NCBI GenBank assembly: GCA_041648975.1
Contig: JBAZNZ010000006.1
Coordinates: 5,723-69,722, forward strand
Source: Candidatus Omnitrophota bacterium
GTDB lineage: Bacteria > Omnitrophota > Gorgyraeia > 2-01-FULL-45-10
Reading direction: 5' to 3'
Length of the DNA: 64,000 nt
Shown here: one piece after another, positions 1 to 64,000 of the stretch
Layout of the letters: each line of letters opens with the position of its first letter
Position numbering within the stretch: position 1 is the first letter of the stretch
Notes under the pieces: generated by a model
Told to the model about the DNA's origin: nothing
Databases searched by the model: none
Seen by the model: the letters and a program-made list of their open reading frames with translations, nothing else
Made by a program: the position numbers and the translations under genes

Positions 1-1
1 A

Positions 2-286
2 GAGCAGGTCTTCCTGGGCCGCGACCTGATAGATGAACGCAATTACAGCGACCAGACAGCGCTCGTTATAGATCAGGAGATCAGGAAGATAATCGATGAC
101 TGTTATACCAGGGCAAAGGACGAGTTGAGCAAGCATAAAGACAAGCTTAAGACCCTTGCCGAAAAACTCCTGGAAAAAGAGGTAATGGAAGTAGAAGAGA
201 TAAGGGTCCTTCTGGGATATAAAAAGGATGAAAAACCTGATCCGAGTAGCTCCGTTAACCCGCCCAGCCAAAACAAGACAGCCTGA
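2..286 (+). CDS. ftsH: ATP-dependent zinc metalloprotease FtsH, C-terminal fragment (5' end outside window)
   Basis: Frame 2 translates to ...EQVFLGRDLIDERNYSDQTALVIDQEIRKIIDDCYTRAKDELSKHKDKL...EVEEIRVLLG, the typical FtsH C-terminal helical region. Stop TGA at 284-286. The ftsH-folP adjacency is widely conserved. Confidence 0.8.
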   Translation, partial: EQVFLGRDLIDERNYSDQTALVIDQEIRKIIDDCYTRAKDELSKHKDKLKTLAEKLLEKEVMEVEEIRVLLGYKKDEKPDPSSSVNPPSQNKTA

Positions 287-341
287 TATCGATATAGAGA
301 TCGGCAGGTTTCGTCTCGCCTTCAGCGTCAGGACATACGTT

Positions 342-1133
342 ATGGGGATCCTGAACGTAACTCCCGATTCCTTTTCCGACGGAGGAAAGTTCTTCGACAA
401 GGATAAGGCCGTGAAGCATGCCATGGATATGGCGCGCGAAGGAGCGGACATTATAGACGTCGGAGGGGAGTCTGCAAGGCCCGGCTCAACCGAGATCAGC
501 GTTGAAGAAGAGCTCGATCGCGTCATGCCGGTCGTGGAGGCCATGGCAGGGAAAGCGGGCGTCCCTGTGTCGATAGATACACGAAAAGGGAAAGTGGCTG
601 AGGCCGCATTGAGGGCCGGCGCGAAAATAGTGAATGACATTTCGGGATTCAAGTATGATCCGTATCTGGCTGCCGTTACCGCGCGATATGACGCAGCTGT
701 CATATTGATGCACATGCGCGGGACGCCTCTAGATATGCAGAAGGCGCCGCGCTACAAGAATGTGATGAAAGAGGTTGCCGGGGAATTGCAGCGATCTATC
801 AAGATCGCCGTCGATGCGGGTGTGAAAAAGGAGAAGGTGATCATAGATCCCGGTATAGGTTTTTCAAAGACTGCCGAACACAATCTCGTCATCCTCAACA
901 GGCTTGATGAGATCAAGGCTCTGGGCTATCCGGTCTGCGTCGGGACTTCGAGAAAGTCATTCATAGGAAAGGTCCTGGGCATCGAGGGTACGAATAACAG
1001 GCTGGCAGGTACGCTGGCTACATGTGTAATGGCGATCATGAAGGGCGCCAATATTTTAAGGGTCCATGATGTCAGGGAGGTTGTTGCGGTAAGTCGTATG
1101 ACCGACAGCGTATTACGGGAAAGGGCCTTTTGA
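342..1133 (+). CDS. folP: dihydropteroate synthase
   Basis: Contains the DHPS signature GILNVTPDSFSDGG plus DVGGESARPG and GVPVSIDT, in the 228..1133 ORF. The ATG at 342 (MGILNVTPDSF) is the likely true start, because upstream codons overlap ftsH. Confidence 0.85.
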   Translation: MGILNVTPDSFSDGGKFFDKDKAVKHAMDMAREGADIIDVGGESARPGSTEISVEEELDRVMPVVEAMAGKAGVPVSIDTRKGKVAEAALRAGAKIVNDISGFKYDPYLAAVTARYDAAVILMHMRGTPLDMQKAPRYKNVMKEVAGELQRSIKIAVDAGVKKEKVIIDPGIGFSKTAEHNLVILNRLDEIKALGYPVCVGTSRKSFIGKVLGIEGTNNRLAGTLATCVMAIMKGANILRVHDVREVVAVSRMTDSVLRERAF

Positions 1134-1134
1134 T

Positions 1135-1923
1135 ATGTCATATATTTCGAACTGGAAGATAATCCTGGAACTGGCGCTTCTATGGTATGTGATATATATG
1201 GTACTCCTATTTGTGAAAGGCACGCGTTCGGAGCATCTCCTTAAGGGCCTCCTCATCATAGCATTGATATTCACCATTACCCAGCAACTGAAGCTGGACA
1301 CCATAAATTGGGTGCTCACAAGGCTCGTTCCGATATCTGTAATCGGGCTCGTTGTAATATTCCAGCCGGAGCTTCGTCGGGGCCTCGCGAGGCTGGGACA
1401 GCTTGGCGTCCCGCAGGAGAACGTCGAGGCGATCGACGAGATAGCGAGGGCGTCCTCGGATCTCAGCAAGAGGAAGATAGGCGCTCTTATGGTCATAGAC
1501 AGAGGGAGCGAGCTGAAAAGCTATGTCGAGAGCGGCACGCAGCTTGACAGCAAGGTCAGCGATTATCTCCTGGTTTCGATATTCACGCATCAATCGCCGC
1601 TCCATGACGGCGCTGTCATAATCCAACAGGGACGGTTGACGGCCGCGGGATGCGTATTGCCGCTGCCACAGGACGACAAGGATATCCCGCGCTCTCTCGG
1701 TATGCGGCACCGCGCGGCAGTGGGTATAAGCGAAGAGACCGACGCGCTCTGCGTAGTGGTGAGCGAAGAGACGGGTGCGATCTCGGTTGCCAGCGGAGGC
1801 AACCTGACATACGATATCGGGGAAGATAACCTATCTAAAGTGCTTAAGAGCATACTATATAAGCCGTCGGACCAGAAGACGCCGTTTTCGCATATCTGGT
1901 CCAAAAAGAGGAAGGCAACTTGA
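1135..1923 (+). CDS. cdaA: diadenylate cyclase CdaA (c-di-AMP synthase), N-terminal TM helices plus DAC domain
   Basis: Carries the DAC-domain motifs LHDGAVIIQQGRLTAAGCVLPL and RHRAAVGISEETDALCVVVSEETGAISVA, with two or three N-terminal hydrophobic helices. The ATG follows 1 nt after the folP stop. Confidence 0.8.
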   Translation: MSYISNWKIILELALLWYVIYMVLLFVKGTRSEHLLKGLLIIALIFTITQQLKLDTINWVLTRLVPISVIGLVVIFQPELRRGLARLGQLGVPQENVEAIDEIARASSDLSKRKIGALMVIDRGSELKSYVESGTQLDSKVSDYLLVSIFTHQSPLHDGAVIIQQGRLTAAGCVLPLPQDDKDIPRSLGMRHRAAVGISEETDALCVVVSEETGAISVASGGNLTYDIGEDNLSKVLKSILYKPSDQKTPFSHIWSKKRKAT

Positions 1924-2369
1924 GGATCCCGGAGTTCATTAAAAGTTTTTTTACTAAAAATATAGGACTTAAGGTAACGGCGTTGCTGCTGACATTGGTC
2001 CTATGGTTCTACGTCGTCGGAGAGCTTAATAAGGGCAGCGAGGAAGAGAAGCATTTCCTGAATAAGATACTTCCGTCGGGAGACGTTGCGGCTAAACAGC
2101 TTTCCATACAACCAGTATTCATAGGCAAGCCTCGGCCCGGTTATGCGATAGACATATCGTCAGTGATGGTCGAGCCTGATTACTGTATCGTCATAGGGAC
2201 AAAGGAACTGCTGGGCAAGATACGGGTAGCGTACACTATGCCGATAGACATTGCCGGCGCATCCAGGTCGCTGATCCGGCCCGTGGCGCTTAGCCCGATC
2301 GCGCCCGGTGTTTATATGGAAGAGACGTTCGTGCAGGTCACTGTGCCGATCGAAAAGATCAGGCAATAG
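1920..2369 (+). CDS. CdaR/YbbR-like CdaA regulator (short form)
   Basis: TTG start overlaps the cdaA stop (TTGA). Has an N-terminal TM helix and a YbbR-like beta-rich domain. It sits in the position cdaR usually occupies. Confidence 0.45.
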   Translation: MRIPEFIKSFFTKNIGLKVTALLLTLVLWFYVVGELNKGSEEEKHFLNKILPSGDVAAKQLSIQPVFIGKPRPGYAIDISSVMVEPDYCIVIGTKELLGKIRVAYTMPIDIAGASRSLIRPVALSPIAPGVYMEETFVQVTVPIEKIRQ

Positions 2370-2377
2370 GATCATTT

Positions 2378-3091
2378 ATGGTTAAACTCGGCGTCAATAT
2401 AGACCACGTTGCCACTTTGAGAGAGGCGAGAAAGACCTATATGCCGGATCCGGTAGAAGCGGCCCGGATATGCTTAAAAGCAGGCTGCGATTCGATTGTA
2501 TGCCATTTGCGGGAAGACAGAAGGCATATAAAGGATGCGGATGTGTTGCGGCTGAGAAAGATCCGGGGCATGAGGCTTAATCTCGAGATGTCGGCGGTGA
2601 AAGATATAGTAGATTTCGCGTGTAAGGTGAAGCCTGACCAGGCTACGCTTGTGCCTGAGCGAAGACAGGAGGTCACGACCGAAGGCGGCCTTGATGTAAA
2701 AAAGAATTATAATAAAATAAAATCTGTCGTATCGAGGCTGAAGCGTGCCGGCATTGAGGTCAGCCTATTCATCAATCCGTCGAAACAACAGGTGGATGCG
2801 TCGGCTGATTCCGGCGCTGCGATCATAGAGTTCCATACGGGCGAATATGCCAACGCCGCTTCGAAAGCGGCACGAAGGCGCCAACTAGGTATCCTGAAAG
2901 ATGAAACCGCATACGCTTTGTCGAAGGGTCTCGAAGTTAATGCCGGACATGGATTGAATTACGATAATACGGCTGATGTCGCGGCGATCAAAGGCATGAA
3001 TGAATTGAATATCGGCCACTCTATTATTTGCAGGGCCGTCTTTGTAGGGATGGAAAGGGCGGTCGAAGAGATGCTGGAGATTATAAGATGA
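2378..3091 (+). CDS. pdxJ: pyridoxine 5'-phosphate synthase
   Basis: N-terminus MVKLGVNIDHVATLREAR is canonical PdxJ; also EFHTG and GHGLNY. 237 aa. Confidence 0.85.
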   Translation: MVKLGVNIDHVATLREARKTYMPDPVEAARICLKAGCDSIVCHLREDRRHIKDADVLRLRKIRGMRLNLEMSAVKDIVDFACKVKPDQATLVPERRQEVTTEGGLDVKKNYNKIKSVVSRLKRAGIEVSLFINPSKQQVDASADSGAAIIEFHTGEYANAASKAARRRQLGILKDETAYALSKGLEVNAGHGLNYDNTADVAAIKGMNELNIGHSIICRAVFVGMERAVEEMLEIIR

Positions 3092-3471
3092 TATTCGGCG
3101 CCGGTGTCGACATAGTCGAGGTATTCAGGATGAGAGACGCTATAAATAAGTGGGAGCACAGCTTCCTGTCGAAGATATTTACCGAGAAAGAGATCGGTTA
3201 CTCGATATCACGGAGGTTCTCTTACCAGCACTTTGCCGCCAGGTTCGCGGCAAAAGAGGCGGTTATCAAGGCGTTCGGCGAGCCCCGCAAATTTCCCATC
3301 AAATGGACGGACGTCGAGGTATTGAACGATAAAGAGGGTAAGCCCATGATAGAATTCCGCGGCGACGCGCTTAAGCTGAAAAAGAGGAAGAAGATCGACC
3401 GGATAATCGTCAGCATGTCCCATTCCAAGAATTACGCGATAGCGAACGTTATATTGATGAAGAAAGGTTAG
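3088..3471 (+). CDS. acpS: holo-[acyl-carrier-protein] synthase
   Basis: MIFGAGVDIVEV...FAARFAAKEAVIKAFG. The start overlaps the pdxJ stop (ATGA). pdxJ-acpS linkage is conserved. Confidence 0.8.
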   Translation: MIFGAGVDIVEVFRMRDAINKWEHSFLSKIFTEKEIGYSISRRFSYQHFAARFAAKEAVIKAFGEPRKFPIKWTDVEVLNDKEGKPMIEFRGDALKLKKRKKIDRIIVSMSHSKNYAIANVILMKKG

Positions 3472-3473
3472 CG

Positions 3474-4337
3474 ATGCAGCAGATAAAAGACGCGCTGACG
3501 AAGTTCCCTAAAAGGGCGACGGATGCGCATAAGGGTGACTTCGGCCACGTCCTTGTCATGGCGGGATCGTGCGGATATACCGGTGCTGCGTATCTCGCGA
3601 GCCAGGCCTCAGCGCTTTCGGGCAGCGGACTCGTGACCCTTGCGATAGCGAAAAGCCTGTACGGTGTGCTAGCGTCAAAATTGACGGAGGTAATGGTCCG
3701 TCCGTTCATCGAGACTAAAGACGGTTCCCTAAGTCTCCTGGCCGAAAAAGACCTTGTCGGCTTTGCGCATAAATGTAATTCTATCGCGATCGGCCCTGGA
3801 CTGTCGCAGAATAAGGAGACGCAGCGGCTTGTAAGGAATCTACTGGAAAAACTCGACAAGCCGGTTGTACTTGACGCGGACGGTATTAACGCATTTGTAG
3901 GATGCCTGGATGCCCTGAAAAATTCGAAGCGACCGCTTGTAATGACACCTCATCCGGGAGAGTTGGCGAGGCTGATAGGGAAAGAGGCGGAAGAGATTCA
4001 GAAGGATAGAAAAAATATTGCTTTAAGCTTTGCTAATGAGTATAATACGGTCTTAGTTTTAAAGGGGCACAACACTGTCATTGCAGAACCGGGCGGCGAA
4101 TATTATGTGAATGAGACCGGCAACGTTGGGATGGCTTCCGGCGGCACAGGCGATGTGTTGACAGGAATAATAGCTAGCTTCATAGGACAGGGGCTAGATC
4201 CTTTTACAGCCGCTGTGTTGGGCGTATATTTTCACGGCCTGGCCGGCGATGAGGCGGCTAAAGAGAAGGGCCAACTCAGCCTGCTCGCTACGGATATATT
4301 AAATAAGTTGCCGGAAGTTTTGACGGTGCTGGGGTAG
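3474..4337 (+). CDS. nnrD: ADP-dependent NAD(P)H-hydrate dehydratase (YjeF C-terminal domain, carbohydrate-kinase fold)
   Basis: HKGDFGHVLVMAGSCGYTGAAYLAS, TPHPGELARL and GGTGDVLTGIIAS are YjeF_C motifs. The TAG stop overlaps the downstream tRNA. Confidence 0.75.
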   Translation: MQQIKDALTKFPKRATDAHKGDFGHVLVMAGSCGYTGAAYLASQASALSGSGLVTLAIAKSLYGVLASKLTEVMVRPFIETKDGSLSLLAEKDLVGFAHKCNSIAIGPGLSQNKETQRLVRNLLEKLDKPVVLDADGINAFVGCLDALKNSKRPLVMTPHPGELARLIGKEAEEIQKDRKNIALSFANEYNTVLVLKGHNTVIAEPGGEYYVNETGNVGMASGGTGDVLTGIIASFIGQGLDPFTAAVLGVYFHGLAGDEAAKEKGQLSLLATDILNKLPEVLTVLG

Positions 4338-4403
4338 CTCAATTGGCAGAGCACCGCATTTGTAATGCGGACGTTGAAGGTTCAATTCCTTTCCCCAGCT
4401 CCA
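4328..4403 (+). tRNA. tRNA-Thr (anticodon TGT)
   Basis: 76-nt cloverleaf. Acceptor gctgggg/ccccagc, D arm gctc-aattggca-gagc, anticodon stem ccgca/tgcgg with loop tttgtaa (anticodon TGT, A37), T arm gaagg-ttcaatt-ccttt, encoded CCA. Confidence 0.8.
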
Positions 4404-4653
4404 AGTTATTTAAGTCGAAATAGTACAGATAGGAATTGAAGCGAATACAATAAATATTTATATAAATGCGAAAATTAAATAAATATAAAATCAAATCATT
4501 GTATTGGAATAAGGATTATACAGCTATACGCATTCACGCGTTAATCTAAAGAAGGCAAGAATATACTGGCATAAAATAACAGGAGTGCCGCTTGCTCAAT
4601 TTACTAAGCCATATGTACGAAAAGGAAATCCGAATCTAAGCAATAGAAAATTG

Positions 4654-4682
4654 CTTTACGGGCTTGTCCATATTCGCTATAA
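4654..4682 (+). promoter_or_regulatory. putative sigma70-type promoter for tRNA-Tyr (TTTACG-17-TATAAT)
   Basis: A perfect -10 TATAAT at 4677-4682, with a weak -35 TTTACG 17 nt upstream, lies about 60 nt before the tRNA-Tyr 5' end. Confidence 0.3.
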
Positions 4683-4743
4683 TGACAAAAAGCTGTTGGA
4701 AACGATACATAATTGGATTGATATATATGTAGATCAGTTTAGT

Positions 4744-5039
4744 GGTGAGGTACCATAGCGGCCAAATGGACCAGACTGTGGTGAACGCAGCGTCATGAAG
4801 AAATTCATGATGGAAAAGCGGGTGAATTCAGGGGAGCCCTTAATAGCGAAACATTAAGGGGAATCCTGAGCCAAGCCTAGAACCGTAATGGTTCTTTGAA
4901 GGTGCAGAGACTAAGCGCCCGCCGCCTAAAGTTCGCAAGAACCAAGGTGATGAGATAGTCCAAGCCTCGAGGTAACTTGAGGGCCCTTGAAATCTGGCGG
5001 CGCAAGCCTTCGATGGTTCGAATCCATCCCTCACCACCA
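4744..5039 (+). tRNA. tRNA-Tyr (anticodon GTA), type II, interrupted by a 210-nt group I intron in the anticodon loop (exons 4744..4779 and 4990..5039)
   Basis: Exon 1 is ggtgagg-ta-ccat-AGCGGCCAAA-tgg-a-ccaga-ctgt. The D loop AGCGGCCAAA matches E. coli tRNA-Tyr. Exon 2 is aaa-tctgg-cggcgcaagccttc (long variable arm, GGC/GCC stem)-gatgg-ttcgaat-ccatc-cctcacc-a-cca. The spliced anticodon loop CUGUAAA is the tRNA-Tyr loop, and the acceptor stem is perfectly paired. Confidence 0.8.
4780..4989 (+). ncRNA. group I self-splicing intron (IC3-like, ORF-less) inside tRNA-Tyr
   Basis: Core elements are recognisable. P-like GAATTCAGGGGAGCC, Q-like GGAATCCTGAGCCAAGCC, R-like GGTGCAGAGACTAAG, S-like GATGAGATAGTCCAAG. 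These match the cyanobacterial/plastid tRNA-Leu(UAA) intron core. The 5' splice site follows U, the intron ends in G, and there is no internal ORF. Confidence 0.7.
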
Positions 5040-5184
5040 ACTTAACAGATTTATTGCATAAGTTCTATAGTGTCAGTGAGTTATGCGACCTGGAGATTTT
5101 AGACTTTAACAAAAAGCCATTAAAATTGGTTCCGGTAAAAATATTTTCTGTCTAATATGGAAAGAGGTCTACAACGAATTAACT

Positions 5185-5264
5185 CTTGAAAATTATAGAT
5201 TCAGAAAAAGGATCTGTATGTAAATGAGACAAAGCGCTGGCTGGTATGGCCAGCGCTTTTAATT
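5185..5264 (+). repeat. about 80-nt intergenic module, copy 1 (roughly 75% identical to 6070..6147), ending in a terminator-like hairpin
   Basis: CTTGAAAATTATAGATTCAGAAAAAGGATCTGTATGTAAATGAGACAAAGCGCTGGCTGGTATGGCCAGCGCTTTT aligns with the second copy. Confidence 0.5.
5233..5264 (+). terminator. rho-independent terminator-like hairpin (AGCGCTGGC-TGGTAT-GCCAGCGCT followed by TTTTAATTT)
   Basis: Perfect 9-bp GC-rich stem followed by a T-rich tract. Lies downstream of tRNA-Tyr. Confidence 0.4.
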
Positions 5265-5279
5265 TGGGGGTAATGAGGT

Positions 5280-5528
5280 ATGAATGCTGACGATTATATA
5301 GGGAAAGGCTCGGAACATATAGCAAAGGCTATTGCAGGGGTTGCGAAAGAGCCTCCGTCATGGCAACAATTATTACTTCAGGAGTATTTGAAGGTGGAAT
5401 TAAACAGAGAACTAATAGAGAGCCAAAGGAAGCATCAGGACGATTCAATTAAGCAGATGAAGCACCTTGTTTATGCAACGTGGGGATTAGTCGTGGCAAC
5501 GTTGTTATTGGTGCTAATAAAGCATTAA
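5280..5528 (+). CDS. hypothetical small protein with C-terminal TM anchor (82 aa)
   Basis: ORF with C-terminal hydrophobic helix WGLVVATLLLVLI. No recognisable motif. Confidence 0.35.
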   Translation: MNADDYIGKGSEHIAKAIAGVAKEPPSWQQLLLQEYLKVELNRELIESQRKHQDDSIKQMKHLVYATWGLVVATLLLVLIKH

Positions 5529-5539
5529 AAGGAGAGGCT

Positions 5540-5932
5540 ATGGGATATTTGATAGGTTTTTATCATAACGCGTGGGGATTGGTTCCATTTGCTTTAGTGG
5601 CATCTTTAGTGTTGTTTTTATTCAGAAGGTGTGGCTTCATCAAATATTTCTCTGTTTTATGGTTGGTTCTAATTGGATACGAATATTCACAAGTCTATGG
5701 TGGGAATGTCTATGGAGCTATGATACAGAGTGGAATGGCAAGGACTTATTCTAAAGTGGTGGGTTATCTTGTGGGGTATCTGTATTTTTCTATCGTTGCT
5801 TCTGTTCCATTTATTTTTATGGATGTAATAAAGAGTAAACTAGCTAAAAAACTATATCTTTTGATGTTCGTTATATTTATGTGGGTAACGCCATTTATAT
5901 GTGAATTTATCGGAGATATTGCGAAAAGATAA
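5540..5932 (+). CDS. hypothetical integral membrane protein (about 4 TM, 130 aa)
   Basis: ATG at 5540 is preceded by AAGGAGAGG. Four hydrophobic segments. The longer 5480 start overlaps the previous ORF. Confidence 0.45.
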   Translation: MGYLIGFYHNAWGLVPFALVASLVLFLFRRCGFIKYFSVLWLVLIGYEYSQVYGGNVYGAMIQSGMARTYSKVVGYLVGYLYFSIVASVPFIFMDVIKSKLAKKLYLLMFVIFMWVTPFICEFIGDIAKR

Positions 5933-6069
5933 GTAGGTAGTAGAGAATGAGGAATTATGGGACGCGTCAAAAAAGGACACGCAGTTTGAGTGGAATGCCC
6001 CCAAAGTGACACGTCCCTAATAGCTGCCTTTGCTGCGCAATGCAGAAAGAGGTGTGAAACGAACAAAAA

Positions 6070-6147
6070 CTTGAAGATTTTAGATATAGAAAACGGATCC
6101 GTGTAAATTGGGAGAAGCGCTGGCTATTGTATAGTCTGCGCTTTTTT
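6070..6147 (+). repeat. about 80-nt intergenic module, copy 2 (paralogue of 5185..5264), ending in a terminator-like hairpin
   Basis: CTTGAAGATTTTAGATATAGAAAACGGATCCGTGTAAATTGGGAGAAGCGCTGGCTATTGTATAGTCTGCGCTTTTTT. Confidence 0.5.
6116..6147 (+). terminator. rho-independent terminator (AGCGC...GCGCT followed by TTTTTT) after the 5540..5932 gene
   Basis: Stem agcgc/gcgct with an internal loop, followed by six T. Confidence 0.45.
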
Positions 6148-6182
6148 GCTTGAACGCGTATTTTGTGAGTCATGGCAAGGAG

Positions 6183-6611
6183 ATGGTAATTATGATGAAA
6201 ATTTTAGCGTATATATTCTTCGCATATCTTTACATATCAGTTGGCGTATTTATTTACTTCTTGATTCGTGATAAACGAGGGAAAGTGCCTTATAATCCTA
6301 ATAACCTAAATGGCTTGTCAGCGATTTTTTCGCTTGGAACACTTATTATGCTTTGGTTAATTTTAAGCATAGGCATAGAAAAGTTTTTACTTGCACCCAT
6401 ACCTTATTCTTGGGGGTGGCACGAAGGAGAAGGAGTTAAGAATTCATTAAGATTCAATTTAGCTTGGATGATTGCTCTTGCAATATCAGTTTATATATTT
6501 TGGATTATAGGAGAGCTTCAAAGGAAAGAAAAGGTTATAAAAGAGTTGCAAGCTCGGTATCAAAAATTAAAGGGGACAGATAAAGGGGAGTGCAAAAATG
6601 GGCATGGCTAA
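6183..6611 (+). CDS. hypothetical membrane protein (3 TM, C-terminal coiled-coil/K-rich tail)
   Basis: ATG at 6183 follows AAGGAG. Hydrophobic helices ILAYIFFAYLYISVGVFIYFLI, LSAIFSLGTLIMLWLILSIGI and LAWMIALAISVYIFWIIG. Overlaps the next gene. Confidence 0.45.
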   Translation: MVIMMKILAYIFFAYLYISVGVFIYFLIRDKRGKVPYNPNNLNGLSAIFSLGTLIMLWLILSIGIEKFLLAPIPYSWGWHEGEGVKNSLRFNLAWMIALAISVYIFWIIGELQRKEKVIKELQARYQKLKGTDKGECKNGHG

Positions 6612-7143
6612 TCTTTCAGACATAAAATCAGAGCCGATTCTTCTCAAAGATAAGGAGTGGAGCTTGATTGATGGCGAGCTTTGTCTTGTAACGGAATTTT
6701 TCCCAATGATGGGGAGTAGCGTTAAGGATGGGGTTGTAATATCGCCCAGCACCTCCGCCCCTTACGCAAAAATTACTATTAGATGTAAAAAAATACCCAC
6801 TGAAATAACCGCCTTTATAACACATTCCATTGACTTTGCTAACCTTTGGGATGCCTTTAGGTATAGAGAAACACATAATAAGACCGATGAGATACTTATT
6901 TATTGGTCAACGAAGCATTATAATAGTGTCATTGCAAAGATAATATCCTCGGTTATGCTAACTATCCTCGGTGGCACGTCTCTGCCGAAAATCCTTATTA
7001 TGCTTCGTCCTAACGGTGCTTATGAAAAAAGCGGGAGTGATTCAAGATTGCCCCACGATATAAATGCAAATGTTTTTATATATGGCTCATTACCTATTAA
7101 GTGTTGGATACCTGATATTATGAATGAGGCAGTTAAACATTAA
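6598..7143 (+). CDS. hypothetical soluble protein (181 aa)
   Basis: The start overlaps the upstream gene end, suggesting translational coupling. No known motif recognised. Confidence 0.45.
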   Translation: MGMANLSDIKSEPILLKDKEWSLIDGELCLVTEFFPMMGSSVKDGVVISPSTSAPYAKITIRCKKIPTEITAFITHSIDFANLWDAFRYRETHNKTDEILIYWSTKHYNSVIAKIISSVMLTILGGTSLPKILIMLRPNGAYEKSGSDSRLPHDINANVFIYGSLPIKCWIPDIMNEAVKH

Positions 7144-7166
7144 AAGCTAAATAGAGAGGTGCGAAA

Positions 7167-7532
7167 ATGTCAGAGCAAAATCCTGCAACAATAATAAAAA
7201 ACGCAGTAGAAGACCTTGCGGGGAAAATAATATTTTTATCAGGCGAAGTAGCAACTTTTAAGCAAGCTCTGTGCGACCTCGTAATCAAGGCGAATGATTC
7301 GAGCAATAAAATGCTTAAGGCTTCAAAGATGTATTTTGCAGGAAGTATTATTCTGTCAGCAGTTATAGCCTTTAGTGCGTTAGTTCCTAAGTGGGGTTTT
7401 GTATCCACTCAAGGCGGTTATACATTAAAGTATAATCAGGTTACAGGGAAAGCTGTTGTGTATAAATGTAATTATTCAACCGAAGGGAAGTATGTATACC
7501 AAGAATTCCCTGTCGAAAAATATAAGCCTTAA
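7167..7532 (+). CDS. hypothetical protein with one central TM helix (121 aa)
   Basis: Follows the previous ORF after 23 nt. Central helix is AGSIILSAVIAFSALV. Third gene of an apparent operon. Confidence 0.4.
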   Translation: MSEQNPATIIKNAVEDLAGKIIFLSGEVATFKQALCDLVIKANDSSNKMLKASKMYFAGSIILSAVIAFSALVPKWGFVSTQGGYTLKYNQVTGKAVVYKCNYSTEGKYVYQEFPVEKYKP

Positions 7533-7640
7533 GATTTCGTTGTTAAAGAAATAAATGAACAATCAAGCCATAGCATATTGCGGATGCTTTACCGATATGC
7601 AGGAAATGTTGATTCTTGACAGCATACCTTTTTAGGTGTC

Positions 7641-7681
7641 TTGACACTACAGGTGTAATATGCTACACTTATCGGTGTAAT
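7641..7681 (+). promoter_or_regulatory. sigma70 promoter (TTGACA-17-TACACT) with flanking GGTGTAAT direct repeats (putative operator)
   Basis: Consensus -35 TTGACA at 7641-7646 and -10 TACACT at 7664-7669. GGTGTAAT occurs at 7652-7659 and again at 7674-7681, straddling the -10 element. The site lies just upstream of the wHTH-nucleotidyltransferase gene. Confidence 0.45.
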
Positions 7682-7694
7682 GTGAGGAACGCAT

Positions 7695-8240
7695 ATGATC
7701 CCGCTTAAATCGACAATAACTAAAAAGATACTAAATTACTTTTTTGTCAATCCACAAGAAAGCTTATATGTAAATGAGCTGTCCCGGAAGCTATTTCTGG
7801 ATAAAAGGAACCTGGTAAAAAAGATCAAGGAGCTAGAGGCTGAAGGGATATTGGTTCATGAGACGAGAGGCAACCTTAAGTTATATGCTATAAATGCTAG
7901 CTATCCTTTATATAAAGAATTTCGTAAAATTATCATGACAACGGTAGGAGTCGAGGAACAACTGAGGCATCTTTTAAAAGGAGTTACTGGAGTTAAAGAA
8001 GCGTATATTTATGGCTCATATGCGAAAAATGCTATGGATACTCATAGCGATATCGACGTTCTTATTGTAGGTAGTGTAGGTGTTGTAACCGTACAAAAGC
8101 ACATAAGCAAGCTACAGAGAGAAATAGATAGGGAGATAAGCGTTACTGTTATGACCAAAAAGGACTTTACCCGGCGCGTAAAGGCAAAAGATCCCTTTAT
8201 TAGTGGTGTGCTCAAACAAAAGCACATAAAGATAATATGA
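7695..8240 (+). CDS. winged-HTH DNA-binding domain fused to a minimal nucleotidyltransferase (MNT/Pol-beta fold), MntA/AbiEii-like
   Basis: The N-terminus (ILNYFFVNPQESLYVNELSRKLFLDKRNLVKKIKELEAEGIL) looks like an ArsR/MarR-type wHTH. The C-terminus carries the NTase motif GSYAKNAMDTHSDIDVLIVG. Confidence 0.65.
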   Translation: MIPLKSTITKKILNYFFVNPQESLYVNELSRKLFLDKRNLVKKIKELEAEGILVHETRGNLKLYAINASYPLYKEFRKIIMTTVGVEEQLRHLLKGVTGVKEAYIYGSYAKNAMDTHSDIDVLIVGSVGVVTVQKHISKLQREIDREISVTVMTKKDFTRRVKAKDPFISGVLKQKHIKII

Positions 8241-8644
8241 TGAAATTCGAAGATAAATATTTCAAAGATTTTGTATTTACAAAGGATCAGGTCAAAAAGA
8301 ATTTCGATAATGCCTTAAAAGATATTAAGATTGCGCGTCAAGATGCCATCCCGGATGTCAAATTCACATACTCTTATGATGCACTTATTAAAGGTGGTAT
8401 TGCTTTGATAAGCAGCTACAACAAAAAAGTCAAAAGTGCGCCAGGGCATCATGTGAAGATTATAGAGATGGTTGCGAAAATATTAAATGACGACACAATT
8501 GAAGCTGTGGGCGGCGCTATGCGCTCAAAGCGCAATGTGGATTTCTACGATGGCGGGGTGGAGGTTACCGAAAAAGAGGCGTGCGAATATTTGGGTTTCG
8601 TAGACAGTATTTTGAAAAAAATTGAAAAAGCCTTAAATATCTGA
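8237..8644 (+). CDS. hypothetical protein, putative partner of the upstream nucleotidyltransferase (possible toxin or antitoxin)
   Basis: ATGA overlap with the NTase gene suggests a coupled two-gene module. No canonical HEPN Rx4-6H motif was seen, so its family is undetermined. Confidence 0.4.
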   Translation: MMKFEDKYFKDFVFTKDQVKKNFDNALKDIKIARQDAIPDVKFTYSYDALIKGGIALISSYNKKVKSAPGHHVKIIEMVAKILNDDTIEAVGGAMRSKRNVDFYDGGVEVTEKEACEYLGFVDSILKKIEKALNI

Positions 8645-8657
8645 TAATATGCTTGCG

Positions 8658-8705
8658 GGTGAGGAAGTTTCTATATGTTAAGTTCGAGGCGAACCCTCAC
8701 CACCA
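8658..8705 (+). repeat. tRNA-Tyr-derived acceptor/T-arm-like fragment (GGTGAGG...GTTCGAGGCGAACCCTCACCACCA), putative att remnant
   Basis: Its 5' GGTGAGG and 3' CCCTCACC-ACCA reproduce the tRNA-Tyr acceptor stem, and it ends in a T-arm-like CGAAC. It is homologous to 11459..11503. Confidence 0.5.
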
Positions 8706-8884
8706 GTAATATCTACTCAGTTCGACTGAGTATTATAATACCCGCGTTGAAGATGGATTCGCAAAAAGGGTTTTTAAGGGAAAAAAGAATTTTTTCCCTT
8801 ATCGGCGCACGAGAACATCTATGCGGAAGAAAGGATAACATTAAAAGGAAAACATCAGGTTTTCCTTTTAAGGAGCCCATAGCC

Positions 8885-8916
8885 TAAGTTCAGGGCGACG
8901 AATCCGTCCCTCACAA
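8885..8916 (+). repeat. degenerate copy of the tRNA-Tyr 3' end (CGAATCCGTCCCTCAC against tRNA CGAATCCATCCCTCAC)
   Basis: One mismatch over 16 nt to the tRNA-Tyr T-arm/acceptor region. The upstream CCCATAGCC resembles the tRNA-Tyr D-arm CCATAGCGG. Confidence 0.4.
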
Positions 8917-9015
8917 TAGTTAAATGAGTGTGCTATGTGATAATTTTAGACCTAATAATACCCGTAAATTAGCATCCGCAGTTGTGGGGTGCTAATTTTA
9001 TTTTAAGGGGGTAAT

Positions 9016-9609
9016 GTGGAAGAAAAAAATCTAAACGAGACAATTAAAGAAGCGGTTACTGCAGAAAGCCGTAAAGACAGTTGGTTAGAAACGCTTGGCA
9101 TATCATGGGAAGATGTTATTAAGGCACTTGAACAATCGGAGAAAGATGAGAAATATTTAACGGAATTAGCTAAAAAAACAGCATCTAATAAATCGAGACA
9201 CTTTATAGTTGTGCGCAGTATAGTATTAGACATTCATTTGCTTTTGGATTATACCGTAAGCTCTGTCATTGGGTTTATGCTTGTCTTTCGGGGTGGACAT
9301 CATGGAAAGGAATATAATGGGCAAGAGGTTCAGGAAATTATAGATTTTATACATGACAAGGTTGACTATGCAAAGAGGGTGCATATCATAGAGAGGCTGA
9401 AGATATTTAGCAAAGACGCTATCAAAATATTATATGCAGTTAATAATCTTCGAGTTGCTTTTGCTCACGGTAAAAAGAACGTAGAGTACAATTACTTCAA
9501 TAAATCGGTATTTGATAAGAATACTATTGATAGACTACAGGCAGATAAAAACAAGGTATTGGGAGAATACTCGGAGTTTCTGAAGAATAGCACAGATAAG
9601 AAAACATAA
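9016..9609 (+). CDS. hypothetical protein with C-terminal Rx4H motif (possible HEPN/Abi-like)
   Basis: GTG start follows AGGGGG by 6 nt. The C-terminal LRVAFAHG matches the HEPN catalytic Rx4-6H pattern. Confidence 0.4.
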   Translation: MEEKNLNETIKEAVTAESRKDSWLETLGISWEDVIKALEQSEKDEKYLTELAKKTASNKSRHFIVVRSIVLDIHLLLDYTVSSVIGFMLVFRGGHHGKEYNGQEVQEIIDFIHDKVDYAKRVHIIERLKIFSKDAIKILYAVNNLRVAFAHGKKNVEYNYFNKSVFDKNTIDRLQADKNKVLGEYSEFLKNSTDKKT

Positions 9610-9618
9610 GGAGAAGTA

Positions 9619-9646
9619 AGTAGCTGACGTTTAAACGTCAACTACT
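9619..9646. repeat. near-perfect 28-nt palindrome centred on GTTTAAAC
   Basis: AGTAGCTGACGTTTAAACGTCAACTACT has one mismatch. It lies just after the 9016..9609 stop codon. It may be a terminator (no T-tract) or a protein-binding site. Confidence 0.3.
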
Positions 9647-9688
9647 TTGTGGGTAACTAGAGTATTGGGATGAATTAAGAATAAAATA

Positions 9689-10228
9689 ATGAAAATTAAG
9701 ATTAGTAAAATTCAAGCCGCAGAAGCGCAGCTAAATGAAGCTATCTTTTTATTTTTTGATGAGGCTAATCCTGTAGTTATTGAAACATTGATAGGGGCTG
9801 TTATAGGTATATTGCGACCTATAGGTAAAAAATATGGCATTCAAGCCCCTTCCCATGATTCGGATAAAATAAAGCCAGAATATAAGAAGCTATGGATAGA
9901 CACTCTTCATAAAGCTCAGAATTTTTTTAAACACGCTGATAATGATTCAGATGATATTTTATCTTACGAAAATGATATATTGCCTTTTTGCATTGTTGAA
10001 GCATGTCATTTGTTCAGATATGTCGCATCCGATAAATGCTTGAAATATCGACAGTCTCAGCCTGCCCTACTGTTTGAAATATGGTTTTGGCTGAAATATC
10101 CCCATTTATTAAAAGACTTAGCTGAGACTGAGAAATTCTTGCAGGCTGTAGGTATGCCAAAAAGTTTTAGTGTTGATGATTTCGAAGTGCTGAAAATGTT
10201 GGCAGATAAGTATCGGATAAAATTATAG
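9689..10228 (+). CDS. hypothetical protein (179 aa)
   Basis: ORF with its ATG following GGGATGAATTAAGAATAAAATA. No recognised motif. Confidence 0.4.
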   Translation: MKIKISKIQAAEAQLNEAIFLFFDEANPVVIETLIGAVIGILRPIGKKYGIQAPSHDSDKIKPEYKKLWIDTLHKAQNFFKHADNDSDDILSYENDILPFCIVEACHLFRYVASDKCLKYRQSQPALLFEIWFWLKYPHLLKDLAETEKFLQAVGMPKSFSVDDFEVLKMLADKYRIKL

Positions 10229-10238
10229 TTTTCTATAA

Positions 10239-10847
10239 GTGGGGGGCATGATGGATACGATATTTTTTATTTCTATAGGTGTGGTTGGCATCATTAGTGT
10301 GCTCGTAGGATTTTTGCCGCAAGAAAAATTAAGCAGGCATCTTAAAATATTATTTCTTGTAATCACGGCAGCGTGTCTTATGTTTCAAGGGTTTTACGGG
10401 TTAAAAGAGAAGAGATCCTCGGATTATAAAAAATACAGAGATGACTTGTACCAAAACGATATGCTAACGGGGCAAAGTGAGATTTCGGATGGTATGAAGG
10501 AACTGAAAGAAAAAAGTAAAAAAGGTGTTTTAACAGAGGCCGAATATGGACTGTATATTTCCAATTATTTAGAAAGCATAGATCTTAGCTTAAAGCGCTT
10601 GGGTTGGAAACATAATAGAGAGCGGATCATTGATTATTATGAAGAAATTGCTAAGATTCCAGATTATTTTACTTTTCAAGAATGGAGTGCTGCCGAGGCA
10701 TTTATATATAACTCGATGATGGATGAGATCAACAATAATTTCAGTGCTAGAAATATGTACGATAGTAGCGCAAGAACAAAAGTGCTGGAGAGTTTTGAGC
10801 GCGAACGCGGAAGGCTAATTACAGCAAAAGAAAGAGAGTTTAGTTAA
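10239..10847 (+). CDS. hypothetical membrane protein with SHOCT-like motif
   Basis: Two N-terminal TM helices. KELKEKSKKGVLTEAEYGLYISNYL resembles the SHOCT oligomerisation motif (G-[LIV]-[LI]-T-x-E-E-Y). Confidence 0.4.
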   Translation: MGGMMDTIFFISIGVVGIISVLVGFLPQEKLSRHLKILFLVITAACLMFQGFYGLKEKRSSDYKKYRDDLYQNDMLTGQSEISDGMKELKEKSKKGVLTEAEYGLYISNYLESIDLSLKRLGWKHNRERIIDYYEEIAKIPDYFTFQEWSAAEAFIYNSMMDEINNNFSARNMYDSSARTKVLESFERERGRLITAKEREFS

Positions 10848-10921
10848 AACAAGGGAATGAGAAGGGTGGCTCTATTAAATGTTAGATATGTTTGTTCCCG
10901 TAAAATATATTTACAATTATA

Positions 10922-10950
10922 TTGACAAAAATATGTATATCGAGTATACT
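10922..10950 (+). promoter_or_regulatory. sigma70 promoter (TTGACA-17-TATACT) for brnT-brnA, overlapping palindrome GTATATCGAGTATAC
   Basis: Consensus -35 with a near-consensus -10 ending 5 nt before the ATG, implying a leaderless or short-leader mRNA. The palindrome over the -10 is consistent with an autorepressor operator. Confidence 0.4.
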
Positions 10951-10955
10951 TAATT

Positions 10956-11237
10956 ATGCTCGAAGAACATAACAGTTTTGTGTGGGATCCGAGGAAAGAA
11001 AGAATAAATGTAATAAAGCACCGGATCGATTTTACTACGGCAGCCTATGCATTCGACGATCCTAAAAGAAAGATATTTGCCGACCTTTGGCATAGTGAGC
11101 ACGAACAAAGATATTTTTGTATAGGAAGGATAAATAATAAGATAGTAACCGTGCGCTTTACTCGTAGGGGTAACAAGATTAGGATAATTGGCGCGGGTTA
11201 CTGGAGAAAGGGGAGAAAATACTATGAAAAAGCATAA
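10956..11237 (+). CDS. brnT: BrnT-like type II toxin (DUF497 ribonuclease)
   Basis: FVWDPRKERINVIKHRIDFTTAAYAFDDP...IIGAGYWR matches the BrnT/DUF497 signature (F-x-WD-x-x-K-x-x-x-N-x-x-KHG-[IV]-x-F). Confidence 0.7.
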   Translation: MLEEHNSFVWDPRKERINVIKHRIDFTTAAYAFDDPKRKIFADLWHSEHEQRYFCIGRINNKIVTVRFTRRGNKIRIIGAGYWRKGRKYYEKA

Positions 11238-11454
11238 AATCGATTACGATATGCCTATAGGTGAACTAAAAAGAATAGACGACTTTTTACCGCCTCCCAA
11301 GGACCTGGCTATGCCGGAACATACCGTTATGGTTACTTTGAGGCTTAGCGAGAAGAGTGTTGAATTCTTCAAAGATCAGGCTAAAAAGTATCATACCAAG
11401 TACCAGAAGATGCTTAGATTTTTGGTGGATAAGTACGCGGAGAAGTATTCATAA
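11224..11454 (+). CDS. brnA: BrnA-like antitoxin (RHH/CopG family)
   Basis: Begins at MKKHKIDYDMPIGELKRIDDF and overlaps the brnT 3' end. Size and position match the BrnA antitoxin. The upstream extension of the ORF from 11188 is unlikely to be translated. Confidence 0.6.
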   Translation: MKKHKIDYDMPIGELKRIDDFLPPPKDLAMPEHTVMVTLRLSEKSVEFFKDQAKKYHTKYQKMLRFLVDKYAEKYS

Positions 11455-11458
11455 AAAG

Positions 11459-11503
11459 TGAGGGAATTCTATCTGTTAAGTCCAGATCGAACCCTCACCA
11501 CCA
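11459..11503 (+). repeat. tRNA-Tyr-derived acceptor/T-arm-like fragment, right-end att-like repeat (GTGAGGG...GATCGAACCCTCACCACCA + TTTTTT)
   Basis: About 80% identical to 8658..8705. Ends in CCCTCACC-ACCA as tRNA-Tyr does. The AT-rich island ends here. Confidence 0.5.
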
Positions 11504-11686
11504 TTTTTTGCATGTAGACTTCGTCAGGGCAAAAAATGATCCCGAGTAACTATAATTAGACTGAGGCTATGAGGGACTTCCTTTAAATGGACGCCATCCC
11601 GGGCAATAAATTTCATAAGAGAAAAACACTGTTTTTCGTCTCTTCACGAGCCTTACTTTCCTATATTTGTGAAGGGTTATTTTTTC

Positions 11687-11714
11687 TTGCATCCATGCCG
11701 AGATATAGTACAAT
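11687..11714 (+). promoter_or_regulatory. putative promoter (TTGCAT-16-TACAAT) for the sensor kinase operon
   Basis: Sequence match about 160 nt upstream of the kinase start. Confidence 0.3.
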
Positions 11715-11812
11715 ATCAGCATAGTCACTTGCGAGGGATGCTTTGGAAACTAAGAACGACGCTAGAAGCAATCAGTCGTCAAAGCGCTATAGTTGCCGGT
11801 TTGTCTAATTTG

Positions 11813-11860
11813 AACCCAGGAGTATTGTGCGGGAAAGCACAAGGCCCTGGGTTTTATTTT
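11813..11860 (+). promoter_or_regulatory. terminator-like hairpin plus U-tract in the 5' leader of the sensor kinase (possible attenuator or riboswitch expression platform)
   Basis: AACCCAGG-AGTATTGTGCGGGAAAGCACAAGG-CCCTGGGTT followed by TTTATTTTT. It ends 15 nt before the ATG at 11876. Confidence 0.35.
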
Positions 11861-11875
11861 TGCGAGGGCTAAAAA

Positions 11876-14800
11876 ATGAGAAATAAAATGGCGTTACACG
11901 AACCGGATATTGGAGCGCTGTTAAAATATGCCAATGGTATTATAGCTACGCTAAGAGAGCCTTTTTTGGTCTTGGACAAGAACTTAAAAGTCATTTCCGC
12001 CAACAAATCCTTTTTCACCATCTTTAAGGTCACGGGAAAAGAAACAATCGGCCAGCCGCTTTATGATCTAGGAAACAAACAATGGAAAATACCTAAGCTG
12101 CTTAAGTTGTTAGAAGAGATCGTGCCGGACAAGAAGATCGTAAAAGATTACGAAGTAGCGCATGATTTTGAACAGATCGGCGCGCGGGTCATGATCCTGA
12201 ATGCGTGCAAGCTGCGTGTTCCTGATGATACCGCGGCAATAATATCGTCGAAAGTAAAAGGAAATATATCAGAAGGGGATCTGATCCTACTGGCCATCGA
12301 AGACGTTACCGAACGTAAGCGGTTGCAGGAAGAATTGAAGGAGTCTGAGGCGCGTTATCGCAGGGCATTTGAGACGTCGCGCGACGGACTGTTGCTCGTG
12401 CATAAAACCGAAGGCAGCATCCTGAACTCTAACGAATCTGCGCAGGAATTATTGAGATATTCCCATGCTGAGCTTTTGAAAAAGAAACTCTGGGGAATAT
12501 GCGCGGTTAAAGACCGCGAGGATTTTCTAAAGACAATGTCAAGGCTGGAAAAAGACGGTGTAGTGCATTACGAAGACATTTCGGTAAAGACCAAAGAAGG
12601 CCTGAGCATTGATTCAGAGGTCATTTTAGTCAATAAAGCGAAAGTCATGCAATGCAACATCCGTAACATCACCGAGCGTAAGCGCATAGAGGGTGAATTG
12701 ACGCTGGCCAAGGAACGGGAGTACAGGACGCTTATTGAAAGTCTCCCCGGAAAGGTGTTTTTAAAAGACAAGGATTCGGTTTACAAATTCTGCAATGAAG
12801 AATACGCAAAGGACCTCAAGATAAAAGCCGATGAGATCGCAGGCAGGACAGACTATGAGTTTTTCCCTACGCATTTAGCTGAAAAATACAGGGCTGACGA
12901 TAAGAGAATCGTACAATCCGGGGAAACTGAGAACTTTGAAGAGGAGTATATGGTGATAGGGGATTACCTTGATAAGGCTAAGAAGATCATTATCAATACA
13001 GTAAAAGTTCCCGTAAAGAACAAGGTGGGCAACGTTACGGGGATCCTTGGTTTCTTCTGGGATATCACCGAGCGCAAGAATGCGGAAGAGGAACTGCGAA
13101 AAAATAGAAAGTTGCTGCTCGAAATGACAAGCCAGATTCCAGGCGTTGTCTATCAGTTCTACGCCAGGCCGAATGGCAAGATGGGTGTGTATTATGTCAG
13201 CAGCATGGCGGAACAGATCTTGGGCATAAAACCCGGTCCTGATCTGGAAGGATTTTTTGAGCGATTCAGCGAGCTGGTAGTTCCTGAGTACAGGGAAAGC
13301 TTTTTTAAGTCAATTGATAAGGCGGTCAGCGAAGTAAATGAATGGAAATATGATGGTGTGCTGCAAAAACCTTCAGGCGAGAAAATATGGTTTTCCGGGA
13401 ACGCAACTCCTATACGGCGGGATGATGAGATAATTTTTAATGGGATGATATTTGATATTACCGAGCGTAAGAAAGCGGAGGAGTTATTGCGGGAGAGTGA
13501 ATTAAAATTCAAGGCTATTGTTGAGGGTTCAAACGACGGGATTATTTTTTGCGATACCGAGACTCAGGAGATTGTCTATTCCAACGATGCTATGGCGCGG
13601 TTATTGGGCCATTCAAAGGAAGATATAATCAATATGACCATTCAAAATCTTCATCGTGAAGACGATTGGGGTTCTGTAAAACTGGAGTTCCTACGGCATG
13701 TCACCGGAGAAACTTCTTTATCATCCAATATCCCCGTCGTAAGGAAAGACGGCAGTATTTTTTTTGCGGATGTTGCTTCCGTAAATCTCATTATGGATAA
13801 TAGAAGATATTTTGTAGCCTTTTTTCGGGACGTCACCGAACGTAATAAGGCAGCGGAGGAGATACGTTTAAACCAGGAAAAGATCAGAGTTATTTTTGAC
13901 CAAACCTTCCAGTTCATCGGCATGATGACGGTGGACGGGAAATTGATAGAGGCAAACAGGACGGCTATGGAGTTTGCCGGTATTGAAAAATCGGATTGCA
14001 TAGGCAAATTTTTCTGGGATACTCCCTGGTGGACGCATTCTAAAAAGATGCAGGATAACCTGCGTGAAGCCGTAATAAAAGCCGCTAATGGCGAAACCGT
14101 GTTTTTCGAAGCGACCCATCCGGCCGCCGACGGATGCATACATTACGTGGATTTTTCGCTTAAGCCGATCAGGGACCAAAACGGCAAGGTGGTATTTCTT
14201 ATCCCTGAAGGGCGCGACATTACCGATCGTAAGAAGGTGGAGAACGAGCGTGAAATGACATTAAAATGGCAAGAGGATGTAAATGCGCTCAGGCAATCGC
14301 TTCTTGTTCCTTCTCCCCTTGAGCATAAGCTCAAGGTAATAACCGATAGCGCCGTGCGGATCTTCAACGCCGATTTTTGCCGGATATGGCTGACCCGGCC
14401 GGGAGATCTGTGCGACAAAGGTTGCGTACACGCCAAAGTTACTGATGGGCCGCATGTATGCCGTTTTCGCAACAAGTGCCTGCATTTAGTAGCAAGCTCC
14501 GGCAGGTACACCCACATAGACGGTAAAGGACATGCCCGTGTACCGTTCGGATGTTATAAGATCGGGCTCGTCGCTTCCGGCGAGGAGCATAAATTCCTGA
14601 CGAATGACGTGCCAAACGATCCAAGAGTGCATGATCATGAATGGGCTCGCGAATTGGGTCTGGTGTCGTTCGCGGGTTACCAGCTCAAAAATACCAGTGG
14701 AGATACGTTCGGTGTTATGGCGCTCTTTGCCAAGCATCCGATACTTCCGGCTGAAGATGCGATGTTGTACAGTCTCAGCGTCACCATTTCTTTTGTTGTC

Positions 14801-15538
14801 CAGCAGGCTGCCGCAGCCGAAGAAATAATCAGGGAGCAGGCCATGAAATCTTCATTAGAGATAAAAACAAGCTTTACCGGTATGGTCTCCCATGAACTGA
14901 GGACGCCGCTTGCCGCTATCAAAGAAGGCGTCTCTGTGGTCTTAGACAAGGTAACGGGAGATATAAATATCGAGCAGAACAAGTATCTCAGTATAGTAAA
15001 AAATAACGTCGACAGGTTGGACCGGTTGATCTCCGAGGTTCTTGATTTTCAGAAACTTGAATCCGGGAAAATGGAACTCAAGGCGGAAGATAGTGATTTG
15101 AATGAAGTGGTTAAGGGGATGTGTGATACAATGGCGCTATTATTCAAGAAGAAACATTTGGCTCTTAAGCTGGATCTTTGCGACGATCTTCCAAAAGTCA
15201 AGTTCGATAGGGACAAGATCAGCCAGGTTTTGACCAATCTGGTAAATAACTCCCTCAAGTTTACGGAAAAGGGCTCTGTTACTGTTCGCACGAGCAAGGG
15301 GGACAATTTTATCCAGGTCATGGTTAAAGACACGGGTGTCGGCATCAAGAAAGGAGATATCCAAAGGCTGTTCCGCGAATTTACACAATTACAGAGAAAA
15401 GTAGGCGGCGCCGGACTCGGCCTTTCTATTTGTAAGAGGCTGATAGAGGCGCACAGAGGGAAGATCTGGGCAGAGTCAGAATTCGGCAAAGGCGCAAGTT
15501 TTTATTTCAATATTCCTATTAAAGAGCGGAGGGAATAA
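11876..15538 (+). CDS. multi-sensor hybrid-type histidine kinase (at least 6 PAS/PAC, GAF, HisKA, HATPase_c; 1220 aa)
   Basis: The PAS-boundary motif D[IV]TERK occurs six times. A GAF-like region precedes the H-box MVSHELRTPLAAIKEG. N/G1/G2 boxes are present (NLVNNSLKFT, DTGVGI, GGAGLGLSI). Confidence 0.85.
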   Translation: MRNKMALHEPDIGALLKYANGIIATLREPFLVLDKNLKVISANKSFFTIFKVTGKETIGQPLYDLGNKQWKIPKLLKLLEEIVPDKKIVKDYEVAHDFEQIGARVMILNACKLRVPDDTAAIISSKVKGNISEGDLILLAIEDVTERKRLQEELKESEARYRRAFETSRDGLLLVHKTEGSILNSNESAQELLRYSHAELLKKKLWGICAVKDREDFLKTMSRLEKDGVVHYEDISVKTKEGLSIDSEVILVNKAKVMQCNIRNITERKRIEGELTLAKEREYRTLIESLPGKVFLKDKDSVYKFCNEEYAKDLKIKADEIAGRTDYEFFPTHLAEKYRADDKRIVQSGETENFEEEYMVIGDYLDKAKKIIINTVKVPVKNKVGNVTGILGFFWDITERKNAEEELRKNRKLLLEMTSQIPGVVYQFYARPNGKMGVYYVSSMAEQILGIKPGPDLEGFFERFSELVVPEYRESFFKSIDKAVSEVNEWKYDGVLQKPSGEKIWFSGNATPIRRDDEIIFNGMIFDITERKKAEELLRESELKFKAIVEGSNDGIIFCDTETQEIVYSNDAMARLLGHSKEDIINMTIQNLHREDDWGSVKLEFLRHVTGETSLSSNIPVVRKDGSIFFADVASVNLIMDNRRYFVAFFRDVTERNKAAEEIRLNQEKIRVIFDQTFQFIGMMTVDGKLIEANRTAMEFAGIEKSDCIGKFFWDTPWWTHSKKMQDNLREAVIKAANGETVFFEATHPAADGCIHYVDFSLKPIRDQNGKVVFLIPEGRDITDRKKVENEREMTLKWQEDVNALRQSLLVPSPLEHKLKVITDSAVRIFNADFCRIWLTRPGDLCDKGCVHAKVTDGPHVCRFRNKCLHLVASSGRYTHIDGKGHARVPFGCYKIGLVASGEEHKFLTNDVPNDPRVHDHEWARELGLVSFAGYQLKNTSGDTFGVMALFAKHPILPAEDAMLYSLSVTISFVVQQAAAAEEIIREQAMKSSLEIKTSFTGMVSHELRTPLAAIKEGVSVVLDKVTGDINIEQNKYLSIVKNNVDRLDRLISEVLDFQKLESGKMELKAEDSDLNEVVKGMCDTMALLFKKKHLALKLDLCDDLPKVKFDRDKISQVLTNLVNNSLKFTEKGSVTVRTSKGDNFIQVMVKDTGVGIKKGDIQRLFREFTQLQRKVGGAGLGLSICKRLIEAHRGKIWAESEFGKGASFYFNIPIKERRE

Positions 15539-15539
15539 T

Positions 15540-15908
15540 ATGGGAAAAATGATCCTCGTAGTTGACGATGAACCTGACATTATGGATGTTGCGACAGTCA
15601 GGTTGAGGCACTTAGGATATGAAATAGTACCTGCGGCCGATGCAGAGGAGGCTCTGGTTGTTTTACAGAAGGATGTTCCCGATCTAATATTGCTGGATCT
15701 GCTCTTGCCCAACATGCAAGGCGACGAGCTCTGTAAAAAATTGAAATCTGACAATAAATTTAAAAATATCCCCATTATACTATTTACAGCCAGCGCTATC
15801 CGGACCAGCCTGCCGGAAAAGGTTAAAGAGATAGGCGCGGATGATTGCATATTGAAGCCATTTGAGCCGCAGGAATTATTAAGTAAAGTCAAAAAATTTA
15901 TAGGATGA
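15540..15908 (+). CDS. single-domain response regulator (CheY-like receiver)
   Basis: ILVVDDEPDI...LILLDLLLPNMQGDELCKKLK...ILFTAS. Starts 1 nt after the kinase stop. Confidence 0.8.
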   Translation: MGKMILVVDDEPDIMDVATVRLRHLGYEIVPAADAEEALVVLQKDVPDLILLDLLLPNMQGDELCKKLKSDNKFKNIPIILFTASAIRTSLPEKVKEIGADDCILKPFEPQELLSKVKKFIG

Positions 15909-16103
15909 CTTATGTGCAGCAACAGACGCGTTTAAGCTCAGGCTATTGCTTGTTGCATATTAATGCTGCGTTATATACTGCCGTACAAGGTCGATACTCC
16001 GATCTCGCGTCGATAAACACTCTAACTGAAATTATAGCCTTGTTATCATAAGATAATATGATATAATCATAGCATTATAATGAACGCGAAGAGTAAATAA
16101 ATC

Positions 16104-16115
16104 GCGGGCGTAGCT
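16104..16115 (+). repeat. 12-nt duplicate of the tRNA-Gly 5' end (GCGGGCGTAGCT), 250 nt upstream of the gene
   Basis: Exact match to the first 12 nt of tRNA-Gly at 16354. A chance match is unlikely in 64 kb. Confidence 0.35.
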
Positions 16116-16353
16116 TCCGCCTTCGCTATGGTGGTTAGATTGTAATGAAGCTTCGGCGGATTTCGCCATGAATAGTGTAGTGTTGGGTTTAGGCTCAACA
16201 ATCTTGTACTAAAGGTGAGCCTAAATAAGCTCCATGTTTTTTTGGTTTTTAGAGTTTGAGTCAGAGGAAGAAAAACAATATGGTTTGACAGCAGTTGCGA
16301 CGGCCTCGGCCAGAGGCCTCGGCACTTAGTTAGCACTATGGCTGAATAAACTT

Positions 16354-16427
16354 GCGGGCGTAGCTCAATGGTAGAGTGCTAGCCTTCCAAGCTAGCTACG
16401 TCGGTTCGATTCCGATCGCCCGCTCCA
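16354..16427 (+). tRNA. tRNA-Gly (anticodon TCC)
   Basis: 74-nt cloverleaf. Acceptor gcgggcg/cgcccgc, D arm gctc-aatggta-gagt, anticodon stem ctagc/gctag with loop cttccaa (anticodon TCC), T arm with ttcgatt, discriminator t, CCA. Confidence 0.85.
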
Positions 16428-16440
16428 AATTTCGCTATAG

Positions 16441-16552
16441 TCTAACTCAGGCGAAATTTGATCCCGAGGAAGTTGCAGTTAGACGGTATACTGACGAGGG
16501 ACTACCTATAAAAGGACTGTCTCTAACTCAGGCAAAATTTGATCCTGAGGAG
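16441..16552 (+). repeat. two copies of a 30-nt direct repeat (TCTAACTCAGGCRAAATTTGATCCYGAGGA) 82 nt apart, each able to form a CTCAGG/CCYGAG hairpin
   Basis: Copies at 16441-16470 and 16523-16552, between tRNA-Gly and the terminator at 16638. They are probably co-transcribed with the tRNA. Confidence 0.4.
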
Positions 16553-16637
16553 GAAGTAGTTAAACTGAGGTCCGACGAAGGACCTATATCGGTTCACTAT
16601 TTTGTACTGAAAATAGAGTAAAGGTATTTCGACAGCT

Positions 16638-16666
16638 AAAATCCTCCCAATGGGTCGGATTTTTTA
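16638..16666 (+). terminator. rho-independent terminator (ATCC-TCCCAATGGGTC-GGAT + TTTTTT)
   Basis: GC-rich stem-loop followed by a 6-T tract, about 210 nt after tRNA-Gly. Confidence 0.5.
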
Positions 16667-16709
16667 ACGCTGTCTCAATATCAAATTTGCACGCAAATTT
16701 GGAGGCGCT

Positions 16710-17114
16710 ATGGACTATTCAAAGCCGTTATGCAAGATATTGACCGTTGATGATGAGCTTGGCATCGACTCGTTCTTTTACGAGTTTTTTACGGCGCGCA
16801 ACTATGAAGTATTTAACGCAAGGAGCGGCAAATCCGCGTTGGAGATCATCGAAAAGGAGCATCCGAGCATCATCCTACTGGATGTGAATATGAAAGGGAT
16901 GAGCGGCATAGAGGTCTTGAAAAAGATAAAAGAGATAGATAAGAAGATAATAGTTATCATGGTGACCGGCATGAAAGACGATGACATCAAGAAGAGCGCG
17001 ATGGACGCAGGCGCGGATGAGTACATTACAAAACCTCTCAGCCTGGAGTATCTTGATAAGGTCGTGACATCGAAATTCCTTAACATCCAGATAAGGGATC
17101 TGGGTGCGACTTAA
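16710..17114 (+). CDS. single-domain response regulator (CheY-like receiver)
   Basis: ILTVDDELGI...IILLDVNMKGMSGIEVLKKIK...IVIMVTGMKDD...GADEYITKPL. Confidence 0.75.
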   Translation: MDYSKPLCKILTVDDELGIDSFFYEFFTARNYEVFNARSGKSALEIIEKEHPSIILLDVNMKGMSGIEVLKKIKEIDKKIIVIMVTGMKDDDIKKSAMDAGADEYITKPLSLEYLDKVVTSKFLNIQIRDLGAT

Positions 17115-17195
17115 CCGATGCCGTTTTTGCGGAATCTCAAAGCCTGTTCTGCGCGCTGTTGGGATTTTTTATTTTAAGGATGCAATAAACATGAA

Positions 17196-18206
17196 ATGAT
17201 GGAGGAGCATATGCATAACGCTAACGTAGAGGCGATGAATGAGAAGGTCAAGAAAGAGAGCGTCTTTGTTCAGGCGCTGATACACGAGATGGAGAAGGTC
17301 ATAGTCGGGCAGAAATATATGATAGAAAGGCTCCTTGTAGGGCTTCTCGCGAACGGCCACATCTTGATCGAAGGTGTGCCCGGACTCGCGAAGACGCTCT
17401 GCGTCAAGGTGCTGGCGCAGTCGATAGACACGAAGTTCCAGCGTCTCCAGTTCACTCCGGACCTGCTGCCAGCCGATCTGATAGGGACTTTGATATATAA
17501 TCCAAAAGACGGGGCGTTCACGACAAAAAAAGGGCCGATATTTGCCAATATAATACTTGCCGACGAAATAAACCGCTCGCCGGCCAAAGTCCAGAGCGCG
17601 CTCCTGGAAGCGATGCAGGAGAGGCAGGTCACCATCGGCGAAAATACTTTCAAGCTGGATGAGCCGTTCCTGGTGCTGGCGACGCAGAACCCGATCGAGC
17701 ACGAGGGCACATACCCGCTTCCCGAAGCGCAGGTCGACAGGTTCATGTTGAAATTGAAGATCGGTTATCCTACCAAGGAAGAAGAGTTCAAGATAATGAA
17801 GAGGATGGCCTTGACCGATAAGAAGATAGACGTCGATGCCGTAGTCGGTCCAAGCGATATCGTGAAAGCTAGAAAAGTAGTCGATGACATATATATGGAC
17901 GAAAGGATAGAGAAGTACATCATCGATATAGTCTTTGCGACCAGGGAGCCGAAATCGTTCAAGCTGGACGAGCTGACTTCGCTAATACAATACGGTGCCT
18001 CCCCGAGGGCGAGTATATATCTTTCTATAGCGTCAAAGGCGTACGCGTTCCTGCAGGGCAGGGGCTATGTGGTTCCGCAAGACGTCAAGACGATCGGCAT
18101 GGATATACTGAGGCATCGCGTCATCGTGAGTTATGAAGCCGAGGCGGAGGATAAGACGTCGGAGGACGTCATAAAGAGGGTATTCGAAGAAGTTAAAGTG
18201 CCATAA
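17196..18206 (+). CDS. moxR: MoxR-family AAA+ ATPase
   Basis: Walker A GVPGLAKT, ILADEINRSPAKVQSALLEAMQERQVTIGE, and MoxR C-terminal region. Confidence 0.85.
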   Translation: MMEEHMHNANVEAMNEKVKKESVFVQALIHEMEKVIVGQKYMIERLLVGLLANGHILIEGVPGLAKTLCVKVLAQSIDTKFQRLQFTPDLLPADLIGTLIYNPKDGAFTTKKGPIFANIILADEINRSPAKVQSALLEAMQERQVTIGENTFKLDEPFLVLATQNPIEHEGTYPLPEAQVDRFMLKLKIGYPTKEEEFKIMKRMALTDKKIDVDAVVGPSDIVKARKVVDDIYMDERIEKYIIDIVFATREPKSFKLDELTSLIQYGASPRASIYLSIASKAYAFLQGRGYVVPQDVKTIGMDILRHRVIVSYEAEAEDKTSEDVIKRVFEEVKVP

Positions 18207-18224
18207 CCTGGTATCCGAGAGGCC

Positions 18225-19100
18225 ATGCTCCCAAAAGATATAATCAAGAAGATACGGCGTATAGAGATAACGACGTCTAAGCTCGTTACCGATATGCTTG
18301 CTGGCCAGTATGAGAGCGTCTTCAAGGGGAGGGGCATCGAGTTCGACGAGGTAAGGGAGTATCAGCCCGGCGACGAGATCCGCTCCATAGACTGGAACGT
18401 CACCGCCAGGATGGGCCATCCTTTCATCAAGAAGTTCGTAGAAGAGCGGCAGCTTACGGTAATGATACTCCTCGACGCGTCCGGCTCCTCTTATTTCGGG
18501 ACATCGCACCGCCTCAAGCGCGAGTTAGCCTCAGAGGTGGCGGCTGTGCTGGCGTTCGCGGCGACACAGAACAAGGACCGGGTCGGCCTCCTTATATTTT
18601 CAGATAAGATCGAGAAGTTCATCCCGCCGAGAAAAGGACTGCCGCACGTCCTGCGCGTTATAAGGGAATCGCTATATTTTAAGCCCAAAGGTAAGGGAAC
18701 AGACATAGCCGGAGCGCTCAGGTATCTCGACAGCGTCACGACCAGACGCGCGGTCGTCTTCATCATATCCGATTTTTTCGCGAAAGATTTCAAGAAATCC
18801 CTTTCGATAGCTAATAAGAGGCATGACGCCATAGCCATCACGTTAACTGACCCAAGAGAATTGGAGCTGCCGAACGCAGGCCTGATGGAGTTTACGGACG
18901 CCGAGACCGGTAAACTCTTCCTGATCGATACATCAAGGGCGTCGATAAGGAAGAGATACGCCGATAGGTCGCAAGAACTGATCCGCGAGCGGCTGAAGAC
19001 ATTCGCCTCCATAAATATGGACCATATGGACATACGGACCGACAGGCCGTATATAGACGAATTCATAAAGTTTTTCAAACGCCGAAAAAAAAGAATTTAA
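18225..19100 (+). CDS. DUF58 protein (vWA-like), MoxR partner
   Basis: EFDEVREYQPGDEIRSIDWNVTARMGHPFIKKF is the DUF58 hallmark. Confidence 0.75.
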   Translation: MLPKDIIKKIRRIEITTSKLVTDMLAGQYESVFKGRGIEFDEVREYQPGDEIRSIDWNVTARMGHPFIKKFVEERQLTVMILLDASGSSYFGTSHRLKRELASEVAAVLAFAATQNKDRVGLLIFSDKIEKFIPPRKGLPHVLRVIRESLYFKPKGKGTDIAGALRYLDSVTTRRAVVFIISDFFAKDFKKSLSIANKRHDAIAITLTDPRELELPNAGLMEFTDAETGKLFLIDTSRASIRKRYADRSQELIRERLKTFASINMDHMDIRTDRPYIDEFIKFFKRRKKRI

Positions 19101-19103
19101 AAG

Positions 19104-20039
19104 ATGAAGATAGTGAAAATATCTATCCTGGCGGTCTGTTTTCTATCTCTCTTATCAACGTTCGCCCTGGCCTCCGATGATAAGCCGGTGATGCGTGTCT
19201 CTGTCGACAGGAGGAACATCCTGATAGGAGACAGGGTCAGGTATACGGTTTCCGTAAAATATAGGGAAGGGCTCGAGCTTGAATTCCCGAATTTCAAAGA
19301 AGGTGTAATGGGGGATTTTGAGATAAAGGATTTCGGGTCAATCCGTAAAAAAGGCATTTTCGGAAACAGGTCCATCTCGCGCTGGTATTCGATAACGTCA
19401 TTTTCAGTCGGCAAGCATGAAGTGCCGCAATATGACCTGAGGTATAAGAAAAAAGGCGAGAAAGACTGGAATAATATTCACTCCGAGAAGATCGTTGTAG
19501 TCGTGGAGAGTATATTGCCGGAAGGCGCGGCTCTCGTTGACATAAAGGACATAAAAGGGCCAATGTCTATACGTGAGATAGATTGGGCCCTGGTTGCCAT
19601 AGTTTTCTTTATATTTGGTATCGCGGGCGTGGCCGCGCAAATCTGTATTAAAAGACTGCGCATGCGTCCTCCAAGGCCGCCGCATGAGGTTGCTTTGGAG
19701 GAATTAGAGGCGATAAACGCGCTGTTAGCCAGGACAGGCGACATCAAGGAGTTCTACATCGGGATATCCGACTCGATCAGACGCTATATAGAGAGCGTCT
19801 TTAGGCTAAAGGCCCCGGAGATGACGACCGAGGAATTCCTGAATTCCCTGAATGATTCAGCTGCCCTAACGGCTTCACAGAAAGAAGTGCTCAAGGAATT
19901 CATGAGCGCGTGCGACCTTGTCAAGTTTGCCAAATATACTCCTCGAAAGGACGAGATAGAGTCCGTCTTTACCGCGGCAAAGAAGTTTATAGGAGAAACA
20001 ACATATCCCGTCGTCGGGAAATTGCCCCAAAAGGTGTAA
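19104..20039 (+). CDS. hypothetical Bat-operon membrane protein (N-terminal signal sequence, central TM)
   Basis: Sits between DUF58 and batA, as in Bacteroides-type aerotolerance operons. Confidence 0.5.
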   Translation: MKIVKISILAVCFLSLLSTFALASDDKPVMRVSVDRRNILIGDRVRYTVSVKYREGLELEFPNFKEGVMGDFEIKDFGSIRKKGIFGNRSISRWYSITSFSVGKHEVPQYDLRYKKKGEKDWNNIHSEKIVVVVESILPEGAALVDIKDIKGPMSIREIDWALVAIVFFIFGIAGVAAQICIKRLRMRPPRPPHEVALEELEAINALLARTGDIKEFYIGISDSIRRYIESVFRLKAPEMTTEEFLNSLNDSAALTASQKEVLKEFMSACDLVKFAKYTPRKDEIESVFTAAKKFIGETTYPVVGKLPQKV

Positions 20040-20042
20040 AAT

Positions 20043-21041
20043 ATGGTAACGTTCAAATACCCTGCAGCCTTATGGCTGATCCTTCTGCTGCCTCTTCTTT
20101 TCATAATAGTTAAGAGCAGGCGCACCGACACGACATTCATCTTTTCCTCACGCGAACTCCTGGAGGGGCTTAAGCCGACGCTCCGCCTACGGCTCTCGAA
20201 GTTCATGATATTTTTTAGGGTTATAGCGCTGTGCCTTTTCATAATGGCCCTCGCCAGGCCGCAATCTGTTCTGGAAGGAACCAAGACAGTATCCGAAGGC
20301 GTCGACATTGTAGTTGCGCTTGACACATCGACGAGCATGCTGGCCGAAGACTTCAGGTTGGGGGCGTCGCGCGTGAACAGGTATGATGTGGTAAAGGAAG
20401 TCGTCAAGGAGTTCTTCAGGAAGAGGAAAGATGACAGGATCGGTATGATAGCGTTCGCGGCGCGCGCTTATACCGTATGCCCCCTGACTACCGATTACGC
20501 GTGGCTGAACGAAAATCTCGATAGGGTGAGGGTCGGAATGATCGAAGATGCCACCGCCATCGGCTCGGCGCTGGCCAGCGCCAGCAACAGGCTGCGCACA
20601 TCCAAAACAAAATCCAAGATAATAATACTTCTTACGGACGGCGTAAATAACGCGGGCACGATCTCGCCTATAGTCGCGGCCGAGGCCGCGAAGGCGCTTA
20701 AGATAAAGATATACACGATAGGCGTGGGCACAAAGGGGCTCGTCCCTTATCCTTTTAAGGACGTCTACGGCAGGACAGTTTACCAGAAGATACCTATAGA
20801 GATCGACGAAGAGGTCCTCAAAAAGATCGCCGATATCACGGGCGGAAAATATTACCGCGCGACGGACACGGAGACCCTGCGTAAGTTATTCGACGACATA
20901 AACCGGCTTGAAAAATCGAATATCGAGCATTTCGGCTACAGGGAATATAGCGAGCTCTTCTATATTTTCCTTATACCGGCGCTGATTATGCTGGCGCTTG
21001 AGATATTCCTTGCGAACACTCTATTTTTAAAGGTGCCATGA
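20043..21041 (+). CDS. batA: BatA-like von Willebrand factor A domain membrane protein
   Basis: vWA MIDAS motif DTSTSM with LLTDGVNNAG. N-terminal TM helices. Confidence 0.75.
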   Translation: MVTFKYPAALWLILLLPLLFIIVKSRRTDTTFIFSSRELLEGLKPTLRLRLSKFMIFFRVIALCLFIMALARPQSVLEGTKTVSEGVDIVVALDTSTSMLAEDFRLGASRVNRYDVVKEVVKEFFRKRKDDRIGMIAFAARAYTVCPLTTDYAWLNENLDRVRVGMIEDATAIGSALASASNRLRTSKTKSKIIILLTDGVNNAGTISPIVAAEAAKALKIKIYTIGVGTKGLVPYPFKDVYGRTVYQKIPIEIDEEVLKKIADITGGKYYRATDTETLRKLFDDINRLEKSNIEHFGYREYSELFYIFLIPALIMLALEIFLANTLFLKVP

Positions 21042-22048
21042 ACTACGCGAACCCGGATTATTTTAATATTATCTATTCTTTGACCGCGCTCCTGGTGCTG
21101 TTTTATATATGGACCTTCAGGCGCAGGCAGGCGCGCATCAGAAAGTTTGCGGACAAGACGTTACTGTCGAGCATCGCACCCACGGTAAGTATGAGGCGGA
21201 AGTTGATAAAGATGGCGCTGATCACGATAGCCGTATCCTTAAGCTTCATCGCGCTCGCGCGTCCGCAATGGGGGTTCGAATGGGAAGAGACGAAGAGGAT
21301 GGGGCTGGATATATTGGTAGCCATAGACGTCTCTAACAGCATGCTCGCTACAGATGTCAAGCCCAACAGGCTCGAACGTTCCAAATTTGCCGTAAAGGAC
21401 ATGATAAAGAAGCTGAACGGCGACAGGATAGGGCTGATAGCGTTTGCCGGAGCGTCGTTCCTGCAGTGCCCGCTGACGATCGATTATAACGGATTCGTTC
21501 TCGCCCTTGATGACCTGAACACAGAGACGATCCCCAGGGGAGGGACATCCATAGCGAGCGCTATAAAAGAAGCGATGAGGATATTGAGCGGGCAGGAGAA
21601 GAAGTACAAAGTGCTCGTCATCATCACCGACGGGGAAGATCTGGAGGGCGATGCGCTCTCGGCGGCAAAAGAGGCCGCTGAGGCGGGAATAAGGATATAC
21701 TGCATAGGCGTAGGGACGGCGGAAGGCGAATTGATACCCACCATAGGGGAGCGCGGCGACAGGGAATATCTCGTAGACAGTAAAGGTAATATTGTAAAGA
21801 CGAAACTGAACGAAGATGTGCTGAAACAGATAGCGATCGCTACAGACGGCAATTATGTCCGGGCGACGCAGGCCGAATTCGGGCTCGTCCTGTTATATGA
21901 TAAAAGCATTTCAAAGCTTGAAAAACGCGACATCGAAGCCAAAATGAGGAAGCGTTACAGGGAGAAGTTTCAGTATTTCCTGGCGTTCGCCATACTACTG
22001 CTCTTCATCGAACCGCTCATTTCCGAGAGGAGGCGTATCGCGACATGA
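21038..22048 (+). CDS. batB: BatB-like vWA domain membrane protein
   Basis: DVSNSM, ITDGEDLEG. Start ATGA-overlaps the batA stop. Confidence 0.75.
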   Translation: MNYANPDYFNIIYSLTALLVLFYIWTFRRRQARIRKFADKTLLSSIAPTVSMRRKLIKMALITIAVSLSFIALARPQWGFEWEETKRMGLDILVAIDVSNSMLATDVKPNRLERSKFAVKDMIKKLNGDRIGLIAFAGASFLQCPLTIDYNGFVLALDDLNTETIPRGGTSIASAIKEAMRILSGQEKKYKVLVIITDGEDLEGDALSAAKEAAEAGIRIYCIGVGTAEGELIPTIGERGDREYLVDSKGNIVKTKLNEDVLKQIAIATDGNYVRATQAEFGLVLLYDKSISKLEKRDIEAKMRKRYREKFQYFLAFAILLLFIEPLISERRRIAT

Positions 22049-23253
22049 TAAGGGTGATCTCGATCGCGTTCCTCATGTGCTTCGCGATCAGCGAATGCGC
22101 CTTCGCCACGCTTAAAGATGATGTGAAAAAAGGCAATTTATTATATAATGATAAAAAATATTCCGAAGCGGCCAAGATATATTCCGCGGCGTTGAAAGAA
22201 AAACGCGATTCCGGGGTTGTGAATTTCAATATCGGGGCCGCGAAGTACAAGGAGGGGTCATATTCCGGTTCGATAGATTCTTTCAATAAAGCGATAGCTT
22301 CAGGTGACGCTGGATTGGTGCCAAAGGCAGATTACAATATCGGAAACGTCCAGTACAAGATAGGGACAACAAAACAGAAGAGCGATTTCAATAAGACTAA
22401 AGAACTGTACGAGACAGCGCTTAAATTTTATAAGCGCGCTATAGACCTGGATCCGTCCGACAAAGACGCGAAATATAATTATGAGTTCGTTGAGAACAGG
22501 CTCATGCAGCTGATGGAGCAGAAAAACCAGGAGCAGGAGAAAAAACAGGATCAGAAACAGGATAAGGACCAGAAGAAGCAGGACAAAGAGCAGCAGAAGG
22601 ATCAGCAGAAAAACCAGGATAAACAGCAACAGGATAAGCAGGAACAGCAGAAGGATCAGCAAAAAGGGTCTCAGCCCCAGGATGCCGGCGGCGGGGGAAG
22701 TCAGGAAAAAGAGGAAACTGGGAAGCAGGAAGAGCAGCAGAAAGAAGGGAAATCCAGCTCCGAACAAGATAAAGGTGACCAGAAGGACCAGGATCAAAAG
22801 CAGGGCGAGGACGAGAAGAACGCCGCTGACAACAAAAAAGAGGGCGAAGAGTCTGATCAGCAGAAGAAAGAAGGCGGCGAGCAGGAGGAAAATCCGAAGG
22901 AGCAGGACGGCGATAAGGAAGAACAGCAGAAGCAGGAAGGCGAGAAGGAGAATAAGCAGCAGCCCGGGGATCAGGAAAAGGATAAGGGCGGCACGGGAGA
23001 AGAAGAGCAGGAGCAGCCGAAGCCATCTGAAGAAGGAAAGGAAGAAGAGACAGCCGGTATTTCAAAAGAGGACGAGGAAGGCGGAGGATTGACAGCATAT
23101 CAGTCACCGCAGGAGCAGGGAGAGCCTGGTGAGATGTCGGAACAGGAAGCTAAGATGATACTCGAAGGATATAAAGGGGAAGAGGCTACCGGCGGCGCGA
23201 TAAAGATGATGAAGAAAAGGGTGAACCTTCCGGAGCCGTCCAGAGATTGGTAA
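22045..23253 (+). CDS. batC: BatC-like TPR protein with a long K/Q/E/D-rich low-complexity region
   Basis: N-terminal TPR-like helices (YNIGNVQYKIG, YETALKFYKRAIDLDP), followed by about 250 aa of QEQEKKQDQK-type repeats. Confidence 0.6.
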   Translation: MIRVISIAFLMCFAISECAFATLKDDVKKGNLLYNDKKYSEAAKIYSAALKEKRDSGVVNFNIGAAKYKEGSYSGSIDSFNKAIASGDAGLVPKADYNIGNVQYKIGTTKQKSDFNKTKELYETALKFYKRAIDLDPSDKDAKYNYEFVENRLMQLMEQKNQEQEKKQDQKQDKDQKKQDKEQQKDQQKNQDKQQQDKQEQQKDQQKGSQPQDAGGGGSQEKEETGKQEEQQKEGKSSSEQDKGDQKDQDQKQGEDEKNAADNKKEGEESDQQKKEGGEQEENPKEQDGDKEEQQKQEGEKENKQQPGDQEKDKGGTGEEEQEQPKPSEEGKEEETAGISKEDEEGGGLTAYQSPQEQGEPGEMSEQEAKMILEGYKGEEATGGAIKMMKKRVNLPEPSRDW

Positions 23254-25094
23254 ATAAGGTGTGTATGAAAAAACGCATTTATATATTTATAGTTTTAGCC
23301 ATTACGATCTGTTCGCTGGCGTCCTTATTATATGCAGAGGACGGAAGATTCGAAGTAAGCCTTGACCGCCGGCAGGTAGCCCTCGGCGAGTCCGCGCAAC
23401 TGGGGCTCTCCTTCCGCGGGACCCAGAGCATGCCTGCGCCCGACATAGGGAATATCAGCGGACTCGAGATACGGTATCTAGGGCCGTCGACCATGATGAC
23501 CGTCATCAACGGCCAGGTATCCACCGCCATAACGCACATGTATACCGTCCTACCCTTGAAGATAGGGACTTTTCAGTTGGGGCCGTTCTCTTTCAAATAT
23601 AAAGGAGACAATTACGTATCAAATACGGTGACGCTGGAGGCTACGGCTGAGAAAGTGATCGCGGCAAAGAGCGTCGAAGAGTCATCCGCGGATAATATTG
23701 AACTGGGCGACAGGATATTCGTAAAGCTTGAGATCAGCAAGGCCTCGGCTTATGTAAACGAACTTATTCCGGTAAAAGTGAAATTTTATGTGAACAGGCT
23801 CAATGTGAGCGATATCCAGTTGCCGACCTTTGCCCAGGAAGGGTTTTCAAAGATAGAGTTCAAGGAACCGAAACAATACAGGGAGCGTATGGGAGGATTG
23901 TTATACGACGTCCTCGAGTTCAATACGAATATATTTGGGACCAAGAGCGGCGACTACTCGCTCGGCCCCGCAAAGATCAAGTGCAATGTGATTGCCAGAA
24001 AGAGGCTGGCCAGGATGCCGTCTATGATGGATGATTACGACAGTTCACCCTATAGGGATTCGTTTGACGATTTCTTTACCCGGTATGAAAAGCATCCCAT
24101 GGAGCTGAAATCCCAGGAAACCAGGATAACGATAGAGCCCATCCCTGCCGAAGGCAGGCCTAAAGACTATCTCGGCGCTGTCGGCGATTATCAGTTCATA
24201 TACAGCGCCAATCCTAAGAAAGTAAAAGTGGGTGATCCTTTGACGGTCACTATGGTCATTAACGGCACAGGCAACTTCAATACGGTGCTTTCGCCCAGGA
24301 TAGATAATACCGAAGGTTTTAAGGTCTACGATCCGCAGGTCAAGACCGAAGAGAATAGGAAGACCTTTTCCCAGGTCCTCATCCCAACTACCGACATGAT
24401 CACACAGATACCTAAAGCTGTCTTCAGTTATTTTGACCCGGCGCAGAAGATGTACAAGGTGATAACTCAGGATCCGATCCCGCTGCAGGTGGAGAAGGGC
24501 ATTGAAGAGTCGCCGTCCCAGGTGATAGGCGCGGCATCCGTGCCTGAGCGGAGGACTGAGGAAAAAGAAGATCTGGCCAGAGACATCATATATATAAAGG
24601 AATCTCCGGGCGCATGGCTGCCTAAAAATTACCAGATATACAGGAGTAATCTATTTATTGTCCTTACAATTGTACCAATTGTGTTATTGATATCTCTTTA
24701 TGTAACCAATGCGCGCAGGAACAGGATCAGATACGACACGGAATACGCCGCGCGCCTGGCTTCTTTCCGGTATGCCAAAAGAAGTGTGAGGGAGTTGAAA
24801 CGACACTTAAAACCGGAAGACCCTAGGATATTTTACGAGACCCTGTTCAAGACGCTTCAGGGGTATCTCGGGAACCGTTTCTACATCGCTCCGGCAGGAA
24901 CAACATATAGTGAGATAGAACGGATCGCCCTGGAGAAGGGCGTAGACCGCGATATCATCCAGAAGATAAAGAAATTGTTCGATGCCTGCGATGAGATGAG
25001 ATTCGCTTTCTCGAAGACGGATATCTATAAGATGCAGGATAACGTAAAGGATGTGGCGGAGATCATAAGATACCTGGAGCGCAGAAAATTATGA
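23247..25094 (+). CDS. batD: BatD-like oxygen-tolerance protein
   Basis: Size of 615 aa, N-terminal signal peptide, a C-terminal TM helix (LFIVLTIVPIVLLISLYV) followed by a cytoplasmic tail, and operon position all match BatD. Confidence 0.65.
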   Translation: MVNKVCMKKRIYIFIVLAITICSLASLLYAEDGRFEVSLDRRQVALGESAQLGLSFRGTQSMPAPDIGNISGLEIRYLGPSTMMTVINGQVSTAITHMYTVLPLKIGTFQLGPFSFKYKGDNYVSNTVTLEATAEKVIAAKSVEESSADNIELGDRIFVKLEISKASAYVNELIPVKVKFYVNRLNVSDIQLPTFAQEGFSKIEFKEPKQYRERMGGLLYDVLEFNTNIFGTKSGDYSLGPAKIKCNVIARKRLARMPSMMDDYDSSPYRDSFDDFFTRYEKHPMELKSQETRITIEPIPAEGRPKDYLGAVGDYQFIYSANPKKVKVGDPLTVTMVINGTGNFNTVLSPRIDNTEGFKVYDPQVKTEENRKTFSQVLIPTTDMITQIPKAVFSYFDPAQKMYKVITQDPIPLQVEKGIEESPSQVIGAASVPERRTEEKEDLARDIIYIKESPGAWLPKNYQIYRSNLFIVLTIVPIVLLISLYVTNARRNRIRYDTEYAARLASFRYAKRSVRELKRHLKPEDPRIFYETLFKTLQGYLGNRFYIAPAGTTYSEIERIALEKGVDRDIIQKIKKLFDACDEMRFAFSKTDIYKMQDNVKDVAEIIRYLERRKL

Positions 25095-25861
25095 AGAGAT
25101 ATATAGCGGCTTTATTTATATTGTTTACCCTTGCAAGCCGGGCGTGTGCCGCGGAACCTGCCGCGAAGGATCCTAACCAGTTATTTTACTCAGCGAATCG
25201 TTCATACGGGGCCGGAGACTATAAGAAGGCGCTCGAAGAGTACCTTATGGTGCTCGATACCGGAGTGGAGAACGGAAGGCTGCATTATAATATAGGTAAC
25301 GGTTTCTTTAAACTCGGAAAGATCGGTTACGCTATCCTATGCTATGAGAGGGCCAGGAGGCTCATTCCGCAGGATGGCGACCTGAAGTCCAACCTAGCGT
25401 ACGCCAAGACAATGGCAGGGACTTCGTATCCTGACGACAGCGCCATCCGGAGGCTTACAGGGTACATTAAGGCGCCATTTTTGGACATGAACCTGAATGC
25501 CCTCGCGAACCTGACATTGGCCCTGTATCTTATCATCATGGTGGTCCTGGCAATATTTATCTTTAACCGTATAATTGCCAGGAAGGGTATATTATTATTC
25601 ATCGTTCTGACGGCGATATTTTTGGTCGCACTCAGCGCGGTCTCTGTCCGCTATTACGATGAAGAGATCTTGAGGCACGGTATAATCATAGAAAAAGATG
25701 TCGAATGTAAATACGAGCCTATAGACAAATCCACAACTTATTACAAGCTGCACGAGGGGGATGAGGTGACCGTCCTGACGACGAGAGAAGGATGGCGCCG
25801 GATAAAGCGTCCCGACGGAAAACTCGCCTGGATCAAAAAAGAAGCGGTCGAGATCATATAA
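25091..25861 (+). CDS. batE: BatE-like TPR/SH3-domain protein
   Basis: Signal peptide, TPR helices, TM segment, and a C-terminal SH3-like region EGDEVTVLTTREGWRRIKRPDGKLAWIKKEAV. Confidence 0.55.
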   Translation: MKRYIAALFILFTLASRACAAEPAAKDPNQLFYSANRSYGAGDYKKALEEYLMVLDTGVENGRLHYNIGNGFFKLGKIGYAILCYERARRLIPQDGDLKSNLAYAKTMAGTSYPDDSAIRRLTGYIKAPFLDMNLNALANLTLALYLIIMVVLAIFIFNRIIARKGILLFIVLTAIFLVALSAVSVRYYDEEILRHGIIIEKDVECKYEPIDKSTTYYKLHEGDEVTVLTTREGWRRIKRPDGKLAWIKKEAVEII

Positions 25862-25874
25862 ATTAAAAAAATAC

Positions 25875-25902
25875 TTGACATATTTGAGTTTTTTGTTATA
25901 AT
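25875..25902 (+). promoter_or_regulatory. strong sigma70 promoter (TTGACA-16-TATAAT with A-rich UP region) for tRNA-Thr and tuf
   Basis: Perfect consensus hexamers with 16-nt spacing, preceded by ATTAAAAAAATA. About 150 nt upstream of tRNA-Thr(GGU). Confidence 0.5.
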
Positions 25903-26053
25903 AAAAAAACTCTATATATTGTATTAGATATTATATTATATAGTTTATTTAGAAGAGTTTTATACACGATAACTCTGACGTGGAGGAGTTTTTGTAATTT
26001 TTGTTTATAGCCGCTGCAGAGTCAATGCCTGATGACATTAGCGGGACTGAGCG

Positions 26054-26129
26054 GCTGCAGTAGCTCAGTCGGTAGAGCACATCCTTGGTAAGGATGAGGT
26101 CATCGGTTCAATCCCGATCTGCAGCTCCA
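26054..26129 (+). tRNA. tRNA-Thr (anticodon GGT)
   Basis: 76-nt cloverleaf. Acceptor gctgcag/ctgcagc, D arm gctc-agtcggta-gagc, anticodon stem catcc/ggatg with loop ttggtaa (anticodon GGT), T arm with ttcaatc, CCA. Confidence 0.85.
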
Positions 26130-26157
26130 TGAATAAGTCAAAGAGGAGGGAGAGTTT

Positions 26158-27354
26158 ATGGCAAAGGAAGCGTTTGTAAGATCTAAGCCGCACGTGAACA
26201 TCGGCACAATCGGCCATATCGATCACGGCAAGACTACTTTGACGGCAGCAATTTTAGCGACCCTTGCCAAAAAGGGCAAGGCGCAGGTTAAGTCCTACGC
26301 CGATATCGCCAAGGGCGGCACCGTCAGGGATGAAACCAAGACCGTTACTATCGCCGTAGCGCACGTTGAATACGAGACCGAGAAGAGGCATTACGCCCAT
26401 ATAGACTGCCCCGGACACGCCGATTACATCAAGAATATGATAACCGGAGCCGCGCAGATGGACGGAGCCATACTTGTGGTATCGGCAGTGGACGGCCCGA
26501 TGCCCCAGACAAGAGAGCATATCCTCCTGGCCCGCCAGGTCAATGTCCCTTCAATAGTCGTATTCCTCAATAAAGTAGACCTTGTGGAAGACAAGGAACT
26601 CGTGGACCTGGTCGAGCTGGAAGTGAGGGAGCTTCTCACCAAGTACCAGTTCCCCGGAGACAAGACCCCCGTGATAAGGGGCAGCGCATTAAAAGCGATG
26701 TCGGCGCCCGATAACCCGGAATCCACAAAGAGCATATTCGAGCTCATGGAAGCATGCGATACGTTCATCCCCGAGCCCAAGAGGGACATAGATAAACCCT
26801 TCCTCATGCCCATAGAAGACGTCTTCTCGATAACAGGCCGCGGCACAGTAGGAACAGGCCGGGTCGAGAGAGGCCAGATAAAGGTGGGCGAGGAGATCGA
26901 GATAGTAGGCATACGCCCCACAAAGAAGTCCGTAGTCACGGGCGTTGAGATGTTCAGGAAGCTGCTCGATTCAGGACAAGCCGGAGACAACATCGGCGTC
27001 CTGTTAAGGGGTATCGAGAAGACAGACCTCGAGAGGGGGCAGGTCCTGGCAAAGCCGGGTTCCATCACCCCTCACACCAAGTTCAAGGCAGAGGTATATA
27101 TATTGAGCAAAGAAGAAGGAGGCCGTCACACGCCCTTCTTTAACGGTTACCGCCCGCAGTTCTACTTCAGGACCACAGACGTCACGGGAGTAGTAACCCT
27201 CCCCAAAGAGGTCGAGATGGTCATGCCCGGCGATAACGTAAGCTTCGAAGTAGTTCTGATAACCCCGATAGCCATGGAAAAAGAGTTGAGGTTCGCCATA
27301 CGTGAAGGCGGACATACTGTTGGCGCAGGGGTCGTAACCGAAGTCATAGAATAG
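26158..27354 (+). CDS. tuf: elongation factor Tu (copy 1)
   Basis: [26 protein letters not shown]. Predicted protein and nested-ORF pattern identical to the copy at 41715..42911. Confidence 0.95.
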
Positions 27355-27465
27355 GACAACAGTAACCAGAAAGAAAGTAACCAGTAACCAGATAAAAAAC
27401 GGCAGTCTAATTGTTCTGGTTTCTGGCAACTGGGCTCTGGTTACTAAGGGTTTAGGAGCTGTACC

Positions 27466-27618
27466 ATGGCGCAAGAAGTTATCACCTTTGAATGCACCAA
27501 ATGCAAGAATCGGAATTATTCAACTACTAAGAATAAGAAGAAGAATCCGGATAAGCTGGAACTTAGCAAGTTTTGTAAGTTTTGTAAGAAACATACAGCG
27601 CATAAGGAGATTAAGTAA
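27466..27618 (+). CDS. rpmG: 50S ribosomal protein L33 (Zn-ribbon form)
   Basis: [50 protein letters not shown] (50 aa). Not in the ORF track because it is under 60 aa. Confidence 0.8.
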
Positions 27619-27750
27619 GCCCGCGCGCATATCGGCGTGTGGTGAGAGGAGTGGGTGGTGCCCGCCGGCATAATATGGAATGAGAGGCGGGAATGTAAGC
27701 CAACAGTCTCCCTTAGTCCCGCCAGGTTAGAGTCAGGAGTGATCTTAGGG

Positions 27751-27826
27751 AGGCCAGTAGCTCTAATGGCAGAGCAGCGGTCTCCAAAACCGCGTGTTGG
27801 GGGTTCAAGTCCCTCCTGGCCTGCCA
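27751..27826 (+). tRNA. tRNA-Trp (anticodon CCA)
   Basis: Acceptor aggccag/ctggcct, anticodon stem gcggt/accgc with loop ctccaaa, T arm ggggttcaagtccct, CCA. Canonical position between tuf/rpmG and secE. Confidence 0.85.
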
Positions 27827-27989
27827 AATTTGCGATAGCAAATTTGGTCCAGAAGTTGCGACGAATAGGAGCAGCTGAAGGACCTAAATGCGTCGCTAAA
27901 TTTGGGCCTGCAATTTCCCGAAATAAATACGGGAATAAACAAAGCTCAATCCCGGAAAGGACACTGAGCGCGGAAAGATATTAGAAAAA

Positions 27990-28181
27990 ATGGCAAATAA
28001 AGTTGCTAATTTCTTTAAAGAGATAAAGCTCGAGATGTTGAAGGTGTCATGGCCTACGAGAGAAGAATTGATAGGCTCAACGGTCGTGGTCCTTGTATCT
28101 TTAGCGATACTCTCATTATTCATAGGGGTCTGCGACATCATATTGTCCAAGATCATTAACGTCATCATGTCAAGTTTATAA
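27990..28181 (+). CDS. secE: preprotein translocase subunit SecE
   Basis: 63 aa with a single C-terminal TM helix, upstream of nusG. Confidence 0.8.
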   Translation: MANKVANFFKEIKLEMLKVSWPTREELIGSTVVVLVSLAILSLFIGVCDIILSKIINVIMSSL

Positions 28182-28199
28182 GGCTGGGTAATTTAAGAG

Positions 28200-28730
28200 A
28201 TGGCAAAACAGTGGTATGTAGTGCACACACAGACGGGTTACGAAGACAGGGTGAGGAACGTCCTCGAGGGTAAGCTCAAGGCCGGCCTCGCTAAAGATAA
28301 TATTTCCCAGATCCTGGTGCCGATAGAGCAGGTATCGGAAGTGAAGGGCGGAAAGAAGCGGATATCGCAGCGCAAGTTCTTCCCGGGATATATATTGGTG
28401 GAGATGGAACTGAATGATGAGACGTGGTACCTCATCAAGAGTATACCGGGCGTTACAGGATTCGTCGGGGCCGGCGCGAGGCCGTTGCCGCTCAGGGAAG
28501 ATGAAATAGATATGATACTGAAGCAGGCTAAAGAAGCGAAAGAGAAACCGACGCCTAAGGTTGTTTTTGATAAAGGCGAAAATATCAGGGTCAATGACGG
28601 GCCGTTCACGAATTTTAACGGTGTGGTGGAAGAAGCTAATCTGACCAAAGGCAAGATAAAGGTTATGATATCGATATTTGGAAGGGCGACACCGGTCGAA
28701 TTAGAGACCTGGCAGGTGGAGAAGATTTAA
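28200..28730 (+). CDS. nusG: transcription antitermination factor NusG
   Basis: NGN plus KOW domains ([11 protein letters not shown]...[12 protein letters not shown]). Confidence 0.9.
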
Positions 28731-28731
28731 A

Positions 28732-29157
28732 ATGGCCAAGAAGGTAAAAGCGATAATAAAGCTATATTGTTCCGCGGGAGCCGCCAATCCGGCGCCTCCG
28801 GTAGGACCTGCCCTGGGCCAGCACGGCCTGAATATAATGGATTTTTGTAAAAGATTCAATGCGCAGACACAGAACCAGGAAGGATTGACCCTTCCAGTTG
28901 TTATTACAGCATATGAGGACAGGTCCTTTACCTTTATTATTAAGAGCCCCCCGTCTTCCGTGCTCCTGAAGCGCGCTTGTGGCATCGCCAAAGCAAGCGG
29001 CGAACCTAACAAGACCAAGGTCGGCAAGGTTACCATTGAACAGGTAAAAGAGATCGCCAAAATGAAGATGAAAGATTTAAATACACAGAATATGGAAGCG
29101 GCAATAAACATCGTTAAAGGGACCGCCAGAAGCATGGGAATTGATATAGAAGGATAG
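28732..29157 (+). CDS. rplK: 50S ribosomal protein L11
   Basis: [30 protein letters not shown]. Confidence 0.95.
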
Positions 29158-29167
29158 GCCGGAGATA

Positions 29168-29866
29168 ATGAAAAAACTTACGAAAAGATTGAAAGTGGTC
29201 CAGGCTCTTGTAGATAAACAGAAGCTCTATAGCCTTAAGGATGCCATCGCAATACTTAGGAAAGCCCCGAAGCTGAAATTTGACGAGACCGTAGAGATAT
29301 CCGCCAAGCTAAGTATAGACCCTAAACAGGCTCAGAGCGCGTCGATCCGCGGCACGGTTGCCCTTCCTCATGGAACCGGCAAAAAGGTCAGGGTCGTAGT
29401 GTTCTGTAAGGGTGAAGAGGATAAGAAAGCAAGGGATGCGGGCGCTGATGTCGTAGGCGCAGAGGAGTTAGTGGCGAAGGTTCAGGGCGGATGGGCTGAT
29501 TTTGATGTAGCTATAGCGACTCCTGACATGATGAAAGACATAGCGAAGCTCGGAAAAGTTCTCGGCCCGAGAGGTCTCATGCCGAACCCGAAGTCCGGCA
29601 CAGTTACGCCGGATACGGCTAAGGCCATTAAAGAGGTTAAAGCCGGAAAGATTGAGTTTAAGATGGATAAACAGGCGGGCATACATGCGCCGGTCGGCAA
29701 GCTCTCTTTTAAGGAAGAGGCGCTCTACGAGAACTCGATGACTATCATAGACGCGATAATGGGGTCCAATCCCCAGGGGCTGAGAGGGCAGCATGTGAAG
29801 ACGCTTTTTATATCGACTACGATGGGTCCAGGCGTGAAGCTGGACCTGTCGGAATTTAGGAAATAA
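29168..29866 (+). CDS. rplA: 50S ribosomal protein L1
   Basis: Conserved L1 motifs and operon position. Confidence 0.95.
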   Translation: MKKLTKRLKVVQALVDKQKLYSLKDAIAILRKAPKLKFDETVEISAKLSIDPKQAQSASIRGTVALPHGTGKKVRVVVFCKGEEDKKARDAGADVVGAEELVAKVQGGWADFDVAIATPDMMKDIAKLGKVLGPRGLMPNPKSGTVTPDTAKAIKEVKAGKIEFKMDKQAGIHAPVGKLSFKEEALYENSMTIIDAIMGSNPQGLRGQHVKTLFISTTMGPGVKLDLSEFRK

Positions 29867-29871
29867 TTGTC

Positions 29872-30441
29872 ATGATAGCAAAAGATAAATACGGGAAGCT
29901 CTGTAAAGAACTGATGATAGAGGAGATAGCCTCGAGGTTCAAGGAGCGTCCGAATTTCGTGATCACAAGTTATATGGGGTCGTCCGTCGCGGACCTCGAA
30001 TCGCTCAGGCGGAACCTTAAGCAGTCGTCTTCGACGTTTTTTGTAGTGAAGAATTCTGCGCTTAAGATAATATTTGAAAAGATAAAGATGGAGTCGGAAG
30101 TCTCCAAGATCGACAGCGGGATGGGCATCTCGTTAAGCGGCGAAGATATAGTAGCGACCTGCAAGATACTGGCCGCCTTCGCAAAGGATCATGATAAATT
30201 CAAGATAAAAGGCGCTGTCATAGACGGAAAGCCGCTGCCGCCGGAGAAAGTGAAGGAGTTGGCCGGCCTGCCGCCGAAGAACGTGCTGCTGGCTCAGGTA
30301 GTGGGCGGCATAAAATCGCCGATAACGGGATTTGTCAATACGCTGTCAGCGGTATTAAGGAAGTTCGTCTATGTGGTCGACGCTATAAAAACGAGCAAAC
30401 AGAGTACGCCCGCCGCGGGCGCGCAGGAAGTAAGAACTTAA
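29872..30441 (+). CDS. rplJ: 50S ribosomal protein L10
   Basis: Operon position between rplA and rplL, and size. Confidence 0.85.
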   Translation: MIAKDKYGKLCKELMIEEIASRFKERPNFVITSYMGSSVADLESLRRNLKQSSSTFFVVKNSALKIIFEKIKMESEVSKIDSGMGISLSGEDIVATCKILAAFAKDHDKFKIKGAVIDGKPLPPEKVKELAGLPPKNVLLAQVVGGIKSPITGFVNTLSAVLRKFVYVVDAIKTSKQSTPAAGAQEVRT

Positions 30442-30472
30442 GACAGAATAAACAAGAAGGAGAGGTAAAGAC

Positions 30473-30886
30473 ATGGAAGCAAAAGAAGCAAAAGTTGAAT
30501 TGACTGAAAAGATGAAGAGCGTAATGGACACCATCGAGAAGATGACCGTTATGGAGTTGGCTGATCTGGTCAAGGCCCTCGAGGATAAGTTCGGGGTCGT
30601 GGCAGCCGCAGCTGTCGGCGTGCAGGTAGCATCGGGCGCCGGAGCGGGCGCAGCGCCTGCAGCCGCAGAAGAGAAGACTTCGTTCACGGTAGTCCTGGCG
30701 GCAGCGGGAGCGAGCAAGATCCAGGTCATCAAAGAGCTTCGTACCTTGACGAACCTGGGCCTGAAGGAAGCCAAGGATCTTGTCGACGGAGCGCCGAAGA
30801 CAGTTAAAGAAGGCGCCACAAAGGAAGAAGCCGATAAGATAAAGAAGCAGCTTGAAGCGGCGGGCGCGAAGATCGAATTAAAATAA
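30473..30886 (+). CDS. rplL: 50S ribosomal protein L7/L12
   Basis: Ala-rich hinge and C-terminal domain [23 protein letters not shown]. Confidence 0.95.
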
Positions 30887-30928
30887 CTGGTTACTGGTAT
30901 CTGGTTACTATAATTTAAGAAGGAAGAC

Positions 30929-33900
30929 ATGCCTAAGCGCAAAAGTTACGCAAAGATAGAAGAGTGTTACCGGCTCCCTAATCTACTGGAGATACAGCTT
31001 GACTCTTATGCCGAATTCCTGCAATCGGATACTGCTAAGAGCAAAAGGAAGAACCAGGGGTTGGAATCAGCGTTCCGTGAGGTGTTCCCGATAGAGACTG
31101 CTGACGGCGAGCATAAGCTTGAATATCTAAGCTACACTATCGGCAAGCCGAAATACGACATACCGGAATGCAAGAAGCGCGGCATGAGCTTTGCCGGAGC
31201 CCTCAAGATCATGCTAAGGCTTAAATCGAAGACCGAGACGAAAGAGCAGGAAGTCTATCTTGGCGACATACCTCTTATGACCGACACCGGCACATTCATA
31301 GTGAACGGGGATGAGCGCGTTGTCGTCAGCCAGCTTCATCGCTCACCCGGCATTTCATTCGAATCAGAACCGCATGCGTCGGGCAAGACGATATTTTCCG
31401 CGCGCATAATTCCATATAGGGGCGCATGGGTCGAATTCGAATTTGATATTAACGATGTGCTTTATGTATATGTCGACAGGAGGCGCAAATTCCTCGCGAC
31501 GCCGTTCTTCAGGATATTCGGCTACTCTTCCGATTACGACATCCTTAAGGCATTTTGCGGAGTAGAGACTCATGAGATAACAAGACAGGCGCAGCTTGAG
31601 AAACTAATAGGAATGACTATTGCCAGAGACCTGGTCGAAAAGGAAACGAACGTAGTAGTCGCCGAGAAACTGCACAAGATCACTAAAGAGTCGGCGGAGA
31701 GGATATGGAATTCGTCCGCGCGCAAGGTCGATGTGCTGACCAAGGTGGTTCCGGAGATATTGAATACGCTGAAGAAAGATCATACTAAGACCAAAGAAGA
31801 TGCGGTAATGGATGTATATAGAAAACTCAGGCCCGGCGATCCCCCAACGCCGGAATCGGCCGCCAATCTTATGCAGAGGCTGTTCTTCGACATGAAGAGA
31901 TACGATCTTGGCCAGGTCGGCCGTTACATGCTTAACCGAAAATTGAATATGGACGTGTCTCTGGAAGAGAGGCTTATAACCCCGGATACGCTCGTCCAGG
32001 TCATAAACAGGCTTATATCAGTTAAGAACGGAGAGGGAACGACGGATGATATCGACCATTTAGGCAACAGGCGCGTCCGCTGTGTTGGAGAATTGCTTTT
32101 AAATCAGATCAGGATAGGGCTGGCAAGGGTCGACAGGTCGTGCAGGGAGAGAATGAACCTTTATGACCTTTCCAATGTGATGCCGCACAACCTGGTGAAC
32201 GCAAAGCTTGTGTCCGGCGTTATCAGGGATTTCTTCGGCAGGAGCCAGTTGTCCCAATTCATGGACCAGACGAATCCGCTGGCCGAAATGACGCACAAGC
32301 GCCGCATGAGCGCGCTTGGGCCAGGAGGTCTTAATAGGGACAGGGCGGGATTCGAAGTCCGCGATGTCCATTATTCCCACTATGGCAGGATGTGCCCTAT
32401 TGAAACGCCTGAAGGCCCGAACATAGGCCTTATAGCCTCCTTGAGCACATACGGAAAGATAAACCCGTTCGGTTTTATCGAAACGCCATACCGGAAAGTT
32501 GAGAATGCCCGCGTTACCGATAAGATCGACTATTTGTCGGCTGATGTAGAGGACCTTTACATCATAGCTCAGGCCAATTCAAAGATAGACGCGAAAGGCA
32601 ATCTTACGGAAGATAAGGTATTCTGCCGTTTTAAAGATAATTTCCTCCAGACTGAGCCTAAGGATGTCCAGTATATGGATGTATCGCCCAGGCAGCTTGT
32701 GAGCGTGGCCGCGAGCCTTATCCCGTTCCTTGAACACGATGACGCCAACAGGGCGCTTATGGGCTCCAACATGCAACGCCAGGCTGTTCCTCTCCTGTAT
32801 ACGGAAGCTCCGCTGGTAGGCACAGGCATGGAGTATAGGACCGCTAAAGATTCCGGGGCCGTAATCTCATCGAAGAATTCCGGAACGGTGACAAGTGTTG
32901 ACGCAGGCGAGATAGTTGTAAGCGGCAAGAGCTATAAGCTGATAAAATTCGACAGGTCAAATGCCAATACATGCGTAAACCAGAGGCCAATAGTCAAGCT
33001 TGGGGATAAGATAAAAGAAGGAGATGTTATTGCCGACGGCGCAGCGACTGACAAGGGCGAGCTGGCTCTGGGGAAGAACGTGCTCGTGGCGTTCATGCCT
33101 TGGAGAGGATATAATTTTGAAGACGCTATCCTGCTGAGCGAAAAGCTTGTGGCGGAAGATAAATATACATCCCTCCATATCGAGGAATTTGAACTTGAGG
33201 CCAGAGATACCAGGTTAGGAAATGAAGAGATAACCAGGGATATCCCTAATATCGGCGAGGAAGCTCTCAGGAACCTGGACGAAAGCGGAATAATAAGAGT
33301 CGGTGCCGAAGTTGAGCCCGGAGATATCCTGGTGGGCAAAGTTACGCCTAAGTCCGAAACCGAGCTATCTCCTGAAGAAAAACTGCTGCGCGCGATATTC
33401 GGAGAAAAGGCCGGCGACGTGAGGGATTCGTCCCTGATCGCGCCTCCGGGAGTTGACGGTATAATCGTTGATGTAAGGGTATTCTCGCGAAGGGACGCGC
33501 GTTCTAAAACAAAAGAAGAGAGGACGCTGGAACTGAAAGAGATAAAGATCCTGGAGGGCACGTTCCAGACACAGATAGAAAAGATAAAAGAAGAGAAGTA
33601 TAGGAAACTCCACAACCTGCTGGTGGGCCGCAAACTTGCGGCTGGAATACTGGACCAGGAATCCGGCAGGGCGCTGATCTCCCAGGGCAGGACCGTAAGG
33701 GTAAAAGACCTGAATAAGATAGTCGATAAGGGAGACCTGGAGAATGTCAAGGTCAATAATCCCGAGATAGAGCAGGAGATAGCCAGGATCACCAGGTTGC
33801 TCGACAGCCAGATAGAAGAGCTTACATTTGAACTCGAAAGGGAGATAGATAGAGTCAAGAGAGGCGACGAGCTTCCACCTGGTGTATTGAAGAAGGTCAA

Positions 33901-34639
33901 AGTATATGTAGCGAGCAAGAAGAAGATATCGGTCGGCGACAAGATGGCGGGAAGACACGGGAATAAGGGGGTCGTCGCGAAGATCCTGCCCGAGGAGGAT
34001 ATGCCGTTCCTCGCAGATGGGACGCCTGTTGAGATAGTGTTGAATCCGCTCGGAGTGCCGAGCCGTATGAACGTAGGGCAGATACTCGAAACGCATCTCG
34101 GATGGGCCGCCAAGATACTCGGTTTCACCGTAGCGAGCCATGTCTTTGACGGCGCGAGCGAAAATGAGATCAAAGAAGAAATGAAGAAGGCCGGGATACC
34201 GCTTGAAGGCAAGGTAAGCGTGTATGACGGGTTTACAGGAAAACCGTTCGACCAGAAAGTGACGGTTGGCTACATTTATATGCTGAAACTGGCCCATCTG
34301 GTCGACGACAAGATACATGCAAGGTCCATCGGGCCGTATTCGCTCGTTACTCAGCAGCCGCTTGGAGGAAAAGCGCAGTTCGGCGGACAGAGATTCGGCG
34401 AGATGGAAGTGTGGGCTCTCGAAGCCTACGGCGCGGCGTTCACTTTACAGGAATTGCTTACTGTTAAATCGGACGATGTTGTCGGAAGGACGAAGATATA
34501 TGAAGCCGTGGTCAAGGGCGATAATAAACTTCAGTCGGGTACGCCCGAATCCTTCAACGTCCTTGTAAAAGAATTGCAGTCGTTGGGACTCGAAATCAAG
34601 CTGGAGAAGAGATCTCCTGTTGAAGAAAAGGATAAATAA
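30929..34639 (+). CDS. rpoB: DNA-directed RNA polymerase subunit beta
   Basis: 1236 aa with canonical beta motifs ([32 protein letters not shown]). Confidence 0.97.
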
Positions 34640-34641
34640 TA

Positions 34642-37600
34642 ATGGTCGAGGATATCGGTTATTTTAATGCAATAACCATAAAGATAGCGTCACCCCAGGT
34701 CGTGAAGTCATGGTCTAAAGGCGAAGTCAAGAAGCCGGAGACTATCAACTACAGGACGCTGAAGCCCGAGAAAGACGGACTCTTCTGCGAGAGGATATTC
34801 GGGCCTACCAAAGACTATGAATGCAATTGCGGGAAATATAAGCGCATAAAGCATAAGGGCATCATATGCGACAGGTGCGGGGTAGAGGTCACCCGCTCCA
34901 GCGTTCGCAGGGAGAGGATGGGCCATATAGAGCTCTCCTGTCCGGTGTCGCATGTTTGGTTCTTTAAGGTCATGCCGTCAAGGATCGGTATCATGCTGGG
35001 CATAACTTCCAGAGAGTTGGAGAAGGTGCTCTATTACGAAGAATACATAGTCATCGATCCGGGTGAGACATCGCTGAAGAAGATGGACCTGCTGTCCGAA
35101 GAGCGTTATAAAGAGTTCAGGGAAAAATTCGGCCAGAAATTTACGGCTAAGATGGGGGCTGAAGCTATAAGGGATCTGCTTAAAGACATCGACCTCGATA
35201 AGCTGGCCTCGAAGATAAAACGCGAGATCAAAGACTCCAAGTCCGATAACATCCAGAAGAAGAGCGTAAAGATCCTCAGATTCATAGAATTGTTCAAGAA
35301 TTCAGGAAACAAGCCGGAATGGATGATATTCGACATATTACCGGTCATCCCTCCCGACCTAAGGCCTCTCGTGCCGCTTGACGGCGGGCGGTTCGCGACA
35401 AGCGACCTTAACGACCTCTATCGGCGTGTGATAAACAGGAACAACCGGTTGAAGAAGTTGATAGAACTGAAGGCGCCGGAGATCATCATAAGGAACGAAA
35501 AGCGCATGCTCCAGGAGGCTGTCGACGCCCTCTTCGATAACGGACGTCACGGAAAGGCCGTTCTGGGCCCCGGCAACAGGCCTTTGAAGTCGCTGAGCGA
35601 TATGTTGAAGGGAAAACAGGGGCGTTTCAGGCAGAACCTGCTGGGTAAGAGGGTAGATTATTCCGGAAGAAGCGTTATAGTAGTCGGTCCTGAGCTGAAG
35701 CTCAAAGAATGCGGGTTGCCAAAAAAGATGGCTCTTGAACTCTTTGAGCCTTTTATTATAAAGAAACTGAAAGAAAAAGGGTTTGTCCATACGATAAAGA
35801 GCGCCAAAAAGATGGTCGAGAAGGCGAAGCTGGAGGTTTGGGACATTTTGGACGATGTTATAAAAGACCATCCCGTTATGTTAAACAGAGCCCCGACCCT
35901 GCACAGGCTGGGTATACAGGCGTTCCAGCCGATACTGATCGAGGGCAATGCCATTCGCATACATCCGCTCGTCTGTACAGCTTTCAACGCGGACTTTGAC
36001 GGTGACCAGATGGCGGTGCACGTTCCTCTTTCTATCGAGGCGCAGACCGAGTGTAAACTGCTCATGATGGCCACAACAAATATATTTTCACCGGCAGACG
36101 GCAGGCCGATCACGAGCCCGACCCAGGATATTGTCCTCGGATGTTACTATATGACGAAGGAGAAGCCCGGCGCCAAGGGCGAAGGAAAGATCTTCAGCTC
36201 GTCCGAGGAAGTCGTTATCGCTCATAATGACGAAGAGGTCGATTTGCACGCGAAGATAAAGGTCGACATAGGCGGCAAGCTTATTGAAACAACGGTTGGC
36301 AGGGTCTTATTTAACCTTCTTCTGCCCGAAGGCATAGTCTATGTGAACGAGACTATGAGCAAATCCAAATTAAGCAAGACCATATATAGCTGCTACAAGA
36401 CAAAGGGACATCAGGTGGTCATAAAGCTGCTCGATGATCTCAAGAGGGCTGGATTCGAAGAGGCGACGAAAGCGGGCCTATCGATATCCGTAAATGACCT
36501 GCAGATACCGAAGAAAAAAGACGAATATCTCCAGAAGACGATCACAGACGTCAACCACGTCGAAGAGCAGTATAAGAGAGGGCTCATAACAGACCGCGAG
36601 CGTTATAATAAGATCATAGACCTGTGGACACATGCGACCGACGACGTATCGGACCTCATATTCCAGGAACTCGATTCGTTCAATCCTATATTCATGATGG
36701 CGGATTCCGGCGCACGCGGTTCGAAGCTCCAGATCAGGCAGCTCGCCGGCATGAGAGGACTGATGGCAAAACCTTCCGGAGAGATTATAGAGACCCCTAT
36801 CAAGGCTAACTTCAGGGAAGGGCTGACTGTGCTGGAGTATTTCATATCTACGCACGGCGCGAGAAAAGGTCTGGCAGATACTGCGTTGAAGACAGCTGAT
36901 TCCGGATACCTTACTCGCAGGCTCGTCGATGTGGCGCAGGACGTCATAGTCAGCGAAGACGATTGCGGGACGTTGAACGGTATATTGATAAGCGCGATCA
37001 TCGAAGGCGACGAGGTGGTCGTGAAGCTGGCCGAAAGGATAATAGGAAGGGTCGCGCTCGACAACATAGTCGACGTTATAACAGATACGGTACTTGTAGA
37101 AGCGGGCGCCGAGATTACCGAAGAGAAGGCAAAGCAGATCGAAGAGGTCGGCATAGAGAAGATCAGGATCAGGAGTGTTCTTACTTGTGAATCAAAGCAC
37201 GGATGTTGCGTAAAATGTTACGGAAGAAATCTCGCAACGGGCAGGATCGTTGAACTCGGTGAGGCAGTCGGTATAGTTGCGGCACAGTCTATAGGTGAGC
37301 CCGGTACGCAGCTGACGATGAGAACATTCCATATAGGAGGAACCGCCTCGAGGATAGTGGAGCAGTCATTTACTGAATCGAAGTATAAAGGTATGATAAA
37401 ATACCACAATTTGAGGGTCGTTGCAACCAAGAAAGAAGGCGAATTGGTCGTCCTGAACAGAAACGGCCAGGTGAGCATCAATGATCCGCAGGGACGCGAA
37501 CTTGAACGATATACGATCCCCCAAGGGGCTATATTAAGGGTTGAAGACGGTAAGCCGGTAGAAGAAGGTTCGATATTCGTGAAATGGGATCCCTACACTG

Positions 37601-38694
37601 TACCCATCCTTACAGAAGTTTCCGGCAAGACAAAGTACGAGGACATCAAAGAAGGCGTTACCATGAAGGAAGAGCTCGACCCCGCGACGAAGTTGAAGAA
37701 CCGCGTCATCGTCGAGCACAAAGGCGACTACCATCCTCAGATACTTATATTAAACAAGGACGGAGAGGTTCTCGCTATATACCCGATCCCTGCCGGCGCC
37801 CATATCGTAGTACATGATGGTAAAGGGGTTACTGCCGGAGAGGTTCTCGCTAAGACTCCCCGCGTCTTCGGTAAGACCAAAGATATAACCGGAGGTTTGC
37901 CAAGGGTCGCTGAGCTCTTTGAGGCAAGACGGCCTAAGGATCCCGCCATCATAAGCGAGATCGACGGTTTAGTAGAATTCGGCGAGTCGAAGAAAGGGCA
38001 GAAAAGGGTCATAATCACATCCCCGACAGGTATGAAGAAAGAATATGTCATTCCGCACGGAAAACACCTTAACGTGTATAAGGGCGATAAAGTCACAGCG
38101 GGCGAGCAATTGATAGACGGTCCCGTAGTCCTGCAGGACATCTTGAGGGTTTCCGGAGATAAAAAACTTCAGGAGTATCTGGTAAATGAAGTTCAGGAAG
38201 TTTACAGGTTGCAGGGCGTCAATATTAACGATAAGCATATCGAGGTCATAGTGCGGCAGATGCTGCGCAAGGTGAGAATAGAGAACCCGGGAGACACGAC
38301 GTTCCTGATGGGGCAGCAGGTCGATAAGACCGTTTATATTGAAGAGAATAAGAGGGCGACCAAGAAGAAAGGTAAGGGGGCAAGTGCGGTGCCTGTGTTG
38401 TTGGGTATAACGAAGGCGTCGCTGAACACCGAGAGTTTTATCTCGGCCGCAAGCTTCCAGGAGACGACCAGGGTGCTGACCGAAGCTGCCGCAAGCGGCA
38501 AGACGGATAACCTGATCGGGCTGAAAGAGAATATCATCATGGGCCATCTGATACCGGCTGGAACTGGTTTTGATTTCCACAGGAACATATCGATAGTAAA
38601 GCATGTGCTGGACGACGCCAAGAAAGACAAAGAAGAGACTAAAGAAGATAAAAAGGGGAGCACAAAAGAAGATAAAGCAGGGGAGCAGGGATAA
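34642..38694 (+). CDS. rpoC: DNA-directed RNA polymerase subunit beta'
   Basis: 1350 aa with Zn-binding [23 protein letters not shown] and catalytic NADFDGDQM. Confidence 0.97.
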
Positions 38695-38699
38695 TACAA

Positions 38700-39101
38700 A
38701 TGCCGACGATAAACCAGCTTATAAGATTGGGAAGAGAAAAGTTCAAAAACAGGAGCAAGTCGCCCGCTCTCAAGGGCTGTCCGCAGAGAAGGGGCGTGTG
38801 CCTTCAGGTAAAGACGCAGACTCCCAAAAAGCCGAATTCAGCGCTGAGAAAAGTTGCCAGGGTAAGGCTGACGAATTCAATAGAAGTCACATCTTATATA
38901 CCGGGAGTCGGCCATAACCTGCAGGAGCATTCCATAGTGTTGGTCAGAGGCGGCAGAGTAAAAGACCTTCCGGGTGTCAGGTACCACATCGTGAGAGGAG
39001 TGCTCGACACGGCAGGTGTGACCGACAGACGTAAATCGAGATCGAAATACGGAGCAAAAAAACCGAAAGATAAGGCAGCGCCAGGTAAAGCCGCAAAATA
39101 A
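38700..39101 (+). CDS. rpsL: 30S ribosomal protein S12
   Basis: MPTINQLIR...[11 protein letters not shown]. Confidence 0.95.
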
Positions 39102-39119
39102 AAAAGGTAAGGATAATCG

Positions 39120-39587
39120 ATGAGAAGACGCAGAGCTGATAAGAGAGAGATCATACCGGATCCAAAATATAAGAACGCCACTGTGGCAAGATTTATCAAT
39201 ATAATGATGCTGCAGGGCAAGAAGTCTACCGCGGAAAAGATAGTTTACAAGTGTTTCGGCATATTAGGCGAGAAGACCGGTAAACCGCCTCTGGAGGTTT
39301 TTCTGAAAGCTCTCGATAACGTCAGGCCGTTATTGGAAATAAAGCCGAGAAGGATCGGAGGAGCAACATATCAGGTCCCTATCGATGTTAAGTCAGAAAG
39401 AGGTATTTCTATCGCGATGAGGTGGATACGGAACTTCGCGCGAGCGAAGAAGGGCAAGCCGATGGAGATAAAGCTTGCGGATGAGATGTTGGAGGCTTAC
39501 AAAGGAGAAGGCTCTGCCATGAAGAAGCGGGAAGATACACATAAGATGGCTGAAGCGAATAAGGCCTTCGCTCATTACAGATGGTAA
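39120..39587 (+). CDS. rpsG: 30S ribosomal protein S7
   Basis: Conserved S7 sequence and str-operon position. Confidence 0.95.
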
Positions 39588-39607
39588 GCGAGGACGTTGA
39601 TAAAAAA

Positions 39608-41704
39608 ATGACTACAAAAGACACAAGATTATTTAATTTAAGGAACATAGGCATAATAGCGCATATCGACGCCGGCAAGACGACGACGACCGAACGCATG
39701 CTATTTTTTACCGGCAAGGTATATAAGATCGGCACTGTCGACGAGGGGACCGCAGTAATGGACTGGATGGTCCAGGAGCAGGAGCGCGGTATTACTATTA
39801 CGAGCGCCGCAACCACCTGTTTTTGGAAAGACAAGAATATCAATATTATAGATACCCCCGGCCACGTCGACTTTACGGTAGAGGTCGAGAGATCCCTTAA
39901 GGTACTTGACGGCGCCGTTGTTGTTCTCTGCGCCGTTGGAGGCGTCCAGCCCCAATCCGAGACCGTATGGCGCCAGGCGGAGAAGTATAAAGTTCCAAGG
40001 ATCGCTTTCATCAATAAGATGGACAGGACCGGCGCGAACTTCTTTAAGGTTCTTGATGATATGCGCGAGCGATTGGCGGCGAATCCCTTGCCGCTCCAGA
40101 TACCTATAGGTGCGGAAGACAAGTACCAGGGGGTCATAGATCTTATAACGATGAAGGCTATAATCTACTTAGGCAGCGAAGGAAAATCCGGGTTTGAGGT
40201 TACCGACATACCCGAGGACTTGAAGAAATTGGCGAGCAAGTACAGGCATAATCTGATAGAGAAACTAGGCGAGGTAGACGAGACGGTCATGGACAGGTAC
40301 ATCAATGAAAAAGGACTCTACCCTCATGAAGTAAGGAATTTTATCAGGAAAGCTACATTAGCCGCAAAAATAATTCCCGTATTCTGCGGCGCTTCCGCGA
40401 AGAACAAAGGCATAGAGCCTTTATTGGACGGTATCTGCGATTTCCTGCCGTCGCCGCTCGACCTTCCTCCTGTCAAAGGGATCAACCCGGAGACGGAAGA
40501 AGAGGTGACGAGAGAGCCGTCTGAAAACGAGAAGTTCTGCGCGCTTGTATTCAAGATCAAGGCCGATCCGTTCGTCGGAAAACTGGCTTACGCGCGCGTT
40601 TATTCCGGGATACTCGATCCGGGGCAATATGTTTACAATTCCAAGAAAGATACAAAAGAACGCATCGGCAAGATATTGAAGATGCATGCAAATAAGCAGG
40701 AGATCGTCGATAAGGCGATGGCCGGCGATATCGTCGCGCTCGTCGGGTTGAAAAATACGACGACCGGCGACACCATCTGTTATGAAGACAACCCCATTGT
40801 CCTGGAGACGATGCATTTTCCGGAACCTGTCATATCTATGGCGATAGAGCCTAAGACAAAGGCAGACCAGGAAAGGTTGGGTTTGGCTATGAACAGGCTC
40901 GCGGAGGAAGACCCGACTTTTAAGGTAACCTACGCTAAAGAGACCGGGCAGACGATAATAAGCGGCATGGGCGAACTGCATCTGGAGATAATAGTCGATA
41001 GGATGTTCAGGGAATTTAATGTCGCGGCCAATGTGGACAAGCCTCAGGTAGCTTATAAAGAGACTCTGACCAGGCAGGTCAGGGCCGTAGGCAAGTTTAT
41101 ACAGCAGAGCGGGGGCAGGGGCCAATACGGGCATGTCGTGCTGGATGTAGCGCCGGCGCAGAAAGGCGCAGGCGTATTATTTGAGTCGAAGATCATAGGC
41201 GGCGCCATTCCCCGGGAGTATATCTCGTCCGTCAAAGAGGGCGTGATAGATGCCGCCCAGAACGGGCAGCTTGCCGGATATCCCGTGACTGATATCGACG
41301 TGAAACTGGTAGACGGTTCTTATCACGAAGTAGATTCATCCGACCTGGCGTTCCATATGGCGGGCTCGATCGCCGTGGGTGAGGCGCTCAGGACCGGGGG
41401 ATCGATACTTCTTGAGCCTATCATGAACCTGGAAGTAATTACTCCGGACAATTATATGGGCGACGTTATCGGAGATCTCAGTTCGCGCAGGGTAAAAATA
41501 GAAGCCATTACGGACAGGTTGAATATTAAAGTCATACGAGGGTTCGCGCCGTTAAGCGAGATGTTCGGTTATGCGACTACCGTAAGAAGCCTTACGCAGG
41601 GACGCGCTTCTTACACCATGGAGCCTTCCTATTATCAGGAAGTGCCTAAAAATATATCGGAAAAAATAATAGAATTAAGCGGACGCGTTAAAGAAAGAAA
41701 ATAA
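39608..41704 (+). CDS. fusA: elongation factor G
   Basis: [23 protein letters not shown]. The ATG at 39608 ([13 protein letters not shown]) is preferred over the 39581 start, which overlaps rpsG. Confidence 0.93.
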
Positions 41705-41714
41705 AGGAGAGTTT

Positions 41715-42911
41715 ATGGCAAAGGAAGCGTTTGTAAGATCTAAGCCGCACGTGAACATCGGCACAATCGGCCATATCGATCACGGCAAGACTACTTTGAC
41801 GGCAGCAATTTTAGCGACCCTTGCCAAAAAGGGCAAGGCGCAGGTTAAGTCCTACGCCGATATCGCCAAGGGCGGCACCGTCAGGGATGAAACCAAGACC
41901 GTTACTATCGCCGTAGCGCACGTTGAATACGAGACCGAGAAGAGGCATTACGCCCATATAGACTGCCCCGGACACGCCGATTACATCAAGAATATGATAA
42001 CCGGAGCCGCGCAGATGGACGGAGCCATACTTGTGGTATCGGCAGTGGACGGCCCGATGCCCCAGACAAGAGAGCATATCCTCCTGGCCCGCCAGGTCAA
42101 TGTCCCTTCAATAGTCGTATTCCTCAATAAAGTAGACCTTGTGGAAGACAAGGAACTCGTGGACCTGGTCGAGCTGGAAGTGAGGGAGCTTCTCACCAAG
42201 TACCAGTTCCCCGGAGACAAGACCCCCGTGATAAGGGGCAGCGCATTAAAAGCGATGTCGGCGCCCGATAACCCGGAATCCACAAAGAGCATATTCGAGC
42301 TCATGGAAGCATGCGATACGTTCATCCCCGAGCCCAAGAGGGACATAGATAAACCCTTCCTCATGCCCATAGAAGACGTCTTCTCGATAACAGGCCGCGG
42401 CACAGTAGGAACAGGCCGGGTCGAGAGAGGCCAGATAAAGGTGGGCGAGGAGATCGAGATAGTAGGCATACGCCCCACAAAGAAGTCCGTAGTCACGGGC
42501 GTTGAGATGTTCAGGAAGCTGCTCGATTCAGGACAAGCCGGAGACAACATCGGCGTCCTGTTAAGGGGTATCGAGAAGACAGACCTCGAGAGGGGGCAGG
42601 TCCTGGCAAAGCCGGGTTCCATCACCCCTCACACCAAGTTCAAGGCAGAGGTATATATATTGAGCAAAGAAGAAGGAGGCCGTCACACGCCCTTCTTTAA
42701 CGGTTACCGCCCGCAGTTCTACTTCAGGACCACAGACGTCACGGGAGTAGTAACCCTCCCCAAAGAGGTCGAGATGGTCATGCCCGGCGATAACGTAAGC
42801 TTCGAAGTAGTTCTGATAACCCCGATAGCCATGGAAAAAGAGTTGAGGTTCGCCATACGTGAAGGCGGACATACTGTTGGCGCAGGGGTCGTAACCGAAG
42901 TCATAGAATAG
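41715..42911 (+). CDS. tuf: elongation factor Tu (copy 2, same predicted protein as copy 1)
   Basis: Same 398-aa protein and same nested-ORF pattern as 26158..27354. Canonical str-operon position after fusA. Confidence 0.95.
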
Positions 42912-42919
42912 AGAAGAAT

Positions 42920-43234
42920 ATGGCGCAACAAGAGATTCAAAAAATCAGGATAAAGTTACTTGCTTATGACAACAGGCTATTGGATCTGTCCGCGCAGGAG
43001 ATAGTGGAGACGGCCAAACGCACCGGTGCCGGTGTTGCCGGACCGATACCTCTCCCGACCAGACGCGAGATATTTACGGTCTTGAGGTCGCCTCATGTGG
43101 ACAAGAAGTCCAGGGACCAGTTCCAAATAAAGACACATAAGCGGATACTGGATATAATAAACCCGACGGCAAAGACTATCGATGCCTTGAAGAAGCTGGA
43201 CTTACCGGCCGGCGTTTATGTGGAAATAAAATAG
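42920..43234 (+). CDS. rpsJ: 30S ribosomal protein S10
   Basis: [15 protein letters not shown]... Confidence 0.95.
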
Positions 43235-43273
43235 TTCATAGCTGATTGTTCGTAGTAGATAGAAGGGGAAGGC

Positions 43274-43978
43274 ATGATAGGATTATTGGGTAAAAAAATA
43301 GGAATGACGAACATATTCGATGAAAGCGGCAGGAACATCCCCGTCACTCTCGTCGAAGCAGGACCATGTTATATCCTCCAGATCAAGACAATGGAGAACG
43401 ACGGCTACAATGCCCTGCAGATAGGCTTCGGCGCGAAGCGAGAGAAACTTGTCAATAAACCCGATAAGGCAAGATTCAAAAAAGCCGGCGTTGACGCGGT
43501 CCGTTTCGTAAAGGAATTGAGGGTCAATGATGTCGCGCCTTATAAGCTAGGGCAGAAGATAGAAGTGGATGTATTTGCCAAAGGCGATTACGTTGATGTC
43601 GTCGGCACATCGATCGGTAAAGGATTCCAGGGCGGCGTTAGGAGATGGAATTGGAAGGGCGGTCCGGGCGGGCACGGTTCGATGTTCCACCGCGCCGTAG
43701 GCTCCATCCAGTCCGGCGCAAGACTTGGCAGAGTGACAAAAGGGCATCATTTGCCCGGGCATATGGGTGTTGACAGGATAACGATACAGAATCTGGAAGT
43801 CCTGGATGTTGATAAAGAGAATTCTCTTATAATTATCAGGGGCTCGGTTCCGGGGCATAAGAACAATTTTCTTGTGGTTAAGGAAGCCAGAAAGAGGCCA
43901 AAAGGATTCGTAAAGGCCAAAGCCGTACAGGTCTCATCTAAGAAGAGCGTTAAAGCCACGGTCGGCAAGAAAAAATAA
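43274..43978 (+). CDS. rplC: 50S ribosomal protein L3
   Basis: Conserved L3 and S10-operon order. Confidence 0.93.
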   Translation: MIGLLGKKIGMTNIFDESGRNIPVTLVEAGPCYILQIKTMENDGYNALQIGFGAKREKLVNKPDKARFKKAGVDAVRFVKELRVNDVAPYKLGQKIEVDVFAKGDYVDVVGTSIGKGFQGGVRRWNWKGGPGGHGSMFHRAVGSIQSGARLGRVTKGHHLPGHMGVDRITIQNLEVLDVDKENSLIIIRGSVPGHKNNFLVVKEARKRPKGFVKAKAVQVSSKKSVKATVGKKK

Positions 43979-43988
43979 AAGTGAGCAT

Positions 43989-44711
43989 ATGAAATCAAAG
44001 ACAAGAGCACAGAGGACGAAGACAAGAGCAGATTTAAAAAAGCGGGTATCTACAGCTAAGAAAGCCGCTCCCGGCGAATTTAAAGGCTTCTCCATACCTA
44101 TTTATAATGTCAAGGGTAAGGAAGTCGGGACGTTTGATTTTAATAAGAAGATATTCGACGGGGAGGTCAACAAGAAGATCCTCTACCAGGCTATCCTCAT
44201 GTATAACTCGAATAAGCGCCAGGGAAATGCCGCGACTAAAACGAGAGGCGATGTATCGGGCGGTGGGAAGAAACCTTTTAGACAGAAGGGTACGGGAAGG
44301 GCTCGCGCAGGTTCTACGCGTTCACCTCTTTGGAGGCACGGCGGCACCGTATTCGGTCCGCACCCGAGAGATTTCCATTACAGCATACCGAAACAGATGA
44401 AACGGCTGGCATTCCTGTCGATCATAAATTCGAAGCTTAACGACAATAAGGTTATAGGCATAGACTCTTTAGTCCTGGAGGAAGCTAAGACTAAAAAATT
44501 CAAAGGCATAATGGATGCACTGAAGCTCCAAGGAAAGAGCCTGTTCATCCTGGACGCCGTAGACGAAAAGATAATGAGGGCGTCGAGGAATCTCCAGGAG
44601 GCCGATATAAAAAATTACAGGGATTTCAGTACGCTTGATGTGCTCAAATGCGACACCGTAGTCATGACTAAAACAGCTTTAGAAAAGCTGCCGGAAAGGT
44701 TTAAAAACTAA
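43989..44711 (+). CDS. rplD: 50S ribosomal protein L4
   Basis: S10-operon order. Carries an N-terminal K/R-rich extension. Confidence 0.9.
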   Translation: MKSKTRAQRTKTRADLKKRVSTAKKAAPGEFKGFSIPIYNVKGKEVGTFDFNKKIFDGEVNKKILYQAILMYNSNKRQGNAATKTRGDVSGGGKKPFRQKGTGRARAGSTRSPLWRHGGTVFGPHPRDFHYSIPKQMKRLAFLSIINSKLNDNKVIGIDSLVLEEAKTKKFKGIMDALKLQGKSLFILDAVDEKIMRASRNLQEADIKNYRDFSTLDVLKCDTVVMTKTALEKLPERFKN

Positions 44712-44989
44712 TGAAGGCGCCTCAGGATATAGTAAAAGGGATGATAAGGACCGAAAAGGGTGCTATGCTTATGCCGCTCAATAAGTACCTTTTCTGGGTC
44801 GATAGTGACTCCAATAAGATAGAGATCAGGAGAGCGATTGAGGAAATGTATAAAGTCAAGGTCAGCGCCGTAAACACCATAACGATGCGCGGCAAGATGA
44901 AACGCGTCCGCTACAAGATGGGCAAGACACCTGATTGGAAGAAAGCTGTAGTCACATTAAAAGAAGGGAGCAAGATTGATGTTACGTAA
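44711..44989 (+). CDS. rplW: 50S ribosomal protein L23
   Basis: S10-operon order, 92 aa. Confidence 0.9.
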   Translation: MKAPQDIVKGMIRTEKGAMLMPLNKYLFWVDSDSNKIEIRRAIEEMYKVKVSAVNTITMRGKMKRVRYKMGKTPDWKKAVVTLKEGSKIDVT

Positions 44990-45094
44990 TGTTGCGTAAG
45001 GTTAGTGAATGTTGCGTAAGGTTACAAAGACTAAAATAACCTTACGTAACCTTAATTAACCTTCCTTAACTTTACATAACCTTGCTTTAATATT
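44990..45094. repeat. structured 105-nt rplW-rplB spacer with tandem ATGTTGCGTAAGGTTA (x2) and its inverted complement TAACCTTACGTAACCTTA, plus an AACCTT run
   Basis: A 14-bp hairpin is possible (GTTGCGTAAGGTTA / TAACCTTACGTAAC). These two genes are normally tightly linked. Confidence 0.5.
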
Positions 45095-45913
45095 ATGGGA
45101 ATAAAAAAATTCAGACCGATGACACCGGGGTTAAGACATACGGCGATTTCCAATTTCGACGAGCTCACAAAGGGAAAACCGGAGAAGAACCTGCTCGTCG
45201 CGTTGAAGAAATCAGGGGGAAGGAATAACCGCGGCAGGATCACCTCGAGGCATCGCGGCGGCGGCCATAAGAGGATGGGGCGCATAGTTGATTTCAGGCG
45301 CGATAAGTTCGATGTGCCGGCCAAAGTCCTTGCGATAGAATATGACCCGAATAGGTCAGCGCGCCTCGCGCTTGTCCAGTATACTGACGGCGAGAAACGC
45401 TATATCATCGCCCCGGTAGGATTGAGCGTAAAAGACGAAGTAATATCAAGTAAGACCGCCGAAGTAAAAGTCGGCAATTCAATGCAATTGTCCAATATAC
45501 CGGCGGGTATCCCTATCTATAATGTAGAGCTTAAAAAAGGTTCGGGTGGGTGCATCGCGAGGTCGGCAGGTAATTCATGCCTCATAATGGCCAAGGAAGG
45601 CGACTATGCGCATGTCAAACTCCCGAGCGGCGAGATAAGGCTCATTAGCGTCGAGTGCATGGCAACTATCGGGCAGGTGGCAAATATCGAGCACGAGACG
45701 ATATCGATAGGCAAGGCCGGCAGATCCAGGTGGATGGGCAAAAGGCCGTATTCCAGAGGAGTCGCGAAGAATCCCCACGACCATCCGATGGGCGGCGGCG
45801 AGGGTAAGGCAACAGGCGGATTGCCAAGATCCCCGTGGGGCCAGTACGCAAGGGGATTGAAGACGAGAAAGACTAAGCATTCGGATAAATTCATAGTGAA
45901 ACGGAGAAAATAG
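45095..45913 (+). CDS. rplB: 50S ribosomal protein L2
   Basis: Conserved L2 ([19 protein letters not shown]). Confidence 0.95.
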
Positions 45914-45914
45914 A

Positions 45915-46199
45915 ATGTCGAGATCGACCAAAAAAGGCCCGTTTATTGATGAAAAGCTTTTGATCAAGGTGCAGAAGGTAATTAAGTCCGGCGATAAGAA
46001 GCCTATAAAGACATGGTCCCGCAGGTCAACTATAACTCCGGAATTCGTAGGGATCACACTGTCTGTCTACAATGGCAAGAAGTTCCTGCCGGTGTATGTC
46101 ACGGAGAATATGGTTGGACATAAGTTAGGCGAATTTGCTCCTACCCGGGTATTTAAGAAACATGGAGCGGCCACAGAGATATCGATGGAGAAAACGTAA
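45915..46199 (+). CDS. rpsS: 30S ribosomal protein S19
   Basis: [12 protein letters not shown]... canonical. Confidence 0.95.
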
Positions 46200-46255
46200 T
46201 TTGTTAGTTGTAAGTTATAAGTGGTAAGTTGTAAGTAAAAAAGGAAGCAAAGATA

Positions 46256-46771
46256 ATGGTGACAAAAGCAGTAGCTAGATATATAAGGATAAGTCCGAGG
46301 AAGTTCAGGCTCATAATCCCTCTTGTAAAAGGGAAGAATCCCGAGGCGGCGATAGCGATACTGATGAACGTAAAGAAGGGCGCGTGCGTTTACGCTATCG
46401 AATTGCTCAAATCCGCTATTGCTAACGCAAAACGGAAACAGGGTGTTGACGTCTCAAACCTCTATATATCCAGGTTCTTTGCCGACTGCGGCCCTACGCT
46501 GAAACGGTTCAGGGCGGCCTCTATGGGCAGGGCGAGCACTATAAGAAAGAGGACTTCGCATATTACGGTAGAGTTGGACGAGTTTACAAACAAGAAAGAA
46601 AATAAGCGCGTCGAAGCGGCGCATGCCGGAACCAGGGCCCATAAAGAAGACGCTCAATACGCCGTTAAAGCAAAAGAGAAAGATAAGGCTAAGGATGCGG
46701 CAGCGCACGCAAAGCCGCATAAAGCCAGAGAGACTAAAAAGGCCGAATCGGGCAAAAAAGGTAAGGAGTAA
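46256..46771 (+). CDS. rplV: 50S ribosomal protein L22 with a roughly 55-aa basic C-terminal extension
   Basis: L22 core then K/A/E-rich tail. Confidence 0.9.
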
Positions 46772-46772
46772 G

Positions 46773-47447
46773 ATGGGACAAAAGGTTCATCCATACGGGT
46801 TCAGGGTAGGGTACATATACGACTGGAAATCTCGGTGGTAGTCGACAAGGCAGGAATTCGCTAAGCTCCTGATAGAAGATGTTAAAATACGGAAATACAT
46901 AAAGAAGGTATTGTCCGCCGCCGCCGTTTCCAAGATAGAGATCGAAAGGGCGAGCGATAAGATAAGGATCATGATATTTTCGGCCAGGCCGGGCATAATA
47001 ATCGGCAGGCGCGGATCCGAGATAGAGAAATTGAAAGAGACGCTCCATTCGATAGCCGGCAGAGAGGTCCTGATAGATATTAAAGACATCAAGAACCCTA
47101 ATGTAGACGCCCAGCTTGTGTCGGAGAACATAGCGTTCCAGATAGAGAAGCGCATACCGCACAAACGCGCCATGAAGAAATCCATACAGAATGCGCTTGA
47201 TAGCGGAGCTAAAGGCGTCAAGATCCTGTGCTCCGGGAGGCTCGGCGGCGCCGAGATCGCGCGCAGAGAGAGTTATCGCGTCGGATCAATACCCGCGCAG
47301 ACGCTGAGAGCGGATGTGGATTACGGATTTTCCGAGGCTGTAACTACCTACGGGTTGATCGGCGTTAAGGTATGGATATATAAAGGCGACAGGGTGCTTG
47401 ATAAGAAGGTTGAAGATACGACAGTAGAAGAGAAGAAACAGCTATAA
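46773..47447 (+). CDS. rpsC: 30S ribosomal protein S3, reading frame interrupted by an in-frame TAG at codon 23 (46839..46841)
   Basis: Translates [89 protein letters not shown].... This is colinear with S3 across the stop, with no frame change. The TAG sits where Tyr/Phe is conserved (W-[YF]-A). Confidence 0.8.
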
Positions 47448-47465
47448 CATAGCGCGAGGGATTTC

Positions 47466-47885
47466 ATGGGTTTAATGCCAAAGAGAGTAAAATTCAGGAA
47501 GAGCCAGAGGGGCAGGCGCTTTGGAACATCATGGAGGGGCGCAACCCTCTCTTTCGGCGAATTCGGTCTGAAGGCCCTAGAAAATGCCTATTTTTCCGAC
47601 AGGCAGATAGAAGCGGCAAGGGTCGCGTTCATGAGGAGCCTCAAGGGCGGCGGAAAGATATGGATCAGGGTATTCCCGGATAAATCCATAACGAAGAAAC
47701 CGGCGGAGACCAGGATGGGTAAAGGTAAAGGCATCCCGGACCACTGGGTAGCCGTCATAAAGAAAGGCAAGATACTGTTCGAGATGGACGGCGTGCCGCT
47801 TGAGATAGCTAAAGAATCTATGCGTGTAGCGGCGCATAAGATACCTTTCCGGACAAAGTTTATCACGAGAGGGATTGCGCACTAA
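47466..47885 (+). CDS. rplP: 50S ribosomal protein L16
   Basis: Conserved L16. Confidence 0.93.
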
Positions 47886-48085
47886 TGATAAAGACCAATG
47901 AAATACGGAACATGACCGTAGAAGAAATAGGGCACAAGCTTGAGGCTCTGAAGAAGGACCTTTACAACGCACGGACCGAGGCTGAGGCAGGCAGGATCGA
48001 GAAACCTCACAGGATAGCGGAAGCGCGGAAGGATATTGCAAGATGTGAGACGGTGTTAAGGGAGAAAATAAATGCAAAGCAATGA
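47885..48085 (+). CDS. rpmC: 50S ribosomal protein L29
   Basis: 66 aa, operon position. Confidence 0.88.
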
Positions 48086-48362
48086 TAGGGGCATGCGTAA
48101 AACACGCGTAGGTGTGGTTATAAGCGATAAGATGGATAAGACCGTTACGGTGCAAGTGGCAAGAGTGGTACGCCATCCGGTCTATAACAAGATGGTCAGG
48201 ACCGCTACTAAATTCAAGGCACATGACGAAAAGGATGAAGCGAAGATGGGCGATACGGTCAGGATAGAAGAGACCAGGCCCATGTCAAAAACGAAACGGT
48301 GGAGATTGGTGGAGATAATTAAGATTGCCAACCCCGTAGAAAAAGAACAGGTAACGACATGA
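48072..48362 (+). CDS. rpsQ: 30S ribosomal protein S17
   Basis: S17 OB-fold sequence. The alternative ATG at 48093 would remove the overlap with rpmC. Confidence 0.88.
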
Positions 48363-48727
48363 TCAGGATGAGAAGCATACTTGATGTAGCTGATAACACG
48401 GGCGCCAGGAAGGCGTCTATGATAGGTGTGATCGGCAGGGGGAACCGGAAATACGCCGACGTAGGTGATATTATTACATGCAACATTAAGGAGGCCTCAC
48501 CCGACGCGATCGTCAAGGACCATGAGGTCGTTAAGGGCGTCATCGTAAGAAGCGCTTTTCCCATTACCAGGCCGGACGGAAGCCGTTTGAGGTTTGACCG
48601 GAATGCCGTTGTAATCATCGACCTTCAGATGAACCCGAGAGGGACGAGGATATTCGGCCCCGTGGCAAGAGAGCTGCGCGACAAGAACTTTATGAAGATA
48701 ATCTCCCTGGCGCCGGAGGTACTGTGA
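48359..48727 (+). CDS. rplN: 50S ribosomal protein L14
   Basis: Conserved L14. Confidence 0.95.
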
Positions 48728-49035
48728 ATAAGATTAAAAAGAATGATATAGTTTTTGTGCTTTCCGGCAGGTCGCGCGGAAAGACGGGAAAGGTTTTCAG
48801 GATATTCCCGAAAAAGGAGCGCGCGCTCGTCGAAGGCGTCAATTACGTGAAGAAGCATGTGAGGAAGACGAAGAACGACCAGCAGGGCGGCGTAGCTCAA
48901 AAAGAGAGTCCTATACAGATATCGAATCTGGCGCTATTTTGTAAGACCTGCAATAAGTCCGCCCACGTCGGCGTCAGCGTGCTTGCCGACGGCACCAGAG
49001 CCAGGTTCTGCAAGCGCTGCAAAGAGGTAATATAA
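48724..49035 (+). CDS. rplX: 50S ribosomal protein L24 with a C-terminal CxxC...CxxC (putative zinc-ribbon) variant
   Basis: GTG start overlaps the rplN stop. KOW domain, then [28 protein letters not shown]. Confidence 0.85.
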
Positions 49036-49038
49036 TAT

Positions 49039-49638
49039 ATGATAACACCAAGACTTTTGGAAAGATTCAGAAAAGAGATTGCTTCGGAAATGACCAAGAT
49101 CTTCGGCTATAAGAATTTGCTGGAGGTACCACGGTTGACAAAGATCGTCGTGAACATCGGCCTTGGCGAGGCGACTCAGGACATCAAATTACTTGAAAGC
49201 GCCCAGTCTGAAATAGCTATGATCACCGGGCAGAAACCTGTGGTGACCAAAGCCAAAAAGGCTATAGCCAATTTTAAGATACGTAAGGGTTCGCCGATAG
49301 GATGCAAGGTAACGCTCAGGCGCGCCAGGATGTATGAATTTCTCGACAGACTCATATCTGTTTCAATACCCCGGATCAGGGATTTCAGGGGGCTGTCTAC
49401 CGAATCGTTTGATGAGGGCGGTAATTATTCGTTTGGATTGAATGAACAGCTGATATTTCCCGAGATCGACGCGGATAAGGTCATGAAAGCGCATGGCATG
49501 GATATAACTATATGTACTACCGCAAAGACAAAAAAAGAGGCGTTTGAACTTTTGAGGCTGGTCGGGATGCCGTTTATCCGTCCCATCGAAGGAAAAGCGC
49601 CTGCAGCAGAGCAGGCCCGCCTGCCCGGCAAAAACTAA
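49039..49638 (+). CDS. rplE: 50S ribosomal protein L5
   Basis: Conserved L5. Confidence 0.93.
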
Positions 49639-49674
49639 CTCAGGCGGGCAGGTTAAAAAATAGGAAGTGATGAT

Positions 49675-49860
49675 ATGGCAAAGACGTCGTTAATAGTCAA
49701 GTCGCAGAGGACACCCAAGTTCAAGGTCAGAAAGTATCATAGGTGCCTTATCTGTGGAAGGCCGCGCGGTTTCATAGGCAGGTTCCAGATCTGCAGGCTG
49801 TGTTTCAGGGAACTTGCTTCGCGAGGCGAAATACCCGGCGTTGTAAAAGCAAGCTGGTAA
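49675..49860 (+). CDS. rpsZ: 30S ribosomal protein S14 type Z (zinc-binding, 61 aa)
   Basis: [23 protein letters not shown]. Confidence 0.9.
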
Positions 49861-50025
49861 TTGAGGTAAACAACTTTGTGTAATGTTATATGTGGAATGT
49901 GTAAAGTAGGTTTAATGGTTAATTGTGTAATGAAAGAGAATTTTCCATTACACATAGCTTCATTACACCGGCATTACACATTACACTTTGCACATTACGC
50001 AAACATTTAGGAAGCGAGCAGCAAT
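49861..50025. repeat. 165-nt rpsZ-rpsH spacer packed with TGTGTAATG / CATTACACA inverted repeats
   Basis: At least 2 copies of TGTGTAATG and at least 4 of CATTACAC. A perfect 9-bp hairpin is TGTGTAATG-aaagagaattttc-CATTACACA. Confidence 0.5.
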
Positions 50026-50424
50026 ATGTCAGTGACAGACCCGATATCAGATATGCTTACAATCATAAGGAACGGAAGTTCCTCCAAGAAAGAGGTCGTA
50101 GAGGTAAAGAACTCGATCTTTTCCGAAGAAATATTGAAGATACTGAAGAGAGAAGGATTTATAGCAAATTATAAGCTTATCAAGGACAATAAGCAGGGGC
50201 TGCTGAGGGTATATCTCAGGTACTCTAAAGACGGAGTACCGGCCTTGATGGGTATAAAGCGTATCTCTAAGCCCGGCCTAAGGATATATAAGAAGACCGA
50301 CGCGCTACCTAAAGTATACAGCGGATTGGGCGTTGCGATAATTTCCACATCCAACGGGCTGATGACCGATACGGCTGCGCGTGAAAAGAAGGTGGGTGGA
50401 GAAGTAGTCTGCTACGCCTGGTAA
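50026..50424 (+). CDS. rpsH: 30S ribosomal protein S8
   Basis: Conserved S8. Confidence 0.93.
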   Translation: MSVTDPISDMLTIIRNGSSSKKEVVEVKNSIFSEEILKILKREGFIANYKLIKDNKQGLLRVYLRYSKDGVPALMGIKRISKPGLRIYKKTDALPKVYSGLGVAIISTSNGLMTDTAAREKKVGGEVVCYAW

Positions 50425-50433
50425 GGACTGAAT

Positions 50434-50997
50434 ATGTCAAGAATCGGTAAAAAACCATTGAGTCTGCCTAGCGGCGTAAAAGCCTCGATCTCAGGCAGCG
50501 CCATTACAATCGAAGGGCCGAAAGGCAAACTGACCTATAAGGCAGATCCTCGTTTCAAGATCGAGATAAAGGAAAAGCTGGTCTCTGTCGCAAGGCCGTC
50601 GGACGAAAAGCAGGATAAGTCGACGCACGGCCTGATAAGGAGCCTTCTGAACAATATGATAATCGGCGTAACCGAAGGTTATAGGAAGGACCTGGAAATA
50701 ACGGGCGTGGGTTTCAAAGCCGGCGTCCAGGGGAAGGTATTGAATATACAGCTCAGCTTTACGCATCCTATAAATTACAATATACCTGAAGGCATAACGA
50801 TCGAGACGCCGAAGCCGAACCAGATCGTCATAAAAGGGATCGACAAAGCGAAGGTAGGGGAAGTCGCTGCCGAGATCAGGGATTATTACAGGCCGGAACC
50901 TTATAAAGGGAAAGGCATAAAATACGTCGGAGAACATGTCAGGCGCAAAGCCGGTAAGGCTGTCGCAGGCGCAGGCGCCGGCGGAGCGGGCGGATAA
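50434..50997 (+). CDS. rplF: 50S ribosomal protein L6
   Basis: Conserved L6. Confidence 0.93.
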   Translation: MSRIGKKPLSLPSGVKASISGSAITIEGPKGKLTYKADPRFKIEIKEKLVSVARPSDEKQDKSTHGLIRSLLNNMIIGVTEGYRKDLEITGVGFKAGVQGKVLNIQLSFTHPINYNIPEGITIETPKPNQIVIKGIDKAKVGEVAAEIRDYYRPEPYKGKGIKYVGEHVRRKAGKAVAGAGAGGAGG

Positions 50998-51000
50998 CAT

Positions 51001-51369
51001 ATGAAGAGATGGATAAAGATCACAGGTTTGGAGAGAAGGCATAAGATAATCCGGAAGAAGATATCGGGAACGGCTCAAAAGCCGAGGCTGAGCGTCTACC
51101 GCAGTTTGAATAACCTCTACGCGCAGCTTGTCGATGATGTCACGGGGAAGACGCTGGTTTCTTTGTCGACCAACTCGCCGGATCTTAAAGACAAGGTAAA
51201 GAAGGACGCCGGGAATGTAAAAGGGGCAGGTATGTTAGGGGTAGCCCTGGCAGAGAAGTGCAAATCTAAAGGGATCACGGATATAGTGTTCGACAGGTCG
51301 GGATATCTTTATCACGGCCGCGTAAAAGCCCTGGCGGATGCCGCCAGAAAAGGCGGATTGAAATTCTAG
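51001..51369 (+). CDS. rplR: 50S ribosomal protein L18
   Basis: Conserved L18. Confidence 0.9.
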
Positions 51370-51382
51370 AAAGGGATTTAAA

Positions 51383-52075
51383 TTGGCAAAACCTGACAAT
51401 AGCGAAAATAACGGGAAGACCGAAGTGAATGGACCTAAAGCCCAGCCTGCCGGAGTTGAAAAACCTGAACAGGCTCCCGATAAGGTTGTAGAGAAGAAAG
51501 AAGCCGCTGCGGCTCCTCAGCCGCCAGCCGCGAGACAGGATAGGTCAAGGAAGGGCGGCAGAGGCGGTTTTGGCGGAAAGCGCCAGTCGCGCGCCGCTTC
51601 GGAAGAAGGGCTTATCGAGAAAGTAGTTCTTATAAAGAGAGTCGCTAAGGTCGTCAAGGGCGGCCGAAGGTTCTCATTTAACGCGTTGGTGGTGGCTGGC
51701 GACGGTAAAGGCACTGTCGGGCTCGGTTTCGGCAAGGGCAACGAAGTCGCCGACGCTATACGAAAAGGCCTGACGGACGCTAAGAAAAATTTCTTTAAAT
51801 TAACTCTCAGCGGAACGACAATACCTCATGAGGTAATAGGACATTATAAAGCGGCGCGTGTTTTACTGAAGCCTGCTGTCGAAGGAACGGGGGTTATTGC
51901 CGGCGGCGCCATACGGGCTATTTGCGAAGCAGGCGGCATAAAAGATATATTGACCAAAAGCCTCGGTTCCGATGCGGCACTGAATGTCTTAAAAGCAGGC
52001 ATCGAGGGCTTAAAACAGCTTAGGCGGCAGAGAGAATTCGCTCCGCAAGGGGAAGTGAAAAGTGAAAATAACTGA
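51383..52075 (+). CDS. rpsE: 30S ribosomal protein S5 with a roughly 60-aa low-complexity N-terminal extension
   Basis: TTG start. S5 core [31 protein letters not shown]. Confidence 0.88.
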
Positions 52076-52505
52076 GATCGGCGCGCCGTACGGCGCCAAT
52101 AGGAAGACGAAGCGTCGCGGCAGGGGATCGGGTTCCGGTCATGGCAAGAACGCGTGCCGGGGCCGCAAAGGCGCATTGAAGAGATCAGGCAGGACTACGC
52201 GTCCGGGATTTGAAGGCGGACAGATGCCCCTTATCCGGCGCATACCCAAGAGAGGTTTTAATTCACTATTCAGAGATGCTTATCAGGTGGTCAATGTCGA
52301 GTCGCTTAACAGGTTCGAGAAGAATACGATTGTCGGGCCTGCCGAATTAAAAAAGGCCGGCCTTATAGGCAGCGAGAAGGATCGCATTAAGGTGCTGGGA
52401 AGCGGGAAATTGACCAAGGTTTTGACCATAAAGGCGCATAAGTTTTCTGAAAGCGCGAAGAAACAGTTAGAGGCGGCCGGAGCGAATGTCGAGTACCTGA
52501 AATAA
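52062..52505 (+). CDS. rplO: 50S ribosomal protein L15 (no rpmD/L30 gene between rpsE and rplO)
   Basis: GTG start overlapping rps[11 protein letters not shown] motif. Confidence 0.9.
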
Positions 52506-52535
52506 TACTTCGTTTAATATATTACTGGCGGACAT

Positions 52536-53888
52536 ATGCTAGAAGCGTTTGCAAATATCGTTAAGATCCCTGACCTGCGGAAGAAGATATTCTTCACGCT
52601 CGCAATGATCGCCATATACCGCGTAGGAACATACATACCGACGCCGGGCATCGACGGCACGGCTCTCGCTCAGTTTTTTGCTAACCTCGCGCAACAACAG
52701 GGCGGGGCGCTCTTTGGCATAATGAACATGTTTTCCGGAGGCGCCATATCGCGTTTGACGATATTTGCTCTCGGTATCATGCCTTATATATCATCGTCTA
52801 TCATACTGCAGCTGTTGACGGCCGTAATACCGGCCCTGGAGAAATTGGCCAAGGAAGGCGAATCCGGGCACAAGAAGATAGTCCAATATACAAGATACGG
52901 TACGATTGCGCTGGCAGTGATACAGTCGTTCTTTATAGCCTTATGGCTTGAAAACCCGGCGAGATTCCAGGGACTGCAGATAGTCCAGTTCCCCGGATGG
53001 CCGTTCAGGATACTGACCGTTATTACGCTTACCAGCGGTACCGCGTTCATCATGTGGCTGGGCGAGCAGATACAGGAGAACGGTATCGGTAACGGGATGA
53101 GCCTCCTTATAACGGCGGGTATAGTGTCGAGGATACCAACTGCGTTGTATCAGTTATGGGCCCTGTTTTCTCCCTTTGCGCCGGAAAAAGCTCAGCTCGA
53201 CCCGTTCACGCTCATACTCATGGTGGTGATGTTGGTATTCGTTGTGGTGGCCGTAATAGTTGTAACTCAAGGGCAGAGAAAGATCCCCGTGCAGTATGCT
53301 AAACGCGTCGTCGGCAGGAAGGTCTACGGCGGCCAGGCGACGTTCTTGCCTCTCAGAGTAAATCAGGCGGGAGTTATTCCTATTATATTCGCGCAAAGCA
53401 TCATATTGTTCCCGGCTACGATTGCCGGCTTTATACCGAGCCGCGGCTTTCAGAAATTCGCGGAGGTACTGACTAGAGGTGAAATATTATATAATTCCAT
53501 ATACGCACTTTTGATAGTGTTTTTTGCATATTTTTATACCGCCATTACGTTCAATCCGATAGACATTTCGGACAACATGAAAAAATACGGCGGATTTGTT
53601 CCGGGGATAAGGCCCGGCAGGCAGACGGCAGAATACCTGGATTTTATAATGACGAGGATCACTTTTCCCGGCGCGATATTTCTGGCATTGATTGCTGTAT
53701 TTCCGAGCATTATTTCCAGCTGGCTGAAGATACCGTATCTCGTAGCAAGTTTCTTCGGCGGCACGGGCTTGCTGATCATAGTCGGAGTCATGCTCGATAC
53801 TATGAAGCAGATTGAGTCGCATCTCTTGATGCGGCATTACGAAGGTTTCATGAAACGCGGCAAATTAAAGGCCAGGATATCATCGTAG
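52536..53888 (+). CDS. secY: preprotein translocase subunit SecY
   Basis: 10 TM, 450 aa, conserved SecY. Confidence 0.95.
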   Translation: MLEAFANIVKIPDLRKKIFFTLAMIAIYRVGTYIPTPGIDGTALAQFFANLAQQQGGALFGIMNMFSGGAISRLTIFALGIMPYISSSIILQLLTAVIPALEKLAKEGESGHKKIVQYTRYGTIALAVIQSFFIALWLENPARFQGLQIVQFPGWPFRILTVITLTSGTAFIMWLGEQIQENGIGNGMSLLITAGIVSRIPTALYQLWALFSPFAPEKAQLDPFTLILMVVMLVFVVVAVIVVTQGQRKIPVQYAKRVVGRKVYGGQATFLPLRVNQAGVIPIIFAQSIILFPATIAGFIPSRGFQKFAEVLTRGEILYNSIYALLIVFFAYFYTAITFNPIDISDNMKKYGGFVPGIRPGRQTAEYLDFIMTRITFPGAIFLALIAVFPSIISSWLKIPYLVASFFGGTGLLIIVGVMLDTMKQIESHLLMRHYEGFMKRGKLKARISS

Positions 53889-53907
53889 GGCCTATAGGGG
53901 AAGAAAA

Positions 53908-54564
53908 GTGAAATTGGTTTTGTTAGGGCCTCCGGGCGCCGGCAAGGGAACTCAAAGCGCTGTCCTTGCCAAAGAGTATAAGATACCGCATATCTCGACG
54001 GGCGATATCTTGAGAGCGGCGGTGAAGAGCGGCTCGCCCATGGGCATGAAGGCCAAGGCCTTCATGGATAAAGGCGAACTTGTCCCGGATGAGGTAGTGA
54101 CCGGCATCGTTGTAGAGAGGCTGAAGCAGTCCGATACGAAAAAGGGCTATATACTCGACGGGTTCCCGAGGACGCTTAAGCAGGCTAATGATCTCGACGA
54201 AGCTTTAAAGTTGATGGGCGAAAGCCTCGACCTGGTGATATATTTTGATACGACGGCTAAGGTGGCAATCGAAAGGCTTTCCGGGAGGCGTGTTTGTAAA
54301 AAATGCGGTTTTAATTATCACGTGAAAAATATTCCGCCGAAGAAAGAAGGCGTCTGCGATAAATGCGGAGGCGAACTTTTTCAGCGTCCCGACGATAAAG
54401 AAGCTACGGTGCTGAACAGATTGAAGGTCTATGAGGAGCAGACGAAACCGCTCATTGATTATTACGCGAATAGAGGTAATTTGAAAAAGGTGTCGGGGGA
54501 CCTCGGAGTGGATAAGCTGTTCAAGGTCCTTTCCGCGATGTTCCAGGACGCCGGAGTTGTATGA
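53908..54564 (+). CDS. adk: adenylate kinase (Zn-binding lid CKKCG...CDKCG)
   Basis: LLGPPGAGKGTQ, four-Cys lid. Confidence 0.93.
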   Translation: MKLVLLGPPGAGKGTQSAVLAKEYKIPHISTGDILRAAVKSGSPMGMKAKAFMDKGELVPDEVVTGIVVERLKQSDTKKGYILDGFPRTLKQANDLDEALKLMGESLDLVIYFDTTAKVAIERLSGRRVCKKCGFNYHVKNIPPKKEGVCDKCGGELFQRPDDKEATVLNRLKVYEEQTKPLIDYYANRGNLKKVSGDLGVDKLFKVLSAMFQDAGVV

Positions 54565-55304
54565 TCGTCCTTAGAAGCGGCGACGAGATAGCGAAGATAA
54601 GGACAGCGGGGAAGATAATAGCGTCAACGTTTAAAAAGCTAAAAGGGTTCGTTAAGCCGGGTATTACGACGCAAGAGCTCGACGTTATAGCGCGGGAAGA
54701 AATACTTAGGCTGGACGGTTATCCGGCTTTTAAAGGTTATAAAGGATATCCCGGAAACATCTGCACCTCGATCAATGAAGCTGTGGTCCACGGGATACCG
54801 TCTAACAGGTCACTGAAAAGCGGCGATATAATCTCATTAGACGTTGGCGTCAAGTTTGGTGATTATTTTGCCGATGCCGCTATAACGGTCGGCGTAGGCA
54901 GGATCGATGATGCGGCAACCAGGCTCATCGAGGTGACGGAACGGGCTCTTTACAAAGGTATCGATAATGCGCTGGCGGGAAACAGGTTGTCTGGGGTATC
55001 CTGCGCCGTGCAGGAATTCGTCGAGTCGAACGGTTTTAGCGTAGTGAGGGCGTTTGTCGGGCACGGTATAGGAACGAAGATCCACGAAGAGCCTGAGATA
55101 CCGAATTTCGGCAGGCGTGGAATAGGGCCCAAGCTCGAAACCGGAATGGTGCTGGCTATCGAACCTATGGTAAACACAGGGACGCACGAGGTCGAAATTC
55201 TTGAAGACGGATGGACGGCAGTTACAAAGGATCGAAAGCTGTCGGCTCATTTTGAACATACCATAGCTGTCACGGACGGTGAAGCGCAGATATTAACCAG
55301 ATAG
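54561..55304 (+). CDS. map: methionine aminopeptidase type I
   Basis: Conserved metal ligands and spc-operon position. Confidence 0.93.
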   Translation: MIVLRSGDEIAKIRTAGKIIASTFKKLKGFVKPGITTQELDVIAREEILRLDGYPAFKGYKGYPGNICTSINEAVVHGIPSNRSLKSGDIISLDVGVKFGDYFADAAITVGVGRIDDAATRLIEVTERALYKGIDNALAGNRLSGVSCAVQEFVESNGFSVVRAFVGHGIGTKIHEEPEIPNFGRRGIGPKLETGMVLAIEPMVNTGTHEVEILEDGWTAVTKDRKLSAHFEHTIAVTDGEAQILTR

Positions 55305-55354
55305 AGCAGTGAATATTTACTGGTACCAAAATATAGTCGAGACCGGAGTTTTAT

Positions 55355-55576
55355 ATGTGCCCGAAAGAAGAACCGATCACCGTAGAAGGAAAAATTCTGG
55401 AGACGTTGCCGAACGCCATGTTCAGGGTGGAGTTGGCAAACGGACACAGAGTGCTTGGGCACGTTTCAGGCAAGATGCGGATGAATTTTATAAGGATACT
55501 GCCGGGGGATACTGTTACGATCGAGTTGTCGCCGTATGACCTTACAAGAGGCAGGATAATCAGAAGGGAAAAATAG
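55355..55576 (+). CDS. infA: translation initiation factor IF-1
   Basis: [32 protein letters not shown]. Confidence 0.95.
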
Positions 55577-55590
55577 GGGCAAGCAATAAT

Positions 55591-55704
55591 ATGAAAGTAC
55601 GTTCAAGTATAAAAAAAATATGCCCGAAATGTAAGGTCGTCCGCAGGAAAGGGACTCTTATGATAATCTGCGCGGAGCCTAAACACAAGCAGAGGCAAGG
55701 GTAA
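55591..55704 (+). CDS. rpmJ: 50S ribosomal protein L36
   Basis: [37 protein letters not shown] (37 aa). Absent from the ORF track because it is under 60 aa. Confidence 0.85.
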
Positions 55705-55787
55705 AGGGAGGTCCCTCGCGCCTTTAAGAAAGCGACAGGCGCTCGGGACAAATTGCTGGACGAAACTGAAGCAATCTGGAGGACAAA

Positions 55788-56201
55788 GTGCCGAGAATAG
55801 TTGGTGTTGACATTCCTAAGGAAAAAAGGGTCGAGATGGCATTAGGCTATATTTACGGTATAGGAAGAAGCCTCTCGAACAAGATCTTGAAGATCGCGAA
55901 TATAAGCCCCGACAAGAGGGCCAAGGACCTGACCGAAGAAGAGATCGCGCGGCTATCGACCATAATTCAGAAGGACTATAAGGTCGAGGGCGACCTCAGG
56001 AGAGATATATCGGCCAACATAAAGAGACTTATAGATATAGGTACATACAGAGGGCTGAGGCACAGGAGAGGGTTGCCTGTCAGGGGACAGAGAACCAGGA
56101 CTAACGCCAGGACGCGCAAAGGTCCAAGAAAGACCGTCGGCGTCACAAGGCAAAAAGCAGAAAGGGCGGTTACTAAAGACAGTGGAACAGAAAAAAAGTA
56201 A
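55788..56201 (+). CDS. rpsM: 30S ribosomal protein S13
   Basis: GTG start. (M)[25 protein letters not shown]. Confidence 0.92.
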
Positions 56202-56220
56202 GCCAAAAAAAAGTAAAAAG

Positions 56221-56577
56221 ATGGTGAAGGCTCCGTCCAGCGGCATAGCGCACATACTCGCTACTTTCAACAATACGATAGTGACTATCGCCGATAAGGA
56301 AGGAAATACCGTGGCCTGGGCGTCAACCGGGAGCGCGGGTTTCAAGGGATCAAAGAAATCGACGCCGTTTGCCGCGGGCATAGCCGCTGAAAGCGCGTCA
56401 AAGAAAGCGTTGGAGCGCGGCGTTAAAGAGGTCGAGGTGTACGTGAAAGGCCCGGGCGCCGGCAGGGAGTCGGCAATAAGGTCTGTCCAGGCGGCAGGTC
56501 TTACTATAAGAAGCATCAGAGACGTCACCCCTATACCGCATAACGGCTGCCGGCCTCAGAAACGAAGGAGAGTGTAA
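56221..56577 (+). CDS. rpsK: 30S ribosomal protein S11
   Basis: [22 protein letters not shown]. The ATG at 56221 is preferred; the GTG at 56182 would overlap rpsM by 20 nt. Confidence 0.88.
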
Positions 56578-57203
56578 TGGCAAGAAATACTGGTCCATCA
56601 TGCAGGCTTTGCAGGAGAGAGGGTGTCAAGCTCTTTCTGAAGGGCTCGAGGTGTGTGAGCGACAAATGCGCCATAACGAGCAGGAACTCTGCCCCAGGCC
56701 AGCATGGTCAGATGCGCAAGAAGGAATCGAACTACGGCGTTCAGCTTAGAGAGAAACAAAAGGTCAAGCGGATATACGGGGTCCTGGAAAAACAATTCAG
56801 GCACTATTTCAGTATAGCTGAGCAGGCGAAAGGCGTAACAGGTATCACGCTATTGCAGCTTCTGGAACGGAGGCTCGATAATGTCATATTCAGGATGAAT
56901 TTCGCAAGCTCAAGGTCGGCAGCCAGACAGATCGTACAGCACGGGCATGTTTATGTCAATAATAAAAGGGTCGATATCCCGGCTTTTACCGTAAGGTTAG
57001 GCCAGGAGGTCTCGATAAAGGTAAAGGAACCCGTGCAGAAGAGACTGGCTGAGACAGCGGAAGCTCTTAAGGACAGGGCGATCCCGAAATGGCTGGAGGT
57101 CGATACGAAGAATTTTAAATCTAAAGTAGTTGCCATACCTACAAAAGAAGACGTCGGTTTTCCAATACAGGAACAGCTGATAGTAGAATTGTATTCTAAA
57201 TAA
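56577..57203 (+). CDS. rpsD: 30S ribosomal protein S4
   Basis: Zn-ribbon CRLCRREG...C, S4 domain. Confidence 0.93.
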   Translation: MARNTGPSCRLCRREGVKLFLKGSRCVSDKCAITSRNSAPGQHGQMRKKESNYGVQLREKQKVKRIYGVLEKQFRHYFSIAEQAKGVTGITLLQLLERRLDNVIFRMNFASSRSAARQIVQHGHVYVNNKRVDIPAFTVRLGQEVSIKVKEPVQKRLAETAEALKDRAIPKWLEVDTKNFKSKVVAIPTKEDVGFPIQEQLIVELYSK

Positions 57204-57227
57204 GGCTATACGCGGAGGAGAAATCAC

Positions 57228-58223
57228 ATGGGTATAAGTATGAAGAATTTCGAGATGCCGAAGAAGCTCGTACTCGATGATGCGAGCTATACCCCCACAT
57301 ACGGCAAGTTCATGGCGGAACCGTTTGAGAGGGGATACGGCGTTACTGTGGGAAATTCGCTGAGGCGCGTCCTTATCTCGTCGATAGAGGGGACGTCCGT
57401 CACGTCTATCAAGATAGCGGGTGTCCAGCATGAGTTCTCCGCGATACCGGGCGTGGTGGAGGATGTGCCGCAGATAATACTCAATATTAAGAAGCTCGTG
57501 CTGAAATCACATTTCAAGATCCCTAAGCCGATGTTCATAGAAGTAGATAAAAAGGGCGATGTGACCGCTAAAGACATACAGACCGACGAGACGGTGGAGA
57601 TAGTTAATCCCGATCTGCATATAGCTACATTGACAAAAAACGTGAAGTTTCATGTCGAGATGAATGTCGCCCGCGGGAGAGGATATGTCCCGGCCGAGAG
57701 GAATAAGAAGGAAGACCAGCCCATAGGCGTCATTGCGATAGATTCTATATATACGCCTGTGAAGAAAGTTAATTTCTTTGTCGAAAATACGAGGGTCGGT
57801 CAGATAACGGATTATGATAAGCTGATACTTGAAATATGGACCAACGGGTCCATTGAGCCCAAAGACGCGCTTCTGTACGCGTCGAACATACTCCAAAGGC
57901 ATCTTGATATATTTGTCGGATTTGGAAAACTTCCGGAAGAGGAGGAAGTGCCCGAAGAGACCGAAGAGAAGAAGATGATGAGGGAGAAGCTGAAGGTCCC
58001 TATCTCCGAGCTCGAATTGTCCGTGCGCAGTTCCAACTGTCTTAGAGAGGCCAGGATCAAGACAATCGGGGATCTTGTGAGGAGATCGGAACTCGAGATG
58101 CTTAAATACAGGAATTTCGGCAAGAAGTCGCTTGCCGAGATAAATAAGATATTGGGAGAGATGGGGCTGTCGCTGGGCATGAAGCTCGACGGAGAAAAGA
58201 AGAAGAAAGAAGAGTCCGAGTAA
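57228..58223 (+). CDS. rpoA: DNA-directed RNA polymerase subunit alpha
   Basis: NTD YGKFMAEPFERGYGVTVGNSLRRVLISSIEG and alpha-CTD. Confidence 0.95.
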   Translation: MGISMKNFEMPKKLVLDDASYTPTYGKFMAEPFERGYGVTVGNSLRRVLISSIEGTSVTSIKIAGVQHEFSAIPGVVEDVPQIILNIKKLVLKSHFKIPKPMFIEVDKKGDVTAKDIQTDETVEIVNPDLHIATLTKNVKFHVEMNVARGRGYVPAERNKKEDQPIGVIAIDSIYTPVKKVNFFVENTRVGQITDYDKLILEIWTNGSIEPKDALLYASNILQRHLDIFVGFGKLPEEEEVPEETEEKKMMREKLKVPISELELSVRSSNCLREARIKTIGDLVRRSELEMLKYRNFGKKSLAEINKILGEMGLSLGMKLDGEKKKKEESE

Positions 58224-58224
58224 T

Positions 58225-58875
58225 ATGAGACACAGAAAAAAACATTCAAAGTTAAGCATGATGACGAGCCGCAGGACTATGACGATGCGGAATATGGTCA
58301 GGGGCCTGTTCAAGCATCAAAAGATAGTGACCATCCTCGCGCGCGCCAAGGAGGCCCGCAGGCTCGCCGAAAAGCTCATTACGATCGCTAAGAATGATAC
58401 TGTAGTCGCCAGGCGAAGGGCCTATGCCGAACTCGGCGACAGGGACATGGTTGCGCGCCTGTTCAAGGAGATCGCGCCGCTTTTTAAGAACAGGCAGAGC
58501 GGCTATACCAGGATTATTCCTCTGGGGTTCAGGCGGGGTGACGGCGCTACTTTGGCTATCCTGGAATTGACCGAAAAGAAGATTGTGGAGAAGCTGCCAA
58601 AGAAGAAAACAGATAAGGCCAAGCTCCCCGACGAAAAAAGCGGCGCGCAATCCGTAAAGCCGGGTAAGCCGGAAGAGTCAAAGAAGCCGAAGGAAGAGCA
58701 GAAAAAAGAGGCGCACAAAGAAGAGCCGAAGATAAAGTCGGTGCCCAAGTCCAAGCCTAGCCTTGAAGAAGAGAAGAGGCATGAGAAGGCAAAGAGCGAA
58801 GATAGAAAGGCTGCCGGCCAGCGCGGTTTCATGAAGAATCTCCGCGGTTTATTCCGTAAGCGGGGAGACAGGTAG
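58225..58875 (+). CDS. rplQ: 50S ribosomal protein L17 with a roughly 95-aa K/E-rich C-terminal extension
   Basis: L17 core (MRHRKKHSKLS...), then a low-complexity tail. Confidence 0.9.
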   Translation: MRHRKKHSKLSMMTSRRTMTMRNMVRGLFKHQKIVTILARAKEARRLAEKLITIAKNDTVVARRRAYAELGDRDMVARLFKEIAPLFKNRQSGYTRIIPLGFRRGDGATLAILELTEKKIVEKLPKKKTDKAKLPDEKSGAQSVKPGKPEESKKPKEEQKKEAHKEEPKIKSVPKSKPSLEEEKRHEKAKSEDRKAAGQRGFMKNLRGLFRKRGDR

Positions 58876-58896
58876 CGATACTGATAGATCATAGCC

Positions 58897-58936
58897 AGCC
58901 CCCTGATCTGGTTAAGCCAGACCAGGGGGCTTTTTA
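58897..58936 (+). terminator. rho-independent terminator of the alpha operon
   Basis: AGCCCCCTGATCTGG-TTAA-GCCAGACCAGGGGGCT followed by TTTTT. Confidence 0.7.
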
Positions 58937-59032
58937 TGCGTTTGCGGCTACAAGAGTTTACAAAATTTACGCTTGCGATTTGCTCTATTTATTATATAAT
59001 ATATAATATAATATTGCTAAATAGGAAGAATT

Positions 59033-60199
59033 ATGAGGCTTGCCAAAAGAGTGTCGGATATCGCAGGATCGGTCACGCTTGAAATAGCCGCTAAGGCCAA
59101 AAAGATGGTTTTCGAGGGTGCCGATGTAGTAAGCTTGTCGGCGGGCGAACCGGATTTCGACACGCCTTTGCACATTAAAGAAGCGGCAAAGCAGGCTATC
59201 GATAAAGGTTTTACCAAATATACCCCATCAAGCGGTACGCTTGAGTTAAGGGAGGCCATATCGCGCAAGTTCAAAGCCGATAATTCGCTCGATTACAGTC
59301 CTTCGCAGATAGTCGTTTCGAACGGCGCGAAACATTCTCTCAATAACGTTATCCAGGTTTTATGCGAGGAAGGCGACGAAGTCATAATACCGTCGCCTTA
59401 CTGGTTGAGTTATCCCCCGATGGTCAAGATGGCCGCAGCCCGTCCTGTATACTTAGAAACGGACAGGGCCGCCTGTTTTAAGGTGACCGAGAGGTCGCTT
59501 ACGTCCAGGCTTACGAAGAATACCAGGTGCCTTATATTGAACAGCCCCTCCAATCCGACCGGCTCGGTTTACAACGCGGAAGAGCTGAAGATGATAGCCC
59601 GGCTTGCTGTCAAACACAATTTTTTTGTACTAAGCGACGAGATATACGAGAAACTTATCTACGATAATAAAAAATGCGTATCTATAGCGTCTTTGGATAA
59701 AGATATCTATGGACTCGCTATAACGGTTAACGGATTATCGAAGAGCTATTCCATGACAGGATGGCGGATAGGATATGCGGCAGGACCTTTAGATGTAATG
59801 AAGGCTGTGGCCAATCTCCAGAGCCACGCGGCTTCGAACCCTGTTTCCATAAGCCAGAAAGCGGCGCTTGAGGCATTGACCGGCAGCCAGGAATGCGTGG
59901 AAGAGATGAGGGTCGAATTTCAGAAGCGGCGCGATTATATGGTAGCCCGCATAAATAGCATGAAAGGGATATCCTGCGATAAACCTGAAGGCGCTTTCTA
60001 TCTCTTTTGCGACATATCCAAGCTTAAGATAGGATCGATAGACGCTTCAAAACGTCTCCTTGACGAGGCTAAAGTAGCTGTGGTGCCGGGCGGACCGTTC
60101 GGGGCAGATCATTTCGTACGGTTAAGCTTCGCGACCGGCATGGAGAAGATAAAAAAAGGATTGGACAGGATAGAGGGATGGGTGGATAAAAATGGGTAA
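59033..60199 (+). CDS. class I pyridoxal-phosphate aminotransferase (aspartate aminotransferase-like)
   Basis: PLP-lysine region GLSKSYSMTGWRIGY, NPTG motif, 388 aa. Confidence 0.8.
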   Translation: MRLAKRVSDIAGSVTLEIAAKAKKMVFEGADVVSLSAGEPDFDTPLHIKEAAKQAIDKGFTKYTPSSGTLELREAISRKFKADNSLDYSPSQIVVSNGAKHSLNNVIQVLCEEGDEVIIPSPYWLSYPPMVKMAAARPVYLETDRAACFKVTERSLTSRLTKNTRCLILNSPSNPTGSVYNAEELKMIARLAVKHNFFVLSDEIYEKLIYDNKKCVSIASLDKDIYGLAITVNGLSKSYSMTGWRIGYAAGPLDVMKAVANLQSHAASNPVSISQKAALEALTGSQECVEEMRVEFQKRRDYMVARINSMKGISCDKPEGAFYLFCDISKLKIGSIDASKRLLDEAKVAVVPGGPFGADHFVRLSFATGMEKIKKGLDRIEGWVDKNG

Positions 60200-61454
60200 A
60201 ACTATTGCGGAAAAGATATTATCTCATCACTCAGGCAAGGACCTGAAAGCCGGCGATATCGCGATATGCGACGTAGATTTCTGCTTCGGACAGGACGGCA
60301 CAAGTTCCATAATAATCGACAGTTTTACAAGGCTGGGCGTGAAGAAGGTCTTCGATAAGGCAAAATTTTGCATTGTAATAGACCACAGCGCGCCGAGCCC
60401 TAACCTGGGAGTTTCGGAGATACACCGGAAGATCAGGAAATTCTCCAAGACATTTGACGTCGGCTTATACGATGTAGGGTGCGGCGTATGCCACCAGCTC
60501 GTTCCGCAAAAGGGCCATGTAACGTGCGGCGGCCTCGTCCTTGGCGCCGACTCGCATACATGCACATACGGCGCCATAAATGTATTTTCTACCGGTGTGG
60601 GATCTACCGACGTCGCGATAACGCTTGCAAGCGGGAAGAACTGGTTCAGGGTGCCGGAGACGATAAAGGTTATAGTCTCGGGGAAGCTGCCGAAAGGCGT
60701 CTATTCAAAAGATATAATACTGCATATAATAAAAGATATCGGCGCGAACGGCGCAACATATAAATCGGTGGAGTTCTCCGGCAGCGCCATATCGGACCTT
60801 AGCGTCGACGCCCGGTTCACCATATCGAACATGGCAGTGGAGATGGGCGCCAAGGCCGGATTGATGGAAGCCGACGAAAAGGTGCTGAAGTGGCTGTCGG
60901 AGCGCTCTGATAAGGAGCCTAAGCCTGTAAAACCGGATCCGGACGCCAGGTATTGCGCGATAAAGAAGTACGATGTTTCCAAAATTGCTCCAAAAGTCGC
61001 TAAGCCGCACGCCGTTGATAACGTCTCAGACGCGGCTGAGCTTGCCGGAGTGAAGATAGACCAGGCATATGTCGGGACTTGCACTAACGGAAGATTGGAA
61101 GATCTCGAGATCGCCGCGAAGATATTGAAGGGCAGGTCCATTCACCCCGACGTTAAATTTATAATTGCTCCCGCTTCAAGAGAGATATATTTGCAGGCCA
61201 TAAAGAAAGGGCTTGTGGAGATATTCGTAAAGTCCGGTTGCACGGTCGTCGGGCCGGGCTGCGGACCGTGCGTCGGCACCCATAACGGCGTCCTGGCTGA
61301 CGGAGAGGTCGCGATATCGACTGCTAACAGGAATTTCAAGGGCAGGATGGGTAATCCCAATTCATTCATATATCTGGCGAGCCCGGCTACTGTGGCCGCT
61401 TCTGCATTGACTGGGACCATCTCGGACCCGCGAGAACAGAAAAAGAGGCTTTGA
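60192..61454 (+). CDS. aconitase-family dehydratase large subunit (LeuC / homoaconitase-like)
   Basis: 420 aa. Fe-S cluster ligands in the GxCTNGR and GPGCGPCVG contexts. Confidence 0.8.
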   Translation: MGKTIAEKILSHHSGKDLKAGDIAICDVDFCFGQDGTSSIIIDSFTRLGVKKVFDKAKFCIVIDHSAPSPNLGVSEIHRKIRKFSKTFDVGLYDVGCGVCHQLVPQKGHVTCGGLVLGADSHTCTYGAINVFSTGVGSTDVAITLASGKNWFRVPETIKVIVSGKLPKGVYSKDIILHIIKDIGANGATYKSVEFSGSAISDLSVDARFTISNMAVEMGAKAGLMEADEKVLKWLSERSDKEPKPVKPDPDARYCAIKKYDVSKIAPKVAKPHAVDNVSDAAELAGVKIDQAYVGTCTNGRLEDLEIAAKILKGRSIHPDVKFIIAPASREIYLQAIKKGLVEIFVKSGCTVVGPGCGPCVGTHNGVLADGEVAISTANRNFKGRMGNPNSFIYLASPATVAASALTGTISDPREQKKRL

Positions 61455-61455
61455 G

Positions 61456-61956
61456 ATGAAGCATTTCGCCAGAAGATTAAAGGTCCAGGACAATATCAAC
61501 ACAGATTATGTCATCTCAGGCCGGTATAAATTTAAAATACAGGATCCAAAGGAGCTCGCCAAGCACATATTCGAGGATATAGACCCGAACTTTGCCGCAC
61601 GCGTATTAAAAGGCGACCTCCTTGTCGCAGGCGAAAATTTCGGCTGCGGCTCTTCCCGCGAACAGGCGCCGCAGTCGCTCAAGCAGGCGGGTTTTTACGC
61701 GATTGCCGCAAAGAGCTTTGCCAGGATATTTTACAGGAACGCCTTTAACATCGGCCTGCTCCTCATCGAATGCAATACGGACTTTATAGATGACGGTGAT
61801 GAGCTAGAGCTGGATATTGAGAACGGCAAACTCAGAGACAGGGTAAAGGGGCTTGTCCTCGACATAAAGCCGGTGCCGCCGGTCATGAAAAAGTTGCTGG
61901 ATGACGGCGGAGTCATCGAACATTTCAAGAAACACGGAGGATTTAAGTTTGAGTAA
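61456..61956 (+). CDS. aconitase-family dehydratase small subunit (LeuD-like)
   Basis: [18 protein letters not shown], the swivel-domain motif. Confidence 0.8.
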
Positions 61957-63037
61957 ATATAAGATAACATTGATACCCGGCGACGGCACGGGGCCTGAAC
62001 TTGCTCTTGCGGCCAGGCGGTGTGTGGATGCTCTCGGCCTTAATATAGAGTGGGAGGTCATGGAGGCCGGAGAATGTGCGTTGGAAAAATATAAGACGCC
62101 TCTTCCGGATAACGTGCTCGAATCGATCAAACGCAATAAGATCGCTTTGAAAGGGCCTATTACTACACCCATAGGTACGGGATTCAGAAGCGTTAACGTA
62201 GAGCTGAGGAAGAGGCTCGATCTCTATGCCTGCCTCAGGCCCTGCAAGAGCTATACCGGTGTACGGAGCCGTTATGAAAACATGGACCTCGTGGTGGTCA
62301 GGGAGAATACTGAGGATCTTTACGCAGGCATAGAGTTCGAAAAAGGGGCTGCGGAAACAAGAGAGCTTATATCTTTGCTGGAAAAAATGAGCAAGAAGAA
62401 GATACGGCCCGATTCAGCGATAAGCATTAAACCCATATCGGTTGAAGGTTCGCGCAGGATAGTCAAATACGCTTTCGAATACGCCGTAAAGAACAACCGC
62501 AAGAAAGTGACGGCTGTCCATAAGGCCAATATCATGAAGTATACTGACGGACTTTTTCTCGAAGTTGCCCGCGATGTGGCTAAATCATATTCCGGTAAGA
62601 TAATATTCGAAGATAGGATAGTCGACAATATGTGTATGCAGCTTGTGCAGAAACCTGAGGATTACGATGTCCTGGTCCTGCCGAACCTTTACGGCGATAT
62701 ACTGTCTGACCTGTGCGCAGGCCTGGTAGGCGGACTTGGCGTAGCGCCGGGAGCGAACATAGGCGACGGACTCGCCGTATTCGAGCCTACGCACGGCAGC
62801 GCGCCGAAGTATAAAGGCATGGATAAGGTAAATCCGGCGGCAATCATACTTTCCTGCGTAATGATGTTAAAATATATGGGCGAAGACGCGCAGGCGGATA
62901 GGTTGGAAAAGGCCATTTCCGCGGTCATAAAAGAAGGCAAAGACGTGACTTATGACCTTAAAAAAGACAGGAAAGACCCTTCGGCTGTAGGGACCAGCCG
63001 CATGGCCGACGCTATAATCGGCAAACTGAAACGATAA
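61949..63037 (+). CDS. isocitrate/isopropylmalate dehydrogenase family protein (NAD(P)-dependent beta-decarboxylating dehydrogenase)
   Basis: [13 protein letters not shown] and [14 protein letters not shown] start at 61949 overlapping the leuD-like stop by 8 nt is preferred to the ATG at 61901. Confidence 0.8.
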
Positions 63038-63059
63038 CTCAGATAAATACGGGGAGAAC

Positions 63060-63986
63060 GTGAAGATATCCGTAATAGGCGCAGGTGCCGTAGGGGCAAC
63101 TCTGGCACAGAGGATATTGGAAGGCGGGATTGCAGATGTCGTGCTTCTCGATATCCTGAAAAATTTAGCTTGCGGAAAATCACTCGACCTGCTGGATGCG
63201 GCGCCGCTCGTAGGCCACGAGAAGAGCATGACAGGAACCGATGACTATAAAGAGATAAGATCCTCGGATATCGTCGTTATAACTGCCGGTCTTGCCCGGA
63301 AGCCCGGCATGACAAGGGAAGATCTGATCGCCAAAAATGCGGATATTATAAAAGACGTCGCGTTCAATGTGCGCCAATACGCGCCTTCATCGATCGTCAT
63401 AGTAGTTACAAACCCGCTTGACGCAATGACCTATCTTACGCTGAAAATCACCGGTTTTCCAAAGAATAGGGTTTTTGGAATGGCGGGCGAACTGGATGCC
63501 TCGCGATTTATATACCTTATAGCGGAGGAATTAAAGGTCCCGAGGTCGACTGTCAAGACGTATGTCCTGGGCAGCCACGGCGACACCATGGTGCCTGTGC
63601 TGTCTCACACGCGTGTCTCCGGCAAACCTCTTTTCGATATGCTTACTCCGGAAAAGATAGAAGGTATCGTAAAGAGGACCTGCGATCGTGGGGCGGAGAT
63701 AGTCGCTTTATTGGGATCGGGGAGCGCGTATTATTCGCCGAGCGCCGCTGTATTTAAGATGATAAAGGCTATTGCGCTTGATACTAAAGAGGTACTTACG
63801 GCCTCTGTGCTGCTGAGCGGCGAATACGGGTTGAAGGATATCTGTATAGGTGTTCCATGCGAAATAGGCAGGTCCGGCATTGAAGGGATAGTGAAGCTGG
63901 ACCTGTCGAAGGAAGAGGAGACGGCATTTCACAGATCCGTCAAAGCGATAAAGAGTTCCGTAGAACTTTTGCCTGCAGTCGAATGA
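63060..63986 (+). CDS. mdh: malate dehydrogenase (LDH-like family)
   Basis: (M)KISVIGAGAVGATLAQRIL, ITAGLARKPGMTREDL, catalytic SHGDTMVP. Confidence 0.85.
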   Translation: MKISVIGAGAVGATLAQRILEGGIADVVLLDILKNLACGKSLDLLDAAPLVGHEKSMTGTDDYKEIRSSDIVVITAGLARKPGMTREDLIAKNADIIKDVAFNVRQYAPSSIVIVVTNPLDAMTYLTLKITGFPKNRVFGMAGELDASRFIYLIAEELKVPRSTVKTYVLGSHGDTMVPVLSHTRVSGKPLFDMLTPEKIEGIVKRTCDRGAEIVALLGSGSAYYSPSAAVFKMIKAIALDTKEVLTASVLLSGEYGLKDICIGVPCEIGRSGIEGIVKLDLSKEEETAFHRSVKAIKSSVELLPAVE

Positions 63987-64000
63987 TATGAAAAATTACG

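Follow-up and report, generated by a model that had tools for sequence, protein, structure and literature searches.

A tufB-type tRNA gene cluster in an Omnitrophota genome, probably broken up in several episodes differing in age and kind

How does a tRNA gene cluster that is compact in Escherichia coli come to be spread over 22 kb in a Candidatus Omnitrophota bacterium? In the window, which is the whole 64,000-nt stretch of DNA analysed here, tRNA-Thr(UGU), tRNA-Tyr(GUA), tRNA-Gly(UCC), tRNA-Thr(GGU) and then tuf follow one another along the + strand (Table 1), with intervals of 11,314 nt between Tyr and Gly and of 9,626 nt between Gly and Thr(GGU). An earlier note, made from the sequence alone, had described this order, the gaps of 11.3 and 9.6 kb, their gene content (an AT-rich stretch and a PAS kinase with a receiver, then a receiver with a MoxR-Bat operon) and a likeness to the E. 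coli tufB tRNA operon. All of this was confirmed by ARAGORN (Thr(tgt), Gly(tcc), Thr(ggt) and Trp(cca) called, all on the + strand), by Pfam, by the joined tRNA-Tyr exons and by the E. coli reference, which was checked directly and reads thrU(UGU)-tyrU(GUA)-glyT(UCC)-thrT(GGU)-tufB-secE-nusG-rplK, with the four tRNAs within 442 nt. Anticodons, order and strand are the same in both sets, the E. coli one being compact whereas the Omnitrophota one is spaced. The first 10 nt of tRNA-Thr(UGU) overlap the 3′ end of the NAD(P)H-hydrate dehydratase gene (3474-4337), an nnrD-tRNA-Thr adjacency also present in relatives, and downstream the cluster continues into tuf-Trp-secE-nusG-rplKAJL-rpoBC, secE and the genes beyond it being placed after tRNA-Trp in relatives.

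The thrU-tyrU-glyT-thrT cluster found ahead of tuf in many bacterial phyla is orthologous to these four tRNA genes. The full compact Thr-Tyr-Gly-Thr-tuf-Trp form was found in 14 of 80 Tuf-anchored loci from many phyla, and in every such locus with the full cluster neighbouring tRNAs lay at most about 0.6 kb apart. The compact four-tRNA form, starting 0.4-1.4 kb upstream of tuf, was observed in Calditrichota, Rokubacteria, Myxococcota, Acidobacteriota, Planctomycetota, Desulfobacterota, Firmicutes and others. The comparison of synteny suggested by the earlier note, which expected a compact arrangement in some relatives, thus found it widespread in other phyla but in none of the Omnitrophota genomes examined; these comprised six genomes of relatives (six of the nine NnrD-anchored loci stop just past tRNA-Thr or nnrD), and the other two Omnitrophota loci in the Tuf scan (L006 and L027) were str-operon tuf copies, uninformative on the cluster. 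Since the compact cluster is so widespread across phyla, the split of a once compact cluster is a fair reading.

Table 1. Features of the spaced tRNA cluster, in window positions
Feature	Position	Strand	Basis or remarks
tRNA-Thr(UGU), thrU-type	4328..4403	+	ARAGORN; Rfam tRNA 69.8 bits
Thr-Tyr spacer	4404..4743	+	340 nt, 30.6% GC
tRNA-Tyr(GUA) 5′ exon	4744..4779	+	ends ...CUGU, U35 = -1 nucleotide; 87-92% identical to relatives' 5′ halves
Group I intron, 210 nt	4780..4989	+	in anticodon loop between U35 and A36; Rfam RF00028
tRNA-Tyr 3′ exon with encoded CCA	4990..5039	+	last 12 nt (5028-5039), CCCTCACCACCA, = att core
Islet A	5040..8705	+	3.67 kb, 37.6% GC
Islet A cargo			five ORFans; PDC-M05A nucleotidyltransferase 7695-8240; PDC-M05B 8237-8644
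Islet A right arm and att copy 2	8669-8705		
Islet B	8706..11503	+	2.80 kb, 36.3% GC
Islet B cargo			three ORFans; BrnT 10956-11237; BrnA 11188-11454
Islet B right arm and att copy 3	11467-11503		
Decayed E1-type trailer hairpin region	11504..11600	+	homologous to DNA directly after tRNA-Tyr in L148 and L087
Multi-PAS/GAF/HisKA/HATPase histidine kinase, 1220 aa	11876-15538	+	Pfam
Single-domain receiver	15540-15908	+	Pfam
tRNA-Gly promoter, leader and stub	16039..16115	+	CTTGTTA-N16-ATGATATAAT; leader aaataaatc; 12-nt stub 16104-16115
Stub-to-tRNA-Gly stretch, 238 nt	16116..16353	+	begins with E3-type hairpin (UCCGCC...GGCGGA)
tRNA-Gly(UCC), glyT-type	16354..16427	+	ARAGORN; Rfam 71.6 bits
Two tandem E1 trailer element copies	16428..16590	+	cores 16441-16502 and 16522-16583; 77% identical; z -3.4
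Receiver and MoxR/Bat operon	16710..25861	+	Pfam, synteny, codon usage
Receiver	16710-17114	+	Pfam
Bat operon (start positions)		+	MoxR AAA_3 17196; DUF58 18225; hypothetical 19104; BatA 20043; BatB 21038; TPR protein 22045; BatD 23247; TPR-SH3 BatE 25091
tRNA-Thr(GGU), thrT-type	26054..26129	+	ARAGORN, Rfam; 28 nt 5′ of tuf
tuf, tufB-type copy	26158..27354	+	Pfam GTP_EFTU; tRNA-Trp 27751-27826 next

The second gap is the older one in the comparison. The order Gly-REC-MoxR...BatE-Thr(ggt)-tuf was found in all fetched relatives that cover the block (L148, L149 and L151), with a Gly-Thr(ggt) gap of 9.5-9.9 kb; moreover, L085 and L087 show Gly-REC-MoxR, L150 keeps BatD-BatE-Thr(ggt)-tuf, and L149 presents NnrD-Thr-Tyr-Gly (720 nt), REC-MoxR...BatE and then Thr(ggt)-tuf-Trp-secE-nusG-rplKAJL-rpoBC. 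Protein identity to these relatives was 83-87% for RpoB, 49-62% for BatE and 84-91% for MoxR. The Bat genes are host-like, with GC3 of 0.58-0.67 and codon distances of 0.05-0.12, inside the reference range (host reference values: GC3 0.59±0.04, codon distance 0.09±0.02), and neither the tRNA-Gly 3′ end nor the Thr(ggt) ends were found as att-like copies flanking the block. With the same position in relatives, host-like codons and no att scars, the earlier view of this block as an acquisition specific to this lineage does not hold: at the scale of this genome, the relatives share the spaced arrangement of the Bat half, and the Bat block is not a recent acquisition. Synteny indicates that the receiver and the eight-gene MoxR/Bat operon were placed between tRNA-Gly and tRNA-Thr(GGU) in an ancestor shared by all the sampled relatives and were kept there since, becoming compositionally native. 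That the change was an insertion would follow from the outgroup phyla only, since no Omnitrophota genome showed a compact cluster. It is possible, though doubtful, that the block arrived in the clade ancestor as a tRNA-targeted island at tRNA-Gly or tRNA-Thr(GGU) and was domesticated while its integrase and att sites eroded. In favour are the position of the block exactly between two tRNA genes whose cluster is compact elsewhere, the active use of the adjacent tRNA-Tyr as an integration site in this lineage, and the presence of trailer elements of shared types behind several tRNAs of the clade; against it, neither tRNA end is repeated, no integrase is present, the composition is native, and nothing sets such an island apart from ordinary translocation. 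Bat operons are, in addition, ordinary chromosomal operons in many phyla.

The first gap begins at tRNA-Tyr, which in the unspliced sequence was missed by the Rfam tRNA model and by ARAGORN, the latter because a group I intron splits the anticodon loop. Rfam revealed a full-length group I intron at 4768-4982, between the two tRNA halves (86.4 bits, E 6e-21), and joining the exons yielded an 86-nt tRNA-Tyr(gta) that was accepted by ARAGORN and whose exons match, at 87-92% identity, the tRNA-Tyr of three relatives in which the gene has no intron. The gene is genuine, and its 3′ end at 5039 agrees with the distances in the earlier note, from whose finding the interruption by an intron was absent. 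The intron P1 is formed by CUGUG/CGCAG with a U-1·G wobble, and the intron ends in a G (omega G). An orthologous intron (91 bits) occupies the same site in L148; comparison of these two sequences, a thin basis for covariation, showed 58 predicted pairs with none broken and five changed on both sides. The intron is common to the closest relative and absent from three other relatives. It belongs to the already described class Tyr.4Ug, listed in the seed alignment of a 2020 preprint (doi 10.1101/2020.01.27.920355). A working tRNA-Tyr requires removal of the intron, presumably by self-splicing, as its conserved structure suggests. The spacer between tRNA-Thr(UGU) and tRNA-Tyr, which measures 23-233 nt in relatives, had no match in them and contains a promoter-like site at 4655-4683 (TTTACG-17-TATAAT).

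In five related genomes the Tyr-Gly interval, which differs in content among them, measures 321, 926, 2631, 7102 and 11314 nt, and this variation bears out the earlier reading of the interval as an acquisition hotspot. Two AT-rich islets follow tRNA-Tyr in tandem, and at the end of each the final 12 nt of this gene are repeated exactly: CCCTCACCACCA occurs exactly three times, always on the + strand (5028, 8694 and 11492), against a chance expectation of 0.01, and three copies were reached in none of 100 shuffles. The two distal copies, with the sequence preceding them, are 84% identical over 37 nt. The profiling of GC and codon usage proposed in the earlier note exposed the islets as foreign, with 36-38% GC and, in their nine longer ORFs, GC3 of 0.29-0.42 and codon distances of 0.14-0.22; this composition, together with the repeats of the tRNA-Tyr 3′ end, upholds the claim that the AT-rich island was acquired. 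The cargo consists of toxin-antitoxin and defence-like genes, with PDC-M05A/B as a candidate defence pair and BrnT/BrnA as a toxin-antitoxin pair, alongside ORFans. Neither an integrase nor a phage protein was found in the islets, a search for a free or attP form found none, and islets A and B have dissimilar left ends and proteins without shared homology.

Relatives carry comparable repeats. In L085, an exact second copy of the tRNA-Tyr end lies 220 nt downstream, with CCA kept and followed by the trailer as in L083, and the DNA between the two copies, directly 3′ of tRNA-Tyr, shows homology to the islet B left end (8706-8878). In L148, the sequence that comes after a second copy, matching at 20 of 21 positions, is that of the islet A left end (5040-5264), which contains a terminator hairpin at 5231-5259. 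Repeats, composition and comparison indicate that two small AT-rich elements integrated successively at the tRNA-Tyr 3′ end by site-specific recombination, islet B first and islet A later, between the tRNA and B. Each integration rebuilt the tRNA end and left the 12-nt core on the distal side of the element, behind a common arm of about 25 nt. Since no integrase is encoded, the islets may be decayed remnants or may have been moved in trans. That the two extra copies are instead decayed tandem tRNA-Tyr genes, with the AT-rich DNA gathered otherwise, is highly improbable: the sequence 5′ of the core in the repeats is T-arm-like, and a decayed copy is also possible for the tRNA-Gly stub described below, but only 3′ ends and never 5′ halves were kept, the arm common to both copies is not tRNA-like beyond about 24 nt, and the interposed DNA is compositionally foreign. 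The arrangement in L085 is what attP x attB recombination normally yields: CCA and native trailer stay with the displaced copy, and the working gene has an element-derived end.

The DNA after the third att copy is homologous to the trailer that directly follows tRNA-Tyr in both L148 and L087, and is therefore presumed to be the original one. In L148, however, E1 is found after the working tRNA-Tyr and before the displaced copy, for which reason E1 may be the end of yet another element and not a native trailer; the right-hand limit of the foreign DNA would then be blurred. The PAS kinase and its receiver lie between this presumed old trailer and the conserved tRNA-Gly promoter. They were found at this position in no fetched relative, and a second assembly of the same organism (L152, GCA_028715235.1) has the same kinase-receiver order. 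The codon usage of the kinase is near-native (GC3 0.53, codon distance 0.074), and its best matches, at 51-59% identity over 54-72% of the query, are PAS kinases from Omnitrophota. Therefore, the earlier claim of an acquired kinase stands as to its unique position among the fetched relatives but finds no sign of foreign origin, and the kinase is tentatively regarded as a native Omnitrophota gene, relocated or acquired long ago.

It is accordingly very unlikely that both gaps are lineage-specific acquisitions at tRNA hotspots, as the earlier note had framed them, with the Bat operon, the kinase and the island all recent foreign cargo. tRNA genes do flank both gaps, compact clusters exist in other phyla and the island part is foreign; as to this reading, the synteny, host-like codons and missing att scars of the Bat block speak against it, as do the near-native codon usage and exclusively Omnitrophota homologs of the kinase.

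At tRNA-Gly, the 12-nt duplicate reported in the earlier note proved to be an exact copy, GCGGGCGTAGCT, of positions 1-12 of the gene. As a bare 12-mer it is within chance, other 12-mers from tRNAs of the window recurring at 34551, 48889 and 57606, but the repeat is real because the conserved tRNA-Gly promoter and leader precede it; the same promoter lies directly 5′ of the intact tRNA-Gly in L148 and L087. The repeat does not frame the kinase block, being situated downstream of that block and enclosing no more than about 250 nt; it marks a local rearrangement of that size and not the block border. The 238-nt stretch between stub and gene had no match in relatives, its E3-type hairpin being found also 3′ of the intact tRNA-Gly in L083 and L149, and the first E1 hairpin after tRNA-Gly pairs with the CCA end. 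About 250 nt part the gene from its own promoter, either through an insertion with a 12-nt duplication or through decay of an upstream tRNA-Gly copy.

A misjoin of the AT-rich stretch, or around identical tuf copies, in this metagenome-assembled contig is barely conceivable: the source lineage is a MAG, the two tuf copies form a perfect 1.2-kb repeat within the window and many relatives' contigs end right after tRNA-Thr(UGU), but the independent assembly GCA_028715235.1 spans BrnA-att3-kinase-REC-Gly-REC-MoxR identically, L148 independently joins a Tyr-end copy to the left end of islet A, and the order BatE-Thr(ggt)-tuf-Trp-secE recurs in three relatives, the Tyr-islet A and A-B joins being seen in this window only.

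Taken together, the cluster probably came apart in distinct episodes that were not alike in age or kind, namely an old Bat event, documented by synteny, recent islets, documented by repeats, composition and comparison, the kinase block, the change at tRNA-Gly and the intron. The events at this locus are all of known kinds, and it is a clear example of known processes.

The four tRNA genes of the cluster carry the anticodons UGU, GUA, UCC and GGU, in that order and on one strand, and the last of them lies 28 nt upstream of tuf, which is the arrangement of the E. coli MG1655 reference, thrU(UGU)-tyrU(GUA)-glyT(UCC)-thrT(GGU)-tufB-secE-nusG-rplK. This order, claimed in the earlier note, was confirmed by ARAGORN, by the exon-joined tRNA-Tyr and by the E. 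coli reference. The two gaps of 11.3 and 9.6 kb were likewise verified, measuring 11,314 nt between Tyr and Gly and 9,626 nt between Gly and Thr(GGU), and Pfam recovered their expected gene content, namely a PAS/GAF kinase with a receiver in the former and a receiver with the MoxR/Bat operon in the latter. Downstream of tuf, RpoB was confirmed within the window, and the ORFs at 28200-30886 equal in number and size the secE-nusG-rplKAJL genes named by Pfam in relatives, the window ORFs themselves lying outside the Pfam scan. As in the E. coli-type tufB cluster, anticodons, order and strand are the same, the last tRNA directly precedes tuf and secE-nusG-rplKAJL-rpoBC follow; the window differs in placing tRNA-Trp between tuf and secE and in its span, since a compact cluster holds the four tRNAs within ~1 kb (442 nt, or 0.44 kb, in E. 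coli), which allows a single transcript, whereas here they extend over 21.8 kb. Moreover, the terminator hairpin after tRNA-Tyr and the separate promoter-like sites before Tyr and Gly would make transcription as one operon implausible. The window cluster is, then, a disrupted derivative of the tufB-type cluster and not a compact operon.

Coordinates of the tRNA cluster and of the elements within and around it
Feature	Position in window	Strand	Source
tRNA-Thr(UGU)	4328-4403	+	ARAGORN
tRNA-Tyr(GUA), 5′ exon, CUGU at its end	4744-4779	+	read by eye
Group I intron	4780-4989		read by eye
Group I intron, RF00028 match	4768-4982		Rfam
tRNA-Tyr(GUA), 3′ exon, CCA encoded	4990-5039	+	read by eye
tRNA-Tyr 3′ end, last 12 nt	5028-5039	+
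Islet A	5040-8705
Terminator hairpin	5231-5259
PDC-M05A/B pair	7695-8644		PADLOC
Second copy of tRNA-Tyr end	8694-8705	+
Islet B	8706-11503
BrnT/BrnA genes	10956-11454		Pfam
Third copy of tRNA-Tyr end (att3)	11492-11503	+
PAS kinase and receiver	11876-15908
tRNA-Gly promoter, leader and stub	16039-16115
tRNA-Gly 5′-end stub	16104-16115
tRNA-Gly(UCC)	16354-16427	+	ARAGORN
Receiver and MoxR/Bat block	16710-25861
tRNA-Thr(GGU)	26054-26129	+	ARAGORN
tuf	26158-27354		Pfam
tRNA-Trp(CCA)	27751-27826	+	ARAGORN

A second tuf gene is found at 41715-42911, downstream of rpoBC, and is presumably the str-operon copy. All of its 1197 nt, together with 9 nt upstream, are identical to the copy within the cluster, which fits gene conversion of the tufA/tufB type; a perfect 1.2-kb repeat of this kind is also an assembly risk. 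At the other end of the cluster, the last 10 nt of nnrD, which encodes NAD(P)H-hydrate dehydratase, overlap the first 10 nt of tRNA-Thr(UGU) (4328-4337), and this overlap is kept in several relatives (L081, L083 and, at 10855-10864, L085).

The premise that the compact arrangement is the ancestral type is supported by a Tuf-anchored scan taking one genome per species, which covered at least 80 loci of many phyla. Close Omnitrophota relatives were absent among the matches listed, all of them at no more than 77% identity, but the scan served as a cross-phylum survey. Among these matches, the full Thr(UGU)-Tyr-Gly(UCC)-Thr(GGU)-tuf-Trp block was present in 14 of 80 loci, from Calditrichota, Rokubacteria, Myxococcota, Acidobacteriota, Planctomycetota, Desulfobacterota, Firmicutes and others, and several further loci carried variants minus one tRNA. 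In the full-cluster loci listed, the cluster started 0.4-1.4 kb upstream of tuf and no spacing between neighbouring tRNAs exceeded ~0.6 kb. Where a locus had no tRNA, tRNA-Trp only or a truncated cluster, it presumably represents a second copy of tuf or a short contig. The compact form was not found within Omnitrophota among the matches listed; two other Omnitrophota loci of the scan (L006 and L027) were dropped as tests, both being str-operon tuf copies. Brandis et al. (2019) reported that this region forms part of an ancient supercluster, in which multigene insertions have occasionally come between the operons (PMC6735719); the window departs from that picture in that its insertions lie inside the tRNA part of an operon, not between operons.

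For the synteny context, six related genomes were fetched: GCA_041643025.1 (loci L083 and L149; RpoB 83% identical to that of the window), GCA_023818895.1 (L150; 84%), GCA_028699255.1 (L151; 87%) and, with RpoB not covered, JGI 3300037810 (L085), ENA ERZ28656667 (L087) and JGI 3300045146 (L148), the last being the closest relative (BatE 62%, MoxR 91%). In addition, the organism of the window is represented by a second assembly, GCA_028715235.1 (L152). NnrD had one 100%-identical Candidatus Omnitrophota entry and hundreds of Omnitrophota homologues at 70-77% identity, and its matches in a scan of metagenome contigs, mostly human-gut assemblies, were all at 48% identity or less. In six of the nine NnrD-anchored loci (L081, L082, L084, L086, L088 and L153) the contig stops within ~200 nt after nnrD/tRNA-Thr(UGU), which suggests strain heterogeneity or assembly-breaking repeats at the hotspot.

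The comparison with these relatives revealed very different histories for the two gaps. In L149, NnrD is followed by Thr(UGU)-Tyr-Gly in 720 nt, then by REC-MoxR-DUF58-hyp-BatA-BatB-x-BatD-BatE, where REC is the receiver, and finally by Thr(GGU)-tuf-Trp-secE-nusG-rplKAJL-rpoBC. The block between Gly and Thr(GGU) is common to L148, L149, L151 and the window, the gap measuring 9.5-9.9 kb in all four; Gly-REC-MoxR was also seen in L085 and L087, while L150 kept BatD-BatE-Thr(GGU)-tuf, with Wood-Ljungdahl pathway genes and an AbiEi/AbiEii pair replacing the upstream Bat part (1-10004). The Bat genes of the window presented GC3 of 0.58-0.67 and codon-usage distances of 0.05-0.12, the reference of 43 flanking genes being 0.59±0.04 and 0.09±0.02, respectively, and no copies of the tRNA-Gly 3′ end or of either end of tRNA-Thr(GGU) were found at the borders of the block. 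Because of this shared position, reference-range codon usage and lack of tRNA-end copies, the Bat block, which the earlier note had taken for a lineage-specific acquisition, is a fixed and compositionally native feature of the clade and was not acquired by this genome. The gap is thus an old, clade-wide operon insertion, and its direction and mechanism are a main uncertainty. Two side observations belong here: tRNA-Gly is inverted in L151 (1376-1449), and rpmG lies between tuf and tRNA-Trp in L150 and L151, the window and L149 being without it.

The Bat (Bacteroides aerotolerance)/MoxR-vWA operon has been described in Bacteroides and Leptospira. In the window, Pfam gave the order receiver, MoxR AAA_3 ATPase, DUF58, hypothetical membrane protein, BatA, BatB (both vWA proteins), TPR protein, BatD and TPR-SH3 protein, all co-directional, and from MoxR onwards this matches the known operon in gene order. 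It differs in standing behind a conserved single-domain receiver and in being enclosed by two tRNA genes that belong to the tuf cluster.

By contrast with this old and fixed insertion, the Tyr-Gly gap is a hypervariable interval and a live integration hotspot. It measures 321 nt in L149, 926 in L148, 2631 in L085, 7102 in L087 and 11,314 in the window, and its contents vary among these five genomes: L085 carries two small ORFs, an M54 peptidase and an HD protein, and L087 a radical SAM protein, an epimerase, a hydrolase and a double receiver. The 12 nt that end tRNA-Tyr in the window (CCCTCACCACCA) are repeated exactly at the distal borders of islets A and B, two AT-rich segments in tandem, so that three copies are present where 0.01 would be expected by chance; none of 100 shuffles reached three. 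The two distal copies have 37 nt in common at 84% identity (TTCTATMTGTTAAGT...CGAACCCTCACCACCA). GC content is 36-38% in the islets vs 50% in the genome and rises towards 50% beyond the last copy, and GC3 in the nine longer ORFs lying between the copies is 0.29-0.42 (4-7 SD under the reference), with codon distances of 0.14-0.22. Taken together, repeats and composition bear the signature that two serial integrations into the tRNA-Tyr 3′ end would leave, in which islet B would have integrated first and islet A second.

Parallel cases were found in two relatives. In L085, the tRNA-Tyr end is copied exactly 220 nt downstream, the copy having the CCA and the working gene being without it; the displaced copy is followed by the trailer found after tRNA-Tyr in L083, and the 220 nt share homology with islet B at its left end. 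Similarly, L148 has a second tRNA-Tyr-end copy (20 of 21 nt) followed by 225 nt that match islet A at its left end with 79% identity. The DNA beyond the third copy in the window matches the tRNA-Tyr trailer of L148 and L087. The islets are absent in L149 and L087 and occur only as remnants (~0.2 kb) in L085 and L148. A homologue of the left end of islet B (window 8764-8876) is also included in the Thr-Tyr spacer of L148 (259-372). The same locus, near its contig end, holds only the 3′ half of tRNA-Thr(UGU) (173-214), with unrelated sequence replacing the 5′ half, which hints at a further integration, into tRNA-Thr(UGU), in that genome.

The two islets encode proteins unrelated to each other. 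The cargo of islet A comprises five ORFans and a PADLOC candidate defence pair with a 4-nt gene overlap, PDC-M05A, an MNT-like nucleotidyltransferase (E 6e-44), and its partner PDC-M05B (E 2e-9); it is a candidate defence system only, and NCBIfam gave nothing on the island ORFs beyond a weak MntA match. Islet B carries three ORFans and the overlapping BrnT/BrnA genes, BrnT scoring 75.7 bits (cut-off 34.5) and BrnA 26.7 bits, barely above its cut-off of 26.1. The other eight island ORFs scanned had no credible match in Pfam, PHROGs, PADLOC or NCBIfam, with one marginal PHROG (E 0.009). No integrase, recombinase or phage protein was detected by these four resources in the scanned ORFs of at least 82 aa, and a listing of all island ORFs of at least 40 aa left no longer candidate unscanned. 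BLAST of the island DNA returned no phage match, the sole plasmid match being the BrnT/BrnA module, and a search of viral contigs for two junction patterns found no attP-like junction.

Integrative genomic islands targeting the 3′ ends of tRNA genes, tandem arrays included, have been catalogued by Islander/TIGER (PMC12424338, PMC9580842). The islets resemble them in that each ends, on its side away from the tRNA, in a direct repeat of the tRNA 3′ end, the tRNA being rebuilt and left intact, in their foreign composition and sporadic presence among relatives, in their toxin-antitoxin or defence cargo and in the tandem array with the putatively newest islet adjoining the tRNA. They differ in having no integrase gene, in their very small size (2.8 and 3.7 kb) and in a core of just 12 nt. 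Since no recombinase was found, they are to be called integrase-less islets, that is, decayed remnants or elements moved in trans, and not complete islands. The interpretation in the earlier note is supported in part: an acquisition hotspot at this tRNA, with an AT-rich island of acquired DNA, stood, as did a disrupted tufB-type cluster; the Bat block as a lineage-specific acquisition fell.

The kinase and receiver between the old tRNA-Tyr trailer and the tRNA-Gly promoter are a more doubtful case. They were absent at this position from all fetched relatives, and the second assembly of the same organism repeats the order BrnA-att3-kinase-REC-Gly-REC-MoxR. On the other hand, the kinase is near native (GC3 0.53, codon distance 0.074), the short receiver deviating more, and its best homologues, 51-59% identical along a part of the sequence, are PAS kinases of Omnitrophota; no full-length orthologue was found in the homologue search. 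The block, also claimed as a lineage-specific acquisition, is thus lineage-specific in position but bears no mark of foreignness, and its origin is a main uncertainty. Signalling genes occur just upstream of tRNA-Gly and the receiver-MoxR-Bat genes in three genomes, namely the kinase and receiver in the window, a double receiver in L087 (16751-17497) and an HD-domain protein in L085 (12963-13874), a pattern that may point to regulatory coupling with the orphan receiver that precedes the Bat genes.

The 12-nt copy of the tRNA-Gly 5′ end, said in the earlier note to frame the kinase region, is exact. As a bare repeat it is unremarkable, since three unrelated sites in the window carry copies of other tRNA 12-mers, and as a border of the kinase block it was ruled out by its position downstream of the block and by its promoter context. 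In fact, it ends a conserved tRNA-Gly promoter (CTTGTTA-N16-ATGATATAAT) and leader (aaataaatc), an arrangement found directly upstream of the intact tRNA-Gly in L148 and L087. The 238 nt from this stub to the intact gene have no match in relatives and open with a hairpin (UCCGCC...GGCGGA) that follows the intact tRNA-Gly in L083/L149. From this context, the repeat either marks an insertion of ~250 nt accompanied by a 12-nt duplication or is what remains of a decayed tRNA-Gly copy upstream.

The tRNA-Tyr gene itself is split by a 210-nt intron, to which the earlier note makes no reference, and for this reason the unspliced gene was called neither by ARAGORN nor by the Rfam tRNA model. Rfam RF00028 (group I intron; gathering score 50) matched between the two tRNA halves with 86.4 bits (E 6e-21), the full model (1-253) being covered. 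The intron as read by eye follows U35 and ends in G (4989), and the joined exons form an 86-nt tRNA-Tyr(GUA) accepted by ARAGORN. P1 is CUGUG/CGCAG, with U-1 in a U.G wobble. An orthologous intron occupies the same site in L148 (467-689; 91 bits). The two precursors are ~84% identical with an invariant core, and 58 of 58 predicted pairs are kept, five of them changed on both sides (P2, P5 and P8), a conservation that would lend indirect support to self-splicing. L083/L149, L085 and L087 have intron-less tRNA-Tyr genes, to which the window exons are 87-92% identical, with compensatory stem changes. Given the L148 orthologue, these intron-less relatives and the matching exons, the native tRNA-Tyr gene acquired the intron in an ancestor that the window organism shares with L148. 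Import of an intron-bearing tRNA-Tyr together with the island, as the AT-rich Thr-Tyr spacer might suggest, was rejected, the exons being native-like and L148 having the intron without the islets.

This intron class is not new. Williams raised the number of bacterial tRNA cases with such introns from the four classical ones to 21, and his seed alignment includes Mba143.Tyr.4Ug, with the same insertion site (bioRxiv 2020, doi 10.1101/2020.01.27.920355). The window intron shares with Tyr.4Ug the site (CUGU/intron/AAA), the U-1 wobble in P1 and the omega G, and it is small, without an ORF and fully matched by RF00028. It differs in aligned identity, which is 67% to the Tyr.4Ug seed vs 78% to Lys.2Ug and 74% to Phe.2Ug; being no closer to the seed of its own site than to those of other tRNAs, the intron may have arrived there independently.

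Recurring hairpin trailers were also observed after tRNA genes. The two-hairpin trailer E1 occurs in the window at 16425-16590 (two tandem copies after tRNA-Gly), 27824-27900 (after tRNA-Trp) and 11501-11600 (at the old tRNA-Tyr end), and in relatives after tRNA-Tyr or tRNA-Thr(GGU) (L148 737-835, L149 11628-11700). Its first hairpin pairs with the encoded CCA end (CCAAAUUUYGC...GCRAAAUUUGG), with fold z-scores of -3.4 (Gly) and -5.6 (Trp), and it had no Rfam match at E<=1. A hammerhead-like ribozyme, evoked by its CUGAnGA and GAAA motifs, was discarded, their order fitting no hammerhead topology. E1 could serve as a signal for processing or termination, or it could be a mobile element of small size; whether it represents a native trailer or the terminus of some other element is a main uncertainty. 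A second trailer, E3 (CCA followed by UCCGCC...GGCGGAUG), also pairs with the CCA end and is found in the window at 16116-16160, after the tRNA-Gly stub, and in relatives after tRNA-Gly (L083 11578-11640) and tRNA-Thr(GGU) (L150 11078-11140). It is a long shot that the islets, E1 and E3 are parts of one unrecognised family of very small Omnitrophota mobile elements, which would home to several tRNA 3′ ends (Tyr, Gly, Thr and Trp) without a recombinase of their own, using the tRNA-end/trailer hairpin as recognition module. If that were true, the whole Thr-Tyr-Gly region, tRNA-Gly stub included, would have been shaped by a single mechanism.

All components of this locus are of known kinds, namely islands targeted to tRNA genes, group I introns of tRNAs and insertions that interrupt the translation supercluster, and current understanding is unchanged by these findings. 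The tRNA-Tyr intron adds an Omnitrophota example and a sister-genome orthologue to a class that this analysis has so far met only in one preprint, in its seed alignment. The intron also warns annotators that a tRNA seemingly missing from such MAGs may be intron-split and skipped by standard finders, which affects completeness estimates; tRNAscan-SE is stated not to detect such genes (PMC8450103). The islets provide a compact case, from a phylum about which little is known, of serial integration at a single tRNA gene. Finally, the two gaps, an old fixed operon insertion and a live integration hotspot, illustrate that no block of translation genes, not even the most conserved one, is immune to being opened up.

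Follow-up and report, generated by a model that had tools for sequence, protein, structure and literature searches.

A tRNA-Tyr(GUA) gene of Omnitrophota, very probably split between anticodon nucleotides 35 and 36 by a splicing IC3-like group I intron and lying beside a decayed endonuclease-like gene

The stretch of Candidatus Omnitrophota DNA analysed here (the window, 64,000 nucleotides) contains, at positions 4744-5039 of the forward strand, a type II tRNA-Tyr(GUA) gene. Its nucleotides 35 and 36 are separated by a group I intron of 210 nt that has no open reading frame (ORF). Our comparisons make it highly probable that this is the housekeeping tRNA-Tyr(GUA) gene, split at U35/A36 by an IC3-like intron that splices, and that it sits beside a decayed gene of endonuclease-like character. 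Judged from its sequence, the intron is almost certainly functional, and a new member of the already catalogued Tyr 35/36 type. The split gene and its ORF-less intron had been proposed in the first-pass annotation of this DNA, and both were confirmed: the Rfam group I model RF00028 (Intron_gpI) matches positions 4768-4982 (+) over its full length (model positions 1-253) with 86.4 bits (E = 1.2e-20), compared with a gathering score of 50, and ARAGORN recognizes the spliced sequence as a tRNA-Tyr.

The split gene, its junction and its genomic slot

Exon 1 (4744-4779, +; GGTGAGGTACCATAGCGGCCAAATGGACCAGACTGT) supplies the 5' strand of the acceptor stem, the D arm and the 5' strand of the anticodon stem, and ends with the anticodon-loop nucleotides C32 U33 G34 U35; its D-loop presumably agrees with that of E. 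coli tRNA-Tyr. The intron (4780-4989, +) starts after U4779, and its last nucleotide, G4989, is the omega G. Exon 2 (4990-5039, +; AAATCTGG...CCTCACC-A-CCA) resumes with A36 A37 A38 and contains the 3' strand of the anticodon stem, a long variable arm, the T arm, the 3' strand of the acceptor stem and A73, with the CCA end encoded at 5037-5039. The acceptor stem pairs as GGTGAGG/CCTCACC and is followed by A5036 and CCA. When the exons were spliced in silico, ARAGORN called a tRNA-Tyr(gta) with a cloverleaf, GUA in a 7-nt loop, a long variable arm, G1-C72 and A73. In default mode the same program missed the split gene in the window sequence, and it found no second tRNA-Tyr gene within the 64-kb window. 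A contig from an independent metagenome assembly (ENA ERZ27247363, locus L001) is 100% identical to the window across 4300-5131, and the split gene is therefore not an assembly artefact. Downstream of the gene, a terminator-like hairpin with a T run at 5231-5267 (+) is predicted from a consensus match alone.

The junction at 4779|4990, between anticodon nucleotides 35 and 36, had also been proposed in the first pass, and our comparison of junctions led to the same position. Of the junctions compared, all with a U or C in position -1 and the same 3' site, G4989|A4990, this one alone combines a 7-nt loop, CUGUAAA, having U33 and A37, with a -1 U and an omega G. The ligated exons are predicted to read GACUGU|AAAUCUGG. 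A different junction would produce another type II tRNA, for example one with a Leu(UAA)- or Ser-like anticodon if the exon ended after U33 or U34. ARAGORN does accept several artificial junctions, such as a 'tRNA-Leu taa' with an exon ending at U4777, and the Rfam alignment sets P1 two nucleotides upstream, at U4777-G4787. We nevertheless regard another junction as extremely unlikely, because the anticodon loops would then have 5 or 6 nt, because intron nucleotide 1 co-varies with the base 5' of the guide in the P1 register U4779-G4787, and because, going by established tRNA identity elements, a long variable arm together with G1-C72 and A73 fits a bacterial tRNA-Tyr. The Rfam register of P1 was ruled out by loop length together with the co-varying extension pair, and U4779-G4787 was kept.

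The gene for tRNA-Thr(UGU) at 4328-4403 (+; ARAGORN; Rfam tRNA, 69.8 bits) is the first of a Thr(UGU)-Tyr-Gly(UCC) cluster, and the split tRNA-Tyr lies between tRNA-Thr(UGU) and tRNA-Gly(UCC) in nearly all of 55 related loci. By gene order, then, the split gene fills the housekeeping Thr-Tyr-Gly tRNA slot. The nearest intron, with 87% identity, belongs to a locus (L017) of an Omnitrophota metagenome-assembled genome (MAG), and positions 329-4404 of the window are collinear with that locus. Intron-less tRNA-Tyr genes, a possibility raised for related genomes in the first pass, do exist: nearly identical tRNA-Tyr alleles without the intron were found in close relatives (L139, L097 and L155), indicating that the intron is dispensable. 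In the 11-kb insertion downstream, no integrase was found. Because default tRNA finders miss the split gene, Omnitrophota genomes and MAGs will seem to lack a tRNA-Tyr; its 5' exon ends up inside a predicted protein gene.

Structure and covariation of the intron

A search with a 22-base gapped pattern across 596 Gb yielded 55 homologous split tRNA-Tyr genes, 43 of them labelled Omnitrophota, and the covariation set consisted of 56 distinct sequences. At species level, 54 or more genomes carry this intron lineage, the majority of them Omnitrophota. In the P1-P9 structure 94.2% of cells are paired, compared to 33-46% when the partners are slid by 1-3 columns, and compensatory changes on both sides were seen in 43 of 66 pairs, with P3, P4, P5, P6, P6a, P8 and P9 all varying compensatorily. 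The covariation score is 0.378, as opposed to at most 0.089 in the slid controls, and the observed values were reached by none of 500 shuffles; these shuffle statistics overstate independence because the 56 sequences are related, a weakness of which the slid-partner control is free. The structure of the intron is under selection, and it has the conserved group I core, made up of the P4-P6 stack and a P3-P7-P8 domain with its P3/P7 pseudoknot. Folded alone, the intron has a minimum free energy (MFE) of -75.6 kcal/mol (z = -4.59; 0 of 200 shuffles were equally good), and the MFE fold contains P2, P3, P4, P5, P6a, P8 and P9. The three group I core motifs noticed in the first pass are all present, with GGAATCCTGAGCCAAGCC at 4860-4877, GGTGCAGAGACTA at 4901-4913 and GAGATAGTCCAAG at 4952-4964.

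All helices lie on the forward strand. P1 (4776-4790) joins the exon sequence CUGU (4776-4779) to the internal guide GCAG (4787-4790), with a wobble at the 5' splice site formed by U4779-G4787; guide pairing had been expected for the whole of GACUGU, and it is the CUGU portion that pairs. The four core pairs of P1 are identical in all 56 sequences. The extension pair G4780-C4786, within the intron, co-varies (GC 25, AU 13, GU 3, CG 2, UA 1, UG 1), and this covariation anchors the U35-G wobble in the register U4779-G4787. U occupies position -1 in 56 of 56 homologues, and the omega position (4989) is G in 56 of 56, with AAATC always next. P2 (4793-4810) is a 7-bp hairpin capped by a GAAA tetraloop, L2 (4800-4803), with 97% of cells paired and compensatory changes in 7 of 7 pairs. 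P3 (4818-4824 with 4916-4922) is paired in 98.7% of cells, and three of its pairs have changes on both sides (e.g., UA 38 / CG 14 and AU 30 / GC 23). The region 4828-4869 contains P4 (4828-4832 with 4865-4869) around P5 (4837-4844 with 4853-4860); pairing in P4 reaches 99%, the two divergent Patescibacteria sequences carrying CG-to-GC and AU-to-CG swaps, and P5 has compensatory changes in 7 of 8 pairs. Within 4870-4903, P6 (4870-4872 with 4901-4903) is 99% paired and leads to the P6a hairpin (4876-4898; apical loop GUAAU, 4885-4889), which varies in length and has compensatory changes in 7 of 7 pairs.

P7 was assigned by sequence complementarity, with its 5' strand at 4907-4913, including the bulged A4908, and its 3' strand at 4956-4961. 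Guanosine would be expected to bind at the pair G4909-C4960, which adjoins that bulge. P7 is invariant in the set, an invariance imposed by the homologue search pattern, and so this helix is without covariation support. Between P7 and the 3' strand of P3 (4916-4922, placed by covariation and sequence) there are 2 nt alone, so P7.1 and P7.2 are absent. P9.0 (A4962 A4963 with U4987 U4988) surrounds the P9 hairpin (4965-4982, GUAA loop) within 4962-4988; P9 is 99% paired with compensatory changes in 6 of 7 pairs, and P9.0 shifts from AA/UU to AC/GU in the two divergent sequences. P8 (4923-4949), a helix supported by covariation, has a GCAA loop and a CCUAAAG...CAAGG motif that resembles the 11-nt GAAA-tetraloop receptor. 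This receptor-like motif occurs in 40 of the 43 sequences in which L2 is GAAA, and is replaced by a plain P8 helix in 11 of the 13 sequences with another L2. The L2 tetraloop thus co-varies with its P8 receptor, a tertiary co-variation. A GAAA loop L2 facing a receptor-like motif in P8 is the arrangement of the L2-P8 contact in the Azoarcus intron.

An antisense ORF at 4840-5040, dismissed as an artefact in the first pass, is also best read as spurious in light of our results: it lies wholly inside a structured RNA with compensatory helices, and the stop-free length on this strand ranges from 33 to 100 codons among the homologues (at least 60 codons in 37 of 56).

Alternatively, the split gene might be dead, a relic whose intron no longer splices, with an intact tRNA-Tyr elsewhere supplying the cell. 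The 64 kb of genome in view leave room for such a gene, and the adjoining endonuclease-like gene has already decayed in the window. We consider a relic very unlikely, since the elements of the catalytic core are all intact, with the U-G wobble at the 5' splice site and the omega G; the helices have been kept by compensatory changes over 56 sequences; the exons make a perfect tRNA-Tyr; and the canonical Thr-Tyr-Gly slot is occupied in nearly all related loci. We therefore prefer the reading in which the intron still splices. On that reading, it would have to do so for the cell to make tRNA-Tyr.

The probable steps of splicing are those established for group I introns in general. The exon end CUGU of the precursor would pair with the guide GCAG to form P1, placing U35 in the U-G wobble, and the P3-P9 and P4-P6 domains would fold around P1. 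The fold would be braced by the contact of L2 (GAAA) with the P8 receptor, and probably also by a contact of L9 (GUAA) with P5. A free guanosine bound in P7 would attack the 5' splice site after U4779, and omega-G4989 would then take its place in the binding site. Attack of the 3'-OH of exon 1 after G4989 would release an 86-nt type II tRNA-Tyr with the loop CUGUAAA. Pairing of the anticodon stem, instead of a P10 helix, probably holds both exons together.

The pattern search also returned candidates that we rejected. Matches in archaeal MAGs (L005 and L007), in Prochlorococcus and elsewhere were without an RF00028 match and were treated as chance, not as group I introns of archaea. In Desulfobulbales loci, an apparent tRNA-Sec(UCA) interrupted by a group I intron proved to be an artefact of a forced 3' splice site, and the exons, read by eye, are those of a tRNA-Arg(UCU) split at 34/35. 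Another locus called tRNA-SeC in the same ARAGORN pass (L036) reads by eye as a tRNA-Leu(UAA), probably split at 33/34.

Relationship to catalogued tRNA introns

The novelty that the first-pass annotation had implied for a tRNA-Tyr host did not stand. A Tyr intron after the fourth anticodon-loop nucleotide is represented by the seed Mba143.Tyr.4Ug (Williams 2020, bioRxiv 10.1101/2020.01.27.920355, gpI.sto), and a Tyr(GUA) 35/36 intron is listed for the Patescibacteria genome GCA_016699995.1 (Nakagawa et al. 2026, PMC13011429). The catalogued Tyr 35/36 introns share with the window intron the host tRNA, the site CUGU|AAA, U at -1, the omega G and the GCAG guide. Mba143.Tyr.4Ug differs in its core, which has P4 ACGGUG, GUAGAGACUA and AAGAUAUAGUCC, and it has 135 of 214 positions in common with the window intron, fewer than the Leu and Lys seeds have. 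In the accessible portions of the complete-genome survey, none of the 35/36 cases is from Omnitrophota (Nakagawa, PMC13011429), and the same portions of that paper and of Williams 2020 (10.1101/2020.01.27.920355) make no mention of an Omnitrophota lineage, its abundance or its neighbour gene. What is new here, on the basis of sequence comparison, is an intron lineage widespread in Omnitrophota and unlike the catalogued Tyr seed.

The order of elements, P1-P2-P3-P4-P5-P6/6a-P7-P8-P9.0-P9, is that of the cyanobacterial and plastid tRNA-Leu(UAA) introns and of the Azoarcus tRNA-Ile intron (IC3). As in IC3, the window intron has no P7.1/P7.2, no P2.1 and no P5abc, and has a single P2 and a P9.0 plus P9 hairpin. 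The motifs AAUCCUGAGCCAAG and GGUGCAGAGACUA are common to the window intron and the IC3 introns of tRNA-Leu and Azoarcus. The cyanobacterial tRNA-Leu-type core recognized in the first pass is upheld by these absences and by the Synechococcus-type seed Sel1.Leu.3Ug (Williams 2020), which has 152 of 214 positions in common with the window intron; Dba165.Lys.2Ug, which carries a P7.1-like insertion, matches at 156 of 214. Differences from the IC3 introns begin with the insertion site: Leu introns lie at 34/35 and those of Ile2 and Arg at 36/37, the present one at 35/36. Compared to the cyanobacterial introns, the window intron has an extended P3 (GCGGGUG with CGCCCGC), a J8/7 of the kind found in Patescibacteria-type seeds (AUGAGAUAGUCC), and a simple P9 hairpin that lacks their P9a/b extension; its P3 and J8/7 are nearer to Patescibacteria-type seeds (Dba165.Lys, Pam37.Asn) than to the classical cyanobacterial ones. 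By architecture and seed similarity the window intron resembles IC3 and is a candidate member of it, IA being the alternative subgroup.

The tRNA-Asn and tRNA-Asp 35/36 introns of Patescibacteria, reported as IA introns that self-splice in vitro (PMC13011429), have the same insertion position as the window intron but another host tRNA and another host phylum. Pam37.Asn.4Ug has a similar P3, J3/4 and J8/7 (GGGUGAAUUCA, AGCGCCC and AUGAGAUAGUCC), but carries an extra P7.1/7.2-like hairpin between P7 and P3', where the window intron has 2 nt; Wba81.Asp.4Ug is like the window intron in having no extra hairpin at this place. The Omnitrophota introns represent an abundant and well-supported 35/36 tRNA intron lineage outside Patescibacteria. 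Their secondary and tertiary structure covaries cleanly, and they provide many natural variants of a minimal ribozyme of ~200 nt.

The upstream gene family and a tentative homing model

A conserved gene of ~200 amino acids fills the Thr-Tyr spacer and is intact in 23 of 56 loci. Remnants of it were found in four of the 56 intron-bearing loci (the window, L031, L053 and L017). About half of the intron-bearing loci are without the gene, indicating that it is not needed for splicing. In the window, a truncated remnant of about the last 65 codons was identified at 4549-4758 (+) by alignment to the C-terminus of the family and by DNA homology; it has no start codon and has lost the LAGLIDADG-like motif. 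DNA-level homology to intact upstream genes begins at 4549-4564, so that about 4549-4743 holds the remnant. The stop-free frame 4513-4743 translates to ...YWHKITGVPLAQFTKPYVRKGNPNLSNRKLLYGLVHIRYNDKKLLETIHNWIDIYVDQFS, which aligns with the C-terminal end of the family proteins, being 64% identical to that of L008, and the open frame of the remnant continues into tRNA-Tyr exon 1 to a TAG at 4756-4758. A program-made ORF list gives this remnant as 4585-4758, a short ORF on which the first-pass annotation had not remarked. Since the upstream gene is dead in the window, the intron would no longer be mobile here and would be passed on vertically as a passenger.

More than 5,640 metagenomic homologues of the upstream protein were found at E <= 1e-3, and the named ones are all Omnitrophota. 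The AF2 model (pLDDT 82) suggests an N-terminal helix-turn-helix (HTH) followed by a LAGLIDADG-like domain, the first helix of which is closed by a nearly invariant IAG..LYWAEG segment. In LKIAGIMLYWAEG, E and G are invariant in a 50-sequence set and nearly invariant in alignment A3, which contains two truncated copies; both residues close helix 74-90 of the model at its C-terminal end. hhalign sets the segment on LYVAEGD of I-DmoI, a weak match (P = 0.013), and Foldseek against the PDB was ambiguous, with OmpA/YfiB-like matches (E ~2e-3) ahead of intein endonucleases (E ~0.07). In Pfam, the upstream protein drew weak HTH models only, and neither the LAGLIDADG models nor any others matched its C-terminal domain; an NCBIfam search returned nothing, and PHROGs and PDB hmmsearch matched the HTH but not the C-terminal domain.

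The upstream gene was present in the Thr-Tyr spacer of none of 120 intron-less tRNA-Tyr loci, including four near-identical alleles, and the read-through peptide of an intron-less gene was found in none of 120 homologue tails while that of an intron-bearing gene was found in at least 83; phylogenetic confounding may underlie this gene-intron association, both in the 120 loci and in the 120 tails. A diverged homologue lies directly upstream of an intron-less tRNA-Trp (L154). Ten of ten viral homologues are scattered inside tRNA arrays, most with a tRNA gene within 75 nt of the ORF, and Rfam found no group I intron in these arrays. A strict reading, in which the gene needs the intron, is weakened by the tRNA-Trp homologue and by the ten intron-less viral ones. 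In one genome (L044), a gene with a GIY-YIG domain is found in the same Thr-Tyr slot. Given the structural model and this genomic context, the most probable reading of the upstream family is that its members are free-standing homing endonucleases that specialise in clusters of tRNA genes.

It is conceivable, though in our view less likely, that the family is instead a DNA- or RNA-binding factor with a degenerate LAGLIDADG-like fold; a WhiA-like regulator of tRNA operons, a maturase that aids folding of the intron, or a protein with some other tRNA-related function would be examples. The sporadic presence of the gene, with truncated or deleted copies among close relatives, speaks against such a role, as do the invariant acidic residue at the catalytic D/E position of the motif, the location of all ten viral homologues in viral tRNA arrays and the GIY-YIG gene that holds the same slot in L044. 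A homing endonuclease would also have precedents. Free-standing homing endonucleases of the GIY-YIG or HNH type, such as T4 SegB and the T5 F-Tfl enzymes, occur in phage tRNA clusters. Like the viral homologues reported here, they are small endonuclease-type genes wedged between tRNA genes, but the present family has an HTH and a LAGLIDADG-like fold with no Pfam model. Phage ORF-less introns offer a second comparison, the pairs in question presumably being that of F-CphI and cyanophage psbA and that of mobE and I-TevIII in T4 nrdB. They are similar in having a separate endonuclease-like gene beside the interrupted gene (PMC3984707, 2014) and intron-less alleles without that gene; they differ in that the interrupted gene here is a bacterial tRNA gene rather than a phage protein gene, and in that the candidate enzyme here is LAGLIDADG-like, with cleavage at the intron site being putative.

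We tentatively suggest that the intron and the LAGLIDADG-like gene could form a two-part mobile unit of a cellular genome, one that homes collaboratively and has an essential tRNA gene of bacteria as its target. The endonuclease would cut an uninterrupted tRNA-Tyr in the anticodon stem-loop, whose DNA (CCAGACTGTAAATCTGG) has pseudo-palindromic symmetry about nucleotide 35, a site that would suit a homodimeric enzyme with a single motif. The intron, inserted at 35/36, would split the target and make its carrier immune, and during repair naive genomes would receive copies of the upstream gene and exon 1 jointly with the intron.

The intron might also have been kept as a regulator of tRNA-Tyr supply that responds, for example, to guanosine-nucleotide or Mg2+ levels. 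The lineage persists without the endonuclease across many Omnitrophota, and such roles have been proposed for bacterial group I introns (PMC13011429). We find this improbable, because the intron is a minimal catalytic core in which no extra ligand-binding domain is visible, and because the intron-less, near-identical tRNA-Tyr alleles (L139, L097 and L155) mark it as dispensable.

According to a recent study, tRNA introns rarely move for want of internal homing endonuclease genes (PMC13011429). If the upstream family is an endonuclease, that conclusion would need qualification, as the enzyme may sit outside the intron. A two-part unit, if real, would explain the spread of ORF-less tRNA introns and would add a new, Pfam-less endonuclease family that is also present in the tRNA arrays of large phages. 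A compact protein that combines an HTH with a single LAGLIDADG-like domain, and has a universally conserved tRNA target, could be of interest to enzyme engineers.

A tRNA-Tyr gene interrupted within its anticodon

Inspection of positions 4500-5300 bore out the first-pass annotation of a tRNA-Tyr(GUA) gene divided by a group I intron. Exon 1 (4744-4779, forward strand) comprises the acceptor strand GGTGAGG, the D arm, the anticodon-stem strand CCAGA and loop nucleotides C32, U33, G34 and U35. The intron (4780-4989, forward strand) is 210 nt long with G as its 3'-terminal nucleotide, and exon 2 (4990-5039, forward strand) supplies A36, A37 and A38, followed by UCUGG, a long variable arm, the T arm, CCUCACC, A73 and an encoded CCA. 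The full Rfam group I intron model RF00028 matched 4768-4982 with 86.4 bits (E = 1.2e-20; gathering score 50), and a second, independent assembly (ENA ERZ27247363) is identical to the window over 4300-5131. ARAGORN in default mode missed the split gene and called four other tRNAs in the window. In-silico splicing took every U and C that precedes the core as the 5' site, with the 3' site fixed at G4989|A4990. The junction that had been proposed, 4779|4990 (nucleotides 35/36), yielded a spliced sequence called by ARAGORN as tRNA-Tyr(gta), and was the only one tried that gave a 7-nt loop together with U at -1 and G at omega. Flanking tRNA-Thr(UGU) and tRNA-Gly(UCC) genes occur in nearly all related loci, with tRNA-Thr(GGU) or tRNA-Pro(GGG) next after Gly in many of them, and further along the window tRNA-Thr(GGU) at 26054 is followed by EF-Tu at 26158. 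The order Thr-Tyr-Gly-Thr-tuf is widespread in bacteria, which puts the split gene in the housekeeping tRNA-Tyr slot. In annotation, the tRNA-Tyr of such genomes seems to be "missing", and protein calls run through exon 1.

The intron alone gave a minimum free energy fold with z = -4.59 relative to shuffles, in which P2, P3, P4, P5, P6a, P8 and P9 were recovered. Helices P1-P9, including the P3/P7 pseudoknot, were drawn by hand on the window sequence and projected onto a MAFFT alignment of 56 sequences (the window intron and 55 homologous tRNA-Tyr introns). The expected fold was upheld: standard pairs filled 94.2% of cells, compared with 33-46% when the 3' partners were slid by 1-3 columns. 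Both sides had changed in 43 of the 66 pairs, the covariation score was 0.378 against at most 0.089 in the slid versions, and none of 500 shuffles reached the observed pairing or covariation values. Compensatory changes were abundant in P2, P3, P5, P6a, P8 and P9, and the two divergent Patescibacteria sequences have swapped pairs in P4 and P9.0. P7 was invariant in all 56, but it was fixed by the search pattern itself. P1 had been predicted to pair an internal guide with the exon end GACUGU. Such a guide is present (GCAG, 4787-4790), but it pairs with CUGU (4776-4779) and not with the whole hexamer, U4779-G4787 being the wobble pair. The extension pair between intron nucleotide 1 and the base 5' of the guide co-varies (GC 25, AU 13, GU 3, CG 2), which fixes the register at U4779-G4787 and corrects the Rfam alignment of P1, two nucleotides off. 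Where L2 is GAAA, P8 carries the 11-nt tetraloop-receptor-like motif CCUAAAG...(U/C)A(A/U)GG in 40 of 43 sequences; of the 13 with a different L2 (GUAA, GCAA or another loop), 11 have a plain helix as P8. This L2-P8 co-variation is a tertiary signal, of the kind that selection on a folded ribozyme would produce.

The window intron almost certainly works as a self-splicing ribozyme, on whose action the cell's tRNA-Tyr would depend. Following established group I chemistry, P1 would present U35, and exogenous guanosine in P7, at a predicted site formed by the G4909-C4960 pair adjoining bulged A4908, would cut after U4779. Omega-G4989 would subsequently take the same P7 site, and the exons would be joined. 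No convincing P10 was found in the window intron; exon-exon pairing in the anticodon stem probably stands in for it, as Zaug et al. in 1993 reportedly described for the Anabaena tRNA-Leu intron.

Relatives of the intron and previously catalogued cases

A single scan of GTDB species genomes, with a pattern of the P7 strands and 3' exon, returned 91 loci. Of these, 55 were distinct tRNA-Tyr(GUA) genes interrupted at 35/36, with introns of 181-268 nt and the labels Candidatus Omnitrophota/Omnitrophica (43), "uncultured Planctomycetia/Planctomycetales" (8) and Patescibacteria-group MAGs (4). The nearest intron (87% identity) is that of an Omnitrophota MAG, at a locus (L017) collinear with window positions 329-4404, which makes an Omnitrophota-like bacterium the most probable source of the window. 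Two contigs of one Omnitrophota MAG (JAZDFW01; L012 and L019) each hold a full cluster of tRNA-Thr, upstream gene, split tRNA-Tyr and tRNA-Gly, with differing sequences; either the genome has two copies or the bin is mixed.

The other 36 loci include nine in which tRNA-Arg(UCU) has a group I intron and one with such an intron in tRNA-Leu(UAA) (L036); L013 and L020 also hold group I introns. Eight of the ten non-Tyr loci checked with Rfam were chance pattern matches. In L023, L040, L051, L055, L060, L061, L078 and L083 the tRNA-Arg(UCU) gene is split at 34/35 by a related intron, with exon 1 ending in ACGGCCUU and exon 2 starting with CUAAGCCGU. The hosts are Desulfobulbales and Desulfovibrionaceae, among them the cultured Desulfogranum marinum DSM 2058 and Desulforhopalus sp. 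IMCC35007. The tRNA-SeC label given to these loci by ARAGORN was a mislabel of the forced splice product.

The classical bacterial tRNA hosts of group I introns are Leu, fMet, Ile2 and Arg, and the first-pass annotation had placed a tRNA-Tyr host outside the classic cases. The finding itself is real and its interpretation essentially right, but the implied novelty did not stand. The Williams survey brought the tRNA settings to 21, and its seed alignment holds Mba143.Tyr.4Ug, a tRNA-Tyr split after CUGU (bioRxiv 10.1101/2020.01.27.920355). Nakagawa et al. (2026) surveyed 4,934 complete genomes and counted 333 tRNA group I introns; 28 lie at 35/36, of which 25 are classed IA and 19 are in Patescibacteria, with none listed in Omnitrophota among those complete genomes. 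Their table places Tyr(GUA) 35/36 in one Patescibacterium, and self-splicing was demonstrated for Asn and Asp 35/36 introns (PMC13011429). Host and site were therefore already catalogued, recently, and the intron is less novel than first proposed; the additions here are an Omnitrophota lineage that is abundant and shows textbook covariation, the consequence for annotation, and the gene family beside the intron. The closest Williams seed to the window intron is Dba165.Lys.2Ug (156/214 positions), the catalogued Tyr seed being further away (135/214). The suggested cyanobacterial tRNA-Leu-type core was right as to its IC3-like architecture (2 nt alone between P7 and P3', no P2.1, no P5abc) and its agreement with the cyanobacterial-type seed Sel1.Leu.3Ug (152/214), but the P3 and J8/7 sequences resemble those of Patescibacteria-type seeds.

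A gene family upstream of the intron

The Thr-to-Tyr spacer is bimodal among relatives, at 8-54 nt or about 590-800 nt, and the long spacers are taken up by a single conserved ~200-aa ORF on the same strand as the tRNAs. The 23 intact copies have a mean column identity of 60% and many invariant residues. The window, with a spacer of 340 nt, retains a fragment alone, the last ~65 codons: DNA homology begins at 4549-4564 and the frame is open into exon 1 until TAG at 4756-4758. Further remnants occur in L031, L053 and L017, the last in a 762-nt spacer with ~100 nt of the gene's 3' end beside a MazE/PrlF-type antitoxin-like ORF. The 466-nt spacer of L044 encodes a GIY-YIG-domain ORF (PF01541, E = 4e-14). 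A promoter-like site (4655-4683; TTTACG, 17-nt spacer, TATAAT) lies within the window remnant, ~60 nt upstream of tRNA-Tyr; such sites are not more numerous in the region than chance predicts.

At E <= 1e-3, over 5,640 metagenomic sequences belong to the family. Among the best 120, all organism-named ones are hypothetical proteins of Omnitrophota whose precomputed Pfam domains are exclusively HTH, and sequence libraries recognized nothing in the protein beyond this N-terminal helix-turn-helix. An AlphaFold model (pLDDT 82.4) combines an HTH bundle with an alpha/beta domain, whose first helix ends in LYWAEG with E and G invariant. Alignment by hhalign set this motif weakly on LYVAEGD of I-DmoI (P = 0.013), and Foldseek matches to the model were ambiguous. 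The model, the invariant residues and the weak I-DmoI alignment make it likely that this uncharacterized protein is LAGLIDADG-like, probably a free-standing homing endonuclease. The anticodon stem-loop DNA, a pseudo-palindrome centred on nucleotide 35, would suit a homodimeric single-motif enzyme of this type.

In ~22 of 24 loci the gene lacks its own stop codon (e.g. L008:1727-2348, L010, L014 and L019; homologous proteins P0001-P0120). Its frame reads through tRNA-Tyr exon 1 and ends within the intron, often at the UAG of the P3 strand AAAAGUAGGUG. Members vary in their frame relative to the tRNA, and the read-through tail is therefore not conserved as a peptide. Cleavage by RNase P at the tRNA 5' end, if it occurs, would leave the upstream mRNA without a stop codon, which might brake expression.

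Because of this read-through, the C-terminal tails report the junction. Of the 120 best homologues, at least 83 have tails that enter intron sequence, with ~8 more by eye; 10 of the 120 are ambiguous, 4 of these 10 being known intron carriers, and the peptide expected from an uninterrupted tRNA was found in none of the 120. A search of metagenomes for uninterrupted tRNA-Tyr genes sharing the exon sequence found at least 120 loci, and the upstream gene was in the Thr-Tyr spacer of none of the 120 listed. Four of them (L139, L097, L155 and L137) are near-identical to spliced Omnitrophota tRNAs and thus represent intron-less alleles in close relatives, as sought from the outset, with the upstream gene absent; the three with tRNA-Thr (L139, L097, L155) have spacers of 11-55 nt. 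In about half of the loci the intron is present and the gene is not. The upstream gene thus implies the intron, and not the reverse. This asymmetry fits an endonuclease to which the intron makes its carrier immune, followed by endonuclease decay, and is also compatible with simple shared ancestry.

Against a strict link between gene and intron, a diverged homologue (L154:5683-6385, E = 1e-23) ends 8 nt upstream of an uninterrupted tRNA-Trp(CCA). All ten viral homologues (L214-L223, IMG/VR contigs of 11-498 kb) lie within tRNA arrays, most with a tRNA gene called at most 75 nt from the ORF and one among 23 tRNAs in 5 kb. They are ~230 aa long, with an HTH and a GCMLYWAEG domain and 25-37% identity, and Rfam at gathering threshold found no group I intron at these ten loci. 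It is safest to describe the family as one of endonuclease-like selfish genes associated with tRNA clusters. Collaborative homing of gene and intron, a concept described for phages (PMC3984707), is possible, though less likely than not.

The region downstream of tRNA-Tyr

The spacer between tRNA-Tyr and tRNA-Gly extends over 11.3 kb (5040-16353), compared with 1-400 nt in most relatives. It encodes a nucleotidyltransferase (7695-8240), a multi-PAS histidine kinase (11876-15538), a response regulator (15540-15908) and hypothetical genes, and no integrase was found within it. At ~5131 there is a break in the independent assembly, which represents the same organism. Partial copies of the tRNA-Tyr 3' end (compare 5016-5039) lie at 8669-8705 and 11467-11503; they share a 37-nt repeat, and both end with the exact 12-mer CCCTCACCACCA. 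They resemble the att-site remnants that two tandem elements formerly integrated in tRNA-Tyr would leave. A 17-nt partial copy of the tRNA-Gly(UCC) 5' end (16099-16115, compare 16349-16365) lies 250 nt upstream of that gene.

The window holds two EF-Tu genes with 100% identical 398-aa products, one after tRNA-Thr(GGU) (26158-27354) and the other among large ORFs further downstream (41715-42911), as expected of tufB and tufA homogenized by gene conversion.

Follow-up and report, generated by a model that had tools for sequence, protein, structure and literature searches.

Among tRNA-anchored genomic islands that arise through repeated integration followed by decay, those of Prochlorococcus are the best described, and the tycheposon model accounts for their growth (Hackl et al., bioRxiv 10.1101/2020.12.28.424599). 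In this model, elements with tyrosine or large serine recombinases insert into a tRNA gene at its 3' end, which generates partial tRNA copies, new arrivals push older ones distally, and the islands come to hold degenerated elements and scattered partial tRNAs (bioRxiv 10.1101/2020.12.28.424599). The block analysed here, from an uncultured Omnitrophota bacterium, resembles these islands in its integration site, its partial copies, its distal displacement and the tyrosine and large serine recombinases found in Omnitrophota relatives. Primase-bearing, satellite-like relatives also occur, as P4-type primase and terminase-bearing elements lie at tRNA-Tyr in L047 and L055. It differs from them in phylum, in a target tRNA that lies in a Thr-Tyr-Gly-Thr-tuf cluster and contains a group I intron, and in surviving cargo that is almost wholly toxin-antitoxin (TA)/defence pairs directly abutting the scars. 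The tRNA-anchored island-growth model describes exactly the pattern of the block.

Two other kinds of array are similar in part. Cis-mobilisable elements (CIMEs) and accretion arrays of integrative elements, such as those of Streptococcus thermophilus ICESt1/3, are att-flanked segments without recombination genes, arranged in tandem at one attachment site. The island likewise has att-type repeats flanking segments that lack recombination genes, in tandem at one site; however, its segments, at 2.5-3.5 kb, are much smaller, it sits at a tRNA gene and mobilisation in trans is only putative here. Integron cassette arrays, including chromosomal super-integrons, are TA-rich and consist of small co-oriented cassettes, each followed by an imperfectly palindromic recombination site. 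The island has co-oriented small cassettes, many TA pairs and a palindrome-like repeat trailing each, but no IntI or attI; its repeats derive from a tRNA 3' end without attC box structure, its cassettes are multi-gene, and intact relatives carry their own integrase. The integron-like array suggested in a preliminary description of this DNA is possible in outline but wanting in its defining parts: there is no IntI in the window (the whole 64,000-nucleotide stretch analysed), and the cassettes contain promoter-like sites of their own. The features of the window discussed below are:

4744-5039, plus strand: tRNA-Tyr(GUA), integration target, attL side; exons 4744-4779 and 4990-5039
4780-4989, plus strand: group I intron in tRNA-Tyr, 210 nt
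5040-5155, plus strand: A module, conserved flank directly 3' of tRNA-Tyr, with peptide-level conservation (NLTDLLHKFYSVSELCDLEILDFNKKPLKLVPV...)
5144-5263, plus strand: leader repeat copy 1, repeat families D2 and D19; ends in a terminator-like hairpin (5231-5259) immediately before ORF 5280
5280-5932, plus strand: two small orphan ORFs, 5280-5528 (82 aa) and ~5540-5932; GC3 0.31-0.45
6029-6150, plus strand: leader repeat copy 2, same hairpin as copy 1, upstream of ORF 6150
6150-7532, plus strand: three orphan ORFs, 6150-6611 (hydrophobic by translation), 6598-7143 and 7167-7532
7555-7632, plus strand: probable relic of a large serine recombinase 5' end (MNNQAIAYCGCFTDMQ...); ORF stops after 26 codons
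7695-8644, plus strand: two-gene module, wHTH-nucleotidyltransferase (NTase; 7695-8240) and partner (8237-8644)
8655-8705, plus strand: c1, short form; GGTGAGG, N24, GTTCG-AGG-CGAAC, CCTCACC-ACCA; att profile E = 4e-07
8706-8884, no strand: hairpin-rich spacer between c1 and c2, with self-complementary stretches
8885-8919, plus strand: c2, long form, degenerate; 67% identity over 24 nt, GAATCC of the T-loop retained
8920-8985, plus strand: decayed second A module copy; local alignment score 46 against L053, 1 of 500 shuffles as high
9016-9609, plus strand: orphan ORF, 197 aa, predicted all-helical; R-x4-H motif (RVAFAH) by eye only
9689-10228, plus strand: putative HEPN-fold protein, AbiV-like, 179 aa; conserved NFFKHAD motif
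10239-10847, plus strand: orphan ORF, 202 aa, hydrophobic N-terminus
10956-11454, plus strand: predicted BrnT/BrnA type II TA pair; BrnT toxin 10956-11237, BrnA antitoxin 11188/11224-11454
11458-11503, plus strand: c3, short form, distal island boundary; att profile E = 3e-06, fold z = -4.9
11504-11798, no strand: non-conserved spacer; the L050 alignment begins at window 11799

The target gene is missed by the default ARAGORN scan because of its 210-nt group I intron. With introns allowed, ARAGORN reports tRNA-Tyr(gta) at 4744-5039 with the 210-nt intron, and the spliced sequence gives a normal tRNA-Tyr fold. Rfam RF00028 (group I intron) matches 4768-4982 with 86.4 bits, and the two exons align to intron-less orthologues in L027, L031, L034, L040 and L049. 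The tRNA-Tyr first described next to the block is therefore real, but its 3' end is at 5039 rather than 5040, and the intron refines the earlier description. The gene sits inside the conserved Thr-Tyr-Gly-Thr-tuf tRNA cluster. In L040, L047, L049, L050, L052, L053, L055, L061 and L064 the A module likewise comes after tRNA-Tyr or a partial copy of it, and a profile search for the module gave only ORF calls of 32-94 aa; these ~115 nt are a conserved tRNA-Tyr flank and probably not cargo. Block 1 lies downstream of the intact A module, which requires some elements with an A-like arm in attP. Such an arm is suggested by a sole hint, contig L001, which ends at 5131.

The GC content of 5040-11503 (~6.4 kb) is 0.371, compared to 0.512 in the left core and 0.496 from tuf onward, and the GC3 of island ORFs is 0.29-0.49 vs 0.55-0.70 in core genes. 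The AT-rich block between flanks of about 50% GC thus stands, except that the histidine kinase (HK) and response regulator (RR) genes on its right (11876-15908, GC 0.453) are themselves below the core. The right boundary of the island is between 11503 and ~11799, where a conserved core begins (PAS histidine kinase, RR, tRNA-Gly, RR, MoxR/Bat) with a gene order common to L050.

The 12-mer CCCTCACCACCA occurs exactly at 5028, 8694 and 11492, in a scan tolerating up to one mismatch for which 0.11 chance matches are expected. Identity to the tRNA end over 24 nt is 83% for 8682-8705 and 79% for 11480-11503. The copy c1, an attR-type scar, begins 10 nt past the stop codon of the two-gene module, and c3 begins 3 nt past the BrnA stop codon. 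When the att profile was built without c2, c2 was the top match outside the training set (E=0.21 vs 1.7 for the next); this weak partial copy of tRNA-Tyr is similar to long-form copies of relatives, the L061 attR and the L040 long form. Together with the decayed A module copy, which has a tblastx match to L054, it marks an older attR/chromosome junction. The spacer between c1 and c2 is probably the remnant of one further element; the same arrangement of a copy, ~175 nt and a long-form copy is found in L040 (852-1050) and L050 (794-984). No partial copies of any other tRNA are present in the window. The three degenerate tRNA-Tyr 3'-end copies reported earlier are thus present, c2 the weak one, and the likeness of c1 and c3 to the tRNA is above chance. 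A reading without an island, with AT-rich but native genes and with tRNA-like matches produced by chance or local duplication, is hardly credible. The low GC of the neighbouring histidine kinase and the lack of a clean empty site would fit such a reading, but it is contradicted by the count of the 12-mer, by GC3 values 0.2-0.3 below all core genes, by the variation in relatives, where no part of the block is conserved in position except cassettes with their own tRNA-like copy, and by the homologous scars that adjoin recombinases there.

Short-form copies (GTTCG-NNN-CGAAC-CCTCACCACCA) from three species share two substitutions relative to the tRNA sequence. Since independent decay does not explain shared substitutions, these copies descend from a propagated attP-type sequence, one with an internal 5-bp inverted repeat. 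Both c1 (z = -2.0) and c3 (z = -4.9) fold with an acceptor-like stem of 7 bp and a 3' ACCA tail, and all island genes are co-oriented with the Thr-Tyr-Gly-Thr-tuf operon, as would be expected if 8655-8705 and 11458-11503 acted in RNA. Read-through from the tRNA operon would then yield mRNAs that end in tRNA-like minihelices of acceptor stem, hairpin and ACCA, as signals for RNase P, 3'-end processing or stabilisation. Such a role is very improbable: the Rfam tRNA model gives the copies no score even at E<=1, homologous L050 copies have a decayed 5' strand, GGTAAAA, without compensating change, the internal hairpin differs between c1 and c3, and the island's own promoters and terminator-like hairpins speak against a single long read-through transcript. 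The same 5' complement occurs in attR sites adjoining recombinase genes, and site symmetry therefore explains it; the GGTGAGG of c1 and c3 would be the dyad symmetry of a recombinase binding site, not RNA structure.

The cargo is of the defence/TA type, as first proposed: a PADLOC PDC-M05 pair, an AbiV-like HEPN protein, BrnT/BrnA and membrane orphans. The module at 7695-8644 matches the PADLOC candidate system PDC-M05 (PDC-M05A, 6.2e-44; PDC-M05B, 2.4e-09). Its wHTH-NTase matches Pfam PF18765/PF01909 (Polbeta/NTP_transf_2) but falls below the NCBIfam MntA cut-off (24.9 vs 60 bits), a difference from MNT/HEPN-like pairs. The NTase and partner are 73% and 84% identical in amino acids to the L040 pair. 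BrnT (PF04365, 75.7 bits, 3.7e-21) and BrnA (PF14384, 26.7 bits, 7.5e-06) are above the Pfam cut-offs, a strong promoter-like site lies ahead of them at 10922-10950 (promoter scan 11/12), and a BrnA remnant in L050 has 87% nucleotide identity. In these matches both pairs resemble the prophage-borne TA/abortive-infection modules that adjoin attR. The predicted HEPN protein of ORF 9689 has a K-H motif in place of the canonical R-x4-6-H of AbiV HEPN RNases. Besides the NTase and BrnT/BrnA, the island ORFs have no Pfam, NCBIfam or PHROGs match; the ORFs in 5280-5932, 6150-7532, 9016-9609 and 10239-10847 have no PADLOC match either, and 9016-9609 has no PDB sequence match and a single-sequence structure model with an unusable pLDDT of 46. 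None of the five block 1 orphan ORFs has a homologue in the intact elements examined; 5280-5528 and ~5540-5932 probably encode membrane proteins because their translations look hydrophobic. Leader repeat copy 1, with a fold z of -4.55 and a hairpin found by the terminator scan, aligns to 6029-6150.

Intact elements at tRNA-Tyr of related Omnitrophota consist of a recombinase, a two-gene toxin/defence module and a partial tRNA copy. In L061, upstream synteny is as in the window, and tRNA-Tyr is followed by HTH_3, a wHTH-NTase, its partner, a 366-aa Phage_integrase, attR and the A module. The NTase is 33% identical in amino acids to window 7695 (E 2e-27) and the partner 31% to window 8237, and the attR and tRNA have a 20-nt identity block in common. 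In L064, phage-like genes precede a 597-aa large serine recombinase, an antitoxin/ParE pair, a partial tRNA copy that begins right after the stop codon of the pair, and the A module. The same element end, module then partial copy, is seen in L061, L064 and window 7695-8705 and 10956-11503; of the three-part layout, the window retains the last two parts. In every related genome the upstream synteny is kept but a different set of genes lies downstream of tRNA-Tyr. Metagenome contig L003 is 100% identical to the window over 13.2 kb from 5016, upstream of which it has an AbiEii-like NTase and a 58-aa ORF in place of the tRNA body. The sequences diverge where GTTCGAATCC begins, with the junction exactly at the T-loop, and the site therefore still varies within the population. 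This NTase-ORF58-copy cassette adjoins the tRNA in L003 and a histidine kinase in another species (L050). At 89% nucleotide identity between the two, vs 68-77% for the flanking core segments, it appears to have been exchanged recently between species. An exact empty site (tRNA-Tyr, A module, histidine kinase) was found in no relative, so that scars and variants, rather than a before/after pair, are the basis for inferring insertion.

A Pfam search of the island ORFs, of the Gly-to-Thr segment and of ORFs at the two ends of the window found no intact gene for a recombinase or transposase; for the tuf, ribosomal-protein and rpoBC stretch, absence was judged by ORF order only. The absence noted at the outset thus applies to intact genes, since 7555-7632 is probably a relic of the start of a serine recombinase gene. 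It corresponds to the first 17-22 residues of the L064 recombinase (tblastn 59% identity over 22 aa, a short match with E=0.01; 39/50 nt match at the DNA level); its catalytic Ser and Arg are replaced, and the peptide alone has no Pfam Resolvase match. Its position directly upstream of the PDC-M05 pair mirrors the L064 order of recombinase, TA pair and partial tRNA copy. 'Integrase-less' therefore probably means 'integrase deleted'.

The toxin/defence pairs with their ~48-nt tRNA-like sites might instead be small recombinase-less mobile cassettes, cut out and put back at tRNA-Tyr by a recombinase acting in trans. They would then be like CIMEs, or like integron cassettes for which the tRNA serves as attI, and the array would be a working cassette store, not wreckage. 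Copies 3-10 nt past the last stop codon in the window, and equally close in L064, would fit, as would the propagated short-form site with its inverted repeat, the common direction of every gene, the differing order and position across species of the PDC-M05 pair, BrnTA and NTase-ORF58, each with a trailing copy, and the NTase-ORF58 cassette, tRNA-adjoining in L003, distal in L050 and more alike between the two than the flanking core segments. We consider this unlikely. In intact relatives the module and copy simply form the right-hand terminus of an element that bears a recombinase, one cassette has a recombinase relic upstream of it, the promoter-like sites are unlike integron cassettes, the 5' complement and internal inverted repeat have decayed in several copies (c3, L050 #1, L050 #3), and neither a circular cassette junction, a trans recombinase nor a viral contig with the site was seen.

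Given the repeats and composition, the intact homologous elements that relatives have at this site and the population variant with its T-loop junction, we regard the block as a likely composite scar of at least three successive site-specific integrations into the tRNA-Tyr 3' end, followed by decay. The serial integration first proposed, with the tRNA as attL and the copies as attR scars, is borne out by the intact L061 and L064 elements. Points against it are the missing empty site, the short relic match, the propagated short-form type, the A-like arm that block 1 requires and the block 1 orphan ORFs without homologues in intact elements. Small integrative elements and prophages of the Omnitrophota clade would use the site. 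A tyrosine integrase or large serine recombinase would recombine attP, a T-loop-to-CCA mimic, with the tRNA-Tyr gene, keeping an intact tRNA (attL) and placing a partial copy (attR) at the element's far end; a two-gene TA or defence module would separate the recombinase gene from attR. Newer arrivals would displace older elements away from the tRNA. Block 2 with c3 would thus be the oldest, c2 with its decayed flank copy the next and block 1 with c1 the youngest; we likewise infer the recombinase type of each scar. Deletion would have removed the recombinase and other genes of the elements from the window but spared the attR-adjoining modules, the surviving units being the PDC-M05 pair with c1 and BrnT/BrnA with c3. 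These modules may persist since loss of an addictive or protective module would be selected against. A tRNA-Tyr island of decayed elements in which toxin-antitoxin and defence genes are kept would belong to an already well-known kind of genomic island.

The AT-rich island (5040-11503) that follows tRNA-Tyr has a GC content of 37.1% (0.371); in the left core it is 51.2%, and in the region that begins with tuf 49.6%. The island ORFs have a GC3 of 0.29-0.49 vs 0.55-0.70 in the core. The histidine kinase right of the island has an intermediate GC content of 45%, and therefore the value of about 50% assigned to both flanks in the preliminary description is valid for the left side only. Three island features are found together: i) deviant composition; ii) adjacency to an intact tRNA gene; and iii) a distal direct repeat. 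The island consists of two cargo blocks with partial copies of the tRNA-Tyr 3' end, of either a short or a long form.

Features of the island
~5160-8705, + strand: block 1, ending with the PDC-M05 pair (a wHTH-nucleotidyltransferase, 7695-8240, and its partner, 8237-8644), then copy c1, 10 nt past the stop codon
8655-8705: c1, short-form partial tRNA-Tyr copy
8885-8919: c2, long-form partial copy
9016-11503, + strand: block 2, with an orphan 197-aa ORF, a protein with a hydrophobic N-terminus, BrnT/BrnA (10956-11454) and, 3 nt past the BrnA stop, copy c3
11458-11503: c3, short-form partial copy

The window derives from a Candidatus Omnitrophota MAG, as its proteins are named at NCBI. The surrounding genes, all on the + strand, are tRNA-Thr(tgt), tRNA-Tyr, tRNA-Gly, tRNA-Thr(ggt), tuf and tRNA-Trp. 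Judging by ORF sizes and order in a partly scanned stretch, secE/nusG, ribosomal protein genes and rpoBC follow tRNA-Trp. Two ORFs of equal length (398 aa; 26158-27354 and 41715-42911) lie at the expected tuf positions. Spacing of the tRNA genes is wide in this lineage, with a Tyr-Gly gap of 11.3 kb and a MoxR/Bat operon between Gly and Thr. The Thr-Tyr-Gly-Thr-tuf cluster is interrupted by a PAS histidine kinase/RR pair and the complete MoxR/Bat operon, likewise in the related locus L050. The spacer between tRNA-Thr and tRNA-Tyr varies (4404-4743 in the window, 324-719 in L040 and 3415-3777 in L061, the latter two from relatives). In L040 and L061 it has a gene for a four-helix protein of the 23S-rRNA-intervening-sequence type; the 340-nt window spacer (31% GC) has an unmatched 57-aa ORF (4585-4758) as its sole ORF. 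An element of ~78 nt 3' of tRNA-Gly (16620-16697) folds well on both strands (z = -3.2 and -3.9), and counterparts 85-86% identical to it are found between tRNA-Thr and tRNA-Tyr in two other loci, L047 and, inverted, L027. We see it as a possible small element associated with tRNA genes, either mobile or regulatory.

tRNA-Tyr is absent from the default ARAGORN output. When introns were permitted, tRNA-Tyr(gta) was found at 4744-5039 with a 210-nt intron, and its spliced form is a normal cloverleaf; Rfam detects a group I intron at 4768-4982 (86 bits). Both exons align with intron-less orthologues from five related genomes. The intron (4780-4989) sits in the anticodon loop of tRNA-Tyr(GUA), 3' of position 36. 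Among the relatives examined it is found only in the window and in L011 (84% identical), and is missing in at least six other Omnitrophota tRNA-Tyr genes with otherwise near-identical exons.

Two of the three tRNA 3'-end copies that were originally proposed are good ones. The 12-mer CCCTCACCACCA occurs exactly at 5028, 8694 and 11492 (a scan with up to one mismatch; 0.11 matches expected by chance), and the last 24 nt of the tRNA are 83% identical to c1 and 79% to c3. c1 and c3 are 84% identical to each other across 37 nt. The third, c2, is weak (67%), a poor copy of the long-form type that is found in relatives too. An att profile built without c2 matched c1 at E = 4e-07 and c3 at 3e-06; c2 was its top match outside the training set, at E = 0.21 (next match 1.7). 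No partial copies of any other tRNA were found in the window.

AT-rich DNA follows position 5039 as described, but the first 115 nt (5040-5155) appear to be conserved flank, not cargo. At nine or more other loci, tRNA-Tyr or one of its partial copies is succeeded by this stretch, the A module; the chromosomal side of the attR of two relatives, L061 and L064, is among them. Its peptide is conserved (..LHxFxxxNELCDxExLDFNKKPxELVPV), with changes mostly at third codon positions or of the synonymous type. In eight of ten species no stop interrupts the frame across the tRNA 3' end, although a canonical, usable start codon is lacking. A profile search of 5.8 billion proteins recovered the A module as ORF calls of 32-94 aa only, and no long protein. 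We also asked whether the A module could be the displaced 3' end of an integrase gene that spans attP (cf. Mx8 and SSV), and rejected this, since no long protein was found and the L061 integrase stops before attR. The module lies at 1051-1160 in L040, 1844-1960 in L050, 14391-14500 in L053, 7267-7380 in L061 and 7863-7965 in L064. In L050, a 2434-aa protein follows a partial tRNA-Tyr copy and the A module, and a c-di-GMP-I-GGC riboswitch-like match (2068-2156; 51.9 bits vs a gathering score of 59) lies 5' of this protein. On one contig (ERZ27248961 k141_412916 / Ga0268280_1001288) a partial tRNA-Tyr copy plus A module occurs twice, ~7 kb apart (L061 7193-7381 and L058 8001-8201). The two units bracket housekeeping genes (PEPCK, purC, purE, an aminotransferase and an OmpA-like gene), and thus tRNA-like sites may border and mobilize core segments as well. 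Ribosomal-protein operons are reported on large circular elements of Omnitrophota (preprint 10.64898/2026.05.20.726742, 2026).

Inside the island, c1 is followed by a hairpin-rich spacer of 179 nt, c2, and a second, degenerate copy of the A module, whose alignment score was reached in 1 of 500 shuffles. c2 and the decayed flank mark an older attR/chromosome junction. Spacers of ~175 nt (8706-8884 in the window, 852-1020 in L040 and 794-955 in L050) were considered as integrase remnants and rejected; blastn and blastx against the L061 element found the att core only. The L040 and L050 spacers are homologous (73% over 95 nt), have a palindrome of ~120 nt each, and are bounded on one side by the tRNA or a short-form copy and on the other by a copy of the long form; the window spacer is similar in size and hairpin-rich, with a sequence unlike theirs. 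Conserved sequence common to a related species restarts at ~11799 (histidine kinase, RR, tRNA-Gly, RR, MoxR/Bat) and c3 ends at 11503; the distal boundary therefore lies within 11503-11799.

Intact counterparts are found in relatives. A scan for tRNA-Tyr 3' ends, with one genome per species, identified seven related Omnitrophota loci. Upstream synteny (folP, dacA, pdxJ, acpS, nnrD, tRNA-Thr, tRNA-Tyr) is retained with 58-78% aa identity. The genes 3' of tRNA-Tyr are different in all seven genomes, i.e., the site is polymorphic in content. No exact empty site was found among them. Three kinds of intact or near-intact mobile elements occur at tRNA-Tyr. The 3.3-kb L061 element consists of HTH_3, a wHTH-nucleotidyltransferase and partner, a 366-aa tyrosine integrase and attR. 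Its attR and tRNA have the block GAATCCTTCCCTCACCACCA in common, and window 7695-8644 encodes homologues of its nucleotidyltransferase and partner (E = 2e-27 and 0.004). The phage-like L064 element encodes a 597-aa large serine recombinase and then an antitoxin/ParE pair, with the partial tRNA copy starting directly at the end of the ParE stop codon. In the third kind (L047 and L055), a P4-type primase, accompanied in L055 by a large terminase, lies directly 3' of tRNA-Tyr; both contigs end within the element, which limits the search for its recombinase to the part present. Thus a two-gene toxin/defence module followed by a partial copy is the normal right end of recombinase-bearing elements targeting tRNA-Tyr. 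No attP-bearing phage turned up among IMG/VR viral contigs, which were searched with the 24-nt tRNA end, an A-module 23-mer and the primase of L047.

The island itself has no integrase, recombinase or transposase gene, as originally noted. No such domain was found in the ORFs scanned by Pfam (island, Gly-to-Thr segment and both window ends, outside the tuf, ribosomal-protein and rpoBC stretch), and the L061 integrase had no tblastn match in the whole window. A relic of 26 codons is present at 7555-7632, just 5' of the PDC-M05 pair in otherwise non-coding DNA. It reads MNNQAIAYCGCFTDMQ..., compared to MNNKAIAYLRCSTDMQ... at the start of the L064 recombinase (tblastn E = 0.01; identity at 39 of 50 nt). 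In the relic both the Arg and the catalytic Ser are replaced, the likeness is gone past ~50 nt, and the relic peptide alone had no match in Pfam. We read this short match as a probable stump of a deleted serine recombinase gene. Having only this relic and no recombinase gene, the island is classed as a decayed derivative, not an autonomous element. The main proposal of the preliminary description, which intact elements in relatives and scars in the window bear out, is therefore kept: the block is probably a tRNA-anchored island of decayed integrative elements, in which the toxin-antitoxin (TA) or defence modules next to attR survive. A published island-growth model for tRNA-targeting elements agrees with its pattern (bioRxiv 10.1101/2020.12.28.424599).

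The surviving cargo is of the defence type that had been suggested. The wHTH-nucleotidyltransferase and partner match the PADLOC candidate PDC-M05 A/B (6e-44 and 2e-09). They do not qualify as a MntA/HepT type VII TA system (NCBIfam MntA 24.9 bits vs a cut-off of 60), and the partner has no Pfam HEPN match. BrnT (PF04365, 75.7 bits; cut-off 34.5) and BrnA (PF14384, 26.7 bits; cut-off 26.1) are adjacent, overlapping genes that both exceed the Pfam cut-offs, confirming the TA pair. Strong promoter-like sites are found at 7641-7669 (10/12 plus TG) and 10922-10950 (11/12). For ORF 9016, the single-sequence model (pLDDT 46) is unusable, and a HEPN motif is a by-eye sighting only. ORF 9689-10228 belongs to a large family of ~170-190 aa proteins (1561 cluster representatives at E<=1e-3) in which K7, K81 and H82 are invariant. 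Its predicted fold is AbiV-like HEPN, with a K-H motif in place of the canonical R-x4-6-H; given this fold, the family, which has no Pfam model, may deserve a name as a HEPN subfamily of its own. A leader repeat of ~115 nt occurs 5' of two orphan gene groups (5144-5263 and 6029-6150; 73-79% identical). Each copy ends with a strong GC-rich hairpin and a T run on the + strand, immediately 5' of the start codon. It looks like an attenuator or cis-regulatory RNA with no Rfam match.

The copies also have symmetries of their own. In c1 and c3, the acceptor 3' strand has its complement (GGTGAGG or GTGAGGG) 31-38 nt upstream, and pairing of the two gives an acceptor-like stem that ends in ACCA. The same complement is found in the attR of L061 and L064, beside recombinase genes, and in the L040 long form; the homologous 5' strand in L050 has decayed to GGTAAAA with no compensation. 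Two substitutions relative to the tRNA T-arm give the short forms, in three species, an internal inverted repeat, the site being GTTCG-NNN-CGAAC-CCTCACCACCA. The Rfam tRNA model does not score the copies, and at E<=1 the intron was the sole Rfam match over the island; leader repeats and minihelices fit no known RNA family. The last ORF and the tRNA-like copy share a frame in four of seven cassettes (2.3 expected), which is not significant. We infer that the symmetries are recombinase-binding features from attP rather than RNA structures.

Two loci from metagenome ERZ27247363 show variation at the site. L001 equals window 1-5131, where its contig ends. L003 is identical to the window over 13.2 kb from 5016 onward; further 5' it has genes for a nucleotidyltransferase of the AbiEii-like type and for a 58-aa product (ORF58). 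The two sequences part exactly at GTTCGAATCC, where the T-loop starts. This speaks for a site that still varies within the population. Furthermore, assemblies break just 3' of tRNA-Tyr in L001, L011, L049, L052, L053, L054 and L055. In L050 the nucleotidyltransferase-ORF58-copy cassette adjoins the histidine kinase, not the tRNA, and is preceded by a BrnA remnant 87% identical to that of the window. Between the two species the cassette is 89% identical in nucleotides vs 68-77% (64-86% aa) for flanking core segments, and was therefore exchanged after the species split. Such shuffling among loci, and propagation of the short-form site as a type, would fit units of a module and a ~48-nt tRNA-mimicking site that leave the chromosome, pass between co-occurring species and insert again beside tRNA-Tyr through recombinases supplied in trans from resident elements. 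Direct evidence of trans-moved cassettes was not found, and we consider this mechanism unlikely. If true, a tRNA gene together with unrelated recombinases would do the work of an integron, each site combining the acceptor-strand dyad and the GTTCG-NNN-CGAAC mini-hairpin.

The likeness to an integron-less attC cluster, suggested earlier, does not extend to the parts. An IntI gene with adjacent attI and Pc was not found, with no IntI or other tyrosine recombinase in the Pfam-scanned ORFs and no L061 integrase match by tblastn across the whole window. The repeats are tRNA-derived rather than R''/L''-L'/R' boxes, and the cassettes are multi-gene with promoter-like sites rather than promoterless. 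The att-flanked architecture without recombination genes fits a CIME, which would be mobilised in trans by a related integrase. Comparison with tycheposons covers the island-growth model.

Decayed integrative elements anchored at tRNA-Tyr follow a general mechanism that is well established, and the finding extends known biology without changing it. It documents a lineage-wide tRNA-Tyr integration hot spot in a poorly known, uncultured phylum, Omnitrophota, where recombinases of at least two classes have the same end of this tRNA as their target. Of each element, the attR-proximal TA or defence pair is the part that lasts longest, and thus arrays of a pair and a partial tRNA can serve as a fossil record of past integrations. 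The PDC-M05 pair, the AbiV-like HEPN protein (an unnamed family with more than 1500 representatives) and several orphans are test candidates for defence studies.
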